Program-made: the position numbers and the translations under genes
Shown here: positions 1-64,000 of the stretch, piece after piece
How positions within the stretch are numbered: the stretch's first letter is position 1
Layout: each line of letters starts with the position of its first letter
The notes under the pieces: model-generated
The model's database searches: none
What the model was told of the DNA's origin: nothing
What the model saw: only the letters and a program-made list of their open reading frames with translations
Source of the DNA: Amoebophrya sp. A120
Lineage: Eukaryota; Protista; Dinoflagellata
Reading direction: 5' to 3'
DNA: 64,000 nucleotides
Assembly (NCBI GenBank): GCA_905178155.1
Contig: CAJINV010000009.1
Coordinates: 3,847,556 to 3,911,555, forward strand

Positions 1-63
1 GGCTGTCTTGCTGGTCTTGTGGGGCCACCGCCCTTCTTCTCGCCCCACGGGAATGGGATTCGC

Positions 64-2530
64 TTACGTCTGACGGGCAGCTTGGTTCGTTCTCTGCTTT
101 CGGCCGATCCGGCCCGGGGAGCGAAGTTGGCAAATTTGGAAAAAGCGCTGCACCTTTTTCGCCCAAAGCCAAAGCTTTAGGGGCAAAATCCGGCAAGGGC
201 TTCGCGCGATAGCCGGAGAAGCAAGGGGCAGGGAGAGTGGGGCAAGGTTGGCCAACAAGCTGGACGGCTTTGCGGCCTTGGGTTTTCGGAGAATAAAGCT
301 GGCCAAACTTGAGGGAATTTCTCAAGGTTCTTCAAGATTTTCCGCCGGCCCTCGCATTACCTACGGCCAAGGTGAGGCCTCGGGGCTTCGCGCGATAGCC
401 GGAGAAGCAGGGGAAAGATACGAGCGGGGCAAGGCTGGCCAGCTGGAAGGCTTTGCGGCCTTGAGTGTTCGGAAACAAAAGCGGGCCAAACTTGAAAAAA
501 TTCCTGAAATCGCTTCAAGGCTTCCCGCCTTCGCATTGCCAGCGGCCAAAACGTGGCCGCGGGGCTTTGCGCGATAGCCGGAGACGCAAAGAACAGAGCG
601 GGGCAAGGTTGGCCAGCTGGGCAGCTTTGTGGCCTTGGGTTTTCGGAAAAGCTCGCCAGGCTTGAAAGAGTTTTCCAACTTTTGCAAGATTCCGCGCCTG
701 CCTTCGCATTGGATTGCGTGCGGCCAAGTCGGGGCCTCGCGGGCGCGATAGCCGGCGAAGCAATGAACAGAGAAGCGCAAGGCTGGCCAGCTGGACGGCT
801 TTGCGGCCTTGGGTCTTCGGAAAGGCTGGCCAAACCTGAAAGAGATGGGCGCCCCAAGTTTTTTCAAGACTCCCAGGACAGATTCCCATTATCTACCTAC
901 GGCCAACATGTGGCCGCGGGGTTTTGCGCGATTGATAACCGGCGAACGAAGCAAGGAGCAGCGCGGAGTGAGGCTGGCCAGCAAGCCGGACGGCTTTGCG
1001 GCCAAACTTGGCAAAATTTCTCGCGTTTTTTCCGGATTGATTTCCCGCCGGCCCTCGCATTACCTACGGGCACGGCCAGAGTGTGAGTGGCCCCGGGGCT
1101 TCGCGAGATGGCCGGGGAAGCAAGGAGCAGAGCGGTGCAGGGCTGGCCAGCTTGCGGCCCTTGCGGCCTTGGGTTAGTTTTCGGAGAAGCTTGGCAAACC
1201 TGAAAAGGACTCCCAAGCTTTTTCGAGGCCTCCCGCGGTCGCATTACCTACGTAGGGCCAAAATGCGGCCGCGGGGCTTCGCGCGATAGCCGGAGAAGCA
1301 AGGAACAGAGCGGGGCCGGCAAGGCTGGCCAGCTCCTAAGCGGCTCGCTCCGCGGCTGGCTTCGGGCTTTCGGAAAAGCTGGCCAAACTTGAAAAAAGCT
1401 GTAAGCTTTTCCAAGCTTTCCCGCTTTCGCATTACCTGCGGCCAAAACGTGGCCACGGGCGGGGCGTCGCCCGATCGCCGGAGATGCAAGGGACAGAGCG
1501 GGGCAAGGCTGGCCAACTGGACGGCTTTGCGGTGTTGGGTTTTCGGGAAAGTTGACAAAGCTCGGAAACATTTTTCAAGTTTCTTCAGGAGTCCCCGTTT
1601 TCGCATTACGCACGACCAACGTGCGGCCTCGGGGCTTCGCGCGATAGCCGGAGAAGCAAGGGACGGAGCGCAGCAATGCTCGCCAGTTCGACGGCTTTGG
1701 GGCCTTGGGTTTTCGGGAAAGCTGGCCGCTTCAAGATTTCCCGCGGTCGGATTACCTTCCTACGGCCAACATGTGGCCGCGGGGCTTCGCACGATACCCG
1801 GAGAAGCAAGGAACAGAGCGGGGCAAGGCAGGCCAGCGGGACGGCTTTGCGGCCTTGAGTTTTCGGAAAAGTTTTCCAAACTTAAACCCCGCCAAGTTTT
1901 TTCAAGCTTTCCCGCGTTCGTATTGCCTACGGCCTCGGTGCGCCGCACAATAGCCGGGGAAGCACGGGGCAGAGCGGGGCAAGGCCGGCCAGCGAGCTGG
2001 ACGACTTTGCGGCTTTGAGTTTTCGGAGAAGCTGGCCAAACTTGAAAAAATTTCCCGGCTTTTCCAAGATTCCCCGCCTTCGTTCTACCTGCGGGCGGCC
2101 AAAATGTGGCCGCGGGGCTTCGCGCGATAGCCGGAGAAGCAAGGGGCAAAGCGGGGCAAGGCTGGCCAGCTCGGCGGCTTTGCGGCCTTGGGTTTTCGGA
2201 AAAGCTGGCCGCACTTGAAAAGGTTCGCGCGCTTTCTTCAGGGTTTCCCGTTTTCGCATTACCTACGGCCAAAATGCGGCCGCGGGGCTTCGCGCGATAG
2301 CCGGACGAGCAAGGAACAGAGAGAGCAGGGCACGGCCGGCAAGCTGGACGGCTTTGCGGGCGGCCTTGGGTTTTCGGGAAGGATGGCCAAACTTCAAAAA
2401 AGTTAGCTTTCAAGTTTTGCAAAGGGCTCCCGCGTTCAAATTACCTGCGGCCAAAATGCGGCCCCAAGATTCCCCGCATTCGGACGACTGGCGGCCAAGA
2501 TGTGGCCCCGGGTCTTCGCGCGATGGGCGG
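64..2530. repeat. Degenerate GC-rich tandem satellite, ~14 units of ~175-185 bp
   Basis: Core GGGGCTTCGCGCGATAGCCGGAGAAGCAAGG...GGCAAGGCTGGCCAGCTGGACGGCTTTGCGGCCTTGGGTTTTCGGAAAAGCTGGCCAAACTTG recurs near 207, 392, 571, 746, 929, 1104, 1283, 1473, 1641, 1790, 1950, 2124, 2294 and 2519. Confidence 0.92.
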
Positions 2531-2555
2531 GCTGCATACCCTTGGGAAGCACGTG

Positions 2556-2825
2556 CTCGCGAATATTCCAGAGCAGAACCCCCACCCCGAATGTTCGCGA
2601 ACATCCTAGAGCCGCCCACGCATGCATCAGGGCGAGCCCCATACCCTTGCGAAACGTTGCCGAATATTCCAGAACGCGGCCCCCTCGTCGAATATTCGCG
2701 AATATTCCGGGGCAGGGCGAAGACTCTCGGGAAGTTTTCGCGAATACTCAAGAAAACAGCCCCCCCGAATGTTCGCGCGCAGATATTCCAGAACGGCCCG
2801 AATGCTCGCGAATATTCCAGAACAG
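2556..2825. repeat. Cluster of palindromic (CG)CGAATATTC(GCG) motifs
   Basis: About ten GAATATTC/GAATGTTC-type copies in 270 bp, e.g. near 2559, 2662, 2689, 2699 and 2809. Confidence 0.8.
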
Positions 2826-3220
2826 CCCGGCACTTGCTGCCGGCGCCTGTCGTGCCCAGCCACCTGTCCTGTCGCGGCGAACTGGCGCCACCCCCTGTCG
2901 CCGTCAGCCACCTCCCGTCGGGGCTAGGCGAGACCAGAGCCCGGGGGCCAGGCAGTGCAAGTGCTAAAATTAATGGGCCCGAAATAAATGGACGCCGTAC
3001 GAGAAGAGCGCCGGCCGCGCTTTTGCGTGCGTGCGCCCATTTTCAAGGCGAGGCAGGTGCACGCGCGCCGCCCTTCTCGTCCTTCTTTTGGGCCGGTGCT
3101 AGCGTGGCAAAACTGAAGCTGGCTGCTTTTTAGCGCGCGCGCATTTTTCAAAAATAGCCACTACTTTTCGAAAGCAGACACTACTTTTCCGACCTTACGA
3201 AAAAGCAATCAGACTCGAAA

Positions 3221-4222
3221 TCCGGGCCCTGTAACTGTAACCACACACCCCAGGCGACAGGTGCAGGCGACAGGCGAAAGGAGAGGCGAAGCGACAGGCA
3301 AAAGGAGAGGCGAAGCGACAGGCGAACCGACAGGCGAAACGACAGGCGAAACGACAGGCGAAACGACAGGCGACGACGACAGGCGACGACGACAGGCGGC
3401 GGCGACAGGCCAAAAGTGGCAACTTTTCACGCGGTTCCGCACCAGCAGCAGCAACAAAAAAAAAGCACAGAGCTACTTACTTCCGCGAAGAAAAAAGGGG
3501 CTCTTTAAGTAACAGAGTTGCTTTTTTCTTCTTGCAAATAATTGGCCCTTTGCTTTTTTTTTGTTGCTGCTGCTGCTGCGGAACCGCGTGAGAAGTTGCC
3601 ACCTGTGGCCTATCGCCGCCGCCTGTCGTTTCGCCTCTCCTTTCGCCTGTCGCTTCGCCTCTCCTTTCGCCTGTCGGTTCGCCTGTCGCCGTCGCCTCTC
3701 GTCCTCACCTGTCGCCGTCACCTGTCGCGACGAACAAACTCTATTTGTCCATGACAAGCGCATTTTTTTACTTCTCAAAAATAAATAGTGACTTACTTAC
3801 TAAAAGCAAATCTTATTTATTTTTGAAAAATAGAAAGTAGGTGGCAAACGCATGCGTTCGAGTTTCTTCACTCCGTCTCGGGTTAATTTATTCACGTGCG
3901 TGAAATAGTTACTATTTCTCGAATGTGAATAAATTAACTATTTTTTGCACATGGACATGAATTAAGATAAAAGAGTTGCTTTTTTCTGTCGAAAGTCAAT
4001 AATTCTTTTATTTATTTTTTTGCTTCTAGTGTTGATTCTGCTGGTGCGAAACCGCATGAGAAATGGCCACTTTTGGCCTGTCGTCGCCGCCTGTCGTTTC
4101 GCCTGTCGTTTCGCCTCTCCTTTCGCCTGTCGCTTCGCCTCTCCTTTCGCCTGTCGTCTCACCTCTCGCCTTCACCTGTCGCCGTCACCTCTCGTCTGGG
4201 GTATGTGATAACAGAACCCGGA
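3221..4222. repeat. Foldback structure with 12-bp GGCGAAACGACA internal repeats
   Basis: Arm ~3221-3470 is the reverse complement of both ~3550-3730 and ~4040-4222; AT-rich spacers. Confidence 0.85.
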
Positions 4223-4243
4223 AGTCAAGCAATATAAATATTA

Positions 4244-4314
4244 ATTCAAGAGTCATGCCTGACACGCATGACAAACATGCATTCTTCCAGACCCAGACAT
4301 TTTTGCACTTGATA
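4244..4314. mobile_element. Right-end fragment of a family A introner (left part displaced)
   Basis: AAGAGTCATGCCTGACACGCATGACAA...CCAGACCCAGACATTTTTGCACTTGATA matches the right end of copies 33977-34231 and 58254-58510; homology stops near 4244. Confidence 0.85.
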
Positions 4315-7300
4315 TGTGTGGATTTACCGGAAAAATCCGAGGCGCTATTCGCAAAATTGCCTATGTTCGCGAATTACATGCTGGTGGAAATGGAAAAAAA
4401 AGCGAAAACGTTGAACGAGTGGTATAGTTTTGTGTTTGGAAGTTATTACTTCATCGTGTTTGATGCATGACAAACGCATACATTTTGACGTGCCGGCAAT
4501 ACAAATTTGCTTTGCCAAAAATTCTTGTTCCACCTTAAAAAAATCGTATCTTATCTTCAGGCTCGACCGCTACCGCTTCTACATGAACCTGGAGCAGGGC
4601 AAACCAAAACCCGACGCGGAGGGGCAACAGAGGATTGCGAAGCTCCGGAACGACTGCGACACCGTCCTCGAGGATCTAGCGAAGGACCGGTGGCAAAAGA
4701 TGTGGAGCCGGTTGAACCCCAAAACGAACTCTTTCGTCACCGACGAGCGGGCCTGCGCCGACCGGAAGGTGATGCTGCTGAAGCAGATGGCGATGGTGAT
4801 CCAGGTTTTGATCAGGAGTAAAGAGTCGGGGCACTGGTTTGCACGGGATCTACTACCCTATTCTGGAAAGGAAAAAATGCAGGCGTTGGTGGAAAATATC
4901 AACACGATCAAGAAAGCGTATTTCCAGTGCGACACGTTTGAGAGAATGGAGAAGTGGCTCGGCTTCATGAAGAAGGAGGCGGAAGGGAAGTTTTTGAAGA
5001 AGGCGGACAGTATCATGAGTAAGTACGGGACTGTGTGCTCCTTAGGGTCCGGGGGAATTTGCGGTTTGAAATCCGGGAGCCCAAACGAGATCATGAAAAA
5101 CGCGATGGATGGTATACTAATACATGTTGATGTGATCTTGGCGATTTCCTGTTTGTGTTGAAGCGTTTTTCATCTTGCATCACCCAACTACTTACATCAC
5201 TAGCACTACATGTCGGGGGACATGTGTGGTGTTGCACGTCTGCTCCATTTGTTCAATTTGCAGCTCTGAATTTCATCACCAAATCTATTCTCACTCTATC
5301 AGGCGCCACCACTCCTTGCGAATACGTGGTCGCGCACCACTTGCTTCCCCACCACAAAACCAGCCCGATTCTTATGACGGAGAAGCTCAGGTGTTTGATT
5401 GGCACGGAAATTTGGGAAGATTTGCACGACAATTTTCCCCTCTACTGCAAGTTGATTTACCTTCTCTCCGACGGCCACAAGGAGTTCATTCACTTGGTCA
5501 GTTCCGAGTGCATTTTCGAATTCCTGAAAAAGCACTTCCGGGAGTCCATGTTGTTTCTCCACACGATTATAGACGTGCCGAAGAACGGAGGAGGTCCGAA
5601 TAACACCCAGAACAAGAATCCGATGCAACTGCAAAACCAGCAGAACAACAACAATAATCCCTCGGAACAGACCACGAAAAAAGTTCTTCGGATCTACGTC
5701 TTAGGGGAGGATGACGACCACAATTTCATCCCCGCAGTCAAAACCATCACCGGCTTAGTGATTGACAACACGTCGACGAATACCCCCGCGCCGAGTTTCA
5801 AGCAGGAATTTCCGAACTTACTCAGGGAGTTCCAGCATTGGCTGGATAAATTCCCGAGGGAGCTCATGGTCCCCTTTTCCCCGGGCCACATGGCGATGCA
5901 CAACTTCGGCCAGATATGAAAGCCTCAGGTTGGAAATCCTCAAAGTGGAAATAATTTGTAATGCAAGAAAACGACTCCAGTTGAACTTGAAGCACCATTG
6001 CTAGTCGGCGCATGAGAAATCTCCCGGACACTCAAAACGTGTCTGTCATGCTAGTTAGGCAAAGGGGTGCCCTTCTGTCGTGCTAGTCAGCAGCCCAATT
6101 CTGAACCAGTAGAAGCACAACAGTCGGCCTCCGTTGCGTCCACTGCAATACAGGGTTTTTTGCGTCGCATTTCACGCGTCACAAATTATTTCCACTTTGA
6201 GGATTTCCATTCTGAGGCTTTCATACCAGATGCAGATCGTTTTCAAATCCGGTGACGATACGACGACGAAGAAGACGCATGTGTCATTCAGAGATCCGAA
6301 AACCGGGAACATCACGGAGTTGACAATCAGGGATTTTCTCGAAAAGTTCGGGCCCGTTGGGAAAAAGGCGGATGAAATTAAGGAGATCATGGAGCAACAG
6401 TTGAAACAGAAGCAAGAGCAACTACAGCAACAGCAACTCTTGCAGCAGCAACAAAACAGGCTAGGAGCAGCTGGAGTTGTTCCTGGAGCCCCGGGCGGGC
6501 AGCCGCCGCGGCAGCAGGAACACCACCCATTGGCGGTGCAGGGTGCGAAGGAGCTGGCGAAGGTGTTGAAAGACAACCCTATCCCGATTAAAAACGTACC
6601 CACACCAGAGTCAAGATGGGGATTTTGCAACACAAACCTAGGAGTTTTGGGAGTCACGCATGACAAGTTTCAGTCTGTAAGGTAGTGCAAGTTAGCAAGG
6701 AAAGCCGCATCACAAATCGATCTGCTGATCCTGTTTACAGCATTACAAGTTCCCAAACACGATTGAGAATGCCTGTCATGGGGTTGCGCATCACAAATGT
6801 TCCTGTCATGGCAAATCTGCATGACAACTATGGTGCTTTTGGCTCAAGGAGAGCGCAGGCATAGCCTCAACGCCCCGCGCGTCTGTGTGCGCTTTGAAAA
6901 AAAACTAAAAAAAAAAAAAAAAATGTTCGCTGGTTCTTTTGGTGCTCCTCCCCACAGCGCCGGCACAACCTCCTCGGGATCGGGCCACGCAACTCGGAGG
7001 GACGAACGGCGCCGGCGAAGCACGCCTACAACCCAAGTGCGGCCCCAAGTGCGTTCGGCGCGGACGCGGCTCGGGTCGGCTTTGGCAAATGGACACCACG
7101 TTTCGCGCGGAGGCCCCCCAGCTCGCCCAAGCCAGTAGCAGCAAGCTCAATCGAGTCTTGTTCCCCATGCACAATAGATGCGAGGTAAGGGGCGCACAAT
7201 AGATGCGAGCTCAAGGCTTGGCACCGCTGGGGGGGATGGTCTTGGCCACATCGCGGGAATTTTCCCGCCGTGGAATCGACAATGGACCTGGCGCCGGCGT

Positions 7301-9179
7301 TTTACGCTTCTATGTTGCTCCCGCGTGGGCTGCGGTCCGCGTGAAGAAGCGTGTTCTACTTGAGCCGCCTTGCCAATCGTGTATCTGTGCTCCGAGCTTC
7401 TGGGCAAGTGTAAAGCATGCTTCTTGACCGCCAAAGTTTGCGGTCAGGTGGATAAGCATTAATTCTCGCTGCATCTCTTACCTTTAACTTGGATGTCTAA
7501 ACATCACTTCAGGCCTGCGCTTGTCGCTTAGTGTCTCCAGTGAATGCATTCATCCAGACAGTAGCTACGGGCTTTGCCGCAGGCTGCAGCTTTCTCTTGT
7601 AGTTGTGTGCCTGGCTGTACATTCCCGATATAGTGGTTGCGAGTTGGAAGTTTGCGAGAATCAGAGTAAGGAATTGTTGGCAAAAAAGTGAGGCGTTGTT
7701 CTGTTGGCAAGTGGGCACAAGTTGGCACAGTATGGCTGTTGGCACAGTATGGATATGGTTGGTGGCGATAACAGAGTTGGAATATAGTGGCCGGGAGATG
7801 ATGGTGATGGCACTTTGGCGTCCGCCTGACCCACCCGCCCTGCGTCTCAAGCCATCTGCGGCCATGGCACAATGGGGGGGCAAAGTGTGTCGCATTTTGT
7901 TTAGCATGACAACTATGGTGTGGGTACGTTTTTACTCAGGATAAACCCGCAGGCAAATCTAACCGGGGACGAGATCGTGAAGCGCGTGAAGGTATCAAAT
8001 GCAAAAATGTCTGGGTCTGGGACGAGATTGCGAGATTTGTCATGCTAGTCTGGCATGACTCTTAAATCTGTCATGCACGTTTCCCAAGAGCCCCATTTTG
8101 CTGTCATGCAGAAACGCAGTTTGCCATGCAGAATAGGCAACACCTAGAAGCTCAAAAGCTTGTCATGCTGAGCCAGCATAATTTGTGGCCTCTTCATGAT
8201 ACGCCACCCAGCATCACAAGTTTCCAGACCCAGACACTTTTACAATCCATACAAGGAGTTTGTCGCGACGTGCGGGAACATCGTGAAGCTTCACGAACAG
8301 ATGCAGCGGGAGTACCATGCGGAGGTGCAGCGAAGGGGCGGGCCGAATCATCCGAACGCGAAAACGATCGCGCCGGTCCGCGCGTTGGAGTCGATGTTGA
8401 AGCTGCAACTGGTGATTGCGACAACGAATAACCCCCAGCTCCACTCCGTCGCGCAACACCCAAAATTCCACACGATGGACCCGAAGCAGCAGCAAGCGAT
8501 GTTGCAGTACGTTTTGACAAATTCGGCGAATTTACCCGGGGGAAACAACAGTACTCAGGGAAATAATAATCAGGCGCAGCAGAATAATATGAACCAGCAT
8601 CAACAAAATAACCCGAATCAGTTGAACAGCATTCAGCAGCAATTACTGCAGCAGCACCAGCAACAGCAGAACCAGATGCAGCAGCAACAGCACATCCTGC
8701 CCATACCAAATCAACAGCAAAACCAGGGCAATAATATCATGCCCATGATTGCTCGGCAACAGCAGCAGTACAATCAGCAACAGCACAATATGCAGCAGCG
8801 ACATCAAAATAACATGATGAACAACTGGAGCCAAAAGGGTGGAAAGGGTGGAAAACAACATCACAACAACAATTACGGCGGGATGAATAACAACAACATG
8901 CATCATCAACAGTACAACAACCATAACCAACAGCAGCAACAACAATACAACCAGCAACAACAATATCAACAGCAGTTGCAAAATAACCAGAATCAGCATA
9001 TCTCACCACCCCGGCAAAACCAGACAATCTCCGCCGCGAGCTTGCTAGGGAATATGTCGATGTCGGCGGGGAACACGCCCGCGTCGACAAACAAACGGCA
9101 GTCGATGGAGCACAACAGTCCGGCGAAGAGGCAAAACGCGCCGCCCGTGAAGTTAGGGGAAGAGGATGATGAGTTGTAA
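4315..9179 (+). CDS. 5'-partial multi-exon hypothetical protein with Q/N-rich C-terminus
   Basis: Exons ~4315-4421, 4561-5111, 5303-5914, 6231-6579, 7949-7991, 8256-9179 join in frame (NEWLDRY, MDGATTP, FGQMQIV, KDNPQAN, RVKEFVA); stop 9177-9179. No family recognised. Confidence 0.8.
4422..4560 (+). other. GT-AG intron (GTATAG...TTCAG) with relic introner motifs
   Basis: In-frame join EW-LDR; contains GCATGACAA and GCAATACAA. Confidence 0.8.
5112..5302 (+). other. GT-AG intron (GTATAC...CTATCAG)
   Basis: In-frame join DG-ATT. Confidence 0.8.
5915..6225. mobile_element. Introner family C
   Basis: 45-bp TIR TATGAAAGCCTCAG..GGAAATCCTCAAAGTGGAAATAATTTGT with 2 mismatches; direct repeat CCAGA/CCAGA. 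Confidence 0.93.
6836..7903. mobile_element. Nested insertion with 17-bp duplication, probably retroposed
   Basis: GCATGACAACTATGGTG at 6819-6835 and 7904-7920; no TIR; starts with an SL fragment and has an internal poly(A). Confidence 0.85.
6837..6923 (+). other. Dinoflagellate spliced-leader fragment + 48 nt + poly(A)
   Basis: TTTTGGCTCAAG (6837-6848) equals the last 12 nt of DinoSL DCCGTAGCCATTTTGGCTCAAG, one base inside the insertion boundary; A8-CT-A17 at 6897-6923. Confidence 0.75.
7993..8251. mobile_element. Introner family A (forms a GT-AG intron 7992-8255)
   Basis: TIR TATCAAATGCAAAAATGTCTGGGTCTGG; repeat GAAGG/CAAGG. Confidence 0.92.
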
Positions 9180-11238
9180 GTAGTACAACTACCAATAGCA
9201 GTGCTAGCGACCTTGATTTACTGCAACATATGGCGGCTGTTGAAGAGAAGTGTCAATGTAACTCATGTTCAGTTTTTGTTTTGCAACGCAACAAGAAAAT
9301 TTACAACTAAATTACAACGATAGAAGCTGATCTGGTGATTAGCCCGCAGTCAGAATCTGTACCCTTTAATTGCTTGAGTGTCAACATGTTTTTTACCTAG
9401 GATTTCAAACACGCAATATCTGCGTTCAAATTCCAAGCAGCACTTGGAAATTTTCACAAGTTTTTCTGTCAGTCCTTTGTGTTGGACATGGACGTCGACG
9501 TGGATTTGCAACATACAAGAATGGCGGAAAAACTACACTCTACAGTTTGAAAAGCAAGACGATGAAACGTCAAATGGCGTTGGCTAGTAGACAGGCCCTG
9601 TTTTGGCGCTCCTGTTGTAAGTCAATATTCGTCACCCGCGCAGTCGCGTGCAATGGCTGAGCAGCCACAGCATTTTTTCTTGGAGAGCACGAGTTTGACT
9701 TTGTGTTGGAATTTTATGCTTGAGAATTACGAAGTAATTCGTTAGCACCAGTTTTGAGTCCATGGAAAAGAAGAGTCGTCTGCTCTCGTCTTCGTCTCGT
9801 CCATGTCTTCGTCCTAAGATCTAGTTGGTGGGTCGCGCATACCGCAAATAACGCGACGGCACAGGCAAACGTTCTAGCTCCGTACTGGCCCAGTCTCGGG
9901 CGTCTAAAGTCTCTTACTAGACTAGAAATAGTAAGAAGTTGAGAGAAGGAGAGAGGTAGAGACTTTCTTGAGAGGGAGCGTTGTAGCTCATTGACAACTG
10001 GCGAAACCTTCGCAGGTCTGCAGTGGCGAGACCGGTGCTGCGTGTGTAGCGGGGAGCCTTGGCCGACAGGCCGCCCCCGCTCTGCGGAAGCATGGCGCGG
10101 GCCCCCACTCTGTGGGCCACCGATTGCGTGTGGCGTCTTGAGTCGGCAACTCGTCGCCCATGCGTTTGGCGCCGCCCCCACATGGACGAGGGCACTGCCG
10201 TCAGCCGACGACAAGAACAAGAAGAGGAACGAGGTGGGTCGCCCGTCGTCTTCCGCGCGCCGAGCGGAGCCCTCAGGCCATTCGCTCGAGTGGCAGGCAG
10301 GGCCGGCCGCCGCCCGCCACATGCCGGCGCGGTAGCGGCCTGCCCGCATGTGGCGCCGACAGTGTCGGCGGCTTGTGCTTGTGTAGGGCGGGCGTCGCCC
10401 CGGCCTGCGCCGTTCAAGCCCGTCGCGGTCGGCATTGGCCGGGGGGGGGGCAGGCAGTCTTGTCGCCCGGCAATGGGGGCCGTTTCGCCCCTTGTGGTGA
10501 CCCAGGAGGCGTCGGCCGGGGCCGGCGGCCGGGTGGCATTGGGCCGGCGCGCTGTCGCTTTATTTTATTACGGCGGGTCAGTGTTATATTGGGCGCGGGC
10601 GCCAGCTGCAGCTCAAGCTCTGTATACATAGCTCGCCCAGTTCGCTGCGGTTGGGGTCGCATCGGTGGAGCGGGGGCCCAAAGCCGATGAGGCGTGTCAT
10701 CTGTGTATCTTCTGTTGTCTAGATATGCCACGCGGCGGCCACCGGGAGCCCGTTCGCTCAATCCGCTTCCGGTGGCAAGAATTTGTGTGCGTTGATATAG
10801 CAGCTTTCATCGACTGCTTTTTGCGCAGGAGCGTCCGTGCCGAAGAGGCTCTCTGTGAGTGTGGGCGCCGTGGTTTGACGATGTGCTGTGCCTGCGTTGT
10901 TGCGGGCAGTGGTGTTCTTTCATTTTCAATGATGGAGAGAATGAGCAGTAAAGGTAAACTAAAGCGTTGCCACCGTTGTGTGTGAACCCCCCGATTGGCG
11001 TGCCGATGAGCGATTGACAGGAGGAGCAGATATGTATCGAGCAGTTGCAGCTGTGGTCACAACTTCCATAGAAAATTATGCGGGGACTGTTTGCTCTAGC
11101 TCTTGCTCATCCTCACGCGAACGCGTCAAAATCAACATACATCTCGATCTGTCTCCATTAAACCCCAAGTTGTTTTGATGCGCTCGAAGTCCACCTCCCG
11201 CTAGCAATCTCTGATTGCAGCACCTGCTGCTCCACAAG

Positions 11239-11882
11239 ATGTTGTCTGCCGCGCTGCAGCGGACAGCGACATGTGGCCTCAAGATGAACAGGAACAGCTG
11301 CCGTGTTGGTTTAAAATCAAATAAAATTCCGGCACCTTATTTCAGACAGCAGCACTTCCAATCCCGCTTCTTCGCGGGCTCGATTCCGCCCCCAGATCCC
11401 AGTAGTAAGAAGTACCCGGTGGTTCCTGCGGGTGTTGGGACCGTAGCCCCAATGGAGGTCTACAACCCGCACGCCAACTGCTACACCGCCCTGGACCCAC
11501 TGAACCCAGGACAAGCGTGCAGTGACATGGGAGGCGGGAATGAAGGTACTACATGTCTGTAGAAGTGCTGACGTGTTTATGATCCTACGTCAACATCCTT
11601 TTTGTCGTGCGTGACCTACGATCTGATGTGAACGCCAACGCGGACGTGCATACATAGGAAGACTCGCACGACAAACTGCCAGGTATCCCCCGCGAGTACA
11701 TCGCCGCTTTTATCCAGCAACAGACTAAGCGAGAGCCGGAATTTCTCGGCGTCAGTACTTACTCCGGGTTGATTTGGGCGGTGCTTGCGGGCTGGTACTT
11801 CATCTACGGCTACTTCAACATCACCAGCAACTACCACGACACCTTCTGGCCACGCGTCTTCCTGTTTGGACTTTTCGACTAA
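11239..11882 (+). CDS. Small single-TM protein with mitochondrial presequence-like N-terminus (168 aa)
   Basis: Exons 11239-11545 and 11683-11882 (GT-AG intron); basic, acid-free N-terminus MLSAALQRTAT...FQSRFF; TM GLIWAVLAGWYFIYGYFNI. Confidence 0.7.
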
Positions 11883-12795
11883 GATGTTGCGATCACTTAG
11901 TACAACACCGGGCTTGCTGCAGTTGGTTTTCGAAAATACAACTAGCAACGAAATAAATGGTTTTATGGTGACGATCATGAGTCAGTAGCAGAAGCAGTCG
12001 AGGTTAGTACATGGCTTCCTCGCGGCGACCTCCTGACACATTCACGACTCAGTCCAAACGTGATTGCTGTGATGAAGCAGGTCGTGCAACTACCTAGAAA
12101 AAAAAGATGAGGCTGCTGCTTCGTTTTCGTTGTTCGAAAAGACTGCAAGAACCATGATGAGGAGGTCGAAATAAAATCACATTGTACACCAGAAGTAGCA
12201 AAGAAACAGAAAGTAAGTAAGCAAAATAGCTCAACAAGCTCATGACCTCACGCAGAATCACTAGCACCATCAAAACAAAGATGATGTTCGGAAAATCTGC
12301 AACATCTTTTCACTGCACGAAAAAAAGACAATCGCAGATCTTGACGAGGACGACGAGGTTTTTCATCGTCCTCTTCATACGAAAAAGTAAAGACGCCAAA
12401 GTTGTAGAAGATCTTCACCGGAAGCGTAACCGCTTACTACACAAAACGCGTTTTATTTTCGCGGCCATTGCTTATGCTTTGCGTTCTCGTGCTCGACTAC
12501 ATCATCTTTGGTTTATGTTGAACAAATTTGATTTGAACACGAAACCATGGTAGCGACTGAAGGAATTATCTGGAGGCGGTGCTCCTGTGGTCGGATTCGC
12601 ATTAAGTGCGCCTGTTCCTTGTAGTAGTGGCAAGAAAAAAACTACGCCCTATGCGGTGTACTAATATGTTTTTCCACTACTTTATTTCTACGTTTTGTTT
12701 CACATTCATTCTAGAAAGCGTTGACGACGTCCTCTTCATCTACGAATAAATTAATATAATAGTATCTTCCACGACCAAAACTACCCAGCGAGAAA

Positions 12796-15700
12796 ATGTC
12801 CGCCTTTCCCCACAACATCAACGAAGACGTCCAAATGGTTGTGGAAGAACAACAGCCGGCGCCTTCCAATCCCAACCTGGATCCCAAAGAAGAAAATGAA
12901 AAACCACGTTGGGACAGAGAAGACCGGGATAGGGTTTTATTTGGACACAAGAACAACCAGAAGGGCGATGGAGATAAAAACGATGATCCTCGCGACACCC
13001 GCCGTTTCATCGTCGACACGGTGAAAGGCGAGCACTCGGATGATTCGGAAAAGTTAGTCATCCGAACGAATAACGCAAACAAACGAGGAGGTGATGGGAC
13101 AACATCAAATGCTGACCACACCTTCGTCCCTTTCAACGCCGCAGGAATATCAAACCGATCCGGATCTGCCAGGAACAACAACAAAGGAGGCGACGGTGGT
13201 GCGAATTACGGGGGAAAGGGAGGAAGGGGAAATCGCCGGACTGGGAGTAATTTTGAAGATAGTTACGATGTGGATATGAACACCAGAGATGGCAGGCCGG
13301 GACCTTTGTACTCGAAAAAGGAGAAGAAATCGCCCCGGAATCTAGATTTGGAGCGGGAAATGGCAATGGAGCACGGCTGGAATGTAAATGACTTGCCCGT
13401 CGAGATGAAGAAGTCGCAGTGGTATCTGTGGGATGACCGACGGGAGGATATGAAGGGCGAGAATGGTATAAGTGTGAGATCATGGTGTTTTCGTTTTGCA
13501 TTGCAAATGCGGCCTGTATGGTGTTTTCTCCGTGACAAATTTCAATCATGAAGATCTTGCGCTGCATGATTTAGATTTGATTGTCTCCATGGTCTGCTCC
13601 AAATACGCATGACAACCTATCAGATCGCCGCCGTGGGTACGAAGACGACCTGCAAGTGGCCGCCCGGGGTGATAAGCGTGGCCGGAATGATCGTTCGAAA
13701 GGTCGTGGTTCTGCGGCAGGTGGCGGGGATAATTACAACACCTACCGAGGTGGACAACGGACATTCGAGGACTCTTTCAACAACGATTCAAACTACCGAT
13801 TCCGCCGGGAAAGCGCAAATAATGAGCGGAGTTCTTCTGGTGCTTATGGAGCCAGTGGCTACACTCGCGGAGGACGAGACAATTATGATGGCGGCTACAA
13901 CTCCTACGGCGGCGGTGGCAAAGGTAGCTTCGTCTCTTCTACCAAAGGGAAGGGAAAGCTATCGAGTGCGACGTTCTTCAGGAACAGCTATCCTTCCAAT
14001 TCGAACCCGAACGACGACAAGTGGGGCCACGACGGGTTTCTGCAATTGGAACAGTCGGAAGGAGTCCCGATCAAAGGCGGAAAGGGGTTTGCGGACTGGC
14101 GGGGGACATCAACAACCGGGGGTTTTGGCGTCAAAGGTGGAAAAGACCACGACCGCGAGTACAACTACAATGCCAAGGGCGGCTACGGGAAATCCTACTA
14201 CCGGCAACAGCAGGGTGGACGGAACTACACGCCCGACCGAGAAAACGTAAATCCAGTGAGTCAAAGAGCAGACGATTACATCTACGATCCGAAATCCGGT
14301 ATGAGCTACGAAGAATTTTTCAACAATTTGGAACATAGCCACGGCAAGGGTACTGGGAGGAGCAAAGGCGCCGGATCCTTCTCCTACGACAATTTTCTTG
14401 AGGCAGGAGGTGCTGAGCGAAACACGAATGCTGGAAGCAAGAACCGTTTCGACATCATTGTCGAAAATTACTGGGAGGATGACGGTAGACGTGAGAAACA
14501 CCGGGATGGCGATACCGGTATGAATCTACGTGGTGCTGGCCACAGAGGACGACGCGTTGCAGCTCCTGCCGTAGACCACGACAGTTCTGACAAAGACTTA
14601 TCCCGCAGCCTGTCTCGCGGTAACAATGAACGACACTTTGATGTTGACAAATTGAAGAAGAAGAAAAAGCAAAAGAAGCATGCTGATGTTGCTGGTGTGC
14701 AGAAGAATAAATCGAAGAAGGAAAAGAAGAAGAAACGACGCCATTTGTCTTCTAGCAGTTCTTCGGATCAGTCGATGTCAGAAGAAGAGGTGAATCCGAA
14801 AATCACCAAGAAACAGCTGGAAAAGCTCAAACAGCAAAAGCTGTCCTCAAAAACTGGGGCAACGAGCAATCCCTTCGCTAATACGAAGCACCAGCACACG
14901 AACCGTGCTCGAGCGGCAGTGAACGCCAAGGACTTGGATGTTGCAGCGGCTAAAATGAAGCCAGCAGAATGTGACGACGACGATTTGTTCGCCATGCTGG
15001 CTGGTGGCGGAACAACAAAGAAACGTGCTAGTATTTCAGGGAGAAATAATCGTCGTGGGGGGGATCATCATCCTCGTGACAATCGGAACAATCGGCGAAG
15101 CACCGGCAGATCTCCCTGTCGTCGCCGGGAGGAGGGCCAGGGCCACCGCGATCGGAGTAAAAACGTCGCTCGTGGTGAGCGCGACGCCCGTGCGGACCGG
15201 GAACGACGGGACCGGGAGCGCGATCAACATAATCGCCGCCGCGGGGGGAAAAACTACTCTCGCTCTCCTGCACCACGATCCAGAGCTTCCCGTCCTCGCG
15301 GAAACAACAACAACACGAAAGAAAATAAAGCCGCTGTAGCCGCGGCTGCGGCCCCACCGCAGCGGACCAACAAGCAAAAGTCTACTCTGATGAAGAAGAA
15401 GAAAGTTGATTCAGAATCGGATCTCTCTACCTCCTCCGCCGAGTCCGAAAATTCGTCGCGCTCTCGCGGCCGGAATACCAAGCAAAAACCCACTACGGCT
15501 GCTGGAGGACGTGCAGCTGCTGTGCGTGGCCGCGCCGGCGGCCACAATTCCTCGAAACAGACGCAGAACGGCGGGAAAAGGAAGCAAGGTCCACCTGTGG
15601 CTAAGAAAAAATCCAAGTCTTCTTCTGTGTCGCGCAGCTCCTCTTCCCACTCGCGCAGCCCAGGACCTGCTCCCCGCAGCAGGAAACTACCTCCGATGAA

Positions 15701-18071
15701 ACAGTCCCCAGAGGCTGCTGCTGCAGTTCCGAAGGCGATGAACGAGAAGCCACCGTCGAAAAGCAAAGACGCTGCTCGAGCAGCCCTTCGAGAAGACTCC
15801 AACTCCTCCGATGAGCGTAAGAAGGCACTGCGGGAAGCGAAATTGAAGAAGCGAGAGGAGGATAAGCGAAAACTGCTGGAGGGGCTGAACGCCAAGCGCG
15901 GCGCGGCGGCGAAGGACAAGATTGTAGGGACGAAGCAGAAAGAAAAGGATAAGGATGCTGAGCTGCAGGATGAGCACGCACAAGATCAAGACGACAAGTC
16001 GCAAAGCCGGAGCCAAAGCCGTAGCAAGTCCGGGCCGAAGGCAGTCAGGTCTAGATCTCTCGATATAGCGGGCAAGAAGGACCACGTGGAGGAAGTTTCG
16101 AAGAGCAAGAAAAGCAAGGAGAGGAACATCAAGGCTGATGGGAAGAAGAAGCCAAAGCCTGTGGGTTCTGTGGCGCCGAAAGAGGGTAAAGTTGCAGCTG
16201 GTACAACTTCTAAAAAGCGGCAGGACCACCACGACAACTCGCAGTCTCGTGTTCCTTCTCGTAAGAAGGATGACGAAGACGACCTGCCAAAGCGTGGCGG
16301 AGGTAAGAATAAGCCTACAACGCGGAAAGATACCGCTCCTAAGAACGACGACGACCAAAAGATTGTTCCTACGACTAACAAACGCGGCGCAGTCAAAAAG
16401 AAGCGAAAGTCCAGCTCTTCCTCTTCCTCGTCTGAAGCAGGGAAGAATTCTGATGTTTCCATGAAGAGCACTGAGTCTCCTGCTCGTGACGAGAAATCTT
16501 CCAAATCTAAACCTAAAACGAAAGCACCGAAAATGATGAACAAGATGTCGAAAGAAAACTCGATGAAATCAAGCAAGGGCAGTAAACAAGAAGACGACAA
16601 AAAGTTGTCCAGGAAGGCAAAGGGAAACAAGCTGAAGAGCGATCGCGCGGCTCAAGACCATGAGGACCATGGTTCATCCAGCGGCTCCGAAGAATCCCGC
16701 GGCCGTGGGCGAGGAGGACGTCGTGGCCTCCCGGCGAAAAAGTTGAAAGTCCAGAAGGAAGACAACCACGACGAGGAGTCGCAACAAGAAAAGAGCGACC
16801 ACAAGAAGTCGAAGAAGGCTACTGGTGATGAAAAAAATGAAAACCAGGCGGATTTTAGGAGCGGCAAGAAGACCAGCATGAGAGGAGCTTCAGATGACCG
16901 AGAGGACAAGGCGGAGAGCAAATCCACCAAATCGAAAACCAGCAAGAATAAACCTGTTCCAGTTTTGAACGAAACCGACCAGATGATGGAGGATCTGCTC
17001 GACGGGAAAAGTGTCCATTCTGAGGACTACAAAAAAGACAAAGCTCCCTGTAACATGAGGGCGGAGAGGGAGACATCACATAAAACTGGCGCGCATCGGG
17101 ACTACATGCCAGAAACCATCAAAGACAAAGAAGGATCTGATGGTGGTCATGAAGATGATGTTGTGATGCAACACGATGCCAAAAACGACGACCCGGAACA
17201 ACCGGATGCGAAGCGGCGCCGCGTCACTGCCACAGCAGCCGAGAACGACATGACATTGTTGGAAGTTGGGCGCAAGAACAAGGACAAACAGGGCGCTCCT
17301 GCTGACAAAGAAAATGTACCGCAAGATGAAGAACCTGCTGCGTCCCCGCCCCCGATGGTGGAAGTGCCGTTTGAGGGTTTGGTGCCGGAGGAGAAAGCGG
17401 AGAAGGTTAAGGAACTGCAGAAGGTGTCGCAAGCAACAAAGGCAGTGAACGAAAAGGAAAAGAAGGAGACTGCTCTATTGGAACCTGTCGACGGTGCTAA
17501 GAAGAAGCAATCATCTTCTTCTCCGGCGAACAACAACAACACTACCGCACAAGCAGCCTCCGGCCCTCCCACCACCTACATTCGCGATCAGAAGCTCCCG
17601 CAGATGCCTCGCGGTGGCCGCCAAGGATGGATCAAGCCGGAGACGGAGCCGAGCACGTCCAGATCCAGAAGTGACAGTCGCAGCCGCGGCGGTGCTCCTG
17701 CTCGTGGTCGGAAGGCGAAAGCCACCAAATCCGGTGGAGCCGGTGCGGGAGGCGGCGGGGCTAAGATGAATCCGCGTAAAAATGGAGACAACAGCAAAAC
17801 AAAGACGAATACTAAAGCGCGGAGGGTCAGTGAAGAATCATCTCGTTCCCGCTCAGATTCCCGGTCTCGCGGACGAGGAGGCGCTGGTCGGAAGAAGGCG
17901 GCCAACAAAGCGAAACCCAAAAAACGCGCGGGCTCAGGCCGTTCTCCTTCTCGTTCTCGCCGCCGGCGGTCGAGGTCTCGTTCTCAGTCGAAAAAGTCTC
18001 AATCGGAGCATTATTTGCGGTCGCCCCCGCCGTGCCCTTGGCCGAAACTCGGCGGGGGGAACAGGAAGTGA
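12796..18071 (+). CDS. Large low-complexity RGG/RS/K-rich protein with Btz-like motifs (~1705 aa)
   Basis: Exons 12796-13465 and 13624-18071; motifs WYLWDDR and KWGHDGF; many SRSRS and RGG tracts. Confidence 0.8.
13466..13623 (+). other. GT-AG intron (GTATAA...CTATCAG) with relic GCATGACAA
   Basis: Phase-1 join EN-DRRRG; motif near 13607. Confidence 0.8.
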
Positions 18072-19085
18072 GTTTTATTTTTTTTCGTTTTCACAAAAGG
18101 AAAAGTAAAAGAGAAACGCAAGAGGACGACGGCAGCATGACAACGAACGTTGTTACAGTTCAAAAGAAAGCAAAATCGGCTTTCAGATGTAAGGGTGACT
18201 GAAGCACATGACTTCGATTTGTTGATTTCGTTTCAACGATACATTCAGGGGGTTTCGGCTCGATTGCGTGGATCGGCGAGCTCTCGCCTTGTAAGTGAGT
18301 AGACAGAGAGCCGCAAAAAATTTACTACAAGAGTACGTGCTCTTTCAAACGACAAAATTTATTTCTGCGAAACTAGTGCTAGCAGCTGCAGCACGATTCT
18401 ATAAATTTAAGGGTGCAAATGTACCACGAACATCAAATAAGGAGCTCTTTGGAAAACGAAAGGATCGACGCCCCAGCTACATTCTAGCGTGGGCTGCAAA
18501 CTATGACTGTGATTGAGTTCCACGCAACGCTGTGTTCTTTGTAACACGCATGATAGTCTTGAAGCAAGATTTCGGTGTACTTTTTGCTCGAACTGTGACT
18601 AACTGTTGATATTCATCGAGACACCCTGCAGTCCTACTTGCTGTTTGCGCATTTTGGCACAGCATGGAGGGAAGCGAGTGGAGAGCCGCGACGAGAGAGC
18701 AACATCAATGTTGAGAGACCGTGCAGAGTGCGTCGAGTTCTTCTCCAGGAAATCGAAATTGCTTGTTTTGAAATAAGTAGTACTCGTACGTAGATAGTTC
18801 GCATTTATACTTGTTGGAGTGAGTGAATAAAACTTGAAAAATCACAACAGGCCTCTACTCAAGACCTGATTTTATGCATGTTTCTACCCGACGAGCACGA
18901 GAAGTCTACCCTCTTTCGATTTCAGATTGTCGACGTCCTCCCCAATCTCGATTTTTCTTGCACGAGTGTCACTTCTTGCTCCTGAAATCTGTAAAAGATT
19001 CAACAAACATTCAAAATCTTTAGCTCTCGTACAGAATTTCTGTTTGAAGATGCGGAATTTTTAACATCAATACAGCCATTGTAAA

Positions 19086-22000
19086 ATGGCTGACGTACTG
19101 CACATGATGGGTCGTTGTACTTGTACATCAGCCACCCCGAGCTGCTCTAGCACGAGCAGGCCGCGGTTTTTTGACGACAGGGTGGACCACAAAGACCAGT
19201 TGTTCTCGGTGGAAGTTGATATGTCTTGTTTTGACGACATCGGCTCCACCTGCGCCGGCCCAGTAACAGCACGGCCTTCTTCAAGAAGAAGCAGAACCGT
19301 GCTGGAGGACGGAGGGCGCAAGATAAACATGGCCAGTACACTATTTTCAACAAGAAAACCGCCTTCCTGGGATACAGGACAGCAAAGTGAGGACACCGGG
19401 AGGCCACCAGGAGGAGGAACGACTGCACCGAGGACAGCAGTCGCAGTCCAAGCTGCTCCTGCAAACAAGAAAACCATGTTGCTGCACAAGCTCAAAAACA
19501 AAAATCAAAGGGAACAAAGTCAGTCGCTTTTCCTGCTCTGGAGGTGGTGGACAGCGACGAGACCAAGAGAGAAACTACATTTCTTGAAGAAACTCGGTTG
19601 GTTGTTCCTCTACTTGCTGAACCTCTTCACTTTGACAACAACTACCCTTGCCGAGGTGAAGTACCCAAGACACGAGGAGGACATCCCCGGACATCCAGAT
19701 TTGGTACGTGTAACTTACAAGTTAGACGATATCAACGGAGATGAAGATGATCATCTCCACAACCACGTCTACAAACCGGTGAAAGAGGAATTTTCTGTGT
19801 CATCAAACAGTGGTGCGTCATCAGCTGCTGCTGCATCATCAAATAAACCGATTCCCGGCTGGCAGCACGCGTCGCCGATAGGATCTTCTGAGCAATCCTG
19901 TTCTTCTGGTTCCTGTTCCAAAACCGCACCAAATCAGCATGACACCGACAGTACCCACCACATAGACCATTTAGGTCGGAAAATCCCAAGGAGGCTGTTC
20001 GAGGAAGAGGCAGACAACCTCGCGGCGCAAAGGATTCGCAAGGAAACGCAGGAGTACGAGCGGCCAAAGAATTTACCGCCAAATAAACAGCACGGGGATC
20101 ACTACCGGGCGTTGCTGAAGTCCAGGTTCCCGCTCGATAACGACGCGGACAAATACGAAGTGGATCACGAAGCCGGGGTAATCAGGCAGAGATTTGACCA
20201 CAGACCGGTGGTTAGGTTGAAGGAGACGAGTGGTAGTGCAGGTAAGGAAAACGATCAACAGCAGCTCCACGACGCCGATTTTGCCCGGGGTGAAAGAGGC
20301 AGTAAAAGGCAGCTAGAAATCGACGGCGTCGTCGACCCAGCTGGGGTCGTGATTGAGGCTCCAATAGTAGAAAACAAAAGTCAACAGCAGGACAACACAG
20401 ACCATCAAAACAAAAAGAGGATAAGAACCGTTGCGGGTAGGGATGAAAACCACTTCGAGGAGCGGCTGAAGGAGACGACAAAACAAGCCGAGACCGCGCT
20501 TCAGAAGTACAATGAGGAAGTAGCGACAACGAAACGTCAACTAACCGAACAATTTCCAAACGAGACGGAGGAGCAGCGGGAAAAACGGTCCCTGCAGATC
20601 AACACGGCGGCGACTGCTGCGCTTTGCGCGTCCGGTGAAGTCTCCTGTTTTTTGAAGCAGGAAGTGTGTCGTGGGATGGACGCGGCGAGACCGGGGTACT
20701 TCTGTGGGGAACGGTGGGGAATCACGAACGTGGTGAAGATAGAGGATCAGTGGGAGATCGCCGATGTGGAATTTTTCTGGGACCGACAGTGCGACAAACC
20801 GGTGCAGGGATCGCCACGACAGCAGTCCTTTTCCGATGCGAACGCAAATCCGCCGTACAAGGATATTTCCGCCTTGGCGTTTGACAACAACAACAAAACG
20901 GCGTGGTTGGCGAACTGCGGGGCGGATTTAGGCGGCTGTCCCGCGTATGACCCGACGAAACAGGGACAGAGGGTATAGAAGTTGTTTTGTTGGTACAGAA
21001 GTTTCTCATGCTGACGACGCATTTCTTATTCAGTTTCTCAACTTGTTTGCCACGCGCACTCCTGTGCTACTAGTTCACTTGCAGTAGAAGTTGCGGAACA
21101 TCAAGATCTTCTTGGTCTTGCTTTTATCGAAATATAAACAAATTTATCAGGTTGTCAACAACGTCGGCCCGAATACCGTGATCTACCAGCAGCTTAGAAA
21201 AAGCGATGACCCGGTCACGAATCCGAACAACCTTCCGATTTACGGCAATGTGATGTTGTTCGATCCCGCCACCATGTCTGGTTTTACCGACGGCGCGATC
21301 AAATGCGTCCGGATCCACCAGAGCAAAATTACAACCAGACAGGCCTACCACATCGCGGTGGTTTTCTGGGACACGTTGCAGTGGGTGAAGTACGCCGATT
21401 ACGACGCGTTGGCCGGGGGTGGGTGGCTATGCAAGAAAAAAGTGTGTAAGTGTAAATCTGTGATGCAGAAAATGCCAAACAGTTACACTTGTCGTGCTAG
21501 GCATGCATGGCCGGCTCGCTTCCTATGTGTTTTTCCTCTGTATCTGCGCATAACAAGTTTGTTCTGTCATGGCAGACAAACTTGTGATGCTGTTTTCCCA
21601 AAAGGCTTACACTAACACAGTTTTTTTCTTGGATAGTGGCAAACCAGACCGCCGATTGGGAACACGGTGTGGAAGTTGACGAACCTTAATCCGACCGTCT
21701 CCCCTTGGACCGTGAATGAACTCTACTTCTTCGGGGATCGACGCTGTGACTACGCGTTACACGGCATCCCGATTGGCAGGGAAAACGTCCGGCAGTTACC
21801 CCAGTGCTTGCCCACGCCAGACAACCCGGCGGGAACGTGTGAAGAGACCTCCGTCGAGAAAATCCGGGATAACGACGTCACCACCGCGTACCGCGCCAGG
21901 TGTACGCAAACGGTGGGGGTGGTCGAAGCGCCTTGTTCCTCGGGCGAGGCCTTCGTCGGCTACGACTACGATTCCGCACCTTTAACGGTGTTGTGTATCA

Positions 22001-25000
22001 AAATGTGGTCGGATGCGCACGCGGGGTACGGGCAGCAGTGGCACAAGTCGCAGCATTCTGAGGCTTTACAGCTCCAAGTCTGGGACGGGCAGCAGTGGGC
22101 GGGGAAGAAGGATTTGATGAATATGCTGCCGAATCAGTGGAACTACGACTACGCTCCGATAAACACACTGTGGCGGATCACCGCGGACGAGGTAATTGCA
22201 GAGTGGCGGGTCGCGGAATTGGAGTTCTACAACAACCCATTCTGCGACACGACGGACGACAGTGGGTTGGTGCAGGTGTTACCAATCCAACGAATCCCAT
22301 TAGTCGGCGATGCTTTCGACAGCAACATGGTATTAGGTATCGACGAAGAGGCGACAGCCTGCGCGGACACCCAGATTCTGACCACCTGCGCAAGGAAGGT
22401 GTTCGACGGGAAGATCGACACTTTCTGGCGGGGGTTATGCCGACCGGGGATTCCGTGTGAAAGAGAATCGAATTACATCGGAATGTTCTCCAATACTCCG
22501 ATCGACGTGCAGTGCTTCAAGATCTACCAGAGTCAGGATCCGCAGTTTTCCGTCTCAACGGTTCACATTTCCTCCTGGGACGGGAACGGCGGGTGGAGCA
22601 TCCCGAATCCCTGGTCTGCGCTTTCCTCGACCATCGGCGGAATTCAGAACGATCTCGGCGGGGGAAGCTGGAACAGACGGCCGGCTTTTGATTACAGCAT
22701 GTGGAAACTGTCGAATGCGGTAGTGACGACGCTGCAATGGAGAGTTGTCGACGTTCACCTCTTATGGATTGTAAAAATGTCTGGGTCTGGAAGGTTGGAA
22801 CTTGTAATGCTAGCTTTCCACACCTAGAAAATCAAAATCTGCATTGCATAACCAACAAAAGTCGCAGCCTCTTTTGTCATGCAAAAACGCAGCTCCTCAT
22901 GCGGATTGCCTATGAGAAAGCGTTTTGGGAAGTTGTCATGCCGGACTGCATTCGGAAGTGTTTTCATCATGCACATTTTAGCATCACAAGTTTCCAGACC
23001 CAGCCACTTTTGCATTTGATACCTCTACTCCGACAAGTACTGCACCACCCGGATGGACGGCCTCGCCTGGATCGCGGCTGGATCTACTGGAATCGCGAAC
23101 GGGGTCACAATATCAAATGCAAAAATGTCTGGGTCTGGAAGGTTGGAACTTGTGATGCTAACTTCGGACTCTAAGAAACTCTGTATTGCATGACCAGCAA
23201 GAGGAGTGTAGTTTGTGCTACGCGAGGAGGGCGTTTGTCATGCGGAGTAGGCAACATCAGGAAGCCCTCTGAAAATCTGTGATGCTAGGGCGTGCATTAT
23301 AGTCGTCCTGGGTCATGCAAAACATGCATGACAAGTCTCAGAATCTTCCAGACCCAGACACTTTTACAGTTGATACACCATGGCGGCGGACGGACACAAC
23401 CAAACTTTCTGGGAATGCGAGTGCTTGGCCGCGACCGGCGGGTGTGACCGATTCAACGCGTGGCTGGGCGTGCAGCGGACGTACAACAAACCCGCTTTCC
23501 TCGCTTCGAATATCCCGAGATGTCTGGTAATTGATATGGAGTTCTCAAATGTTACGTTCTCAACTGTTACATGAATTTGTAATGCAAGAATGGCAAAAGT
23601 CAAAGAAGAGAGGTTGCACCTGAAGCATTACAAATTCCGCACAGATTTAGGCGCTGTCTAGCCTTTCCAAGATTTGCCATGCGAAGCAGCTTGATTGTGT
23701 GCATGTTGATGCTCATTCTGCATGACAAATCATGTAACAGCTGAGACTGTCACGTTTGAGAGCGCCATAATTGACCAGTTCAGGGACAGCGCGTACCAAA
23801 GTGCGGATATCCGGCTGGAGACCTGGAACGGCATTCGGTGGTATAGGATTTGTTGGAAGTTGTCTTGTTTCAGCTTGCTGACAATGTCATGCGCCACTTC
23901 TCTTGCAGTTCCAGTTGCAAATCATGACTTTGTCTTGCGAGTTTCACATCATCCATGAGATTCTTCATGCAAAAAACCTCATACTAATCTATCAGGTTCG
24001 ACCCCGCGGTTGAAGTTGGTGCAGCTTCTCTGACCGACTACTCCGGTTCCTGGTTTTACGACCTTGGTGGCGGTACCGGCCACGCCAGACCCGGCTTCAC
24101 CGGTACCCAGTGGCGATTGAAAGCCGATGACTCGGTCGACTGCTGGCAGGTGTATTCCCTGGAACTCTTCCTGGATTCCGAGTGCAAGCCGGAGAAGGAG
24201 GTGAAGTTCCTCACCGACAACGGCGCGAGAAATCCGAACGTGAAAGCGATCGGCTCTGGTCACGTGAAAGGGTCAGAATTGACAGCGTATGTTCAAAGAA
24301 ACGAAGCAAGGATCAAAGCGGATTTCGGGGACGTATCAACTGCAAAAGTGTCTGGGTCTGGAAAAGTGTAGACTTGTCATGCAGATTTTCCATGACCCAT
24401 GAGGTCTAGAGTGCGGGAATGAGCATGACAGACTCTGCGAGGTCTCTGCCATGCCTATCCTGCATGAGAAACTCCCTTCCAACTTGGTCAAAAGTTTCCA
24501 GCTTTTGGCACTCATGCAACACAGATTTTTGCATGCTTCAGATTTACCATGACAAGTTGCAACCTTCTAGACCCAGACACTTTTGCAATTTATACGACGA
24601 TGCGATCAACTATTTGATCGACATTGACGCGGGGGAAGAGTTTATCGCAAGAAACAACTGTTTCACTTTGAACTTGTGATGCATAGAATGGAAGACAGAG
24701 GTATTATTTGTCTTGCCACACCTGCAAGAAGACCTCGACTCTTTAGCGGTGTTCTTCTCCCTTTGGAAGCGCGCATGGCAAATTTTCTGTGTCATGTGTA
24801 ACAAACTTGTGATGCAGATCTTGCAAGATCATCACGGTGAAACACTTTTTTCGTGGGATAGAGTTCCCGGTCTTCAACGCCTTCGACAAAAACGAGCAAA
24901 CAAGTTGGGTCGACATCCGGGATAAATCCGTGTTGGGAACGAGGGGAATGGAGAATAAGCAAGCCCAGTACCCACTGTTCTTAGGTGTAGACTTCGGAAA

Positions 25001-28000
25001 TTCCCCGACCATGAACGTCAACTGCATCCGGATCTGGCAGCACTCCCAATTCTTCAGCCGGAACATGAAACTGGAGTATTGGGACGGGGTGCGGTACGCG
25101 CAAAAGGACTACGGAATCGGGCAGAGCTGGAATCTGCGAGGGTTTAGTGGAGGCAGTTGGCAAAGGTAGTACGATAGGCTTTGAAGATTCCTTGACGAGT
25201 TGTTGTAGTCTTCATGCAGTAGAAGGGATGAAAGTCGTGACAAGGAAAGAAGAACTGTGAGCGGTGTAACAAGTCTCGTCTTTTGTACCGTCGTGAAGAC
25301 GGATATTGATTCGAAATTAATTTTTACGAAAAACCGATTTTACGAAGATCAAAATTTATCGATCCCCCGAAAAACAACTTTATCCCAGGTGGCCGGCCTC
25401 CTACCAAACCATCTGGCGGATTGAAAACGCGGTTATGATCCCGGAGTCCTGGGAAATCGACGAGCTCGGGTTCTACGACACGGTAGGCTGCCTAGCTACG
25501 CCATTAGGAACCGCGGACGACATCATCGTGTCCGGCTACCGGGGGGATCACTACGGCTCTCTCGCCATGGACGGCTACGTCCGGTCCGACATGCGGGAGC
25601 GAGACGACGGCGGTTTCGTCCGGTACCCTAACTCCTTCTGGCGGTCCGGCTGCGGCCCCTGCTACCCGAAAGACGCCTACATCGGGCAAGACTTTGGATT
25701 TCAAAGAAGGCAGGTCAAGTGCATTCGGATCTTCCAGGCGCCGGCGATAGAGCGGCAGAGTCCGATAATTGACTTGACGTATTGGGACCCGAGCCAGGAC
25801 AAGTTCGTGCTGGATAGTGATAAAAAGTTCTACTCGATTGGTGGCGGCAGTTGGAACCGGAGACCGGCGATGAGCAACAGCATGTTCCGATTAAGGTGTA
25901 TCCTGTGTAAAAACGTCCCCACACCAGAGTTGTCATGCAATTCTGCATGCCAAGAAAGTTTCTCATGCGGAGCTCTATGTATGAGAGGCATTTTCTGTTC
26001 GTGTTTTGGAATTTGTGATGCTAGGATCAGCGTACTACGCTAGATCTGTGATGCTTCTGAACTAGCTAAACAGGATTACACTACGAGGACATCAAACTTG
26101 TCATGCCAAACAACGAAAGGTAGCTGATTTGTCTAGCAGATTTCCCATCTTGACTCTTTCTGTGGGGACGTTTTTAATCAGGATAAAGTGGGTCCAAACC
26201 CGGCCCAAGTCGAAGAAGTGTGAAGCAGGAAGATTATCCGCAGTAAATTTCCCGTACACGTACAAATGCGGTCTCTGCATGACAAAACTTGGCTTCGGAC
26301 CGCCACGACCCACTGACCCCCGGTCACGTGCCGTCCGGCCGGCCGGACGGACGTGACCCGCCCGGTCACGTCTAGGCTCCTTGTTATCTTGTAATTTTTA
26401 GGGCAGGGGACCTAAGGCCCACCCACCTGGGTGGGTCGAAGGTCCCCTGAGGACCTAAGCGGACATTTTGTGACCCTCTTCTTATAAAATCCACGCATTT
26501 TTCGTGTGGTTGTCCTAGGTGAGCTAGCACCCGTACCCGTGGGCAACCATCTAAGACACGAAAAATGGCGAGCACTTTAGTCCTTGGCTTTCTCTGGTTT
26601 GGTCATGAGTGTGGGCCACTTCTTAGGGTGGTCGAGAAAGTCAGGCTAAAGACGGTACGGGCAGAAGTGGATCGGTTTAAACGCGCGCTGGTGTTTAGTA
26701 CTTAGTAGCTTTTTAGGGCTTTGGGTATATTAATTTCCCGTCTTGGGGTTTGTAATGTAGTTGTTGCGCCTTTGGTTGTTTGGTCATGTTCCGGCTTTTT
26801 GCATGATCTGATGCTGTCTCGGACGTTGGCGCTCACGGTTCCTTCTCTGCTCTCTTGGAGCGGACGTTTTTGCATTTGTCCGCTGCGACAGTTCGCCTTG
26901 TTGCTGCTGCTCGCCATGAAAGCAACTACATTGCTTCTCGCCTCACTTTTTTAAGATGGGTTTTTTCGTAGATGGGTCTGTGTCATAGTAGATGCTTTAC
27001 CGCTTTTTTACTTTTCTTTTCTCCCTCGGCGCTAGTGTTATGGGTTTGCATACTCAGATAACAACAAAAGCTCATCCTGCAGCCGTCCCAGGAGCTCTTT
27101 GTTGTTGTCTCTCGGTAGTGATTATTTTGTCCAAATCTATTTCGCCTAGAGTTTGCTGGGTAGGCGGCTACCGTTTTACGACAGTTTACACAGGGACGCC
27201 CTGCCCTTAGTTTCCCAACATGACAAAACTTGGCTTCGATCCTAGGTTAGCATGACAATTTTTACCCTCCTACTTGGTGAAATTTGTGATGCATCTTGTA
27301 CATGTACGGGAAATTTGTATTGCATAAAGATACCGCTCTTTCACCCGGGCTTGGGGCGTGAGCGAAGTGGAGTTTTTCTCCGACGACAAATGCGAGTCCA
27401 AAATCCCGCTGGAGAACAACGGGCGCGAACCCGTATGAGAGTGCGCAACTCCCACTCCCCCTCAGTTGTATTGCATGAACAGCAATGCGAACACCTGCAC
27501 AGCACGTGGAGCAAGTGCATAACAAATTCATGTGCCTAGTGTAGTACTGTTTTGTTTGGGGTTCTTCCGGAATCTGTCATGCAAAAAGTGCTACTGGAAA
27601 GCATTTGCGTTTGGGGTTTTGCATGACAAAGGAGGGGGAGGGGGACGAGTTGTGCACTCTCATAATCCGGGGAGCCGAACCAGAATATCGGGTCCCGGCA
27701 GCGGAACATGGTCGCGACGGTGGTGTCCGGGGGGTACAAACAAATTGCCGCGCAGGCATCCGTCACCTACGACTACTACCCGCTGAACGTTGCTTATGGG
27801 AGTGTCAGAATCGAAATCGACAAAGTCGAAAAATTTGTAATGCATAAAATGCAGGGCACGCAAGGCCTGTATTGGGGAACAGGCAAATGGGGCCGATTGC
27901 AAGCCTGTTTAGGGCTAAGCAATGTGCAGCCCGAGTAGCATGACAGGAGCAGTCTTCTTTGCCCAAACAGCATGAGAGACTGGATTTGGGTGCTCCCGAT

Positions 28001-31000
28001 ATTTCTCATGCGGCACTTAGGAACTGAGGCTCTAACTGGCATCGATTTTGTGCATCGCAAGTTTTTCGATTTTGTCGATTTCAAACCTGACGCTTCCATA
28101 TTGCTGACGGTAAATTTTCGACCACCTGGGCGGCGGATTGCCGAACCGCGATCAATATCCTGTGCAAAAGTATCGTACTCGTATTGCAATCATGCATTAC
28201 AAATTTTTTTCTGAACGCAAATCCGCATTACAAATTTTATTTCTCGTTATGCTGAGGAAATTTGTAATGCATTTATACGAGTGCGATACTTTTGCAGTTC
28301 ATAATCAATGGGGTGATTTCCGACGAAGCCTACTGCAGCAACCGCGACTGGGTGGGGTTCGATTTCGGCGCGCCGAAGACGGTGAAGTGCATCAAGATCG
28401 TCCAATCCCGCGCGGATTTGAACGCTTGTTGCGACCCTTTGATCCGGATGTCGATGGATCGGTGGAACGGGACAGATTGGGTGGTGTCCACCTGGCGTCA
28501 CGTATGAAATGTAAAAATGTCTGGGTCTGGAAGATTGCGAGATTTGTCATGCATATTTCGGATCACGCAAATGGCGTCTGATGCAGGCAAAAGCATCACA
28601 GGTTTTGAGCACGCCTCATGATGCCTGTCCCGCATGAGAAACTTCCTACTTGTGTGCCAAGAAATTGAAATGGACAGCTTTTGGCGCTCATGCAACACAA
28701 ATTTTTGTGTGATCCAGAGTTTGCATCACAAGTTCTAACCATTCCAGAACCAGACATTTTTACATTTGATATCACGAACCCCAGGACGACGGCTCCAGAC
28801 CCGCGGTGTTGGTAAATGCGGATTTTTCCAACATGGGCCAGTGCGGGAATAACTTCGTGGAGATGCGGGGGCGGAAGGAGACGGAGTCTTGTTCCATTCC
28901 GCTGTCGTCTATCACCAGAACTCTCGGTCATCCCCTCTGTATCAAGCACGACTGGTGCACGGAGATCGGGTTTAGGGGGACGTGTTGTCCAATCGACAAG
29001 GTGGATATGCTCTGCAGAAGTATCGGACTCGTAGTAATTGCTGTTATGCATGACAAATCTCCTTTGATTAAGGTAAACAGCATTACAAATGTCATTTGTA
29101 ATGCTAAGCAAATTTGTCATGCAATTACTACTAGTACGAAGATACTTTTGCAATGCATAGTGGACCATAGAAGTCGTTGTTGCTGCACGTATTTGAAAAC
29201 CGTTCCGATCTTCGTCGACGAAATCCCGTTGGAAGACAGAGGGGAAGCGTACGACAAGATGGACTTGGAGATGGTGACAATCAGTTGGACTAAGGTTCTT
29301 CCCTTCTGGTTCATGATTATGACGGTCATTTGGTTCACGCTTGTGAACATCCAGGAACCGCTATGAGAGTGCACAACTCCCCCTCCCCCTCATTTGTAAT
29401 GTAAAACCTCAAATCCATCTGCTTCCCTGTGGCACTGTTCGCATGACAGATTCCAGAAGCCAAAACAGTACGACAATAGGCGTATGAATTTGTCATGCAC
29501 AGGCTCCACGTGTCCTGGTGATTGTATTGCTGTTCATGCAATACAAAGGAGGGGGAGGGGGACGAGTTATGCTCTGTTATAACCGCCCAAGGACCACAAG
29601 TACTACATCTACTGGGAGCGGCACTGCTTGCCATTACAGCGGTGGTTCGACGGGGAGGGTTACGCGCAGCGGTTCTTGTATCCTGAGTAAAAACGTACCC
29701 ACACCAGAGTCAGGATGGGGATTTTGCAACACAAACCTAGGAGTTTCGTGAGTCACGCATGACAAGTTGCACTCTGCAGTGTTGTGCAGGTTAGCAAGTG
29801 CAGCCGCATCACAAATCCAGCTGCTCATCCTGTTCACAGCATCACAAATTCCAAAACACGATTGGAAATGGCTCTTATGGGGATGCGCATTACAAGTCTT
29901 CCTGTCTTTGCAAATCTGCATTACAACTCTGGTGTGGGTACGTTTTTACTCAGGATATCTTGAGGAATTTCCGGTTGAAGCCAGAAGAGCCACCACATAT
30001 GAAGGTATAGGATTTTGGGGTGATACTGCTATTTTCGCTATTAGCGAACCTGAAAATAAAGCTAGGTCTCGATCATTTGCCATGCGTAGTTTTTGTGGGA
30101 TAATTATGAAGATTTCTGATGCCGAAGGAAACCCTTAAACAAAAAAAATATCAGGTCGGCAAGGGTCTCTTCATCGCGATCACCTTCTTCATTCTCGGCG
30201 GCGCTTTGATCTGGATAATTCTCGCGTACGTGATCGCGGAGTTCATTCTCTTCTGCTACTTCATGGCAATCCTCGTCGTGAAATTTTGCAAGTCCGTCTA
30301 TTTCCCGGGCCACGACCACGACGAATGGAGAAGACACGCGATCACTCAGATCGCGATCAACCCAGACCAATCCGATGTGAAGTACCCGAGCAGTTTGTCG
30401 CTGATAAAAACCATGGGCGTCATATGGAACTGTCAGGCTTGAAATCGTCAAATTTGAAATTATAGTTTGCCATGCATAAAATGGATGCCAGTCGGAACCC
30501 AGTTTCCAAGTGGCGCATGACAAATTTTGGCGGTCCTTAAAGCCAGTTTGTCATGCTGTTTAGGCAAAGAAGACTGATTTTCTCATGCTACTTTAGCAGC
30601 TCGAGCTCTAACCCCAAACAGGCTTACAATCGGCCTCACTTGCCTTCTCTGCAACGCACGTGCCTCGCGTCATGCATTTTCTGCATTACAAATTATTTCA
30701 ACTTTGACATTTTCAAACCTGACGCTTCCATACGTCACCTTCGCCTTCACCTTTTTCTTCTGGGCCAGGTGGGTGTTTGACTTACTGCTCTTCCAGTCGA
30801 TTCTGTTCATCATGGGCTTAGGCGACACCAACATTTCCGCGTACATGATCATGGACCAAGTGCCACGGGTTTCCATTCCCGCCTTCGACGCCGCGATAGA
30901 ATCGGCGACAAATATGATGCGGGGCGTGTTAGGCCTTATGCCGATGACGTACATGGAGGTGCTGTTCTTCTTTTTCAACGGCATCCCGAGGTGTAAAGGA

Positions 31001-34000
31001 CCGGCGTTACTGTACGGCTCCATGGTGTTCATGGCGATCGCTTTAGTCTTGGTGAAAGCCCTCAACTACGACTTCTTCGGCCTGTTCGCGGCGGGGAGGC
31101 ACGCCATTGCGACGACGAAGCCGGGGTGCCAGAAAGCGTTGATTCTCTTCTGGAACTTCACGTCGGAAGGATTCTTCTTCATCACCGCACAGTGCGCGTT
31201 GGTCGCCATGCAGATGTTCAAGGATTTAGCCCTCCCCGGCCCGCAGAACTGGATGTGCCCGTGGGACGACAGCATCGTCGTGGTGATCGCGATGAGCATG
31301 CTGTACTTGTATCCTGTGCAAAAGTACCGTACTCGTACTAAGTAATTGCAATCATGCATGACAAATCTTGTTTCTTAGCGAAATCAGCATTACAAATTCC
31401 ATTTCTCCTTCTGGGAAAATTTGTATTGCGATTTTTACTAGTACGATACTTTTGCAATGCATAACTTGCTATTGATAGCGACGATCATCATCGTGATTTT
31501 GTGCGCCAACGGCCACTTCTACGGCCAGGACTACATTCTCGGGCCGCTGGGGAAGGAGTTAGGGATGATATGGTGTTCTCAAATGTTACATTCTCAACTG
31601 TTACGTGATTTGTCATGCAAAAGCACCACGATCATCTACACGATCGAGCTGTTCTGCATGACAAATCCTGGAAGGGCCAAACAGGATGATAATCTCTGCC
31701 AAATCTGTCATGCAAGACGCGTAATGCTCCCCCTTTCACTTTTCCCATTCTTGCATCACAAGTCCCTGTAACAGTTGAGAATGTAACAGTTGAGAACGCC
31801 ATAGATGAACTTCGACAGGTTAGATCCGGATGGGACTGGTCCCGAGGGCGGAATGATAAATCTCGAAGTTCTCTTCGCTGTCTTACCAACAACAGTAGGG
31901 GTCTGGCAGGACGACTGGAACGTCGCGGCGTATCTGATGGTGGAGCGGGCGCACGTCTACGCAGAGGAACTCTGGACACCGACGAAGTGCGACATCTGCC
32001 AGGAGATCCATGTACCCTACGAGGATTTGATAAGGGCGCAGAGCCGGAACGTGTCGCTGTGTTACCAAGCTTTGCCGTTTGGCTTGGCTCTTGGGAAGTT
32101 ATGCGAGTACATGAACTTCCCACCGCTCTACTACGACGGCCGGAAGATGAAGTGCTTGTTGAAGGTGAAGCACAGCATATGGAGAGAAAAAAGTTTGTCA
32201 CAGTCACTACCTTGCAGGTTTTGCATTACAATTTTTTTCAGCATCACAGCTTTTCTCTGTATTGCATGAGCACTACTAGGGAAATCCCTTATGAAGTCTG
32301 GCTGTGATGCATTTTTACGCATGACAGAAAATTTTGTATTGCAAAAATGCGCATCCGCATGAGTGATCGCGACGAACTTTTTTTGTTTGATACAGCAGGA
32401 GGGTCGAGTTCGAATTTTACGGGGTGATGATGAACAAATATCTGCCGATGGCCAGTTATGGAAGCGTCAGGTTTGAAATCGTCAAACAAGTTGAAATCAT
32501 TTGTAATGCATAAAATGCATGACCCGCGGCACGTGTGTTGCAGAGCAGGCAACTGAGGCCGATTGTAAGCCTGTTTGGGGTTACAGCTCGAGCTGCTAAA
32601 GTAGCATGAGAAAGCTGTTCTTCTTTGCCTAAACAGCATGACAAAGTGGATTTAGGGACCACCGAGATTTGTCTTGCACCACTTGGAAACTGGCTCACAA
32701 CTTTCATCCATTTTATGCATGACAAATTATTTCAACTTTGTCGATTTCAACTCTGACACATCCATACCAGTGCGGTTTTCTCCTTCGGACTGTACCTGCA
32801 GCTGATCATCACGATCATGATCATGACGGAGGCGAATATTTCTTCTGTTGCGACAAGTTCCTTCATCGCGGCATTAGTCCTTTGCTTCTTCAAATCCCTG
32901 CTCCACGTTATGCATTGCAAAAGTATCGTACTAGTAGTAGTAATTGCAATACAAATTAGCTCAGCATGACAAAGGGAATTTGTCACGCTGTTTTACCTTA
33001 GGATGGAGATTTGTAATGCATGATTGCGATTGCGACGAGTGCGATATTTTTGCACAGGATACACGTCTTCGCGCGACAATTTGTCCTCTATTTAGAAGGC
33101 AAGCGGATGGAGGCGTTTTTGAAGGCAAATCCAAGGGCAAAACCCCCGCCGACGGAGGAGGAGCTGAAGAGAATAGAAAAGGAGAAGCAGCTCGGGATCC
33201 AGAAACACCAACTCCCGAACATGAGGATCCTGTTAGGACAACTTGCGCACGGGATTGTCGTCGGGTCGGTTTACGGCGGGTTGGCGGTGTCTGGGGAGTT
33301 GATATCCGACACGGCGGGTCTGTGGGTCGGGATGTGCATCGGATTAGCCGGTGGGTGGGTCCCGATTTATTTGTACTACTTGACCGAGATGCCGTCGGTG
33401 CCGACGTTCACGGTAGGTTTGATAAAAACCACATTCGCGGCGATAATAGCCATCGGAGCATTTTTCGTGTCTGATGAAGCTGGATACAGCTTCCGGTTCT
33501 GTCAGATCATGAGTTCCGTCTGCTTCACCTTGATCGCGTTACCGGCTGTGGTGTGCTTCCGGAGAAGAACCTACGACGAGCACGGACAGTTATCCCCAAG
33601 TTTGACCTACGAGATTTTGTTCACCTACAGAGGAATCCCGAACTATCTCGCGATAATAACGGCCATGTTTATCACGTGCATCCCGGCGACGATGCTCATC
33701 CCGAAACCTCTAGACGGGTCGGAAAAACAGCGGGTGATCGACGGAATTACAACCCAGGGGAAATACCGGGATTTAGACGCGGAGAAAGATGAACTCGGTT
33801 ACGTCCTATTCGGGCTAATTTTCGCATCCTATCTCGTCGGGATCATGGCGGCATATTTAGTTGCGGAACAACTCCACAAAAAACCGGTGGTGATGGCGAT
33901 TGCTTCCGGCTACATGCTGATCCTGGCGCTGCAGCCCTTCATGTTCATCCTCTTCGCGTTGTTCATCGGGACACTCTATCAAAAGTAAGAATGTCTGGCT

Positions 34001-36049
34001 CTGGAAAGAACTTGTGATGCTGGGTGGCGTCTCATGATGAGGCTACAAATGCTGGCTCAGCATGACAAGTTTCTGAGCTCCTAGGTGTTGCCTATTCTGC
34101 ATGACAAACTGCGCTTCTGCATCACAGAAAAGCGGAGCGCTTGGGTAACGTGCATGACAGATTTAAGAGTCATGCCAGACAAGCATGACAAACGTGAATT
34201 CTTCCAGACCCAGACATTTTTGCATTTGATGCACTCTTCGGTCTCTCCGTCGGCGCGTACATCGAGAAGCGGGAAGTGCAGAGGATTAAGGGGATTTCCC
34301 TCCACGACAGGATACAAGTCTACGGCGACTTGGCCCAGGCGGATAGCAAAGCGAGTCGCGTCGCGATACAGAAAGAGCAGCAGCGACAAGCGTTTGCAAT
34401 TCAAAATGCGATAGACGAGCAGAGGCCGATCTGCCTACCGGGGGAGACGGTGACGATAGAGGAGTTCGGGGATCCAGAAGACCCGAACTACATCGCGCCG
34501 TTGGTTTTGCCTGCGATCTATCCTGTGCAATAGTATCGTACTCGTAGTAATTCAAATTCTTGCAGTCATGCATTACAAATCTCTCTCTTAAGGCAAATCA
34601 GCATTACAAATTTTCTTTCTCATGCTAAGCAAATTTGTCATGCGATTTCAACTAGTACGATGCTTTTGCAATGCATACGATCCCATCCGTGGCGGAAATG
34701 GTCAGCCAAAAAATGGACGAGGAGGAGGAAATCAGCAAATCCTTGAAGCAGCAACAAGCGAACGCCGCAATACAGTTCGCTTCTGGGTTGCGGGACATGC
34801 AGGCGGCGGAGCAGGTGGTCTCGACGAAGTTAGAATCCATGTCGTCGATCGGCCAGGTGAACTCCGCGAACCCGAACAGGTCTTTGATCTCCTCGAAAAA
34901 GAATATGGACAGGATAAGAGGCGTATCAAATGCAAAAGTGTCTGGGTCTGGAAACTTGTAACGCTGTGTTGGGAATAGTGAAAGAATGCTCTGTAATGCA
35001 CAGCCAAGCATGAGAAATATCTGCGCCTCTTTGTGTTGCGTTTTTCTCATGAGAAACTGCGTTTTTGCATGACCGGCAAAAGCGTCTTTTCTTGGACACG
35101 CATCACAAACTGAAACTTTTTTGTCATGCCAGACAAGCATGATTTTTTTCCAGACCCGGACGACACTTTTGCATTTGATAAGGCGCCGGATCCCCACTCG
35201 CAATCGGCGACAGACAGCAACCGGCGATCCAAGGCCAGGCGATGGAGGTCTTACTCGCGTTGGAAAACCGACAGGGCGCGAACAGGAACTTATTGCCGCA
35301 GTTGGCCTTACCCTCCGCCGGCGACGGGATGGACGGCGATATTGCCGAGGGAGAGGAGGAGGAAGAGGGCAATGAGGAAGGAGTGGACGCGGATGGCATG
35401 CAGATAGAGATCCCGAAGACGCCGGTGGTACCGCCGACAGACGGGGATCAGATGACGGGACACGAGTTGGTCTTGAAGGAGGAGTATGCAATGCAAAAGC
35501 ATCGTACTCGTAGTCATTGCAGTTATGCAATACAAATCTTTTTCCTAAGGTCAATTAGCATGAGAAATTCCATTTCTCATGCTGAGGAAATTTGTGATGC
35601 AATTCATACTAGTACGATACTTTTGCAATGCATAAAGAGCAGCAGGCCTACTCGTTCGACGAGACCGTGCATCAATGGTATAGGATTTTGGATAAATGAA
35701 TGTGTGTTTGTCATGCTAAAAAGAAAGTTCTCTGTTTTTTGTCATGCTAAGTTCTCATCAAACCGCATTTTGTCATGCCTAAATAAACGCAGCACGTTGA
35801 AACAGGTAACAAAGCAAGTCTCACATTCTCATCAAACACAAACTCTTGTCACAAAACTACAGGTACGATCCCCACACCGGCTACTACTACGACGACACCA
35901 AGCAGGAGTGGTACATGCCTGGCGACAAGGAAAAACAGGCTGCTACCGGACCACCACAGGCTATCCGGCCCATCTCGTTGCGCTCCCAAGCAGACCACAT
36001 CCAACGCATGCAGGATCGGAAGAAGAGTGGGAGGAGAGGGGCGCTGTGA
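19086..36049 (+). CDS. ~3105-aa membrane protein: 7 Cys/Trp discoidin (F5/8C)-like repeats, multipass TM region, C-terminal OCRE-like motif; 30 introns
   Basis: Removing 25 TIR elements (+5 bp each) and 5 GT-AG introns leaves 9318 nt with in-frame junctions. Repeat signature W.V.E.EF..D..C ... AFD....T.W...C ... V.CI.I.Q ... WDG..W; tail YSFDETVHQWYDPHTGYYYDDTKQEWY. Start codon uncertain. Confidence 0.85.
20973..21150 (+). other. GT-AG intron (GTATAG...TTATCAG)
   Basis: Join QR-VVNN. Confidence 0.8.
21428..21635. mobile_element. Introner family K
   Basis: TIR TAT.CAAGAAAAAA.TGTGT.AGTGTAA; GTGGC/GTGGC; join GGWQTRP. Confidence 0.9.
22763..23021. mobile_element. Introner family A
   Basis: A-type TIR; CCTCT/CCTCT; join HLYSDKYC. 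Confidence 0.92.
23111..23375. mobile_element. Introner family A
   Basis: A-type TIR; CACAA/CACCA; join VTMAADG. Confidence 0.9.
23535..23769. mobile_element. Introner family G
   Basis: TIR TATGG.G.TCTCAAA.GT.AC; ATTGA/ATTGA; join VIDQFR. Confidence 0.92.
23841..23995 (+). other. GT-AG intron (GTATAGGATT...AATCTATCAG), vestigial TIR
   Basis: Join RW-FDP; decayed TGTCATGC/TCATGC motifs inside. Confidence 0.8.
24334..24594. mobile_element. Introner family A
   Basis: A-type TIR; GGACG/CGACG; join GDDAINY; interior like 49499. Confidence 0.9.
24643..24860. mobile_element. Introner family K (opposite orientation to 60348)
   Basis: GAGTT/GAGTT; join EEFPVFNAFD. Confidence 0.9.
25166..25388 (+). 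other. Ordinary GT-AG intron
   Basis: GTAGTA...CCCAG; join QR-WPAS; no TIR. Confidence 0.8.
25899..26185. mobile_element. Introner family D
   Basis: TIR TATCCTG..TAAAAACGTCCCCACA; AGGTG/AAGTG; join LRWVQT. Confidence 0.9.
26235..27326. mobile_element. Introner family E carrying a nested 921-bp insertion
   Basis: TIR TAT.C.....AAATTTCCCGTACA; AAGAT/AAGAT; join GRYRSF; collinear with 43298 and 50145 apart from the insert. Confidence 0.92.
26298..27218. mobile_element. Nested insertion with 20-bp duplication
   Basis: CATGACAAAACTTGGCTTCG at 26278-26297 and 27219-27238; no TIR; strong hairpins at the left end. Confidence 0.85.
27434..27664. mobile_element. Introner family F
   Basis: TIR TATGAGAGTGC.CAACTC..C.C.TCCCC; ACCCG/ATCCG; join REPGEPN. 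Confidence 0.9.
27795..28100. mobile_element. Introner family C
   Basis: C-type TIR; TTGCT/TTGCT; join NVADGKF. Confidence 0.92.
28156..28303. mobile_element. Introner family B
   Basis: TIR TAT....TGCAAAAGTATCG.ACTCGTA; ATCAA/ATCAA; join AINGVI. Confidence 0.93.
28503..28771. mobile_element. Introner family A
   Basis: TCACG/TCACG; join WRHEPQ; reverse orientation relative to 24334. Confidence 0.92.
29006..29159. mobile_element. Introner family B
   Basis: GTGGA/GTGGA; join KVDHRS. Confidence 0.92.
29362..29581. mobile_element. Introner family F
   Basis: ACCGC/ACCGC; join EPPKDH; interior reversed relative to 27434. Confidence 0.9.
29679..29957. mobile_element. Introner family D
   Basis: Perfect ~32-bp TIR TATCCTGAGTAAAAACGTACCCACACCAGAGT; TCTTG/TCTTG; join RFLRNF. 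Confidence 0.95.
30005..30154 (+). other. GT-AG intron (GTATAGG...AATATCAG)
   Basis: Join MK-VGK; retains TAT...ATA plus 5 nt geometry (GAAGG/TCAGG). Confidence 0.8.
30423..30732. mobile_element. Introner family C (reverse orientation)
   Basis: CGTCA/CGTCA; join GVTFAF; reverse complement of the 54829 type. Confidence 0.93.
31310..31463. mobile_element. Introner family B
   Basis: ACTTG/ACTTG; join LYLLLIA. Confidence 0.93.
31569..31803. mobile_element. Introner family G
   Basis: GATGA/GATGA; join GMNFDR; interior reversed relative to 23535. Confidence 0.92.
32178..32392. mobile_element. Introner family L (single copy here)
   Basis: Imperfect TIR TAT......AAAAAAGTT.GTC.C..TCACT; CAGCA/CAGCA; join HSRRVE. 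Confidence 0.88.
32457..32766. mobile_element. Introner family C
   Basis: CCAGT/CCAGT; join MASAVF; very similar to 45770 and 54829. Confidence 0.94.
32909..33061. mobile_element. Introner family B
   Basis: CACGT/CACGT; join LHVFAR. Confidence 0.93.
33977..34231. mobile_element. Introner family A (terminal ATA changed to ATG)
   Basis: CACTC/CACTC; join GTLFGL. Confidence 0.92.
34519..34677. mobile_element. Introner family B
   Basis: CGATC/CGATC; join PAIPSV. Confidence 0.93.
34924..35180. mobile_element. Introner family A
   Basis: AGGCG/AGGCG; join RGAGSP. Confidence 0.92.
35485..35634. mobile_element. Introner family B
   Basis: AGGAG/AAGAG; join KEEQQAY. Confidence 0.9.
35678..35862 (+). 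other. GT-AG intron (GTATAGG...CTACAG) with three TTGTCATGC relics
   Basis: Join HQW-YDP inside the OCRE-like motif. Confidence 0.8.
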
Positions 36050-39000
36050 TAGTAGTGGTGTAGTCGGAAAAATAAACGTTGACAAAACTGTAAGAAAGCC
36101 AGCCGGTTGAAACTAGAGCTTTAGTTTGTTTACATTTATTTTCTTCTTGAATCACGATAATATTCGACGCGGCGAGCTCGAGCAGCGCCGCTGTGATAGT
36201 CTTCAACTCATCTCAATCAAAATACAAATAGCAAATAAAAGAAAAGCACCAACGCTGTGCGAGTGCAATTCTAAACACCTTTTGGACTTCTTTCTAAACA
36301 GTTACTATGGTCTTAAACTACAGAAACAACTCTTGACGAAACAGTTACACTAAGGATCAAAACTTAGCGACAGCAGTTGGCTTCTTGCAAAGTCCCTACT
36401 TCGCTTCTACCTCTCCCTGCTTCTTCTAACTATCTTCGCCGCAGAGACGCGTAGCCAAAGCTTGCTACCTTTTTGCACAGAGAGGCGAGGTCGCAGCGGT
36501 GGGAATTGAGCGGGCGGGACTTGAGGAGCCACAGCTATTTCGCGGGAAAAGTAGTAGAACTTACCTCTTTTCTAAATTCTTGCAAAATAATTACCGCACA
36601 GTTGATGTTGTTAGTTTGGCACACGAGGGGGTTTTGACTGCAAAAAGCAAAACACCTGTACTTTAGTTTGTGTAGTTCTGTTTCGATGTCTTCATTGTGC
36701 CTCGTCTTGAGCCAGAAACCTCCATTCGCGATCTTTATTCAGTAAGAGAGCACGACGGCCATGGAAGATAGCAAGCTGAACTTTTTCACTTGCAGATCAT
36801 CACAATTACCTTCGTTGCCATTTAACACTCGCCGCGTTATTTGAAAGAATACCCTACACCCTATTCTTGCCTACCCTTGTCTTCTGGAACCGAAATTGAA
36901 CCCGACAAACCTTCACCCAATTTTCTTTATCTTGCATTTGAACCTGTTACCGAGCGAACAAGCACTGAGACTCCTCAATCTGTCGGCCCTACCGACAGAT
37001 CGGGGGTTGAATTCAATTTACCATTCTAGATTACCATTATGCAGAGACAACAATGAATTCTACTAGTACTAGCGTCAGAAGACGCTGACGCAGCGACTTC
37101 AATGAATCGTGGAGCGGACGACTGCCGCCCCTGCGATAGAAAAGTCTAGTATCGAAGTACGAAGCATCAGCTTCAAAGCACACACGTCAGAACAGTTTAT
37201 ATCCTTCGAGTATCCACCAAACCTAATTTTACGAAAAACAGTAGCACAACTTGAGCAGAAGTTTTCAGTGATCTTTACAATTGAGCTTTTCTTGCACTTG
37301 ACTTGACAAAAGATTATGCGGCATTATGGAAGATGAGGAAGAGTTTTCGTGGTGGAAATGAAATGCTGAAATGATTTGGAACAACTTTTGTAAAGAACGA
37401 GAGCTAAAAGCACTTGCAAGAAAGAAAAAAAGAAAATCCCAAGCTATCACGTCAGCCGGTTGTTTTCCAGAAAAGCTCAAGTGTTCGCACTGCTGCTTCG
37501 TGGTTTCTTTTGTCGTGCGTCCGACTTTTGGGTGAGTCGTGCTGTGAGCGCAATGACTTTGGTGGAAAGCGTGACCATAGTAGGCTGGGGCGCGGCGGCC
37601 TTTTCTGCGACCAGGGCAAACAATCCGCGACCAGGCCCAGAAGCCGAGCGAATACGAGCGCGGGCGCGGCCCTTCTGCTTATTTGTCTAGAAGTAGCACG
37701 CGGCGAAGCGCTAGGCCCGCCGCCAATAATCAGCGACGGGGCGAAGCGTAGGACGGGGCGCAGGGTAGCGCTCGGACCTTTGTTCTGGTTCTGTCGTGTT
37801 GCGTGTGTCGGCTGAGCCCCCGCCCGGCGCCGGATTTTGCGCGCGTTCGGCACCATTGCGCGCGCGCCGGCCTTTGCCGGCCGTAGTTTCTTTGTCCCGC
37901 CTGCGCGGCTTTCTCCGTGGCGCCGCCCGCCGGTTGGGTTTGGGTTTCCTTCCTTGGTTGCCGGCGGGCCAGCCCGCCCGCCGCGCCCGCCTGGCGTGGC
38001 GCGGCAAGCAGGAAGGGCGGCGCCGCCCCATGTGGCACAGGGAGGCAGCCCCTGCCCGGCTGCGCGAGGCGGGGGCCAGGGCAAGGGCGCACAGCTGGCG
38101 CCAAGATCAGCGCAGCCCGCGCAATCAATGGCACGGGCAAAGGTCAAGGCGATGCGGACGCGCGCCGGCGCTTGGGTTATCATCCCGATAACCAGGCGAA
38201 CGGCCGGCCGCGACCCCCCCCGCGCCCGCGCCCCCTATGCGCCTGCTTGGGGCCCCCCCTGTTTCCCCGCCATGCGGGTGGCGCGTTTGTGTGTTTCTTT
38301 GTTGGCCGGCCCGTAAGTAGTTGCGTGCCTGCTTGCTTGGCCGGCGGGCCCCGCTCTTTGCTCGCTGTCAGCCCTGGCCCCGCAGCATTGTTTCGCGGCC
38401 CCCCCCCCCGCGGCCCGCGTCTTTGGGGGTGCGTGGCCCCGTCGCGGCCGTGTTTTGCTGGTTTCTTGGTTGGCAATGCGCCGGCGGCGCTCTTGCCTCC
38501 CTGTTACGCAGACAGCGCAGGGGGTGCGCCCGCCGGCTTCCCCGTTCTTTCGGGTGGCGGCCAACTTCAGCGCCGCGATTTTCTTTTGCGAGCGCTCCGC
38601 TCGTTGTCCCCCATCTAGCGCGATGTCACGCCAGTGGATCCGGGGCCGCTCGCCCGGTGGGTTACGAACGAACGCTCGCTATCAATCTAGTGAGTGTAGT
38701 TGCCTGCCGCATTGCCATTTTTATACTATTATATATCGACAGGAGGAACCCCGCCAGGTTGTGCCTCCGAGCGAGCGATAGGACACGCCCGCCACCGTTT
38801 TTCGGTTGCTTGTTCTGACTGTATCAGCCGCGTTCGCATAATGTTCAGGCAAGATGTCTGTCGCTATATTTGTTTCCCGGTTCGGCCGGCTGGTGTGTCT
38901 GTATCTTAGGAGCTTCTGCGCGGACGGAGCCGTCCCTTGTCTATTCCGGCGGGTTTTTATCACGGAGTGAGTGTGAGCAGAAATAAAGTTAAAGATGTAG

Positions 39001-39117
39001 AAAAAAATTGTAAATCAATGTAACTTAGGTCGTCCTCGTTGACCTAGCGTTAGGTTACGAACTCAAAGGTACCACGCCGTCTGTTTCATCTACAACAAGA
39101 AAAGAACTGCATCTACA

Positions 39118-41872
39118 ATGACCTCCGGCTCCTCCTCGTCCACTCACTCCAAGTCCTACGAGGAGTACGCGAAAGAAAAGCGGGAACAGGACTGGCAGCG
39201 GAAAGTGGATGAGAAGAAAAAGAAACTAACAACCAACCAAGACCGGATCAAACAAGCGGATAGTTACAAGAAAACCGGCAATGAGAAGTTCAAATCCGGA
39301 AATCTCGACGAGGCGATTGACTACTTCCGGGAAGCCTACAACTATGTTTTCGACCTGCCCGAAACCGTGAATAAAGAGAGGTCCAAAATCGTCGTCGCTT
39401 TGTTGCTGAATTTGGCACTTTGCTACGAGAAGCAGGCGAAGAAGCTGGATTTGCGGTTGGAGAGCGAATATGAATTGCAAAAGTAACGTACTAGTATATT
39501 ATAAATTGCAATACAAATTTTCCCAAGAACAAAAATGCAATTTGTCATGCTATTTCAGGTAGAGAGTTGGATTTGTCATGCATATCTGCAATTAGTACGA
39601 GTGCGATACTTTTGCACAGGAGAGCGAAGTGAAAAAGTTCGATTGCCGGGAGTATGGTGTGGAGTTGGAGTCCAACTCTGCGGTCGTGGAGAAAAAATCT
39701 TCAAATAAAGACGAAGTACAAGTAGGTGGCACCACACCAGCTAGTAGCGGTCAACACGGAATTCATGTTCACCAACAAGAAGAGCAGCAGCGAGACCACG
39801 ACTTTCTTCTTGTCCAGAAAGAAAGAAACACCCTGTACGAAAAGATGCGGGACAAAGCGAAAGAGGCAGTGAAAATTTGCAACATCGAGCGGAACGAAGT
39901 GGAAGTCACTTTTGTTTTAAAATCGAGATTAAGGCTCGCGGTAGCTTGTGAAAAGCTCGGGGAGTTTTCCGATTCCCTCACGCAGGTGAACAAGATTATC
40001 GCCGTTGGGAAAAAGACGAAAGCTGCGGAAGGAAAGATAAAGAATGAGGAGCTGCAAGAGTACGGAAAAATCTCGGGTTTCGTCGCAGAAGCGGAAGCTA
40101 TGCTGAAAACGTTGGAGGCGCAAGCAGACGCGATGAATAAGAAAGCTGCGGTGAAGAAGGGGTTCCTTTTTTCCGGGAAGAGTAGGAGCGGTAAGATGAC
40201 TTCTGCAGGCGCGGAGGTGGAGGTCGCGTCTGCAAAGAAAGATGCAACGGCTCTAACAGCTGCGGCCGCACAGGACACGCCACCAGCCGAAGAGCCGCTG
40301 AAGGACTTCTCCCAGAAGCTGTTCACGAAGCTGAACAAAAAGACGACCAACTCCTCGTCCCTCTACGAAGAACGCGAGAAGCAAATGGAGCCGATTCGGG
40401 AGAAGATTAAGAAAGAGGACAAAGTTCTGGAGTTGGAAAGAGAACTCCACAACATCGTAGCGACAAAGGAAGCCGATAAAGCGGAAACCTTGGATGAGTA
40501 CAAGGAGCAAAAATTCAACCGGATGCTGGCCAATGAGGACCAGTTGAACGACAAGAAAATATGCATTGCAAATATGTCTGGGTCTGGAAGGTTGCAGCTG
40601 CTTGTGATGCTGTGTTTCAATTCTAGAAAAATTTGTATTGCATGACCAGCAACTACAGGAGTCCAGCGCTTGCTACGCGGAGAGGGAATTTCTCATGCGT
40701 AATAGGCATGATCAGGAAGCCCTCTAGTGCAAATCTGTGATGCTAGGTGGTCGTGCATTACAGGTATCCATCCTGGGCCATGCAAAATATGCATGACAAA
40801 CCTGGCAGACTTCCAGACCCAAACATATAATGATTTGCATCTCATAGAAAAAAGTTTTGGACAAGATCGCGTTTGATAAGGAAATATGAAATGCAAAAGC
40901 ATCGTACTAGTATAAATTGCATTACAAATAATTACATCAACATTACAAATGAGATTTGTGATGCTGTTTTACCTTCGGAAAAAGATTTGTCATGCATAAC
41001 AGCAATTACTACGAGTACGATACTTTTGCAGTGCATAGGAAATGGAAGAAGATCAAGATTGGTGGAAAAGATTGAAAAACAAGATTCACGAGAAGGACAA
41101 AGATAATAGCGGAAGTGTTGGGGATTCAGATTCTGCAGCACAACAACTGAGTACGACCCCCACTTCCTCATCAAAACCCAACAGCAGCTTTGAGTCCTAC
41201 GAGTGCGACCGCATGGTCAGACACCGGTTGAAGGATATTTTTCTCGGCGTCGCAATTGAGGCGGAGGAGAACATGGACTTAAAGGAGATTCAACAACTTG
41301 TCGATCCGAACACCACCGCGCTGGACTTAGTTAAACACGAGGAAGAGCAGAATCAGTATTGTTTCAAAACCCTCATCACCAACATCGACATCAAGTCTGG
41401 TGATTGCGGGATCTTCCGCACGGCGAAACACAACTACATCGCCGGTTTGAAACCTTTCTTCTACTTCGAATTCAACTTTGAACTGCAGTGGGAGGTGGTG
41501 GTAGGGAGAAGGAACGAGCAGAGTTATCAAACCGGGAAGGACATTATGAAGAAAGTCGCGAGTTCCTACCGGGAAGAGGCTTCGTCGGAGGAACAGAAAA
41601 AAACTGGTTCCGGGTTTTGTGACGCGCCCAGCACGTTTGCGAAGGGGCAGGCGATCTCCTTCGGGAAATTGGAGGTGTTGGATTTTAGCTCAGATGAATA
41701 TGGGAAATGGGACGAGGAAGCTTTAGTCGTGCGTAAAGTTGTGGAGAAGGATAAAATTTTAGGTGGGGTGAAAGTTGAGAAAAATTGTGCAAGATTAGTT
41801 TCAGAGATGGAAAAAGTGGTAAAAAGAAGACTGGGCAAGTTCGTGAAAGAGTTTCAAAATATCGAGTTGTGA
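39118..41872 (+). CDS. TPR plus Aha1-N-like protein, putative Hsp90 co-chaperone (~714 aa)
   Basis: Exons 39118-39468, 39629-40559, 40852-40884, 41043-41872. TPR: YKKTGNEKFKSGNLDEAIDYFREAY...LLLNLALCY. C-terminus ITNIDIKSGDC...FFYFEFNFELQW...GKLEVLDFSSDE...LGKFVKEF resembles Aha1-N. Confidence 0.75.
39469..39623. mobile_element. Introner family B (end ATA changed to AGA)
   Basis: GCGAA/GCGAA; join ESEVKK. Confidence 0.9.
40560..40846. mobile_element. Introner family A
   Basis: GAAAA/GAAAA; join DKKKVL; interior like 23111 and 50384. Confidence 0.9.
40885..41037. mobile_element. Introner family B
   Basis: GGAAA/GGAAA; join DKEMEE. Confidence 0.92.
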
Positions 41873-42593
41873 TGAAGGACAGTTGTATAAAAAAAGCGTG
41901 TCCTCGTTGTACGACGAGGAGCAGCCATATTGTTGTTCGCAGGCGACGGCGATAGTCGACGAAAAGTCCATCGTGGCCAGCGATGATGTTTCCTCCTAGT
42001 ATTGGAACGCCGCTCCGACTCCGCTCCTGTTCAAGAATAAAATTTGCAGAAAGATAAATCGTGAGACAGTCCCGGGGCTGGACGACGTAGTTGCACACTT
42101 ATCAAGAACATATCCTTGAGTGGTCGAGGTCGACGTCGATTAGTTACTACTACGTAGTTTCCTTTTACTGACGAGACTCGAGCTTCTTGGGCACGAAGAT
42201 CACGAGAAAAGTACATACAGGAGATCCCAGTCGTGTCCTCAGCCATCGATCGTTGCTTGTCATCTTCTGCTCACCAAGAGATGAGACGTGCTCCTACTTC
42301 TAGAAGTAACATCGAAGATTTCCTCCACTTTCTCTTTCAGGTCCTCACTTTTTAGCAAGCTGCGTATTACCTCGCTCCCGTCTGCCCCATGATCAGTCTA
42401 ATTAAGCATCCTGCTATTGAAATAAACGTATCGTTGAATTTTCCCTCCTAGCCACCTGCAGTGTGCGTGTTTTTTTCAGTATTTGTACTGCACCCGGTCA
42501 GCGTGATGTAAATTCTGAATCTGAGTTGTTCGGCTTTATCAGCCTGATTATTTGACGCACAATGTAAAAACGCGGCGAAACAATAAAATCAAA

Positions 42594-45500
42594 ATGCCCC
42601 CTCCTAAGCAGAAGATCCGTGTTGCCTGCAAGCGGCCGAACCTGATCGGAGAGGAAAAGGAAGTTCTCATCGCCGCAAAACCGACCACCAAACTGGAGAA
42701 AGTCGTCCGCTCCTGGTGCCAAAACGTCGATCCAGAGTGTGTCTTCGAGGAACACTGGTTTTTCGTCGAACAAAGTGGAACTGGCAAGAACGCGACAAAG
42801 ACTGCTGCAGACGGTGGTGGAACAAATGCTCCTCCACCAAGATGGACGTTCTTGGACTACGAAAAAAAGGATTTCGAGAAGGGCCCGGGGGATTTTCTGG
42901 AGCCAGATCAAACAGAACTGTTCCAGCAACAAGATGGGACTTCTACCGTGGCAGATGAGGAAAATCTTCCGAGGATAGAAGTTCTCGCTTTCAAAAAGCG
43001 AAAGGTCTCGCTGACGGCCAAAGCGGATCTACTATGGGGATTACTTTGCGACGATGGGAAATCTTCGCACACGCCACGCGGAGATGGGGCGGAGAAGGCG
43101 CAGGTGGAAGAGGAGTTTCAGCGACGGAAAACTGCGCTTACGCAGAAGCTGGAGGAGAAGTTTCCGGGATTTGAAATTCGGAAAGCAGCGGCTTCATCAA
43201 GCGGAGGTCCTCAACAGCAGCCGAATTTGAATTCTCTCGCAAGCTTGGAAGTCACCACACCTGTCGACCCGTTGACATGTTGCATCGACCCAACTTCTAT
43301 CCACAGTAAATTTATTCCCGTACTACACGTACAGATTCAGTCTCTGCATGACAAAACTTGGCGTCGATCCTAGTTTAGCATGACAAGTTTTGCGCTCGTC
43401 CAAATTAGTGAAATTTGTGATGCATGTTGTACATTTACGGGAAAATTTGTATTGCATAACTTCGATCGACGAGTATGGCAACGTTGATTTGCAAAACCCG
43501 AACGGGTCGCAGCTTATCCTGTGCAAAAGTATCGTACTCGTAGTAATTGCGTTTATGCATTACAAATATCTTTTTCAACGTAAATCAGCATTACAAATTT
43601 AATTTGTAATGCTGGGCTAATTTGTAATGCAATTTATACTAGTGCGATGCTTTTGCAATTCATACAACTCATCTACTTGCTGAAGCAGTGGTTCCTGTCC
43701 ATCTTCAAAAAGCCCTACCGGCCGTTTTTCACCTTCGAGGGGATGATTTGTGATGCTACAGAAGGAGCGAGAAGTTCAATTCTCAGCCTGGGGAAAGTGT
43801 CCGCGAGCGAGATTCTGAACGCGAACGGGAACAAAGCTTCGTCGGGTGGAGGTGGAACTACAGGCTCATCTAGTAGCACCAGCAAGCCCGACCGAGTAAA
43901 GCCCTGGGTCGGCGCTCTGCAGCGGAACATCGACAACCAGAAGGACGAACAGCAGTTACTGATAAGATGCGACACGCCGAAGTTAAGGTTGTGCTTGAAC
44001 AACAAAAAAATCACCATTCTGCCGCAACAAAGAGTACACCAGGTGAAACAGGGCTTGGTGCAAATCCGCATGGCCAATCCAGGGAGCAAGCTGTTCGCGC
44101 AACAAGCGGGTGGAGGTGTTGTTGCTGTTGGAGAACAAGCAGGCCAAGGAGCCATCAAGCCATCGATAGAAATGGACGAGGCAGAGACGATCGGTAGCTA
44201 CTGCGTGAACGAAGCGTGTACATCACTCAGCGAGCTACTGCATGTGTCCGTCGTGGATGATCAAAAACCGAAAGTAGCTGAGCCGCCACCACCACGTCCT
44301 CCGATTTCCACCCCGGTGCAAGCGCAACATCAAAGCGGGCCTTCTACGAAACCCCCTGTGCCTGTGGAGGTCCACATTAGTGGCCCGGCGCGCAAAAGCG
44401 AATCGTCCGTACCCAGGCGAGCTGCTGCACCAAGCGGCCAAATTGTGCCACCCGTAGTTGCGCCAAAACCTGCTGCGCCAACTGCAGCCGCAGTCGAGCG
44501 ACACGAAGTACCTTCGACACGAATAAAGCAGGAGGAGCCGCAGGAAAAACAAAAAACCGCTGTCCCAGACGAGAAAGAGAATCGTAGCACGCCAAATGCA
44601 AATGCTGCACCAGGACGACATCCGCAGCAACAAAACGCTAAACGAAGGCGGTCAGTGTCGCAGAATGACCGTAGTAAAGCCGAAGAGGAAGAAGCGAGTC
44701 AGATATCAAACAAGAATCTCCCGGCGGGGGCAAAAAAGCAACCTAAACTCGACCCCCTGGTGGAATGGCAGCAGGCGCACCGGGTACATGCGTCGAACGA
44801 GAGAGCAAGTCGGCACTTCAACAGGATGCAGCGATTTAGGGCCGCAGCTGGGGACGATGATGGGGAAGATCATGATGAGCAACAAGAGGGCACCGAAGCA
44901 GTTGCTGGCTCCCAGCAGGGAGACGCGTCGCCGAAGCGTCAGGCAACCCCTGGAGATCAACATCTCCAAGACGAAACTCCGATCGACTTCAACCCGGACC
45001 GGCGGGAAGCAGTAGAAGCACAACAGGAGCAGGAAAGCGTCAACATCAAATCAGAACAGGTTTACATCAAGGGCGAGCAAATAAACCTTTCGCCGCGCCA
45101 TCGCACCGCCAGCAGTGTCAGTGCGGTTAGTCGGAGAAGCAGAAGTGCGCCTGAAGGATCTTCTGCAGCCGCTGTTGATCAACAAGAAGATATCAACAGC
45201 CACGACCAAGAAACCGACTTCGCCCTCGCCTCCAGCCTCCAGCTACGGCAGTCGAAGAGGCGGAAAGTGGTGGAATTTGGCGGCGTGAAAGTCGGCGTTG
45301 CCACGGAGCTCGCTTACAAACCGGGGTACAGCGAGCTACACGACTTGGACAGCGATTTTTTGTCGGAGAGCGAAGGAGCTGGTGAAGATTCTTCAGAAGA
45401 TGGCGATGAAAACAATCTCGACGATGATGATGAAGACTACTCGGAGAAGGTTCGTAGACGAGCAAAAAATCCACGAGCAAAGGGATCACGTAACAGCAGT

Positions 45501-47261
45501 GGTGGCGGGGGAACAAGGCGGGTGGCTAAACCCAAGAAGCCGAAGCAGAAAGCCGCGCCCAAGCCGAAGAAAAAAACGAAGAAACAGCTGGCGGATATGA
45601 ACTGCAAAAGTATCGTACTCGTATAAATGCATCACAAATCTCCTCAGCATGAGAAACAAAATTTGTAATGCGGGTTTGCCTTAAAATCAAGATTTGTCAT
45701 GCATGATTGCAATACGAATACGATACTTTTGCACAGGATAGCGGAAGAGCAAAAGCAATTGATGGAACGTATGGAAGCGTCAGGTTTGAAATCGACAAAG
45801 TTGAAATAATTTGTAATGCATAAAATGCATGACCCGAGGTACGTGTGTTGCAGAGCAGGCAAGTGAGACCGACTGTAAGGCTGTTTGGGGCTACAGCTCG
45901 AGCTGCTAAGGTAGCATGAGAAAATCACTCTTCTTTGCCTAAACAGCATGACAAACTGGATTTAGGGACCGCCGAAATTTGTCATGCGCCACTTGGAAAC
46001 TGGGTTCCAACTAGCATCCATTTTATGCATGACAAATTATTTCAATTTTGTCGATTTCAACTGTGACACATCCATAGAACGGGATCTGGATTTACTCTTA
46101 GAGGAGCACAACCAGGAAATTTTGTCGAAACAAAACAGCTCGGCGTCCAGTGGGATAATAAACCAGGATGGCGGTGGAGTAAAAACTGACGCATTGCGCC
46201 GTCCTGGAGGTGGCATAGCAGCATTCCAGCAAGAACCTCCCCCGGCGCATGAACATGAACATGATCAACAACAAGCGCACCACCCTCAGCCCGATGTTTT
46301 GCCGGGAGCAGACCCGCAGGAGTTCAACCTCTTTCAAGATCTGGATGATGCAGGGTTTGATGCTTTGCAGCAGGAAGGCACTGCTTCGAATCCCAATGCG
46401 CCAATTGGTAGTGGTACTGCAGCTGCCAACACTAATTCCGCCGCAATAGATGCGTTTTTCCGCGAGGAGATCCCTCCGTCTAACGACATCTTCGTGGAGA
46501 ATCAAAATCGGAATCATCAGGAACAGCAAGAATCCAACTCCAAATCACCTTCACCACCCGGGGGCGGGAGCGGGCCCCCTCCCAGCAGGCGGAGGCTGCA
46601 TAAGTTGCACCAGCAGCTGCAGCGAGAGGAGGTATTTCAGAGTCAGCAAAATCCTGCACCTCCTCCTCCGAGAGCAGGAGGAAGGCCAAATACGAGGACA
46701 CGCCGCGTCGCAGAGCGATATTTGAACCAGGACACATTTGAAGAGATGGACCGGGATGCCGTGGAACAAATTCAGATCCAAAGTACAGCGGTACAGACTG
46801 TCGCAGCGACGTCTACCGCTTCCGGCACGAGGACTCCATCAGGTTCAAGGAATACAGCGAGGAGAAGCAAGAAAGTGGACGTCGTGAGCCAGCGCGAAGC
46901 GTTGGAACTTGCCATGGCATTGTCGCTGTCAATGGCGGAATCTGCTGCTGCGCCAGAACCAGAACCACCTCTGGCGGCGAATGCGAATGGAAACGGAAGC
47001 AGTTCTTCCTCGTCTAGTAGCAGTACGAATAACAACGCCGTTGGAGGAGGTGGTGCCGCTGGTGCTGGATATCCACCTGTTCTTTTTGCGCCTCCTGCCC
47101 CAGATCAGGAGTCAGGAAACCAAATGACGACAAAAGTTGGAGACGCCGCAGCTGCGCGAGACGACGACGACGACGACGACGGACAATTGGCAGAGAATCA
47201 GTTTCAAGATGATGAGGATGATTTGGAGGATCTAGAAGTTGATGGGGCACTGTACAGCTGA
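42594..47261 (+). CDS. Hypothetical protein with possible N-terminal ubiquitin-like fold and UIM-like motif (~1294 aa)
   Basis: Exons 42594-43297, 43464-43514, 43670-45595, 45746-45769, 46082-47261 in frame; KIRVACK...KPTTKLEKVVRSWC (SUMO/UBL-like, weak); EALELAMALSLSMAE (UIM-like). Confidence 0.75.
43298..43458. mobile_element. Introner family E
   Basis: ACTTC/ACTTC; join PTSIDEY. Confidence 0.92.
43515..43664. mobile_element. Introner family B
   Basis: CAGCT/CAACT; join SQLIYL. Confidence 0.9.
45596..45740. mobile_element. Introner family B
   Basis: GCGGA/GCGGA; join LAEEQK. Confidence 0.93.
45770..46076. mobile_element. Introner family C
   Basis: GAACG/GAACG; join MERDLD. Confidence 0.94.
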
Positions 47262-48172
47262 TTTGTCCGGTTTTTCAATTGTTCAGCTTGCGAGGCATAC
47301 TTACTGTTCGTAGAACGCATTCGCGTTTACTACGAACTCCACCATCTGTAAGATAAAGATCTAGATCAATCGAAAGCGACTTTAATGATTACAGGTTGAG
47401 CTCACTCGAGTTTCGTAACGCACAATACATAGCACTCAACACAGCGTTGGTTTCAGATTCAGGGAAGCACGCCATGAGCGCAGTTCGCTTTCCTGCGTGT
47501 GATGGTGTAACTCATGTCTAGATACAGGATGTGACTTTTTGTTCGACACAGGATGAACTTCCGATCTGTGTTGGAACCCGCTAAATGTCTTCGTGATTAA
47601 GAGACTCGTCTACTTACTTGCTAAAAATGGACTGTCGGTGGGTCGGTCGCTGGGGATGAACAAGGGAAGCTGTAACTGTATCCTCCTCATTTTGTGATAG
47701 TAAGAATAACCAAGAAGACCACAACATGGATAAAGCTTCCACTAAAAAAATCTATTCCTATCGGTACCTTTGTCAGTGCAGCTTGTGGATTTTCTGCCTT
47801 CGTGTCGTGGGTTGTTTTTCTCCAACGTAGCAGGGCTGAGTTCGTGGGACAGGAAGATCACGATGTAGTAGTTGACGAAAGAAGTGATCTCTCTGGGGGG
47901 CTAGTACTATGTCTATGTTTGTGTTTTTCTGATGGGTCGGTATGTAACTGTCTATGTTGTTCGCCTATGTAGTACCTGAGAAGAACAGCAAGGCCAAAAG
48001 CGAAGTCAAATTTTGCCAAACACCAGAGCACCTTGCGCCGTTTTTTTCTTCAACGCGGGGCTGCTAAAAATAACCGATGCTGTAGTGACAAGCATCCATT
48101 ACTAGTTCAGAAGGGGTGCTGCGCTTTGGTATCCAATTCCAACTAGTTAGAAGCCACAAGAAAAAAGCACTC

Positions 48173-51100
48173 ATGACCGGCATCGAAGACACGCCCCAGG
48201 CCGATCACGGCTCATCCCGCCGCAAACAGAGCATCGGTGAATCCTCTACCAACAGTGGCAATACAGGAAGTTTCACATCTTCTGGAGCAGCTGCAGCAGG
48301 ACCACGAGGACCAGCAAATCTTCTGCAAATAGAAAACGTCCACACCATGTCACCACAAGACGCAGATACTACCGGAAGCGAGACGCTAGAACGAGCTACC
48401 GCTGCAAACGTAGCTGCGAACACCGGCGCAACTGCTTCAGCGGAGGACCACGCTTCGGGAGGTGTACTCGCAGCAGAACAAGAGCAGTCCTCGCCTAGCA
48501 AGCAGAGAAGAAGTCTAAACCTTACCAGACCCACTTCAACTACGCAACTGAAAAGCACGATAACAAACAACACCGACTTCCTGTGCTCGAAGCTGCCGAG
48601 GTTAACGATCCGCGAGTGGGCGTTTCTCTCCGCTTTCACCATCTGGACGACGATTATTGTCAACAGCCTGGACAATCGGAAGGATTGGTGGATCACACCA
48701 CCTCTGTCCCTAACCCAGCACGACTACCTGCGCGGGCAGATGATCGCACTGTTCGGGTTTGGCTTAACCGCAACGGGGATGTTTATCGCGGGGCGGCGGG
48801 CGTACAGATTGTATTTTAAGGAAATTGCGAACTTCGGGAGCAGCGGCAGTAGTAAAAGTAGAGGCTTGACAAGTTCAAGTGACAAAAGCGGTGTTAGCCA
48901 AATAAGCAGAATGCCATCTGCAACCAAGCAGGACGAAGATGCTAATAGTTCGGGGCCGTTGGCGAAACTAGTGATAACCGAAAAACAAGAAGTAGATCCC
49001 CGAGCGTCCATTTTGTCGAACAAAGAAGAGGAAGACGAACGTCTTTATGCAGTGCAAAAGTATCGTACTCGTCGAAATGCATGACAAATTTCTATTTCCT
49101 CAGCATGAGAAATAAAATTTGTAATGCGGATTTCTTACCTTAAAAAAAAGATTTGTAATGCGTGACTGCAATTCCTACGAGTGCGATACTCTTGCAGTTC
49201 ATAGTTTTGCCTCCACTGCGATTCCTTCTTCCGCGATGGCGCCCACATTGACCGCGCTGGATTCTATCGGCGTTACAAATTCAGTATCCTGTCGTGCAAA
49301 AGTATCCCACTCGTATTGCAGTCATGCATTTACAAATCTTTTTCTTTCGGTAAATCCGCATGACAAATTTCACTTCTCATGCTGAGCAGGAAACTTGTAA
49401 TGCATTTATACGAGTGCGATACTTTTGCAATTCAGATTCAGTGATTAGTAGTGCTGCTGATCCAGCGGAGGTTGAATTAGAAGTAGCCGAGCAAACGCTA
49501 TCAAATGCAAAAATGTCTGGGTCTGGAAGAATGCGCAATTTGTCATGCAGCTTTTCCATGACCCATGAGGTCTGGAATGCAGGACCTAGCATGACAGATT
49601 CTGTGCGATTTCTCTCATGCCTATTCTGCATGAGAACCCCCCTCCCGACTTGGTCAAAAACTCGACGACTTTTGGTAATTACGCAACACAGATTTTTGCA
49701 TGCTTCAGATTTAGCATGACAAGTTGCATTCTTGTTCTTCCAGACCCAGACATTTTTGCACTTGGTAAACACGCCGGAGAAGCAACAGCCGCGAGCAAGC
49801 TTTGGCAGATCATGCGGCCACTTCTGCAGGAGCTCCAACTTTGCTAGCTGCCCTTGAAGTAGGACAATACGAGCAAACGAGCGCAGCAGGAGCTGCACAA
49901 GAGCAGCTGCAAACCAAGATAGTAACAAGAGCAGAGGGTCGTGATGAAGCTGCCGCGACTAGTACCACATCTGTGCAGGAGCTAACCGAGGTGGAGCACG
50001 ACCAGCGGGGCGACCTGTCAGAAATGAGAATAACGTCTGCGACATCTCCTTCTTCTGCGAGCGCCGTCAGTAAGAAAATGGAATCGACAAAGTTGTCCAC
50101 TGTGTCAGCTGCGAGCAGGAGAACGACCTTGAGATACCGCATGGTATCCACAGTAAATAATTTCCCGTACATGAAAAAATGCAGTCACTGCATGACAAAA
50201 CTTGCCATCAATCCTAGTCTAGCATGACAAGTTGTACACTGCAAGTTAGCGCAATTAGTCATGCATTTTGTACATGTACAGGAAATTTGTATTGCATACA
50301 TGGAGCAGAAACTGAACTGGGTTTCCAACGAGTGGAAGATCCGGATCATTTTCGGCGCCTACATGTTGTCGACCCCGTTTCTGTATCAAATGTAAAAATG
50401 TCTGGGTCTGAAAGAAGGCAACTTGTGATGCTAACTTTGGATTCTAACAAAAATCTGTATTGCATGACCAGCAAGCGGCGCCCAGTTTGTTTGTGCTACC
50501 TATGCGGGCCGGGCATTTGTCATGCGGGATAGGCATCAGGAAGGCCTCTTGAAATATGTGATTCTAGATCATGCATTGCAGACATCCTGAGTCATGCAAA
50601 ATATGCATGACAAACCTGGCAACCTTCCAGACCCAGACATTTTTACATTTGATATTCTGTTCGGCATCGCGTTCATCGTGGACCAACACGACAACGAGGT
50701 GGAGAGCGAGTTTCTACCTGTGGATCGAAAGAGTCATCAGTGGATGTCCAGGTATACAGGAAGCAAAGTTCTTTGGGATGCGGGATTTGCTTTTTAGATT
50801 CTTGAACTTGTCATGCATCTTTCTCAATCTACTTTTCGACTTTATATATTTTACTCAATAAAAAACTCCAGGGTTTTCTTCACTCTCCAGCTTGTGCACC
50901 AGATTGGCTTACTCCTCTGGACCTGGCTTTCGCACGATAGCACTTTTCACCCCGCAATCAAGCGGCACTACGAGGACAAGCCGGATATCCGAAACTCGAA
51001 ACCGCTGAAGGAAGTTTTCGAAAAACGAAGGAACAACATGAGCAAAACACTCTACCTCGCGCTCCTCCGACAGAAAAGAGTGTGGCAGTTCCGGATTTTT

Positions 51101-51286
51101 GCGGTGTTCCTCGGTCTCTACGGGGCGATCATCGGTTTTTTTGTCCTCGAGTACGGGGTGTGCGCGTCGGGGTGTAGTCGGTACGAAACGCAAAACATCA
51201 CGGGAACGAATCAGTACCTGTGCATCCTGGGAACGGTGCTGTTTTCCATGACGCACGCGTATGATCCCTTGCTGGATACGGCGTGA
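48173..51286 (+). CDS. Hypothetical multipass membrane protein (~654 aa)
   Basis: Seven exons joined in frame across 5 introners and one GT-AG intron; hydrophobic segments WAFLSAFTIWTTIIV, MIALFGFGLTATGMFIAG, IIFGAYMLSTPFLFGIAFIV, IFAVFLGLYGAIIGFFVL. Confidence 0.78.
49046..49203. mobile_element. Introner family B
   Basis: GTCTT/GTTTT; join ERLASTA. Confidence 0.9.
49285..49436. mobile_element. Introner family B (end ATA changed to AGA)
   Basis: TTCAG/TTCAG; join NSVISS. Confidence 0.88.
49499..49767. mobile_element. Introner family A (end ATA changed to GTA)
   Basis: AACGC/AACAC; join QTRRRS. Confidence 0.9.
50145..50298. mobile_element. Introner family E
   Basis: CATGG/CATGG; join YRMEQK. 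Confidence 0.92.
50384..50654. mobile_element. Introner family A
   Basis: TTCTG/TTCTG; join PFLFGI. Confidence 0.93.
50752..50871 (+). other. GT-AG intron (GTATAC...TCCAG) with TCCAGG direct repeat
   Basis: Join MSR-VFF; internal TTGTCATGCA. Confidence 0.78.
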
Positions 51287-52617
51287 GAGGGAAGCGGCGC
51301 TTGTTTACCGAGGGGTATGGAGCAAGTAGTAGATTTTTTCAGCGAACACGAAGAAGCATGAAAAACGCACTGCTCTGCGACGAGCAGGAGTAGATGACTC
51401 ACTCACGGCCGGCGCAGGGGCCTGGTTGTTGTACTCCACTTCTACTAGTTTGCTCGACATATTAGTAGTAAAGTACATGGTCGTGGTGCACTTCTCACAT
51501 GATTCGCTTCGTTTCTTTCAGCACATGGTTTCGAACTACGCGTGGCAATTTTTTTTACAGGCTCTCCTTATTTTCTAGTAAGTTTGTTTCAAAATAAAAT
51601 GTGTTTGAGTTTGTTTCCATTTCCAATGAATCTGTATACCAAGTTTGTTTTATGTGAACGATTTTCCGATACATACTACGCGAGGACTCATCTTTGATGA
51701 GAAAAAATCGCGGTAGCGCCCGAGCCGTGATCGCGCCTTTTCCAAATTTCTATATATTCATTTTTTTACCGTTTGCGTTTGCCAACACTCTTTGTGATTC
51801 TACCTCAGTTTGAATTTTCATCATTTTTAACCTTGATAGCCGCTTTTCATCAACAAACGAATGTCACATCTGATGTGGCCGAGGAATCTGATTTAACATT
51901 TGAATTTGATAGCCTTGACGTCGTCGACATGTTCGTCACATACGTTGTTTTTTGTACATGATTTGATTTGATTGCTCATGTCGTGTGGCATCACATGTCT
52001 CTCTACATGTCGCTACTTATAGGGCAACCGAGCCGCAGGTGGAGCGAGCCATGACACGAAAATGGATTGTATTCATCACCAACATGTATATTTTTTGATC
52101 GTGGATGGAAATGAAAAAGATGGACCTACAGTATGTTTATGCACCATCATAAAGCACCCCCTGGGTCGCGCAACCAAAATACCATTCTTCATGTGTTCAA
52201 CGATCGCAGTACCATCTACCATCACCAGAATTGTGCAAAATAAACTCCAAAGGCAAATTTTTGAATACGCCATCAAAAACACCGAGGATCCAAACAAAGA
52301 AAATCTCAAATTCATGCTCATCAGAAAAAGATCTCTCACTAATGTAAAATCCTAAACTGATCTACTTAGCATTGTCAATCTGAGCTTTGTATTTAATCTG
52401 AGCAAGAAGGAAAATGCATCATTATCTTCCGCAATCTTTTTTTTTTGACAGTGGAGCGACATTATGGTGAGTCTTAAGAGGGATTGGCCGCACACTTTTT
52501 TTGTTCATTGTGCTCGAGCGACTTTTATTCCTGTTTCTTTTTCTTGAAGTAGACAAGAAAAAAAACGCAAACCCGAACTCAAGAACGAGCGACCGCCCGA
52601 CCTGAAGACACAACAAG

Positions 52618-55600
52618 ATGGATGTGGATCAGGATCACGGCATAGATCCTGATCCACAGAATGACGATCTTCCCGTAAATCCGCCAACAGAAGGGCCACA
52701 TCAACATCAACCCCAGGAACTACATCATAAACTCGAGCCGGAAAGCGAGCCGGAACTGGAGTTCTTATGAACTGCAAAAGTATCGTACTCGTAGTATTGC
52801 AATACAAATTCGCTCAGCATGACAAATGGAATTTCTTATGCTGATTTGCCTTAACAACAAGACTTGTAATGCATGTTGATTACACTTATACGAGTGCGAT
52901 ACTTTTGCACAGGATAGTTTTCCAAAGCGGACGAAATCGCATTAGCTGTGACGAAGAAATTTGCGCAGTCCAAGGAGCATGGCAAGCCGCAGAAGGAGAA
53001 CAAGGAGTGGACGGTTTTGGCTGGGATCGTTCTCGAGGAGATCGAGTGTGGGAATTTCACCAATTCGCAGACGACCTTCAACAAAACGAAGTTGAGTTGT
53101 ATCGTCTTCGCGACGGGGACTCGGTGCTTGAGTCCGAGTTTGCTGGTGCTCCCGCCTTTGGTGGAAGAAAAAGCGGGTGAGGAGGAACAACTAGAAGGAG
53201 CGCAACGAGATGAAGCTGCTCCGGCGGCCGCGCCGGAAGTTGCTCAGAACAAGCGGGGCCGTGGGAAAAAGAACAAGAAGTCTGCTCTTGCTAGCACAAT
53301 TTCGACGACAGCATCATCTTCCTCTTTCTCTTCATCATCGTCTTCCCACTGCTCCGCGCTAGAAATTTTATCCCCCGTCAACAAAAAACGTTCGAAAAAA
53401 CGAAAAAAACTTCGTTTCGGCCCCACCTTCCACCAACTGCAATCCGAGCAGAACATGAGTAAATTACACCGAAGACTTACTAAGACGACCAACAGGCTGC
53501 CGAATAATTGGTCGATTCCAGATAGACCGATGAAAAAACCGGCGGTCGTGAAAGGGAGGAAACAGGACGAGAATGTCATAAATAGTCCGTTCCGGGATTT
53601 GGTGTTAAGGGATTGCCACGCGGAAGTGTTGGCGCAAAGGGGGTTCAAACTCTGGCTACTGCGGAATCCGGAGAAGGCAAAGTGGTATTTTGAAGGAAAG
53701 GCGAGGTTTCATTTTTACACCAGCTGCGTTCCCTGCGGGGAGGCGGCGAACGTGGAGATGGGAGGTGGCAATCGTGGCCATGGGACTACAGACAGCTCAC
53801 CAGACGAACTGCTGCACAAGAGCGGAACTGCAGCCACACAAGAACCTTCTACCAGCGCAAGCTCGTCGTTTACTTCTTCATCCTCCTCTTCATTCTTGGC
53901 GTCTTCACAATTATCCCAAGCCGCTGCTAGTGAACAACAAACCCAAGAAAAACCCCAGCACTACACCTACCCCCTCAAAACCGGCGCGAAACCCGTGGAA
54001 CTCCAGCAAAAAGAAAACAACGAAAACGCGAGACTGGGTAAAGCCACTACATTGCACACCAAGCCGATCGATTCTCGCTCCGACCCTAGCAAACGATCCA
54101 AGTGCATGTCGTGTGCTGACAAAATTTGCCGGTGGAACGCCTGTGGCTGGGACGGGGGCGTATTAGCCGCTCCTTTGTACGGGTTCGAACTAATGAATAA
54201 AAAAGATGATCAACATGGTCTATCCACCGCCGCTCCTGAATCGTCATCAGCTACATCCGAAGCCGCAGCGGCCTGTGGGATTCGCATGTCCTCGATTGTC
54301 ATCGGGGGCGCGACCTCGTTTGACGATTTTTATTCGGCTGCAAGACAGCTGGATGATTTCTCAAAAAAGAAGTACGAGCAGAAGTTGTGGGACGTGCTTT
54401 GTGGGCGGGTGTTGCAGATGCGGCACGAGGAGCAGTGTGATGGAGAAGACGCAGGAACTACAGCAGCTTCGTCATCATCTCGTGGTGCTGGTGGAAGTAC
54501 AACTGGAAGTGGAACTGCGCCGGCGCATGACGTTCAAGTCGGTGTTGCTGACGTCGTGGGCAATACCAACACAGGAAGCAAAGTGGACGAGCACGATGAT
54601 GGTTATGGTTTCGAACCAATCCCGCTCTTGTCCGAGTTGGATGACGATAACAGTACCCAGGAGGAGGTGGAAGCCGAAACTGCGAAGCGAAGGAAAGTCA
54701 CTGAAAATAAATCTTCTGATGGTGAAACATCTTCGCAAGGTCAACAAGGTGCTGGTGCTGGTAGAAGTAGTGCAGTATCATCTACAACAGCCGCTTCCAC
54801 GTCCGGCGCCGCGGTGCAGCAGCAAGGTTATGGAAGCGTCAGGATTGAAATCGTCAAAGTTGAAATAATTTGCAATGCATAAAATGCATTACGCGAGGTG
54901 CGTGTATTGCAGAGCAGGCAAGTGAGGCCGATTGTAAGCCTGTTTGGGGTTAGAGCTCGAGGTGCTAGAGGAGCATCAGAAAATCAGTCTTCTTTGCCTA
55001 AACAGCATGACAAACTGGGTTTAGGGGCCGCCAAAACTTGTCATGCGCCACTTGGAAACTGGGTTCCAACTGGCGTCCGTTTTATGCATGACAAATCGTT
55101 TCAACTTTGTCGATTTCAACTCTGACACATCCATAAAGGTCAATCTTCGGATAATGAAACGTCGCAAGGTCAACTACTAGGTGCTGGTGCTGGTTGTAGA
55201 AGTTATCGCGCCAAAAAAAATGATCATACTCATACTTTCGCCATTTTTGGCCAAAATCCAGTCAATCGGAATCGAGGCAAAAAAGTCCACTTTTTTGCGT
55301 ATGACCACTTTTTTTAGCCAGGACGCTATGGCGATCCTGGTGCTTTTTCAGAATCAGCCTTGTCCGCCCGTGATTTGCATTCTTTTAAATGTGGCGCTTT
55401 TCTGCGTTTTGGAAGAATAGCGCCGCGCTAAAAAAAGTGGTCATACGACTTTTTGTCGCGTTTTCTTCTAGAAAAGTTGAAAAAAGTATGAGCGCCCCAA
55501 TTTTAGGGCGCCGGAAAATGGTATGATCACTTTTTTCAAACACGGCGGTATGGGCCACATGTGGCCCACGCCAGGAAAAAAGTGATCATACCCAAAGTCG

Positions 55601-58600
55601 CCGCATTTTCAGTCTTTCTTGCAGAATCTGTGAAGAAAAGTGCTACTTTTCAGGTCAAAAACGGCAAAAGTATGAGTATGATCATTTTTTTCAGCGCGAT
55701 AGAAGTGCAGTATCATCTACAACAGCCGCTTCCACGTCTGGCGCCGCGGTGCAGCAGCAAGGTCAATCTTCGGATAATGAAACGTCGCAAGGTCAACTAC
55801 TAGGTGCTGGTGCTGGTTGTAGAAGTGCAGCATCTTCTATAGCGGCAAAATTGGTATTCGTATTCAAAAATCGCAAAAATTTTTCCCCCCGCCCAGCTCA
55901 CTAGTGCAGGCGCCCCCGCCTGCGGTGCCTGTTCTTCCGCCTCCGATTTAAAGCCCTCGACGGCCGCTCTCCGCATCCCGGTGTTTGAGGAAGCTGCCAA
56001 GTGGTTTTTGACCGATAGCGCAATGACTGGCCCGATCTTGTGGCGGCGCTGGGTAGCCGAAAACGGCTCGCGCCTGGCTTGGGGCTTTTTGACGGGCTGC
56101 AGCTGCCTCGCGGCTTGTCCGTGTCAGCTGCTCTCGGCGTGGCTACACCGACGGCAGATGGGTCCTGCACCCCCGGAAAATTTAGTGCCCACGAATCCAG
56201 CGCACCATAAGGGGCATTACCTGGCCCCTAGATTCTCGGGGCGCCCTACGGGCACCACGCCCATCACTCAGCTGCGCTGTGGAGGCGAAGTGGCGTAGAA
56301 ATGCGCTGCGGCCTCCGCCTACGAAAGTGCCTTTTTGCATTCTTGGCCAGGAAGCAACATCTGTGGCCGCGGCCAAGCGTTCAGAGAAAGCGGAGCATTT
56401 GCAGCAGCCGGTCTCGCGGACCGGCAAACTTGATGACTCGGGGAAAGGATTTTTGCCCTTCCGGATGCCGAGCAAAAAACGCCGGTTTTTTCTGAATACC
56501 AAAGTCAAACACGGTCTGAAATTGGTATTCGCTGGAAATTCTGACTTTGGTATTCAGCGACATTTGACCCCCCTCTCTTGGGGGCAACCTTGGGCAGCTG
56601 AATACCAAAGTTGCGCGGAAGAAAATCCGTCCGAGGTCTCCGTTTCCTGTGAACGCTTGGAAGCGGCCACAGATAATTGCTTCCGGGCCGAAAATGCAAA
56701 GAGGCACTTTCGTAGGCGAAGGCCTCAGGGCCTGTCTACGCCAGCTCTTCTCCGCGGCGCAGCCGATGGGGGTGGTGCAGGTAGGGCGGCCCGGGAATCT
56801 GGGAGCCAGGTAATTCCCCATAGGGCGCGCTGGGTCCGTCGGCACTAAATTTTCGAGAGGTGCGCGACGCATGTGCCGGCGGTGCAGCTACGCCAAGAGC
56901 AGTTGACACGGAGAAGCCACGAGGCACCTGCCACCCGACAAAAAGCCTTAAGCCAGGCGCGTACCATTTTCGGCTATCCAGCGCCGCCACGAGCTCGGGC
57001 TAGTGCTTGCGCTATCGATCGCCACCCCGCGGCGGCTTCCTCAAACACTGAGCGGCACAGCGCGTCGCTCGAGCTCGTTAAGTTGGAGGCGGCAGAAAAG
57101 GCACCGCAGGCGGAGGCGTCTGCACTAGTGAACTGGGCGGGGGAAAAATTTTTTGCTATTTTCGAATACGAATACCAATTTTGCCGTTATATCTTCTACA
57201 ACATCCGCTTCCACGTCCGGCGCCGCGGTGCAGCAGCAACAGCAGGTGGATGACTCGCAGGAGCAGCAGCAAGAGCAAAATGATGTTCGACGAGAGCGTG
57301 GTCGCGAGAATAAATTTCAAGTACCTCTACAGCACGTGAGCGGCCGCACGAGCGGAGTCCTAGCGGAATCCCTCCCCGCAGTTGTTCTCACGAATGTCGA
57401 CTTCGAATTTTCACAGCGAAACGCGAATCTCACCGTCCACAACCACTGCCCAGAGGTGGTGAACGAAGGAGTTCTTCTTGTTGGTGGTGCAGATACTGGG
57501 GGCGAAATGAAGACTGCAGCGGGGGCAGCATCCTCTTCATCCTCATCTTCACAAGCGAAAAGGAACAAGGTAAAGCGGCCTGTTACCACTGGATACAGCA
57601 AGATCTTCGTTGAGGGAGGCGGATTACTGCCACGGGAAGTTGTGAAAGATGTTGAAGGGGGTCCTGGTACTCAAGATGCAGCTCATGTTGGTGAACAACA
57701 GCCCGGCTCTCTTCCCGAAGATGCGGCTGCTGCTGATCCTGCTGCTGCCGGTGGTTCAGTACTACAGCAACCTTCATCTTCTTCCTCTTCATCTTCAACT
57801 TCATCTCCTACCCTCGACAACACCAGGATGACATCTTCTACTTCAGGCTCAACAACCAACTCACCAGAGAACAACCCGACGCAGCAGGAGGAAGTGGTCC
57901 CTCCCGCCCCAACTAGTTCGTCCAGCGGACAAGCTGAAGTTGTAGCTGCTTCTGCCGACCACGTCCCTTCTATGATCCAGCAAGCAACTACAAACAAGAA
58001 TACCATCAAAGTGAAGCCGAAGCGTATGCATTGCAAAACAAGTATCGTGCTCCTACTCGTATAAATGCATTACAAATTCCCTCAGCGTGAGCAATAAAAT
58101 TTGTCATGCGGATTTACCTTGGGAAAAAAATTTGTAATGCATGACTGCAATTACTACGAGCGCGATACTTTTGCACAGGATAAAGCGACCAGATCTCCAC
58201 GAGGTCATTCTCGGCGACTACGGTCTGAAGCAAAATGGCAGGAAATACCTCCCTATGCATTGCAAAAGTGTCTGGGCCTGGAAACCTGTGATGCTGGGTG
58301 GCGCATCATGGGGAGGCCACAAGTGCTGGCTCAGCATAACAAGTTTTTGAGCTTCTAGAGGTGTTGCCTACAACTCTGCATGACAGTCTGCGTTTCTGCA
58401 TGATAGAAAAGTGGCGCTCTTGGGTAACGTGCGGGACAGATTTAACACTCATTCCAGACAAGCATGACATACATGCACTCTTCCAGACCCAGACACTTTT
58501 ACATTTGATACTCCCTGGCTTCGGCTCCGGCGACCGGGAGACCAGGGAAAGGATCAACGCGTCCCTCACGAGGGAGGTGATTGCGCTCCGAAAATTCGGT

Positions 58601-59194
58601 GGAATACCCATAACGAGCGAGCAGTACCTACACGGTAGTGAGTACGAAGCGGGTGTGCAACATTTTGTAGAATACGACCCGAACATTATCACCGAAACCG
58701 AGCTGTATTGGACCGACTACGTGTTGCAAAAGTGCTACGGAAAATTTACGAGTTTGTTGTGCACAATGAGTCTGAAGGAGATAGAGAAGGACGTGCTGAA
58801 ACAGGCAAGGAAGGCGAAGAGGAAAATTAGAAAAGACTACACAGCTGCGATGATGAGCAGCTCTAGCTCTACTTATGCAGCAACATCAGCGGAGGTTTTT
58901 CAGCACGGAGGGAAGACTTTATTTGAGGTTCCTGCTGGCGCTGTTGTGGGAAGTTTTGTTGATAGCACGACTTCCGGCCTGTACGGGATCAGAAGTACGT
59001 ACGCAACGACGAATCTCCACGACCCTACGTCTACTTCGGCTTTGTTGTCTTGTTCCAAATCTGGTGGAGAAGATGCGGTTGAAAAAGAATTTCGCAAAGC
59101 AGCGTGCGGCCGGTGTGGCTATAAGGAAAGAAAGATGGCTTTTCACTGCACCCCTCCGTGGGAGGGGTGGATCCGGAAAAGTAGGAAGGAATAA
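52618..59194 (+). CDS. ADAT1: tRNA-specific adenosine deaminase 1 (Tad1/ADAT1)-like protein with large low-complexity insertions (~1273 aa)
   Basis: Motifs ADEIA...GKP...EWTVLAGIV, ATGTRCL, DCHAEVLA.RGF, FHFYTSCVPCGEA, KTGAKP, MSCADKICRWN, EVILG..GLKQ, W.GWIRK; no dsRBD seen. Exons 52618-52765, 52922-54828, 55141-55203, 55707-55837, 57197-58024, 58188-58253, 58516-59194. Confidence 0.88.
52766..52916. mobile_element. Introner family B
   Basis: GTTCT/GTTTT; join LEFSKADEIA. Confidence 0.9.
54829..55135. mobile_element. Introner family C
   Basis: AAGGT/AAGGT; join QQGQSS. Confidence 0.95.
55204..55701. mobile_element. Introner family I (498 bp, GTATGA/TCATAC motifs)
   Basis: TIR TATCGCGC..AAAAAAATGATCATACTCATACTTT; GAAGT/GAAGT; join CRSAVS. 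Confidence 0.93.
55838..57191. mobile_element. Introner family J (1354-bp foldback)
   Basis: TIR begins TATA.CGGCAAAATTGGTATTCGTATTC and extends ~550 bp; TCTTC/TCTTC; join AASSTTS. Confidence 0.93.
58025..58182. mobile_element. Introner family B
   Basis: AAGCG/AAGCG; join PKRPDL. Confidence 0.93.
58254..58510. mobile_element. Introner family A
   Basis: CTCCC/CTCCC; join YLPGFG. Confidence 0.93.
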
Positions 59195-59960
59195 GGAAGA
59201 TGAGCAGAAAGCTTCAGCATTCATCCTTTGCTCAAAATCATAATCGTGCGACAGCTTCTACTTATAGTTTTTTTTTTGAACAAAATCAAACCCACACGGT
59301 AGTAGAACAAGCGACACTGAAATGGCGAGGAGCATCCCATTTATCGATGCGAAATCTACTTGATGAAACGACGCGCACTCACGCCATCTGTTGTTCACAT
59401 CAGGCTCGGGCGTTGCACTGCAACCGTAGTCTTGCAGCCGCGTATTCGTAAAAAAATGTTGATCTTCTGCACAATTGTGATAACGTTCTAGTCGTGGTTG
59501 CAGTGCGACACGGAAGGGCCACAAGAACAAAATTTAGAACAAGAGCTTTTGCAGAGTAATAAAAGGTGCCCATTGTTTTGTTGAACTCGGTGACGTGTCG
59601 TACATCTGGCGGCAGTAAAATTCATCTCTGATCTTCTGTATCAGTCGTGTAATCGGTTCGTGGATGTGCGATCATGTCTGGGTGGGCGTGGGGGCAAGAA
59701 CCGGTACCGGTCACGATCTACTTCGGTACAGTACAACTTTTAACAGGATGAAGCACTACGTGGGCGCATCGTGTAAAGTCAGTTCGTGGGCATCTTTTGT
59801 AAACTGTCCGAGCACTACGATTGAACGAAAACATCATATTGCTTCGCTGTTTTTGAACAGGAAATCAACTACGCATATTCCTCGTACTGTTATCACCATC
59901 TATCTAGGTTTTTGTTTGTCACAACTCCAACAAGAAAAACGAAAAACACACGACAACCCA

Positions 59961-61504
59961 ATGTCCACCGCCCCTCTCAACCCCTACTCGGGGTCCCTAC
60001 CGGGCGACCGGTATTTTGGCGTCGGCTCCAGTTTTCCCAAACCCTCCAGAAAGCACTGGAACCACAACACCCCCTCTCTCACCCGAACCGCGTCTGTTCC
60101 GGTGTTGGTTAACTCCACCAACGGCGACCTATGCAGTGCAAACGTATCGTACTAGTATAAATAGCGTTACAAATTTCCTCAGCATTACAAATGGAATTTG
60201 AATTTGTAATGCGGACTTGCCTTAACAAAAAGATTTGTAATGCATAACTGCAATTAGTAGTAGCGATACTTTTGCACAGGATACGACCACGTGAGCAACG
60301 AGTTGCATCCCCCGTTTTCCCGGGTGCATTACGACTTGCGGACGAAGTATCCAACGAAAAAAGTGTTTCACTGTAAGTAGGAGTTTGCAAGTTTAGCATC
60401 ACAAGTTTGTTTTGCATGAGAGCGAAAATTTGCCATGCGATATTTCCAAAGGAAAACACCACTAAATAAAATCCATTGTCTTGCATGCGTAGCAAGACAA
60501 ACACTTCTAAGATGCATTTCCTGCATTACAAGTTTACAGTGAAGCAGTTTTTTCTTTGCATACGAAGGCTTTGGAGGACTCGGGGTACCAAGGAAGATGG
60601 AATTTGCTCCGGTACTCCTCAGTCACGCAAAATTCCTTCGACCGAAGTGTTCGCCCGGAAATTATGAGAGTGCATTTCTTCTCCTCCTCGTCCCTCTCAT
60701 TTCTTTGTATTGCATGAAAAGCAATACAAACGCCCCAGCTGTGGAACCTGTGCATGACAAGTTCATGCGCCTATACAGTGTTGTTCTGTTTTGGCCGCTC
60801 CTTCCCGAATCTGTCATGCAAACAGTACCTCCACAGACGCAGAGCGCCAGGTATTTTGCATGACAAATCAGGGGGAGGGGGAGTTGTGCACACCCATAGA
60901 CATCGACGCAACAACAGTCGCGAACTGCGGGAAAGTGAAAATGCCGCTGGGCCAATACGTGACGGATGTGAAGAAGACGAACAACCTATGAAATGCAAAA
61001 GCATCGCACTCGTACTAATTGCAGTTATGCATTACAAATCCAGATGCGAAGGTAAATCCACATTTACAAACTCCATTTATAATGCTGAGGAAATTTGTAT
61101 TGCAATCGCTACTAGTGCGATGCAGACGCTTTTGCAGTTCATACCACCCGGCTTTTAACAACCAGGTGCACGAGTCGTCGTTTGATAGAGTGATCTTCCA
61201 CTCCTCCTGCATGCCTGACGCCTGGCGGTACCGCTATTCAGGAAAAAACACCCATCCCCATACAATTATTTGTCATGCAAAACATGCACCAAAAGCAGTA
61301 TTTGTCATGCAAAAAATGGATGGGGATGACGATGAGTCTTTTTTCCTGGATAACCGCACGGAGTACCCTCGTACCTTCGCGAAGCAGATGCCGACAAGGG
61401 TGTTGGAGAACCCGTTGGTGAAAACGGAAGCCGGGATCGTCGGGCCGGAGCGGCCGGACCATGCGAACACGGACGGGAGCTTCCCGAAGATGTATCATCC
61501 GTAG
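59961..61504 (+). CDS. Hypothetical 212-aa protein with five introners
   Basis: Exons 59961-60129, 60289-60347, 60568-60662, 60904-60986, 61149-61234, 61358-61504 in frame; YRTEY..F and YSSVTQNSF loosely recall microtubule-inner-protein motifs (weak). Confidence 0.78.
60130..60283. mobile_element. Introner family B
   Basis: CGACC/CGACC; join NGDHVS. Confidence 0.93.
60348..60562. mobile_element. Introner family K
   Basis: CGAAG/CGAAG; join RTKALE. Confidence 0.92.
60663..60898. mobile_element. Introner family F
   Basis: GAAAT/GACAT; join PEIDAT. Confidence 0.9.
60987..61143. mobile_element. Introner family B
   Basis: CAACC/CCACC; join NNPAFN. Confidence 0.9.
61235..61352. mobile_element. 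Introner family M (118 bp, in frame, stop-free)
   Basis: TIR TAT.CAGGAAAAAA.AC.CATC; ACCGC/ACCGC; two TTTGTCATGC motifs. Confidence 0.88.
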
Positions 61505-62531
61505 ATGATGTTGTGGTGGTATGATGGTGTTGGTGTATACAAAAACAGGAGGGGTGCTGGGTCATTCCGTGTGAGTCTGTCTCGGGATGAGCTCCTCTAT
61601 CAATGATCTTTTTCGGGCTTGTTGGAAACGTTTTATTGCTCTACAGAGAATTTGATTTGACTTTCAGCCTCAATGCAAACAACTATGACTAAAAAAAGAC
61701 CAATAACTGCAATCTATCAATGAGTACGACTTGTTTCAATGACACAACAAAGCAACGCTTTTCGTCTTCTGTAAGTTTTGACAGCAACAGCAGCAGCTGA
61801 ATTTTCAAGTATCACGCTAATGCACCCAGGAAATGCATCAAATGAGTTGTAGAATCTACCTGTATATAAAACCACATCGCGATGAACGAGCTGTACACCT
61901 CTGGCGCGAAAAAAATCAAAAAAAATATGACGACAAGAATTGTAGGCTCCTTTTGCCCTTGAGCATGAGCTACCGACATGATTGTTCGTAATTTTCCGTG
62001 ACTCCTAGGCGTCGAGAACAAGATACTTGAGCGAAGCACGAGTACGCGCTGAAGAATGATGAAAACTACAATGCAAACACAGATACGTTCGTGCCGTCGT
62101 GCAACGTCGTTCGGTTGATCTTTTTTTCTGGCTCACAGTCACAGCTAGCCTCTAGCAATGAACGATGACAAAATCATTTGAAAAAATAAGACGAGAAACA
62201 TTGCCAGTATAGCCCTTTCGCTTGTTTTACGCATCCGCACCCAGTACAACTTCGTCCTTCGATACAATTACAAAATCAGAACCTCCCGCAGCTCGTTCCT
62301 ACTTGAATTGCTGCAACATCAAATCGTGCAATGTCTTCGAGTAACTTTTCTTCACAGGCCCCTCAACAGGAGGTGACGTTTCCCCCGATGAAAGATGTGA
62401 GTTTACGAGCCACCCGCTCTTTCACAAGAAACAAAGTTGAGAAGCAACTAGAAACAGTACCAGAGTCAGCCTCTCTATGGCAGAAGTTTTTTCTTTGACT
62501 TGAATCAACACAACCAAACCTCCTCCCAAAA

Positions 62532-63889
62532 ATGAAATTCCGTCCCCAGTCCAAGCTGCGGCGGGTCGCCGCGACGAACCAGGAGTCTTCAATCGGGAAT
62601 CTAGACATGGACGACTCCGCCTTTCTCTGCGGCGAAATCACCAGCGGACGGAACGAAGGCAGCAGGATATCAACTTATGGAAGCGGAAAAACAAATCTTG
62701 GGCAAGTTGAAGTTCGTTGCGCTGACGTTTGTCATATACGCACCAGCACCACAGACACGCGGCACTATCCTCGCCGGCACCGCCCGCCGCGCCGCGCCCA
62801 CGTTTCATCCGCGCTTTTGCCTCGCTCGCCACGCCCGCTCGCCCGTAGGAAGGTTATGTAGACTTTAGCTTTACATCGTCTGCCTCTGCCCGCGCACCTA
62901 CGCCCCCGCAATAGCATTGCCGCTGCCACTGATGCTGCGTCTGCGTGTAAGTAGAACGAAACACATCAGAGAGCAGTGTGTTGCAAGAGTAATATCAAGA
63001 AACTGAAACTGCTTAGCTCAGGACGATTTCCCTTCTATACCCTCCTTATGCCGCACGGAAACAAGTGCATCTGCTGCCTCCCGAAGGACATGAGCGGATT
63101 CAAAGTCATGAGCCGGATATCCTGTGCAAAAGTATCGTACTCGTAGTAATTGCGTTTATGCATTACAAATCTCTTTCTCAAAGTAAATCTGCACTACAAA
63201 TTCAATATGCAATCATGCTGGGCTAATTTGTAATGCAATTTACACTAGTACGACTACGATACTTTTGCACAGGATACCGAAAGGACTTCGGCAAAATGAT
63301 GGGAATCAGTGAACCGCCGGGGACGAGGAACAGTAGTTTTGCCGGAGCAGGTGTGGCGGGAAGCAGTACTAGCGGAGGGCCCTCGTCGTCATCGAATGCC
63401 GCAACAGGCAGCACGATAAACGGATCATCTACAGGTAGCGCATCTTCATCTTCTTCTAGCAGCGCCGCTGCAGTACCAGTAGGACAAGCGTCAATGAACG
63501 TGGTCGACAGCACGGGTAGTATTGGCGCCCCCCGACAAGGATCCACAGCTGCTTTGTTCGGCGCGACCACCGAGAATAGTTCATCAGGAAAGCGACCGCC
63601 GCTCGAGGACGAAATAGAGGGCATTGAGATAGACGACATAGAAGCACCGGGAGGAACCGCTGGACTGATGAAAAACGCAGAAGATGAAGAGGACATCATG
63701 ATAGACTCGGACGACTTGGCAGGAGCGGCGATCGCAACCACTACTGCCGACAGCACGAGGAATCCGAGTGGTGGTTCTTTCTCCCGCGGCGTTGGTGCAT
63801 CTGATGGTGCGGAGGCACAGAACCAAGAATGCGCACCAAGGATGGATGCAGTCACACGTCTAGGCTCATCGAGTGGTGACGCGACGTGA
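62532..63889 (+). CDS. Hypothetical protein with S/G/D-rich C-terminus (~358 aa, 5' structure uncertain)
   Basis: Tentative exons 62532-62852, 62970-63117, 63282-63889; the first (GT-AG) intron is a best guess. Confidence 0.55.
63118..63276. mobile_element. Introner family B
   Basis: CCGGA/CCGAA; join MSRKDF. Confidence 0.9.
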
Positions 63890-64000
63890 ACGTGATGAAA
63901 AGATTATGATCCTCAACTACAACTTTACTTACTGCGAAATAATGGCTTTGGTTTCAAATGAACTTTACTCGAATCGTATTGAAACGGAAAATCAAGAAGA

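Follow-up and report, generated by a model that had tools for sequence, protein, structure and literature searches.

Introner elements with TAT...ATA ends and a 5-bp target-site duplication in a 64-kb window of the Amoebophrya sp. A120 genome

Introduction

What moves short elements into genes, and what removes introns that lack fixed ends, are the questions raised by the window analysed here, a stretch of 64,000 nucleotides from Amoebophrya sp. A120 in which all positions given below are on the plus strand. The analysis narrows both questions for an organism in which the available portions of Farhat 2021 (PMC7789003) report no transposase and no detection of U1, with U2, U4, U5 and U6 and most spliceosomal proteins present. 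An earlier note had described 52 complete elements of 118-1364 bp in 12 families, all acting as introns, and had inferred for them a single transposase type, with termini and duplication compatible with hAT-like enzymes.

The element set

A strict scan for TAT...ATA elements with an exact 5-nt repeat and at most three mismatches per 12 bases of terminal inverted repeat (TIR) returned 28 matches in the window, while of 20 block shuffles 19 gave none and one gave a single match. Completion of the set by relaxed scanning and BLAST reproduced the 52 elements and their size range, and added a lone right end of family A at 4244..4314, placed by BLAST and context, whose left partner, perhaps at 4202, has decayed or is absent. 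Clustering gave 14 groups, which reduce to the 12 families of the note because three groups have TIRs in common; the families have 17, 11, 6, 3, 3, 3, 3, 2, 1, 1, 1 and 1 members, the largest being B (17 copies of about 150 bp), A (11 copies) and C (6 copies of about 310 bp). The terminal rule that the note had proposed also held, with TAT at the 5' end of all 52 elements, ATA at the 3' end of 48 (the damaged ends are those of the elements at 33977, 39469, 49285 and 49499), and a flanking 5-base direct repeat that is perfect in 39 and has one mismatch in 13. In a larger set of 223 elements TA is kept at 220 of the 5' ends and 212 of the 3' ends, and the consensus TAT[CG]nnnTG[CT]AAA is common to both ends (446 ends). 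In run X5 unique DNA is read at a depth of about 45 and elements at up to 170,000, which marks the latter as repeated sequences, and three database proteins named for A120 match window exons at 100%.

Elements are given below with their family and repeat in brackets, both copies of the repeat being written where they differ. Strict scanning and clustering placed 5915..6225 (C, CCAGA), and scanning placed 40560..40846 (A, GAAAA; an RNA-like piece stops at 40553), 40885..41037 (B, GGAAA), 43515..43664 (B, CAGCT/CAACT), 45596..45740 (B, GCGGA), 45770..46076 (C, GAACG) and 63118..63276 (B, CCGGA/CCGAA).

The interior of the elements is also shared. The motif GCATNASAA occurs in 50 of the 52, frequently some 40 nt in from an end, and recurs at 31-33 nt, a spacing of three helical turns that suggests a DNA-binding site. 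Its density is 9.9 per kb in elements and 0.10 per kb in exons, paired matches number 25 against 0 in 100 shuffles, and the 223 elements hold 288 sense and 309 antisense copies. The motif was not found in two single elements recovered by the scan, 55204..55701 (GAAGT), a long hairpin, and 55838..57191 (TCTTC), which is 1354 bp long with inverted arms of about 560 bp. Furthermore, the motif is the insertion site of another mobile sequence: 6580..7943 (D, AACCC; scan) holds an insert of about 1.07 kb flanked by a 17-bp duplication that begins at the motif, and 26235..27326 (E, AAGAT; RNA-like contig) holds one of about 0.92 kb with a 20-bp duplication at the motif, the latter insert being present also within elements of a relative.

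Insertion and the 5-bp duplication

In contigs of the relative, 310 elements were located without use of the repeat. The 5-mer is perfect in 242 of them, no other length between 2 and 9 gives a perfect repeat in more than 26 (6 bp in one, 8 bp in one), and the duplicates are 90-93% identical at positions 1-5 and 19-27% outside. Elements at the relative's locus L146 occupy sites that in the window are empty with one 5-mer, and paralogous empty sites with a single 5-mer lie in a tandem repeat inside the window, where 54829..55135 (C, AAGGT; scan) faces an empty site with one AAGGT in the next tandem unit and 55204..55701 has empty sites nearby. The repeat is therefore a target-site duplication, and the proposed transposon origin with a 5-bp duplication is borne out. 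Insertion occurs in either orientation, no target-sequence preference was found, and the presence or absence of elements differs between strains. With their TIRs, fixed duplication, empty sites and non-coding content, the elements are non-autonomous TIR DNA transposons (MITEs).

Removal from transcripts

Runs X1 and X4 were assumed, by guess, to be RNA, and hence their short-read contigs are called RNA-like. In six gaps of an X1 contig and one of X4, the skipped length equals exactly the sum of each element plus 5 nt and of the GT-AG introns, covering 25 elements of nine families in both orientations. These junctions are verified as length sums in 24 of 25 cases; the sole junction resolved singly is that of 39469..39623 (B, GCGAA; 3' end AGA, damaged) in X4, where the skip of 160 nt is 155+5. 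Depth over 37825-39138 is 0 in X1 and 44-47 in X5.

The host gene at 19086..36049 has 3105 codons after 25 elements and five GT-AG introns are taken out, and is represented by one 10,649-nt spliced contig. Its first element, 21428..21635 (F, GTGGC), comes from the scan, with RNA-like pieces starting at 21636. The RNA-like contig, which also skips four GT-AG introns, then supports 22763..23021 (A, CCTCT; in a sum of three elements plus a GT-AG intron), 23111..23375 (A, CACAA/CACCA), 23535..23769 (G, ATTGA), 24334..24594 (A, GGACG/CGACG), 24643..24860 (F, GAGTT), 25899..26185 (D, AGGTG/AAGTG), 27434..27664 (K, ACCCG/ATCCG; in a sum of ten), 27795..28100 (C, TTGCT), 28156..28303 (B, ATCAA), 28503..28771 (A, TCACG), 29362..29581 (K, ACCGC), 29679..29957 (D, TCTTG) and 30423..30732 (C, CGTCA). 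Further along it supports 31310..31463 (B, ACTTG; in a sum of two), 31569..31803 (G, GATGA), 32178..32392 (single copy in the window, CAGCA; in a sum of three), 32457..32766 (C, CCAGT), 32909..33061 (B in opposite orientation, CACGT; also in the scan), 33977..34231 (A, CACTC; found by BLAST, in a sum of four plus a GT-AG intron), 34519..34677 (B, CGATC), 34924..35180 (A, AGGCG) and 35485..35634 (B, AGGAG/AAGAG). The element at 33977 ends in ATG and is still skipped, as is the one at 39469, so that two skipped elements have a damaged ATA.

Annotated proteins add junctions of the same kind, and the note's claim of exact removal of the element plus one repeat is upheld. Over 654 aa the element+5 model agrees fully with P0002 of A120, and comparison with annotated proteins supports 49285..49436 (B, TTCAG; found by BLAST, damaged 3' end AGA) and, together with the scan, 49499..49767 (A, AACGC/AACAC; 3' end GTA), 50145..50298 (E, CATGG), 50384..50654 (A, TTCTG), 52766..52916 (B, GTTCT/GTTTT), 58025..58182 (B, AAGCG), 58254..58510 (A, CTCCC), 60130..60283 (B, CGACC) and 60348..60562 (F, CGAAG). 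The gene at 52618..59194, which includes 52766..52916 among its six elements, matches A120 protein P0001 and has an adenosine-deaminase domain (PF02137, E 4.6e-16) that falls wholly within one exon; the public annotation lacks 40 aa of the gene model built here.

Mismatched repeats show which duplicate is kept. The base of the upstream copy is retained in all five informative cases, two in RNA-like contigs (24334..24594 at repeat position 1, 25899..26185 at position 2) and three in annotated proteins, namely 49046..49203 (B, GTCTT/GTTTT) and 60663..60898 (K, GAAAT/GACAT) at position 3 and 60987..61143 (B, CAACC/CCACC) at position 2.

Reading frame is a weaker guide. Deletion of the element plus 5 nt leaves all 52 sites inside open reading frames, in eight genes, which agrees with the in-frame junctions that the note had reported; the agreement is nonspecific, as element+2 and element+8 deletions do so for 51 of 52. 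Because these do nearly as well, frame alone cannot fix the figure of 5, which is fixed by the RNA-like contigs and the empty sites. Two elements are 3n and stop-free, and would leave the gene open if retained: 29006..29159 (B, GTGGA), removed according to the RNA length sum, and the shortest, 61235..61352 (118 bp, ACCGC), which the public annotation retains as 41 codons. The note's statement that all elements act as introns is overstated and stands for the 25 that are skipped exactly; RNA-like contigs cover only these 25 of the 52, and 61235..61352 is annotated as coding.

Junctions can be drawn as GT-AG in only two of the 52 elements, one being 7993..8251 (A, GAAGG/CAAGG; scan), where the start is one base before TAT, and as GC-AG in one, so that the note was right to set most of them apart from GT-AG introns and the set falls outside the GT/GC-AG rule of U2 introns. 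In the 223 elements GT-AG is drawable in 11, and neither GT nor AG is enriched in any register. The note's term "consensus-poor" does not fit the element taken as a whole: the ends carry a consensus and the interior a common motif, and the junction bases alone are free. Of the nine ordinary introns of the window, eight start GTATA and six carry the shared motif; the intron at 35678..35862, defined by the RNA-like contig and a motif search, starts GTATAG and has three motif copies 31 nt apart. At the 3' side, TA lies at -6/-5 in five of the nine; among 25 introns of the relative, which are unvalidated predictions, it does so in 4.

How the elements may be moved and removed

On balance, we find it somewhat probable that these miniature DNA transposons share one integrase-like mover and are cut from pre-mRNA by an altered spliceosome by way of their paired ends. 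Insertion would be the work of a single DDE enzyme from the IS3EU/GingerRoot/Ginger group acting in trans on the elements, a proposal that we hold to be evenly poised, with the TAT[CG]nnnTG[CT]AAA ends and the strand-symmetric GCATNASAA repeats as its putative targets. At the RNA step the ends would pair as a 15-30-bp stem, drawing both duplicates together, and the cut would lie 0-2 nt ahead of TAT and 3-5 nt past ATA, the likeliest position being a single base ahead of TAT; N/TAT may then substitute for the G/TATA of this genome's ordinary introns. Removal by the host's altered spliceosome is probable. In favour of this step are the retention of the upstream base, the GTATA starts of ordinary introns and an end-to-end pairing predicted for 41 of 49 folded elements, a count taken without a shuffle control for inverted repeats that pair by definition. 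Against the combined reading count the lack of GT or AG enrichment, the weak 3' register in the relative, the two elements without the motif, the two that are skipped despite a damaged ATA, and 43298..43458 (E, ACTTC; scan), for which folding predicts no terminal stem.

Another candidate for removing the same transposons is a nuclease and ligase that work without the spliceosome and recognise the terminal stem, a mechanism put forward for the nonconventional introns of euglenids; we rate this alternative as rather doubtful. The random junction bases, removal regardless of orientation and the failure to detect U1 are all compatible with it, and euglenid introns give circles without lariats (PMC11282704). 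The pairing between the ends is also in its favour, with a length of 17-30 bp in 48 of the 49 folded elements and of 0-8 in the eight GT-AG introns folded for comparison. However, TAT stands at +2..+4 in eight of the nine ordinary introns, the motif is shared with six of them, and the relative's copy L022 resembles an element turned GT-AG. Moreover, the 5' TA is damaged in 3 of 223 elements and the 3' TA in 11 of 223 (p 0.057), and the two skipped copies with damaged ends show that terminal pairs are dispensable.

No transposase came to light: there was no Pfam match in 10 open reading frames of long elements, three of them in 55838..57191, and the loci of the relative include no long autonomous copy. 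The single hAT-like transposase of the earlier note is possible, and a hAT5-like enzyme is in our view unlikely. Subterminal repeats in both orientations, as seen here, are reminiscent of hAT and CACTA elements. The termini of one A120 family give weak hAT5/hAT6 matches, and hAT5 families, like the window elements, duplicate 5 bp; the usual hAT duplication, as given in the available part of PMC12730594, is 8 bp. Against hAT5 stand the TA..TA termini, a signature of IS3EU/GingerRoot, and family 38 of A120, listed with "5-bp TSD, TA/TA" termini and integrase-related homology (Farhat, PMC7789003; Gozashti, PMC12130899). The TA..TA termini suit IS3EU/GingerRoot better than hAT. That group of integrase-related DDE enzymes has TIRs and always TA..TA ends (TAYGG in fungal families), but its duplication is usually 6 bp, and no intron role is described for it in the portions available (PMC10045372, PMC12730594). 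Ginger1 and Ginger2/TDD elements duplicate 4-5 bp but have TGTNR termini, unlike the TAT termini here; Ginger2/TDD elements have TIRs, a 5-bp duplication in TDD-4 and TDD-5, and an AT-rich target preference (PMC2836005) that the window elements do not share.

A cut that slides inside the 5-base repeat, so that both copies are sometimes coding, appears quite unlikely. Of 39 repeat mismatches, 27 affect a third codon position, compared with a share of 35% among all positions (p 1.7e-5); the excess persists against a 2:1 model in which one copy is neutral (p 0.023), and Farhat draw the sites as variable in the part available (PMC7789003). Yet the upstream base is retained throughout the informative cases, and recombination with synonymous allelic variants would likewise yield a third-position excess.

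Hairpins with direct repeats are a geometry that gives reverse-transcriptase template-switch artefacts. That the skips are such switches, or DNA-level excisions, is highly improbable: the elements have this geometry, the evidence comes from short-read contigs and the joint table of the DNA run is too dense to rule out DNA forms with empty sites, but in one contig of depth 317 as many as 24 elements are missing at once (the 26235 insert is covered at a depth of 8-13), retention would break the frame or bring a stop in 50 of 52, and element-flank junctions in X5 stand at single-copy depth (about 40).

A bolder form of the favoured spliceosomal reading, which we offer only as a long shot, would have a U1-less spliceosome without a terminal-dinucleotide rule recognise the TIR stem and the TAT at +2..+4. 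Most A120 introner families would be moved by a single integrase-like transposase that has a 5-bp stagger and binds GCATNASAA repeats three helical turns apart; many GT-AG introns would be copies that have aged, and another element, a site-specific retroelement, would shelter in introners by targeting the motif. Were splicing of this kind in place, any exon insertion would be silent immediately.

Relation to known introners and euglenid introns

The window elements are the introners published for A120 (Farhat 2021; Gozashti 2025), and the finding is a rediscovery because the class is already known. In the portions available, Farhat 2021 (PMC7789003) describes, for the same strain, 29,850 copies with inverted repeats that start TAT + 7 nt + AAA and direct repeats of 3-5 nt, and PMC7789003 and PMC12130899 give a 5-bp repeat example and families of about 150, 208-235, 255-280 and 305-320 bp. 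The elements here agree in strain, inverted repeat, repeat length and family structure, and in non-GT-AG removal for 25 of 52, with 61235..61352 kept in the annotation. The earlier note had rightly conceded the general phenomenon, but the TAT repeats, the 5-bp example and a family with a "5-bp TSD, TA/TA termini" were already in print as well. Automated repeat calls in the same sources are mostly 2 to 6, unlike the uniform 5 found here and backed by empty sites; the kind of element is no different. The motif, its spacing, the asymmetry of the kept copy and the nested inserts go without mention in the available portions of Farhat 2021 and Gozashti 2025. What is contributed is a 5-bp duplication that is uniform and backed by empty sites, a motif that could serve as bait for a DNA-binding factor, and a candidate enzyme group that is IS3EU/GingerRoot-like; furthermore, the 13 mismatched repeats could be used with RNA reads already available to locate the true cut.

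Compared to the nonconventional introns of euglenids (PMC11282704), which have CAG/CTG at +4..6/-8..-6, a purine/pyrimidine junction bias and circular products, the window elements have TAT/ATA termini and random junctions in place of the CAG/CTG stem signature. The two have in common a TIR stem that joins the ends at a fixed offset, repeats like target-site duplications, and non-GT-AG ends.

Elements and their insertion

A strict scan, which required TAT…ATA ends and an exact 5-nt repeat on the two flanks, picked out 28 elements in the window, against 0-1 per shuffle in 20 shuffles, and a relaxed scan with BLAST brought the full set to 52 elements of 118-1364 bp, plus a lone right end at 4244-4314. 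Both orientations are present, and there are 12 families once three clusters with common TIRs are merged. Scan, BLAST and clustering thus recovered the number, lengths and family sizes given in the earlier note, with family letters assigned by matching copy number. All 52 elements start with TAT and 48 end in ATA; 39 have perfect 5-nt repeats, and 13 have repeats with a single mismatch. The signature published for A120, TAT + 7 nt + AAA, is the TIR signature of these elements, three window exons are 100% identical to database proteins named Amoebophrya sp. A120, and an Rfam search gave no match. A decayed element at 4202-4314, with the start GTATGTG at 4201, may be the source of the lone right end. 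In element 39469 (39469-39623), whose 3' end is damaged, positions 39619-39628 match the upstream exon at 39459-39468; this lengthens the repeat to 10 nt, which is what repair by copying would produce.

The elements insert with a 5-bp duplication. When metagenome sequence was scanned for the family A end, 153 stretches came back, representing 147 loci, all in one assembly of a related organism (the relative). Its 310 elements, 179 of them family A, were detected by their ends alone, and 242 of the 310 have a perfect 5-nt repeat; identity is 90-93% at repeat positions 1-5 and 19-27% outside. One locus of the relative, L146, matches window 48556-48810 at 97-98% identity and has two complete elements, plus the end of another, in places where the window sequence runs straight through; at the sites of the two complete elements the window has a single GGACA and a single CACCT. 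Empty paralogous sites are supplied by the tandem repeat of the deaminase gene, a coding repeat of ~120 nt at 54745-57245 with a different element in each unit, of which the annotation drops one unit. Target sites have no sequence preference. Coding sequence holds all 52 window elements (p ~3e-9 to 2e-11 under uniform insertion), at a mean of 1.7 elements per kb of coding sequence.

The window's nine genes are all on the + strand, fitting the co-oriented gene blocks described for Amoebophrya in the accessible part of PMC7789003. A low-complexity gene of 1705 codons and 5.1 kb at 12796-18071 is without any element. The gene at 19086-36049 (+), of 3105 codons, contains extracellular-looking modules in repeated copies as well as a hydrophobic multi-pass region, with no Pfam family above cut-off in the six exons tested and a 3' UTR extending to at least 37220. 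At 150-2500 and 3250-4200 lies a 170-183-bp GC-rich satellite array and, after it, 12-bp tandem repeats arranged as inverted blocks.

Removal from transcripts

Where removal is seen, an element goes together with one copy of its repeat (element+5). Once element+5 and eight GT-AG introns are deleted, all 52 elements fall inside the ORFs of eight genes, one of 3105 codons, in agreement with the earlier claim of in-frame junctions in eight genes; frame is not decisive for the 5, because deletion of element+2 or element+8 still places 51 of 52 inside ORFs. Length is given by contigs from two sequencing runs, X1 and X4, which are only presumed RNA, none of the runs being recorded as such. An X1 contig of 10,649 nt skips four GT-AG introns, and X1 depth is zero across 37825-39138. 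In six X1 gaps, covering 24 elements by piece coordinates, the missing length is the exact sum of the element+5 units and GT-AG introns; X4 repeats four of the six and resolves element 39469 singly (160 = 155+5). The element+5 skip in these RNA-like contigs thereby extends to 25 of 52 elements and nine of 12 families; among these are elements in either orientation, two with damaged ends and one copy carrying a 0.9-kb insert. A cDNA artefact such as template switching, or one at the DNA level, is an unlikely source of the skips.

Within 43400-63399 the junctions are based on reading frame and annotation only. Among the annotated A120 proteins, P0002 equals the element+5 model along 654 aa, P0001 does so apart from one 40-aa tandem unit, and P0003 apart from 61235-61352, retained there as 41 codons. 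This shortest element is in frame, stop-free and coding in the public annotation, possibly through intron retention or annotation error; among the 52, only it and element 29006 could stay in without breaking the protein. The proposal that all the elements act as introns therefore holds as an exact skip for 25 of 52 and is contradicted in the annotation at 61235-61352; that it applies to every window element is likely.

Position of the cut

The place of the cut is masked by the identity of the repeat copies, save where these differ. An RNA-like contig retains the upstream base (that of the copy before the element) at position 1 (24334) and position 2 (25899), and annotated proteins do the same at positions 2 (60987) and 3 (49046, 60663), the protein cases depending on the annotators' alignment; four position-4 mismatches are all synonymous and uninformative at the protein level. 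With upstream bases kept at positions 1-3, the start of the intron falls 0-2 nt ahead of TAT and its end 3-5 nt past ATA. Within this range the GTATA starts of ordinary introns, found in eight of nine window GT-AG introns, favour an N|TAT cut; the matching 3' register occurs in five of nine window introns and four of 25 in the relative. A less probable alternative is a cut that slides within the repeat. Of 39 repeat mismatches, 27 are at third codon positions, an excess that may reflect a sliding cut or allelic recombination. The first repeat base is also a third codon position in excess (23/52 and 80/168 sites), and this was left out of the splice evidence. Across 223 oriented elements (52 from the window, 171 from the relative) neither GT nor AG is enriched in any register.

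Support for N|TAT from NT-NN, the top A120 classes of Farhat (PMC7789003, in the part accessible), was rejected: in the full tables, family 2 has NT at 69% of 5' ends and AN at 68% of 3' ends, a mirror symmetry better read as aligner preference, so that NT-NN is not evidence for the cut site. A lack of position-5 mismatches in the window (0/13) was not upheld in the relative (6/27).

Among ordinary introns, a motif-blind GT-AG finder recovered 0/8 window introns and was discarded; an anchored finder placed TA at -6/-5 in 4/25 introns of the relative, with no TATCAG enrichment. GT-AG introns at window 50752-50871 and on the minus strand of L022, another locus of the relative, show a perfect repeat, CCAGG, at their two ends, and the L022 intron, whose end resembles that of a family B element, has the look of an introner that became canonical. 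In the last gene (62532-63889) stops appear unless a further intron is assumed near 62730-63020, where one probably lies.

A shared interior motif and nested inserts

The elements, 14.7 kb in all, contain 146 copies of GCATNASAA or its complement (9.9/kb); the density is 5.2/kb in GT-AG introns, 0.17/kb in intergenic DNA and 0.10/kb in exons. The motif is found in 50 of 52 window elements and is absent from the two long hairpin singletons. With a slightly looser motif, 97 pairs lie on one strand no more than 100 nt apart, 31 of them at a spacing of 31-33 nt, and the paired pattern has 25 matches, against none in 100 shuffles. The relative's set was reduced from 310 elements to 306 with usable flanks, 184 confidently oriented and 171 whose repeats differ at no more than one base; in the resulting 223 the motif is strand-symmetric (288 vs 309 copies, those within a family not being independent), and at 330 of 446 ends the distance to the first copy is 30-49 nt. 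Strand symmetry and helical spacing suggest a candidate double-stranded-DNA binding site, which would support one shared factor. Among viral contigs, the family B end had no matches, and the paired motif had 121 loci, none resembling the elements.

Nested inserts lie at window 26278-27238 (in element 26235) and 6819-7920, and in the relative at L006 9473-10727, L050 3862-4492 and L073 4926-5429, bordered by 13-21-bp duplications that start at the shared motif. They have no ORF match. Those of 26235, L006 and L050 share a 3' end at unequal lengths, as 5'-truncated site-specific retroelements would.

Mechanism and comparison with known systems

A single transposase would move the elements in trans, most likely an integrase-like enzyme of the IS3EU/GingerRoot/Ginger group, and a U1-less spliceosome would remove them by reading TAT and the stem. 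Stems from end to end are predicted for 41 of 49 folded elements by their first 14 pairs, with scarce pairing in GT-AG introns and no shuffle control. The same stems, and the missing GT or AG enrichment, count in favour of the rival for removal, a euglenid-like nuclease-ligase route (traits in the accessible part of PMC11282704). For mobilisation the rival is a hAT5-like enzyme; subterminal repeats are a hAT/CACTA trait. A Pfam search of 10 ORFs from the long elements had no match, and the loci of the relative likewise yielded no transposase.

In the accessible text of Farhat 2021 (PMC7789003), A120 has 29,850 introners with TAT-start inverted repeats and 3-5-nt repeats, one 5-bp example being given, U1 was not detected and no transposase is reported. 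The accessible portion of Gozashti 2025 (PMC12130899), including all 58 A120 supplement rows, classes most A120 families as TIR DNA with no superfamily assigned and assigns family 38 to Ginger ('5-bp TSD, TA/TA termini'); it also lists a Mutator-like A120 family with a different rule, so the TAT…ATA and 5-bp rule is not universal in A120. Superfamily traits are those given in PMC2836005, PMC12730594 and PMC10045372. The motif, cut side and nested insert were not found described in the literature searches and passages covered, and may still have been published. As the earlier note had recognised, the phenomenon is not new in Amoebophrya: the element class is real and has good support, and both its kind and its occurrence in this organism were already known from the accessible parts of PMC7789003 and PMC12130899. 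To these the analysis adds, modestly, the motif, the constraint on the cut side, the candidate enzyme and the nested inserts, all of which render the mechanism more amenable to testing.

Follow-up and report, generated by a model that had tools for sequence, protein, structure and literature searches.

Two multicopy, non-coding families of inserted sequence were found in introners of Amoebophrya sp. A120, and the common cut site of the inserts is TG^CATGAC(A/C). They were probably pasted there by target-primed reverse transcription, with the endonuclease and reverse transcriptase (RT) of an autonomous non-LTR element. Positions are given in the numbering of the window, the whole 64,000-nt stretch that was analysed (contig CAJINV010000009.1). 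The host introners are repeated elements with terminal inverted repeats (TIR) and short flanking direct repeats, and the first locus has the following features.

6580..7943, + strand: host introner of family D, expanded by insert 1 (sister alignment; skipped in X6 record 17; frame restored)
6819..6835, + strand: left 17-bp target duplication, opening with the GCATGACAA motif (exact repeat)
6836..7903, + strand: insert 1 (family 1), 1068 nt, no TIR, no detectable protein
7904..7920, + strand: right 17-bp target duplication (exact repeat)
7944..7988, + strand: 45-nt host exon after the expanded intron (45 letters between the matched blocks of X6 record 17)

The family D host is a TIR element of ~280 bp when empty and ~1.36 kb with insert 1. 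The 17-bp direct repeat GCATGACAACTATGGTG is exact at 6819 and 7904, and after deletion of insert 1 and one repeat the host aligned end to end with sister introners at 29679-29957 and 25895-26185. The oversized intron 1 is missing, with the frame kept, from X6 record 17, a contig of a presumed RNA run, and the 45-nt exon keeps the frame open (...VLKD-NPQANLTGDEIVKRV-KEFV...). The raw RNA run X9 placed only three reads on the insert 1 locus, which is uninformative. The 5′ ~250 nt of insert 1 contain an A run and are close to single copy; the 3′ part is multicopy, with contig depth maximal over the last 160 nt. X1 record 6 is a relative of insert 1, 1347 nt long.

The second locus contained an unrelated insert.

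26235..27327, + strand: host introner of family E, ~155 bp when empty, expanded by insert 2 (sister alignment, open frame)
26278..26297, + strand: left 20-bp target duplication, opening CATGACAA (exact repeat)
26298..27218, + strand: insert 2 (family 2), 921 nt, apparently non-coding, 5′-truncated or composite
26298..26482, + strand: hairpin-rich 5′ module of insert 2 (two palindromes; in other contigs with different flanks)
26496..26567, + strand: predicted 24-bp stem-loop, common to the 1430-nt copy in L006
27219..27238, + strand: right 20-bp target duplication (exact repeat)

Here the 20-bp direct repeat CATGACAAAACTTGGCTTCG is exact at 26278 and 27219, and the host without insert 2 and one repeat aligned end to end with sisters at 43298-43459 and 50145-50298. 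The frame stays open when the expanded host is removed with one 4-bp flank repeat, this restored frame being what suggests its removal from the mRNA. The 5′ module of insert 2 was also present in X6 record 25 and in X3 records 17, 18 and 20. Covariation in the predicted stem-loop was weak and no better than in shuffles (3 double changes in 2 sequences, reached by 72 of 500 shuffles). The two inserts share only a 14-nt chance match. The earlier note's description of two dissimilar inserts between direct repeats, with empty sites in sister introners, was thus confirmed. It had also placed the duplication starts at the motif or one base into it, and both starts are compatible with a single cut G^CATGAC; insert 1 fits this cut if its end is ...TTTAG, of which the G is ambiguous.

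Further copies of family 2 were sought beyond the window with the 3′-terminal 20 nt of insert 2 as query, the motif excluded, a scan which detects exact 20-mer copies only. Six loci (L001-L006) were found. L001 was dropped as a chance match: its likeness ended with the 20-mer, its GC content was 64%, and the motif was neither inside nor after it. The other five, L002-L006, are true copies that have the 3′ end ...GCCCTTAGTTTCCCAA in common with insert 2, and CATGAC follows this end directly in all five (four CATGACA, one CATGACC). In order, insert lengths at these loci were 501, 128, 771, 40 and up to 1430 nt, with differing 5′ ends, and the duplications measured 18, 9, 19, 17 (with a single mismatch) and at least 15 bp. 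Selection was on the 3′ 20-mer, which put no constraint on the downstream junction or on the 5′ ends. L004 is a 5′-truncated, 95%-identical version of L006, with short microhomology at its junction. The five independent duplications start not at random but at CATGAC, and all five copies lie inside introners, of three families other than D and E, and not mostly outside them. The sequenced inserts therefore have hosts in five introner families, and all seven are in sense orientation relative to the host gene.

Contig joints agreed with this site. In X6 record 26, among the records listed, the 3′ end of insert 2 is followed by CATGACAAA and then by a different introner family; X6 records starting at 26887 and 27193 have GCATGACAA plus 12 and 16 nt, respectively, just before. 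All five listed X3/X6 records that pass 27218 go on as CAT(G). These are the listed joints of insert 2, with 97 loose ends outside the list, where off-motif copies may exist. For family 1 the flank evidence consists of contig joints: three X1 contigs put 3′ pieces of insert 1 just behind a GCATGACAA motif (6668 to 7854, 6832 to 7895 and 7918 to 7786, among the joints listed). Another 1055 loose ends lie outside that list and may include off-motif copies, and joints of low likeness can arise from repeats.

The GCATGACAA motif occurred 69 times in the window (39 on the + strand, 30 on the − strand), 58 of them within recognisable repeat introners, and it recurs within most introner families. The shorter GCATGAC was found outside such introners at 15 of 102 sites (~15%). 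Inside them it is frequent, with 87 occurrences over 10.6 kb of introner sequence or 0.0041 of strand positions, which would favour random insertion into a motif-rich compartment. Against such chance placement, the five family-2 copies, unbiased as to the site, are at the same nucleotide and strand of GCATGAC, for which p is ~1e-12 even against the within-introner motif frequency, a value that assumes more independence than the sites have, three of the five loci sharing a homologous site of one introner family. Chance, a question that the earlier note had left open, is therefore refuted for family 2 and retains next to no probability overall; for family 1 the evidence against it is that of the listed contig joints.

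Judged by its sequence, the pattern is the trace that target-primed reverse transcription from a sequence-specific nick leaves. Duplication length varies across the seven inserts (17, 20, 18, 9, 19, 17 and at least 15 bp). Family 2 combines a fixed 3′ end with variable 5′ truncation, in copies of 40-1430 nt, and for family 1 truncation is seen as a depth gradient and the three joints among those listed; summed contig depth is maximal at the 3′ end in both inserts. Terminal inverted or long terminal repeats were absent from all seven inserts, 5-9 of 30 end positions matching, which is the chance level. A 3′ poly(A) or simple-repeat tail is common, not universal, in non-LTR retrotransposon insertions; none was found here, the ends being ...TTTCCCAA and ...TTTGTTTA(G). 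The hyperparasitic retroelement targeting introners that had been proposed from the window is supported, the added evidence being constant 3′ ends, 5′ truncation to various lengths and duplications of 9-20 bp.

In the mechanism that we propose, the first nick would fall on the bottom strand at the G/C boundary of the motif, within the target TGCATGACA, and the nicked motif would prime cDNA synthesis at the 3′ end of the element. A second nick 9-20 nt downstream would fix the duplication length, and early termination of cDNA synthesis would yield the 5′ truncations. Since most copies of the motif are in introners, which the host splices out, insertions there would be nearly harmless, and the motif would for that reason be an abundant, safe target. 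The enzyme would be supplied by an autonomous non-LTR element; a candidate was itself absent from the searched sequence.

Full-length relatives with RT and endonuclease, which the earlier note suggested looking for, did not appear in the inserts, the L006 copy or the scanned open reading frames (ORF). Pfam searches of 12 frames of both inserts gave three matches only (E 0.16-0.27) and no RT, and those of 100 of 153 ORFs (at least 130 aa; window plus L002-L006) gave TPR and adenosine deaminase only. Neither insert nor the 1430-nt copy in L006 contained an RT ORF, and these copies may lack full-length 5′ ends. Homologue searches among longer proteins with the three + frames of 7091-7903 found none, which is weak evidence, and phmmer with the 100-aa open stretch 7603-7902 found none among 1.84 billion proteins. 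An Atlas search for insert 1 gave scores up to 0.81 and was uninformative. RLE clades (CRE, R2, R4, NeSL/Utopia, HERO) have a CCHC finger and a PD-(D/E)xK endonuclease downstream of the RT, and the spacing of CGQ..H and PDIVV in a frame of insert 1 resembles this pattern; the idea of an RLE remnant was dropped because the protein searches of insert 1 were blank. Viral contigs had no match to an introner TIR or the insert-2 end.

The inserts are unlikely to be retrocopies or chimeras of non-coding RNAs that are abundant in the host and were mobilised in trans by a LINE specific for the motif, which would make them passengers of the same mechanism and not selfish families. Such an origin would suit their want of coding capacity, the modular 5′ parts that vary among copies, and a 2313-nt X3 contig (record 21; probable RNA run; depth 1262) containing 44 nt of the conserved hairpin. 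But the copies share no more than 70-97% identity in their last 110 nt and form subfamilies, which better fits repeated replication than one source gene, and three Rfam scans (both inserts, L006) gave two weak matches far under threshold and no family. No tRNA, 7SL, 5S or snRNA head, as expected of a SINE, was detected in them, the true 5′ end possibly being missing. We give slightly less weight still to the motif being a site bound or nicked by the introners' own mobilising protein, where cDNA or DNA is captured by repair with no element endonuclease. Its repetition in most introner families, the failure to find a partner enzyme in the sequences searched and the microhomology at a 5′ junction agree with capture, which is not expected, however, to give an invariant 3′ nucleotide at an invariant cut in six of six family-2 copies with clean duplications of 9-20 bp; moreover, the cut is internal to the introner, away from its ends.

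A Penelope-like or other non-canonical retroelement preferring the motif, in place of an RLE or APE LINE system, is improbable. Penelope elements truncate and produce variable duplications, and the absent tail, hairpin-rich modules and variable duplications seen here would accord with one, but the Rfam scans of the inserts and L006 found no hammerhead or other ribozyme, and the insert ends carried no pseudo-LTR or inverted partial copy. Hammerhead ribozymes and pseudo-LTRs, like a GIY-YIG endonuclease, would be marks of Penelope-like elements or retrozymes. Insertion by target-primed reverse transcription at the motif is the reading that we prefer.

More tentatively, and with somewhat less than even confidence, we suggest that a retrotransposon system has evolved to read the one short motif common to hundreds of unrelated introner families, probably their protein-binding signal, and that several non-coding families use this motif, inserted in sense only, transcribed in host pre-mRNA and removed with the intron. 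If true, parasitism would have gained a third tier atop intron invasion, with an enzyme nicking a 7-9 bp site of which thousands of copies lie nearly always in spliced-out DNA. The preferred reading itself adds a new class of safe target for sequence-specific retrotransposons, the motif of a whole intron-forming transposon population and not of one gene or element. It also marks GCATGAC(A) as a conserved signal that a protein could recognise in non-canonical introns, and how such introns are mobilised and spliced is an open question according to PMC7789003. Intron 1 appears still to be removed in frame although it carries an extra 1.1 kb at 25-40 nt from the 3′ end, a natural test in which the border signals tolerate a large internal insertion. 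A partner enzyme, if one comes to light, would be an integrating system specific for a short motif.

Published A120 introners have inverted repeats from TAT to an A run, 3-5 nt direct repeats and non-canonical borders, a description which the present hosts fit (PMC7789003, PMC12130899). Those sources report non-LTR elements in the Amoebophrya A120 and A25 genomes and class whole introns, 4 of 58 A120 families being labelled non-LTR; retro-insertions that sit at a motif within TIR introners are not described in the parts available (PMC7789003, PMC12130899). A search of 12 of the 14 supplementary files to PMC12130899 (cell text to 400 characters) found none of four motifs, the ends of the inserts among them. 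Target-specific RLE non-LTR elements include CRE, R2, R4, NeSL and Utopia (PMC4640811). The present inserts resemble them in precise 3′ and variable 5′ junctions and in multicopy targets, which include transposons, and resemble some RLE families in duplications up to ~20 bp (PMC4640811), but the sequences searched here yielded no RT, zinc finger or PD-(D/E)xK domain, and the site targeted is not in an RNA gene or a microsatellite. The closest precedent is Tx1L of Xenopus laevis, where the non-LTR retrotransposons Tx1L and Tx2L target the DNA transposon Tx1D (PMC6719617, PMC1950540). In both cases a retroelement inserts into another transposable element at a fixed site, and this target is interpreted as harmless and present in many copies. 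Tx1L, however, is an autonomous element whose APE endonuclease has been tested and whose target is a single DNA-transposon family, whereas the copies here are non-coding, fall into two dissimilar families, and use a 7-9 bp motif common to at least five introner families, with introns in coding genes as hosts. The novelty is a short motif, common to many unrelated introner families, serving as the target.

Some 50 short TIR repeats, 150-320 bp long and of several families, interrupt the + strand genes of this eukaryotic window. Their ends begin with TAT and pass into an A stretch, and short direct repeats flank them, which fits the description of Amoebophrya A120 introner elements in PMC7789003; the genome is therefore treated as Amoebophrya-like. 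In the PMC12130899 dataset, four A120 families carry a non-LTR label as whole introns. Recognisable repeat introners hold 87 of the 102 GCATGAC sites, and the sites beyond them, as far as the sequence can be read, apparently lie mostly within other introns. The GCATGACAA motif was found outside repeat introners at these window positions:

4465
13607
18135
35708-35772
50808
61270-61304

These places are apparently mostly ordinary or singleton introns; there the motif could be a signal of introns in general or a remnant of former introners. The host introner at 2257-2665 of one metagenome-contig locus (L003) has GTAAG on either side, as if a canonical donor site had been entered and duplicated.

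Two introners of the window were found to be interrupted, each with an exact target duplication:

6836-7903, insert 1 (family 1), in introner family D; 17 bp duplication at 6819/7904
26298-27218, insert 2 (family 2), in introner family E; 20 bp duplication at 26278/27219

With the insert and one repeat removed, host D aligned end to end with its uninterrupted sisters at 29679 and 25895, and host E with those at 43298 and 50145; therefore the motif belongs to the empty target. These repeats and alignments confirmed the earlier note, according to which the duplications start at the motif or one base into it and sister copies display the empty site. The two inserts showed no DNA likeness to each other or to the remaining window, TIRs were absent from both, and Pfam and Rfam searches of both gave no match of weight.

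When the final 20 nt of insert 2, without the motif, served as query against metagenome_contigs, six matches (L001-L006) were obtained. L001 was dropped as a chance match: the locus has the 20-mer alone in common with the insert, its GC content is 64%, and it contains no motif, nor does one follow the 20-mer. The other five loci contain introner families of the window, at up to 99% identity; CATGAC directly followed the 20-mer in all five, and an upstream copy of the flank marked the duplication.

Family 2 copies in metagenome contigs: locus, insert length, duplication.
L002, 501 nt, 18 bp
L003, 128 nt, 9 bp
L004, 771 nt, 19 bp
L005, 40 nt, 17 bp with one mismatch
L006, up to 1430 nt, at least 15 bp (contig ends)

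Their hosts represent three families besides D and E. L002, L004 and L006 were inserted at the homologous site of one introner family; since neither their 5' ends nor their duplications agree, and L002 forms a distinct subfamily (78-81% to L004 and L006 over the last 110 nt), they are separate events. The earlier note had left chance open as an explanation. GCATGAC starts at 0.0008 of window strand positions and at 0.0041 within introners, and at the introner frequency the chance of 5/5 at the motif is about 1e-12. The family shared by three loci reduces independence, yet cannot rescue chance.

Further junctions were found in the sequencing runs. In X6, a presumed RNA run, record 26 leads from the family 2 3' end through CATGACAAA to the terminal part of another introner family, and two records start at 26887 and 27193, with GCATGACAA plus 12 and 16 nt upstream. 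Among the records listed for X6 and X3 (probable RNA), those passing 27218 (22, 23, 26, 30 and 31) all go on in CAT(G) (5/5), and among the loose ends listed none falls at 27218. For family 1, at least three X1 contigs put 3' pieces of insert 1 shortly behind GCATGACAA; the joints listed are:

6668 to 7854
6832 to 7895
7918 to 7786

Family 1 is less firmly supported than family 2, because these joints were accepted at likeness 82, a low level at which joints can stem from repeats.

Depth was taken from contigs of X1 and X2, two runs of one sample, and only its shape was used, summed contig depth not being copy number. Unique flanks had depths of about 40-48 (X1) and 17-28 (X2). Insert 1 in X1 was near single copy at 6929-7090, rose to 230-615 at 7091-7738 and reached 4200-4700 in the final 160 nt. 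The body of insert 2 ranged from 0 to 2600, with holes in X1, and its 3'-end bin reached 9556, to which the host introner contributes part. Both inserts are multicopy, and short 3' pieces greatly outnumber long ones.

All seven fully sequenced sites read Y-T-G^CATGAC(A/C). YT precedes GCATGAC in just 52 of the 162 sites of window and loci; the refinement was made post hoc, and GTG stands instead at one contig junction. At 7/7 sites the variable motif GCATNACA has its G form, which makes up 130/253 overall. Judged by flanking ORFs, all seven inserts are sense to the host gene (p about 0.008; 0.03 for the five from the motif-free scan), and YTGCATGAC is split 14 to 14 between the window strands; the sense bias is suggestive only. 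The long family 2 copy at 16-1445 of L006 contains five GCATGAC, four of them antisense, so the element may be a target for elements like itself or carry the signal that introners have.

A fixed 3' junction with variable 5' ends and duplications, and no terminal repeats, is the established footprint of target-primed reverse transcription. Here the 3' junction is fixed at one nucleotide, 5' ends vary, duplications measure 9-20 bp, terminal repeats are lacking and L004 compared with L006 shows 5' microhomology; the inserts bear this footprint. PMC4640811 reports a precise 3' and variable 5' pattern and 20-bp duplications for Utopia. Under the target-primed model the first nick sets where the duplication starts, which accounts for a start at the motif; what happens between nick and cDNA is inferred.

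Family 2 copies are non-coding across up to 1430 nt, and are therefore either non-autonomous or long 3' UTRs. The 30 letters before 26298 (X6 record 25, with an X1 loose end at 26315) can be translated as an open frame, GC-rich and closed by TAG, a hint favouring the 3' UTR reading. The copies have no poly(A) tail. Insert 2 shares a predicted 24-bp stem-loop with L006, with three double changes, within shuffle range; a 2313-nt contig of depth 1262 in X3 has 44 nt in common with this stem-loop. The earlier note proposed a retroelement exploiting introners: the feature proved real and non-random and the interpretation holds, but the mobilising enzyme was not found by protein-domain and homologue searches of insert frames and of 100 of the 153 ORFs from window and loci.

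Record 17 of X6, the presumed RNA run, aligns with 6226-6574 and, after 45 intervening letters, with 8253-8600, and a 45-nt exon at 7944-7988 restores the open frame; thus the 1.36-kb intron bearing insert 1 is apparently spliced out. For host E the restored frame is the sole splicing sign, and the raw RNA run X9 placed three reads, too few to inform on splicing.

The window also contains other elements:

55204-55701, element of about 500 bp whose TIRs, roughly 40 bp long, start with TAT, flanked by a 5-bp duplication (GAAGT), within a triplicated coding stretch of an adenosine-deaminase-domain gene
55838-57190, 1.35-kb foldback in the same gene, differing from the short introners, with inverted arms of about 560 bp that are 81% alike, flanked by a 5-7 bp duplication
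54710-55826 and 57190-57239, local duplications of coding sequence surrounding these two elements, among them an exact 68-bp repeat at 55136 and 55759
178-2463, satellite-like GC-rich array, unit about 170-190 bp
3235-4214, inverted and direct CGACAGG/CCTGTCG blocks, which together make a large, imperfect palindrome ahead of the first gene
9800-11100 and 37500-38800, intergenic, GC-rich, no Pfam matches, possibly other elements

No account of motif-targeted inserts in introners was found in literature listings and abstract openings, in the accessible parts of PMC7789003, PMC12130899 and PMC11282704, or in 23 of the 58 rows that the PMC12130899 dataset gives for A120. No reverse transcriptase was found in these copies. 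A retroelement targeting another transposon is described in PMC6719617 and PMC1950540 (Tx1L in Tx1D), and PMC4640811 counts transposons among targets. Such retroelements being known, the inserts work like a target-specific non-LTR system. Unlike in those systems, the target here is a short motif that five or more unrelated introner families have in common, and two dissimilar insert families use it.

Follow-up and report, generated by a model that had tools for sequence, protein, structure and literature searches.

A 1,068-bp stretch of DNA that opens with the end of a spliced leader (SL) and lies inside an intron raises the question of which RNA, or which RNAs, it was copied from. The stretch (6836-7903) interrupts an introner of 279 bp in its right inverted repeat, within a 64,000-nt window of the genome of the parasitic dinoflagellate Amoebophrya sp. 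A120; all positions refer to this window. A sequence-only reading had taken it for a retroposed chimera, formed when a reverse transcriptase switched templates to the poly(A) end of a very short, structured, trans-spliced RNA.

The host introner and its gene

The host element is bounded by inverted repeats of about 32 nt (I2, 91%) that start with TAT, 7 nt and AAAAA. It has paralogs and a short direct repeat, and the frame is restored on its removal. With the introners of A120, for which a TAT + 7 nt + AAA repeat and a 3-5 nt direct repeat are described (PMC7789003), it shares the TAT-N7-AAA terminal inverted repeat and the short direct repeat at the exon boundary. It differs from them in its length of 1,364 bp, reached through an RNA-derived insert and beyond the 40-1,000 bp analysed there. 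The host introner and the empty 279-bp paralog are identical at 221 of 256 nt. The annotated protein P0005, from a transcript-guided annotation, reads straight across the element with the introner removed. Grown to 1.36 kb, the intron retains its terminal repeats and is probably still removed by splicing, which would make the insertion nearly neutral. The insert is younger than its host introner.

Table 1 Features of the insert, its host introner and the flanking exons (positions in the 64,000-nt window).
Feature	Position	Strand	Remarks
Upstream host exon	6227-6579	+	P0005 residues 1025-1142
Left 5-nt direct repeat of introner, AACCC	6575-6579	+	
Host introner	6580-7943	+	279 bp without insert and one duplication copy; now 1,364 bp
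Left copy of 17-nt target-site duplication	6819-6835	+	Exact direct repeat; single in both paralogs
Single C	6836	+	Replaces A of published DinoSL (PMC6616646)
Last 12 nt of dinoflagellate SL, TTTTGGCTCAAG	6837-6848	+	Matches DinoSL in PMC6616646
48-nt GC-rich body	6849-6896	+	Opens with GA; ATG absent
A8CTA17 tract	6897-6923	+	Likely copied poly(A) tail
71-codon ATG frame	6923-7138	+	Hexamer score -0.42, non-coding
Second part, 980 nt	6924-7903	+	GC-rich, then G/T-rich; intergenic-like; without terminal poly(A) or protein match
Pyrimidine-rich tract with terminal CAG	6924-6957	+	17/20 pyrimidines
Last hexamer of insert	7898-7903	+	Similar to natural upstream context of GCATGACAA motif; possible homology priming
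Right copy of 17-nt duplication	7904-7920	+	Overlaps right inverted repeat of introner
Right 5-nt direct repeat of introner, AACCC	7944-7948	+	
Short downstream host exon	7949-7991	+	Phase agrees with upstream exon
Second empty paralogous introner	25899-26185	-	More diverged
Empty paralogous introner	29679-29957	+	279 bp

Target-site duplication and insert boundaries

Taken alone, the 17-nt repeat that flanks the insert is weak evidence, because it opens with a 9-letter motif that occurs 69 times in the window; 26 of the 2,346 pairs of motif copies share at least 17 identical letters. The 17-mer is present once in each of the two empty paralogous introners, and position 12 is A in both flanking copies, with C in both paralogs and in the introner's left repeat. 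This single occurrence, together with the private change common to both copies, establishes the repeat as a true target-site duplication, formed at insertion. Its 17 bp fit both the 10-20 bp duplications of LINE insertions (PMC2104539) and the 12-18 bp stagger of L1 (PMC10830420). As in non-LTR retrocopies, a duplication of 10-20 bp that is single at the empty site is combined with the 5' end of a processed RNA. The claim of an RNA-derived insertion is supported by the empty paralogs and the duplication.

Repair of a staggered break with a piece of cDNA or DNA, target-primed reverse transcription playing no part, or an assembly chimera would agree with a target junction that carries no poly(A). 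We regard either as highly improbable, given the clean 17-bp duplication with its private base in both copies, the SL tail at the boundary, and a 5' junction in which no homology to the empty-site continuation was found.

The insert ends in ...TTTTGTTTA, with no poly(A) or A-rich tail beside the 3' duplication and no tandem repeat. Twin priming and a minus-strand origin were ruled out, since neither insert end has poly(A) on either strand. Elements of the CRE, SLACS and NeSL kind target SL genes. An element of this kind was likewise ruled out, because the insert sits in an introner and its SL bases fall within the duplication.

The spliced-leader head

The proposed order of an SL 3' end, a 48-nt body, A8CTA17 and other sequence up to the second duplication was confirmed letter for letter. 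The SL 12-mer starts one base inside the 5' boundary and represents 12 of the 22 leader bases, the leader being cut by 10 nt; the C in front of it may be a non-templated base or an A120 SL variant. The A120 leader is DinoSL-like, and at least 37.8% of transcripts carry it as a 13-nt truncated motif (PMC7789003). In the 64-kb window the exact 12-mer occurs once, and with up to one mismatch there are 3 matches (0.6 expected), a number reached by 2 of 100 shuffles. As rough, post hoc figures, the chance of the 12-mer is 5.9e-8 at one fixed position and about 6e-7 across 10 boundary positions. Its place at the 5' boundary indicates that the SL tail marks the 5' end of a trans-spliced RNA.

The A8CTA17 tract is the most A-rich 27-nt stretch of the 64 kb (25/27 A; the runner-up has 20/27), and other A/T runs are at most 9-10 nt long. 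The CT within it would suit an inherited DNA tract better than a fresh tail. The short RNA had been described as lacking an ATG, which holds for the 48-nt body, but the last A of the tract creates an ATG at 6923-6925.

The hairpin attributed to the body is not supported: although its ends can pair, 23 of 200 shuffles reach an equally good fold (z -1.32). With the SL attached, 150 of 200 shuffles match the head, and its opposite strand folds better (8 of 200 as good). Among the 4 + 5 stretches folded, no z was below -1.91. An Rfam search of 6500-8200 (E up to 10) gave three matches, all far under gathering scores, and the window has no tRNA genes; by these searches the head is not a SINE head from tRNA, 7SL, 5S or another known RNA family. 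Searched against the window with blastn, the insert matched itself, the remaining matches having E values of 0.69 or worse. There is no second head in the 64-kb window, which says little because the window is about 0.06% of the genome. In metagenomes, the pattern of SL tail, 35-65 nt and A12 was found at 7 loci, which have no upstream SL extension and no shared 48-nt body and were judged to be chance matches. The structured small RNA or SINE of the sequence-only reading is not supported: the fold is ordinary, Rfam gave no match, the window contains a single copy and none of the 7 metagenome loci is a relative. That A120 makes a discrete SL-capped polyadenylated RNA of about 70 nt, an SL-headed SINE whose reverse transcriptase primes on the introner-wide GCATGACAA and lands in spliced-away DNA, is improbable.

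The head could also be a copy of a polyadenylated SL donor RNA (22-nt exon and 48-nt intron, 70 nt) with an unusual GA donor. Its length fits the 50-83 nt range of Dinozoa SL RNA, the SL intron of Amoebophrya is variable, and polyadenylation of Amoebophrya snRNA has been raised as a question in the literature. GC/GA-AG introns make up 2.95% in A120, in which the SL gene is single (PMC7789003). However, SL RNA introns start with GU or GC (GT or GC in the gene), not with the GA that directly follows AAG here, and the sampled Dinozoa, including Amoebophrya, are described as having a conserved GU donor where exon and intron meet. At the 3' end, CTTTG with its three T is one T short of the CT4-7G/A tract of SL RNA genes, and Rfam gave no match. 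We consider this origin very unlikely.

Transductions usually leave an interrupted A-tract within the insert and, behind it, unrelated DNA of intergenic type, a layout which the present insert fits. The head would then be an SL-derived SINE-like element or an older retrocopy elsewhere in the genome, with 3' transduction of the 980 nt and renewed trans-splicing at the relic AG. Recycling of SL-tagged RNA is documented (PMC6050394), and strain AT5 carries 53 full-length orphan and 713 truncated SL motifs (PMC6482013). The insert, however, has no terminal poly(A), a second head is seen neither in the window nor in the 7 metagenome matches, and there is no conserved fold. This leaves transduction unlikely, though credible.

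The 980-nt part

The ATG frame that starts in the A-tract scores far from coding sequence (coding windows have a mean hexamer score of +0.18, sd 0.22, and a held-out coding control +0.53). The other insert frames score between -0.07 and -0.28, some of them between the coding and non-coding distributions. None of 346 candidates among longer proteins was a homolog of the ATG frame, which is weak evidence. Pfam gave nothing above cut-off on 10 insert frames (two weak sub-cut-off matches) and one match on 29 window ORFs. A coding frame with a parent gene, as in a protein-coding retrogene, was not found after the SL.

By 4-mer profile, two GC-rich intergenic blocks resemble the 980-nt part most (r 0.43 and 0.41, in the same orientation; best r 0.33 in reverse), a likeness which fits the same-orientation rule for chimeras (PMC2104539). 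When the head and the 980-nt part were aligned locally to the window and these blocks, scores were within or marginally above those of shuffles: the 980-nt part reached 543 against a shuffle maximum of 536 for one block and 434 against 474 for the other, and 450 against 427 for one block in reverse orientation.

The whole insert might instead derive from a single trans-spliced transcript of about 1.07 kb, non-coding or unspliced, with a DNA-encoded A-tract and internal priming; neither a jump nor a tiny RNA would be needed, and one RNA suffices. The A-tract could belong to a retained intron, with a GC donor near 6859, a CTAA branch-like motif within the tract and CAG at 6955-6957, or else to a 5' leader that precedes the ATG at 6923. 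In line with this, the only acceptor-like site of the insert at the cut-off used (6924-6957) is directly 3' of the A-tract, the head and the sequence after the tract are both GC-rich, and CT interrupts the tract; internal priming on an abundant motif would explain the missing end tail. Against it, no comparable A-tract exists in the 64 kb, the ATG frame is non-coding and without a homolog among the candidates, and the donor and branch point were identified by eye only. On balance we hold this transcript to be an unlikely source, but one to be reckoned with.

A possible origin by template jumping

Our preferred reading, to which we give slightly less than even confidence, is one reverse transcription event in which a longer RNA was copied and the enzyme jumped onto a short SL-capped polyadenylated RNA. 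A single transcript whose A-tract is encoded, its two forms taken jointly, is nearly as likely. The jump onto a poly(A) end put forward by the sequence-only reading is the most economical explanation, but a single trans-spliced transcript with an encoded A-tract would yield identical DNA.

Insertion by a jump would begin with a staggered nick in the right repeat of the introner. Priming would not involve poly(A); the nicked GCATGACAA motif, which opens the 17-nt duplication, may have paired with the same motif in the RNA. The last hexamer of the insert is post hoc evidence on this step: 5 of the 974 hexamers of the 980-nt part score equally high, as do 1.6% window-wide, and only 18% of true GCATGACAA motif contexts score as high. 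A non-LTR-type reverse transcriptase would copy an intergenic or precursor RNA of about 980 nt, jump end to end to the poly(A) 3' end of the short leader-capped RNA, stop 10 nt before the SL 5' end and add one base; second-strand synthesis would complete the insertion. Template jumping and non-templated addition have been demonstrated for L1 ORF2p (PMC10830420), and the A120 genome contains non-LTR elements, with 98.5% of genes lying in co-oriented blocks (PMC7789003). The short RNA (about 70 nt plus tail) would likely be non-functional, arising as a by-product when transcripts are trans-spliced and polyadenylated.

Several observations speak against a jump. The insert has no terminal poly(A) or repeat tail, and Pfam on 10 frames gave no sign that the 3' part is a LINE, although it may be a LINE 3' UTR. 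Known chimeras have a full-length 5' RNA and mostly a LINE, usually 5'-truncated, as 3' part, as described in PMC2104539, and the SL is cut by 10 nt here. The orientation signal is one of composition only, and that for homology priming was obtained post hoc. For strain AT5, retroposition is described as rare (PMC6482013), although the A120 insert bears clear marks of it.

Significance and comparison with known systems

The introner tolerates a 1-kb RNA-derived insert in a terminal repeat, and the annotated gene still reads through. This bears on how such introns are recognized, by repeat pairing rather than by length, in a genome in which U1 snRNA was not found. If it exists, the short RNA with SL and poly(A) would be either a fossil that testifies to trans-splicing coupled with polyadenylation in the gene blocks of dinoflagellates, or a new type of SINE. 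Known from a single DNA copy, it remains a curiosity. A literature search, which covered titles and abstracts and few subscription papers, found no SL-headed chimeric retrocopy or SL-derived SINE in dinoflagellates.

Like MINE (WEIRD-MGL) of Magnaporthe and mammalian U6-L1 (PMC2104539), the insert has two parts, possibly co-oriented, within one 10-20 bp duplication, and its 5' part is a non-coding RNA with no known function. It differs from them, as described in that source, in that the 5' part is an SL-tagged 48-nt RNA, less than full length, that keeps its A-tract, that the 3' part is tailless and not a recognizable LINE, and that one copy is known here and 33 in Magnaporthe. The DinoSL-relic retrocopies of 'mRNA recycling' (PMC6050394, PMC6482013) are similar in that a truncated genomic DinoSL marks a reverse-transcribed trans-spliced RNA. 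In contrast to these retrocopies, as far as those reports describe them, no coding sequence follows the SL, the A-tract is internal, 48 nt past the leader, and the target is an introner. Finally, Trypanosoma brucei, also with co-oriented gene blocks, has SL-capped, polyadenylated non-coding RNAs (PMC2936537) that resemble the proposed short RNA in carrying SL and poly(A) on an ORF-less RNA. Those transcripts were seen as RNA and measure 154-2,229 nt, whereas the A120 example belongs to another lineage, is deduced from DNA and, if real, would be shorter, at about 70 nt.

An RNA-derived insertion nested in an introner

The insert lies in an intron of the gene for P0005, an annotated 1,463-aa protein of Amoebophrya sp. 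A120 with no assigned Pfam family. One exon (4562-5029) matches P0005 with 100% identity over 156 aa. By tblastn, residues 603-1463 map to the window and residues 1-602 do not; therefore, the 5' part of the gene may be interrupted or located elsewhere. The intron is an introner, a mobile intron, whose start motif, terminal inverted repeats and short direct repeat are the A120 introner signature (PMC7789003). The exons on either side share phase, and the protein sequence ...KDNPQANLTGDEIVKRVKEF... is continuous across it. Since the A120 annotation was made from transcript alignments (PMC7789003), we infer from it that the enlarged intron is likely spliced out.

An exact 17-nt repeat stands on both sides of the insert. 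Taken alone, this repeat is weak evidence for a target-site duplication (TSD), because its first nine letters, GCATGACAA, are abundant: 69 copies occur in the window (e.g. 6658, 6819, 29757, 43378) against 0.75 in mononucleotide shuffles, and 26 of the 2,346 pairs of copies have at least 17 letters in common. The family GCAT[GCT]ACAA reaches 134 copies, against 1.35 in mononucleotide shuffles. Many GCATGACAA copies seem to lie inside introners of different families, on both strands, and the motif could be a splicing or mobilisation signal that these introners have in common; the portions of PMC7789003 consulted do not mention it by name. On sequence comparison, we regard two paralogous introners as decisive evidence for a real insertion: both are uninterrupted at the site, with one 17-mer each and the insert absent. 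Position 12 of the 17-mer is A in both filled-site copies and C in the paralogs and in the host element's left repeat, and the duplication is therefore younger than that change and than the introner. The empty paralogs and this private A bear out the sequence-only reading, which had placed an insertion between duplications. That the arrangement reflects repair capture or mis-assembly is, in our judgement, very improbable.

Positions of the insert, its components and other features of the window
Feature	Position	Strand	Description
Insert	6836-7903		1,068 bp
TSD copies	6819-6835; 7904-7920		17 nt
SL tail	6837-6848		12 nt
48-nt body	6849-6896
A8CTA17	6897-6923
980-nt part	6924-7903
Host introner	6580-7943		~32-nt terminal inverted repeats; 5-nt direct repeat AACCC; begins TAT + 7 nt + AAAAA
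Empty paralogous introner	29679-29957		221/256 nt identical to host introner
Second empty paralogous introner	25899-26185
P0005 residues 603-1463	4315-9176
12-bp CGACAGGCGAAA arrays	3240-3730; 3960-4200		inverted arrangement (3268-3415 vs 3608-3728); second copy of right arm, spacing ~465 bp
Diverged GC-rich tandem satellite	197-2500		units about 170-183 bp
GC-rich intergenic blocks	about 9800-11000; about 37500-38900		mutual alignment 825 (maximum 738 in 10 shuffles); possible promoter-like or outron regions
Adenosine-deaminase (editase) domain	52918-54879	+	PF02137, E 5.4e-16; 3 homologs, including a Symbiodinium protein named adat1
Dispersed exact repeats, 35-68 nt	54769-57240		54769/55704, 54791/57205, 55136/55759; their recurrence within this interval suggests local duplication

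The head of the insert

The insert opens with a single C followed by the last 12 nt of the spliced leader found in dinoflagellates (DinoSL; as given in PMC6616646). The exact 12-mer occurs once in the window and would fall at a boundary with a chance of roughly 6e-7, a post hoc figure; the earlier recognition of the DinoSL 3' end at this point holds. A 13-nt motif that resembles the DinoSL and stems from one SL gene is present on transcripts of A120 (PMC7789003); the leading C may be an A120 variant of the leader or an added base. In strain AT5, reintegration has been called rare, yet the SL motifs counted there number 53 in full and 713 in truncated form (PMC6482013).

The 48-nt body contains no ATG. 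It had been described as hairpin-like and linked to a small SL-capped polyadenylated ncRNA or SINE-like RNA. A structured small RNA finds no support: the fold is ordinary (23 of 200 shuffles fold equally well, and 150 of 200 when the leader is included), and neither Rfam, judged by its gathering scores, nor ARAGORN identified anything in the head. As a copy of the SL RNA itself, the head would fit in length (22 + 48 = 70 nt, inside the 50-83 nt range; PMC3101222; PMC9399869), but the 48 nt start with GA, not GT or GC, and the T4-7 end tract is absent; we consider this origin highly unlikely. One metagenome scan for the SL tail, 35-65 nt and A12 gave seven matches, none with an extended leader and none with the 48-nt body.

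A8CTA17 holds 25 A in 27 nt (20 in the next best window), and other homopolymer runs in the window reach 9-10 at most. The tract likely derives from a poly(A) tail. Its CT interruption mildly favours an older DNA tract. That the whole insert came from just one transcript whose A-tract was encoded in DNA is, by itself, unlikely.

The 980-nt part

The final A of A8CTA17 forms an ATG with a frame of 71 codons. A hexamer coding model was built from 18 ORFs of the window; it gave +0.18 for coding windows (sd 0.22, n 139), -0.34 for non-coding windows (sd 0.22, n 417), and +0.45 and +0.53 for held-out exons. With this model the ATG frame scored -0.42 and six other frames -0.07 to -0.28, some between the two distributions. 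No protein homolog of the ATG frame was found among 346 longer candidates, and in ten insert frames nothing exceeded the Pfam cut-off. After the A-tract comes one pyrimidine-rich CAG. The nearest 4-mer profiles are those of two GC-rich intergenic blocks on the same strand (about 10000-11500 and 37500-39000), for which alignments with the 980-nt part did not show homology; the satellite at the window start has the most 8-mers in common with it. An internal interrupted A-tract followed by unrelated intergenic-like DNA is the usual layout of 3' transduction. We think it improbable that an older or SINE-like copy elsewhere gave rise to the insert by transduction.

Poly(A) is absent from the right end. 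A post hoc comparison showed the final hexamer to be similar to the sequence context lying upstream of the abundant TSD-opening motif; equally high scores are reached by 5 of 974 hexamers in the 980-nt part, by 1.6% across the window and by 18% of true contexts. Found post hoc, this similarity suggests that the TSD-opening motif was present in the source RNA and that priming came about when the RNA paired with the nicked target.

Proposed mechanism and comparison with known systems

Taken together, this is a genuine RNA-derived insertion that sits within an introner, carries clear marks and has an unusual layout in two parts. From its sequence, a short SL-poly(A) RNA is a plausible source of the head. 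We tentatively propose, with slightly less than even confidence, one target-primed event: a longer RNA, its copy of the TSD-opening motif possibly paired with the nicked target, would be reverse transcribed, and synthesis would then jump to the poly(A) end of the short SL-capped RNA. The two rival readings with an A-tract encoded in DNA, one transcript alone or transduction, are together nearly as probable. The A120 genome has non-LTR elements (PMC7789003), and template jumping and non-templated addition have been shown for L1 ORF2p (PMC10830420). Most simply, the short RNA would be a processing by-product like the ORF-less SL-poly(A) transcripts of T. brucei (154-2,229 nt; PMC2936537), because 98.5% of A120 genes lie in co-oriented blocks (PMC7789003). 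It is quite doubtful that A120 has a ~70-nt SL-capped polyadenylated RNA acting as an SL-headed SINE that lands in introners.

CRE, SLACS and NeSL are elements that target SL genes; we reject an element of this kind, since the insertion hit an introner and the leader bases fall within the duplication. Our literature search, incomplete in coverage, found no description of a two-part SL-headed layout in dinoflagellates. Two-part retrocopies within one duplication are described in Magnaporthe and mammals (PMC2104539). Compared with the classical chimera and retrocopy classes, the insert lacks a terminal tail and a full-length 5' part; thus, it works like these chimeras and retrocopies and is not a typical member.
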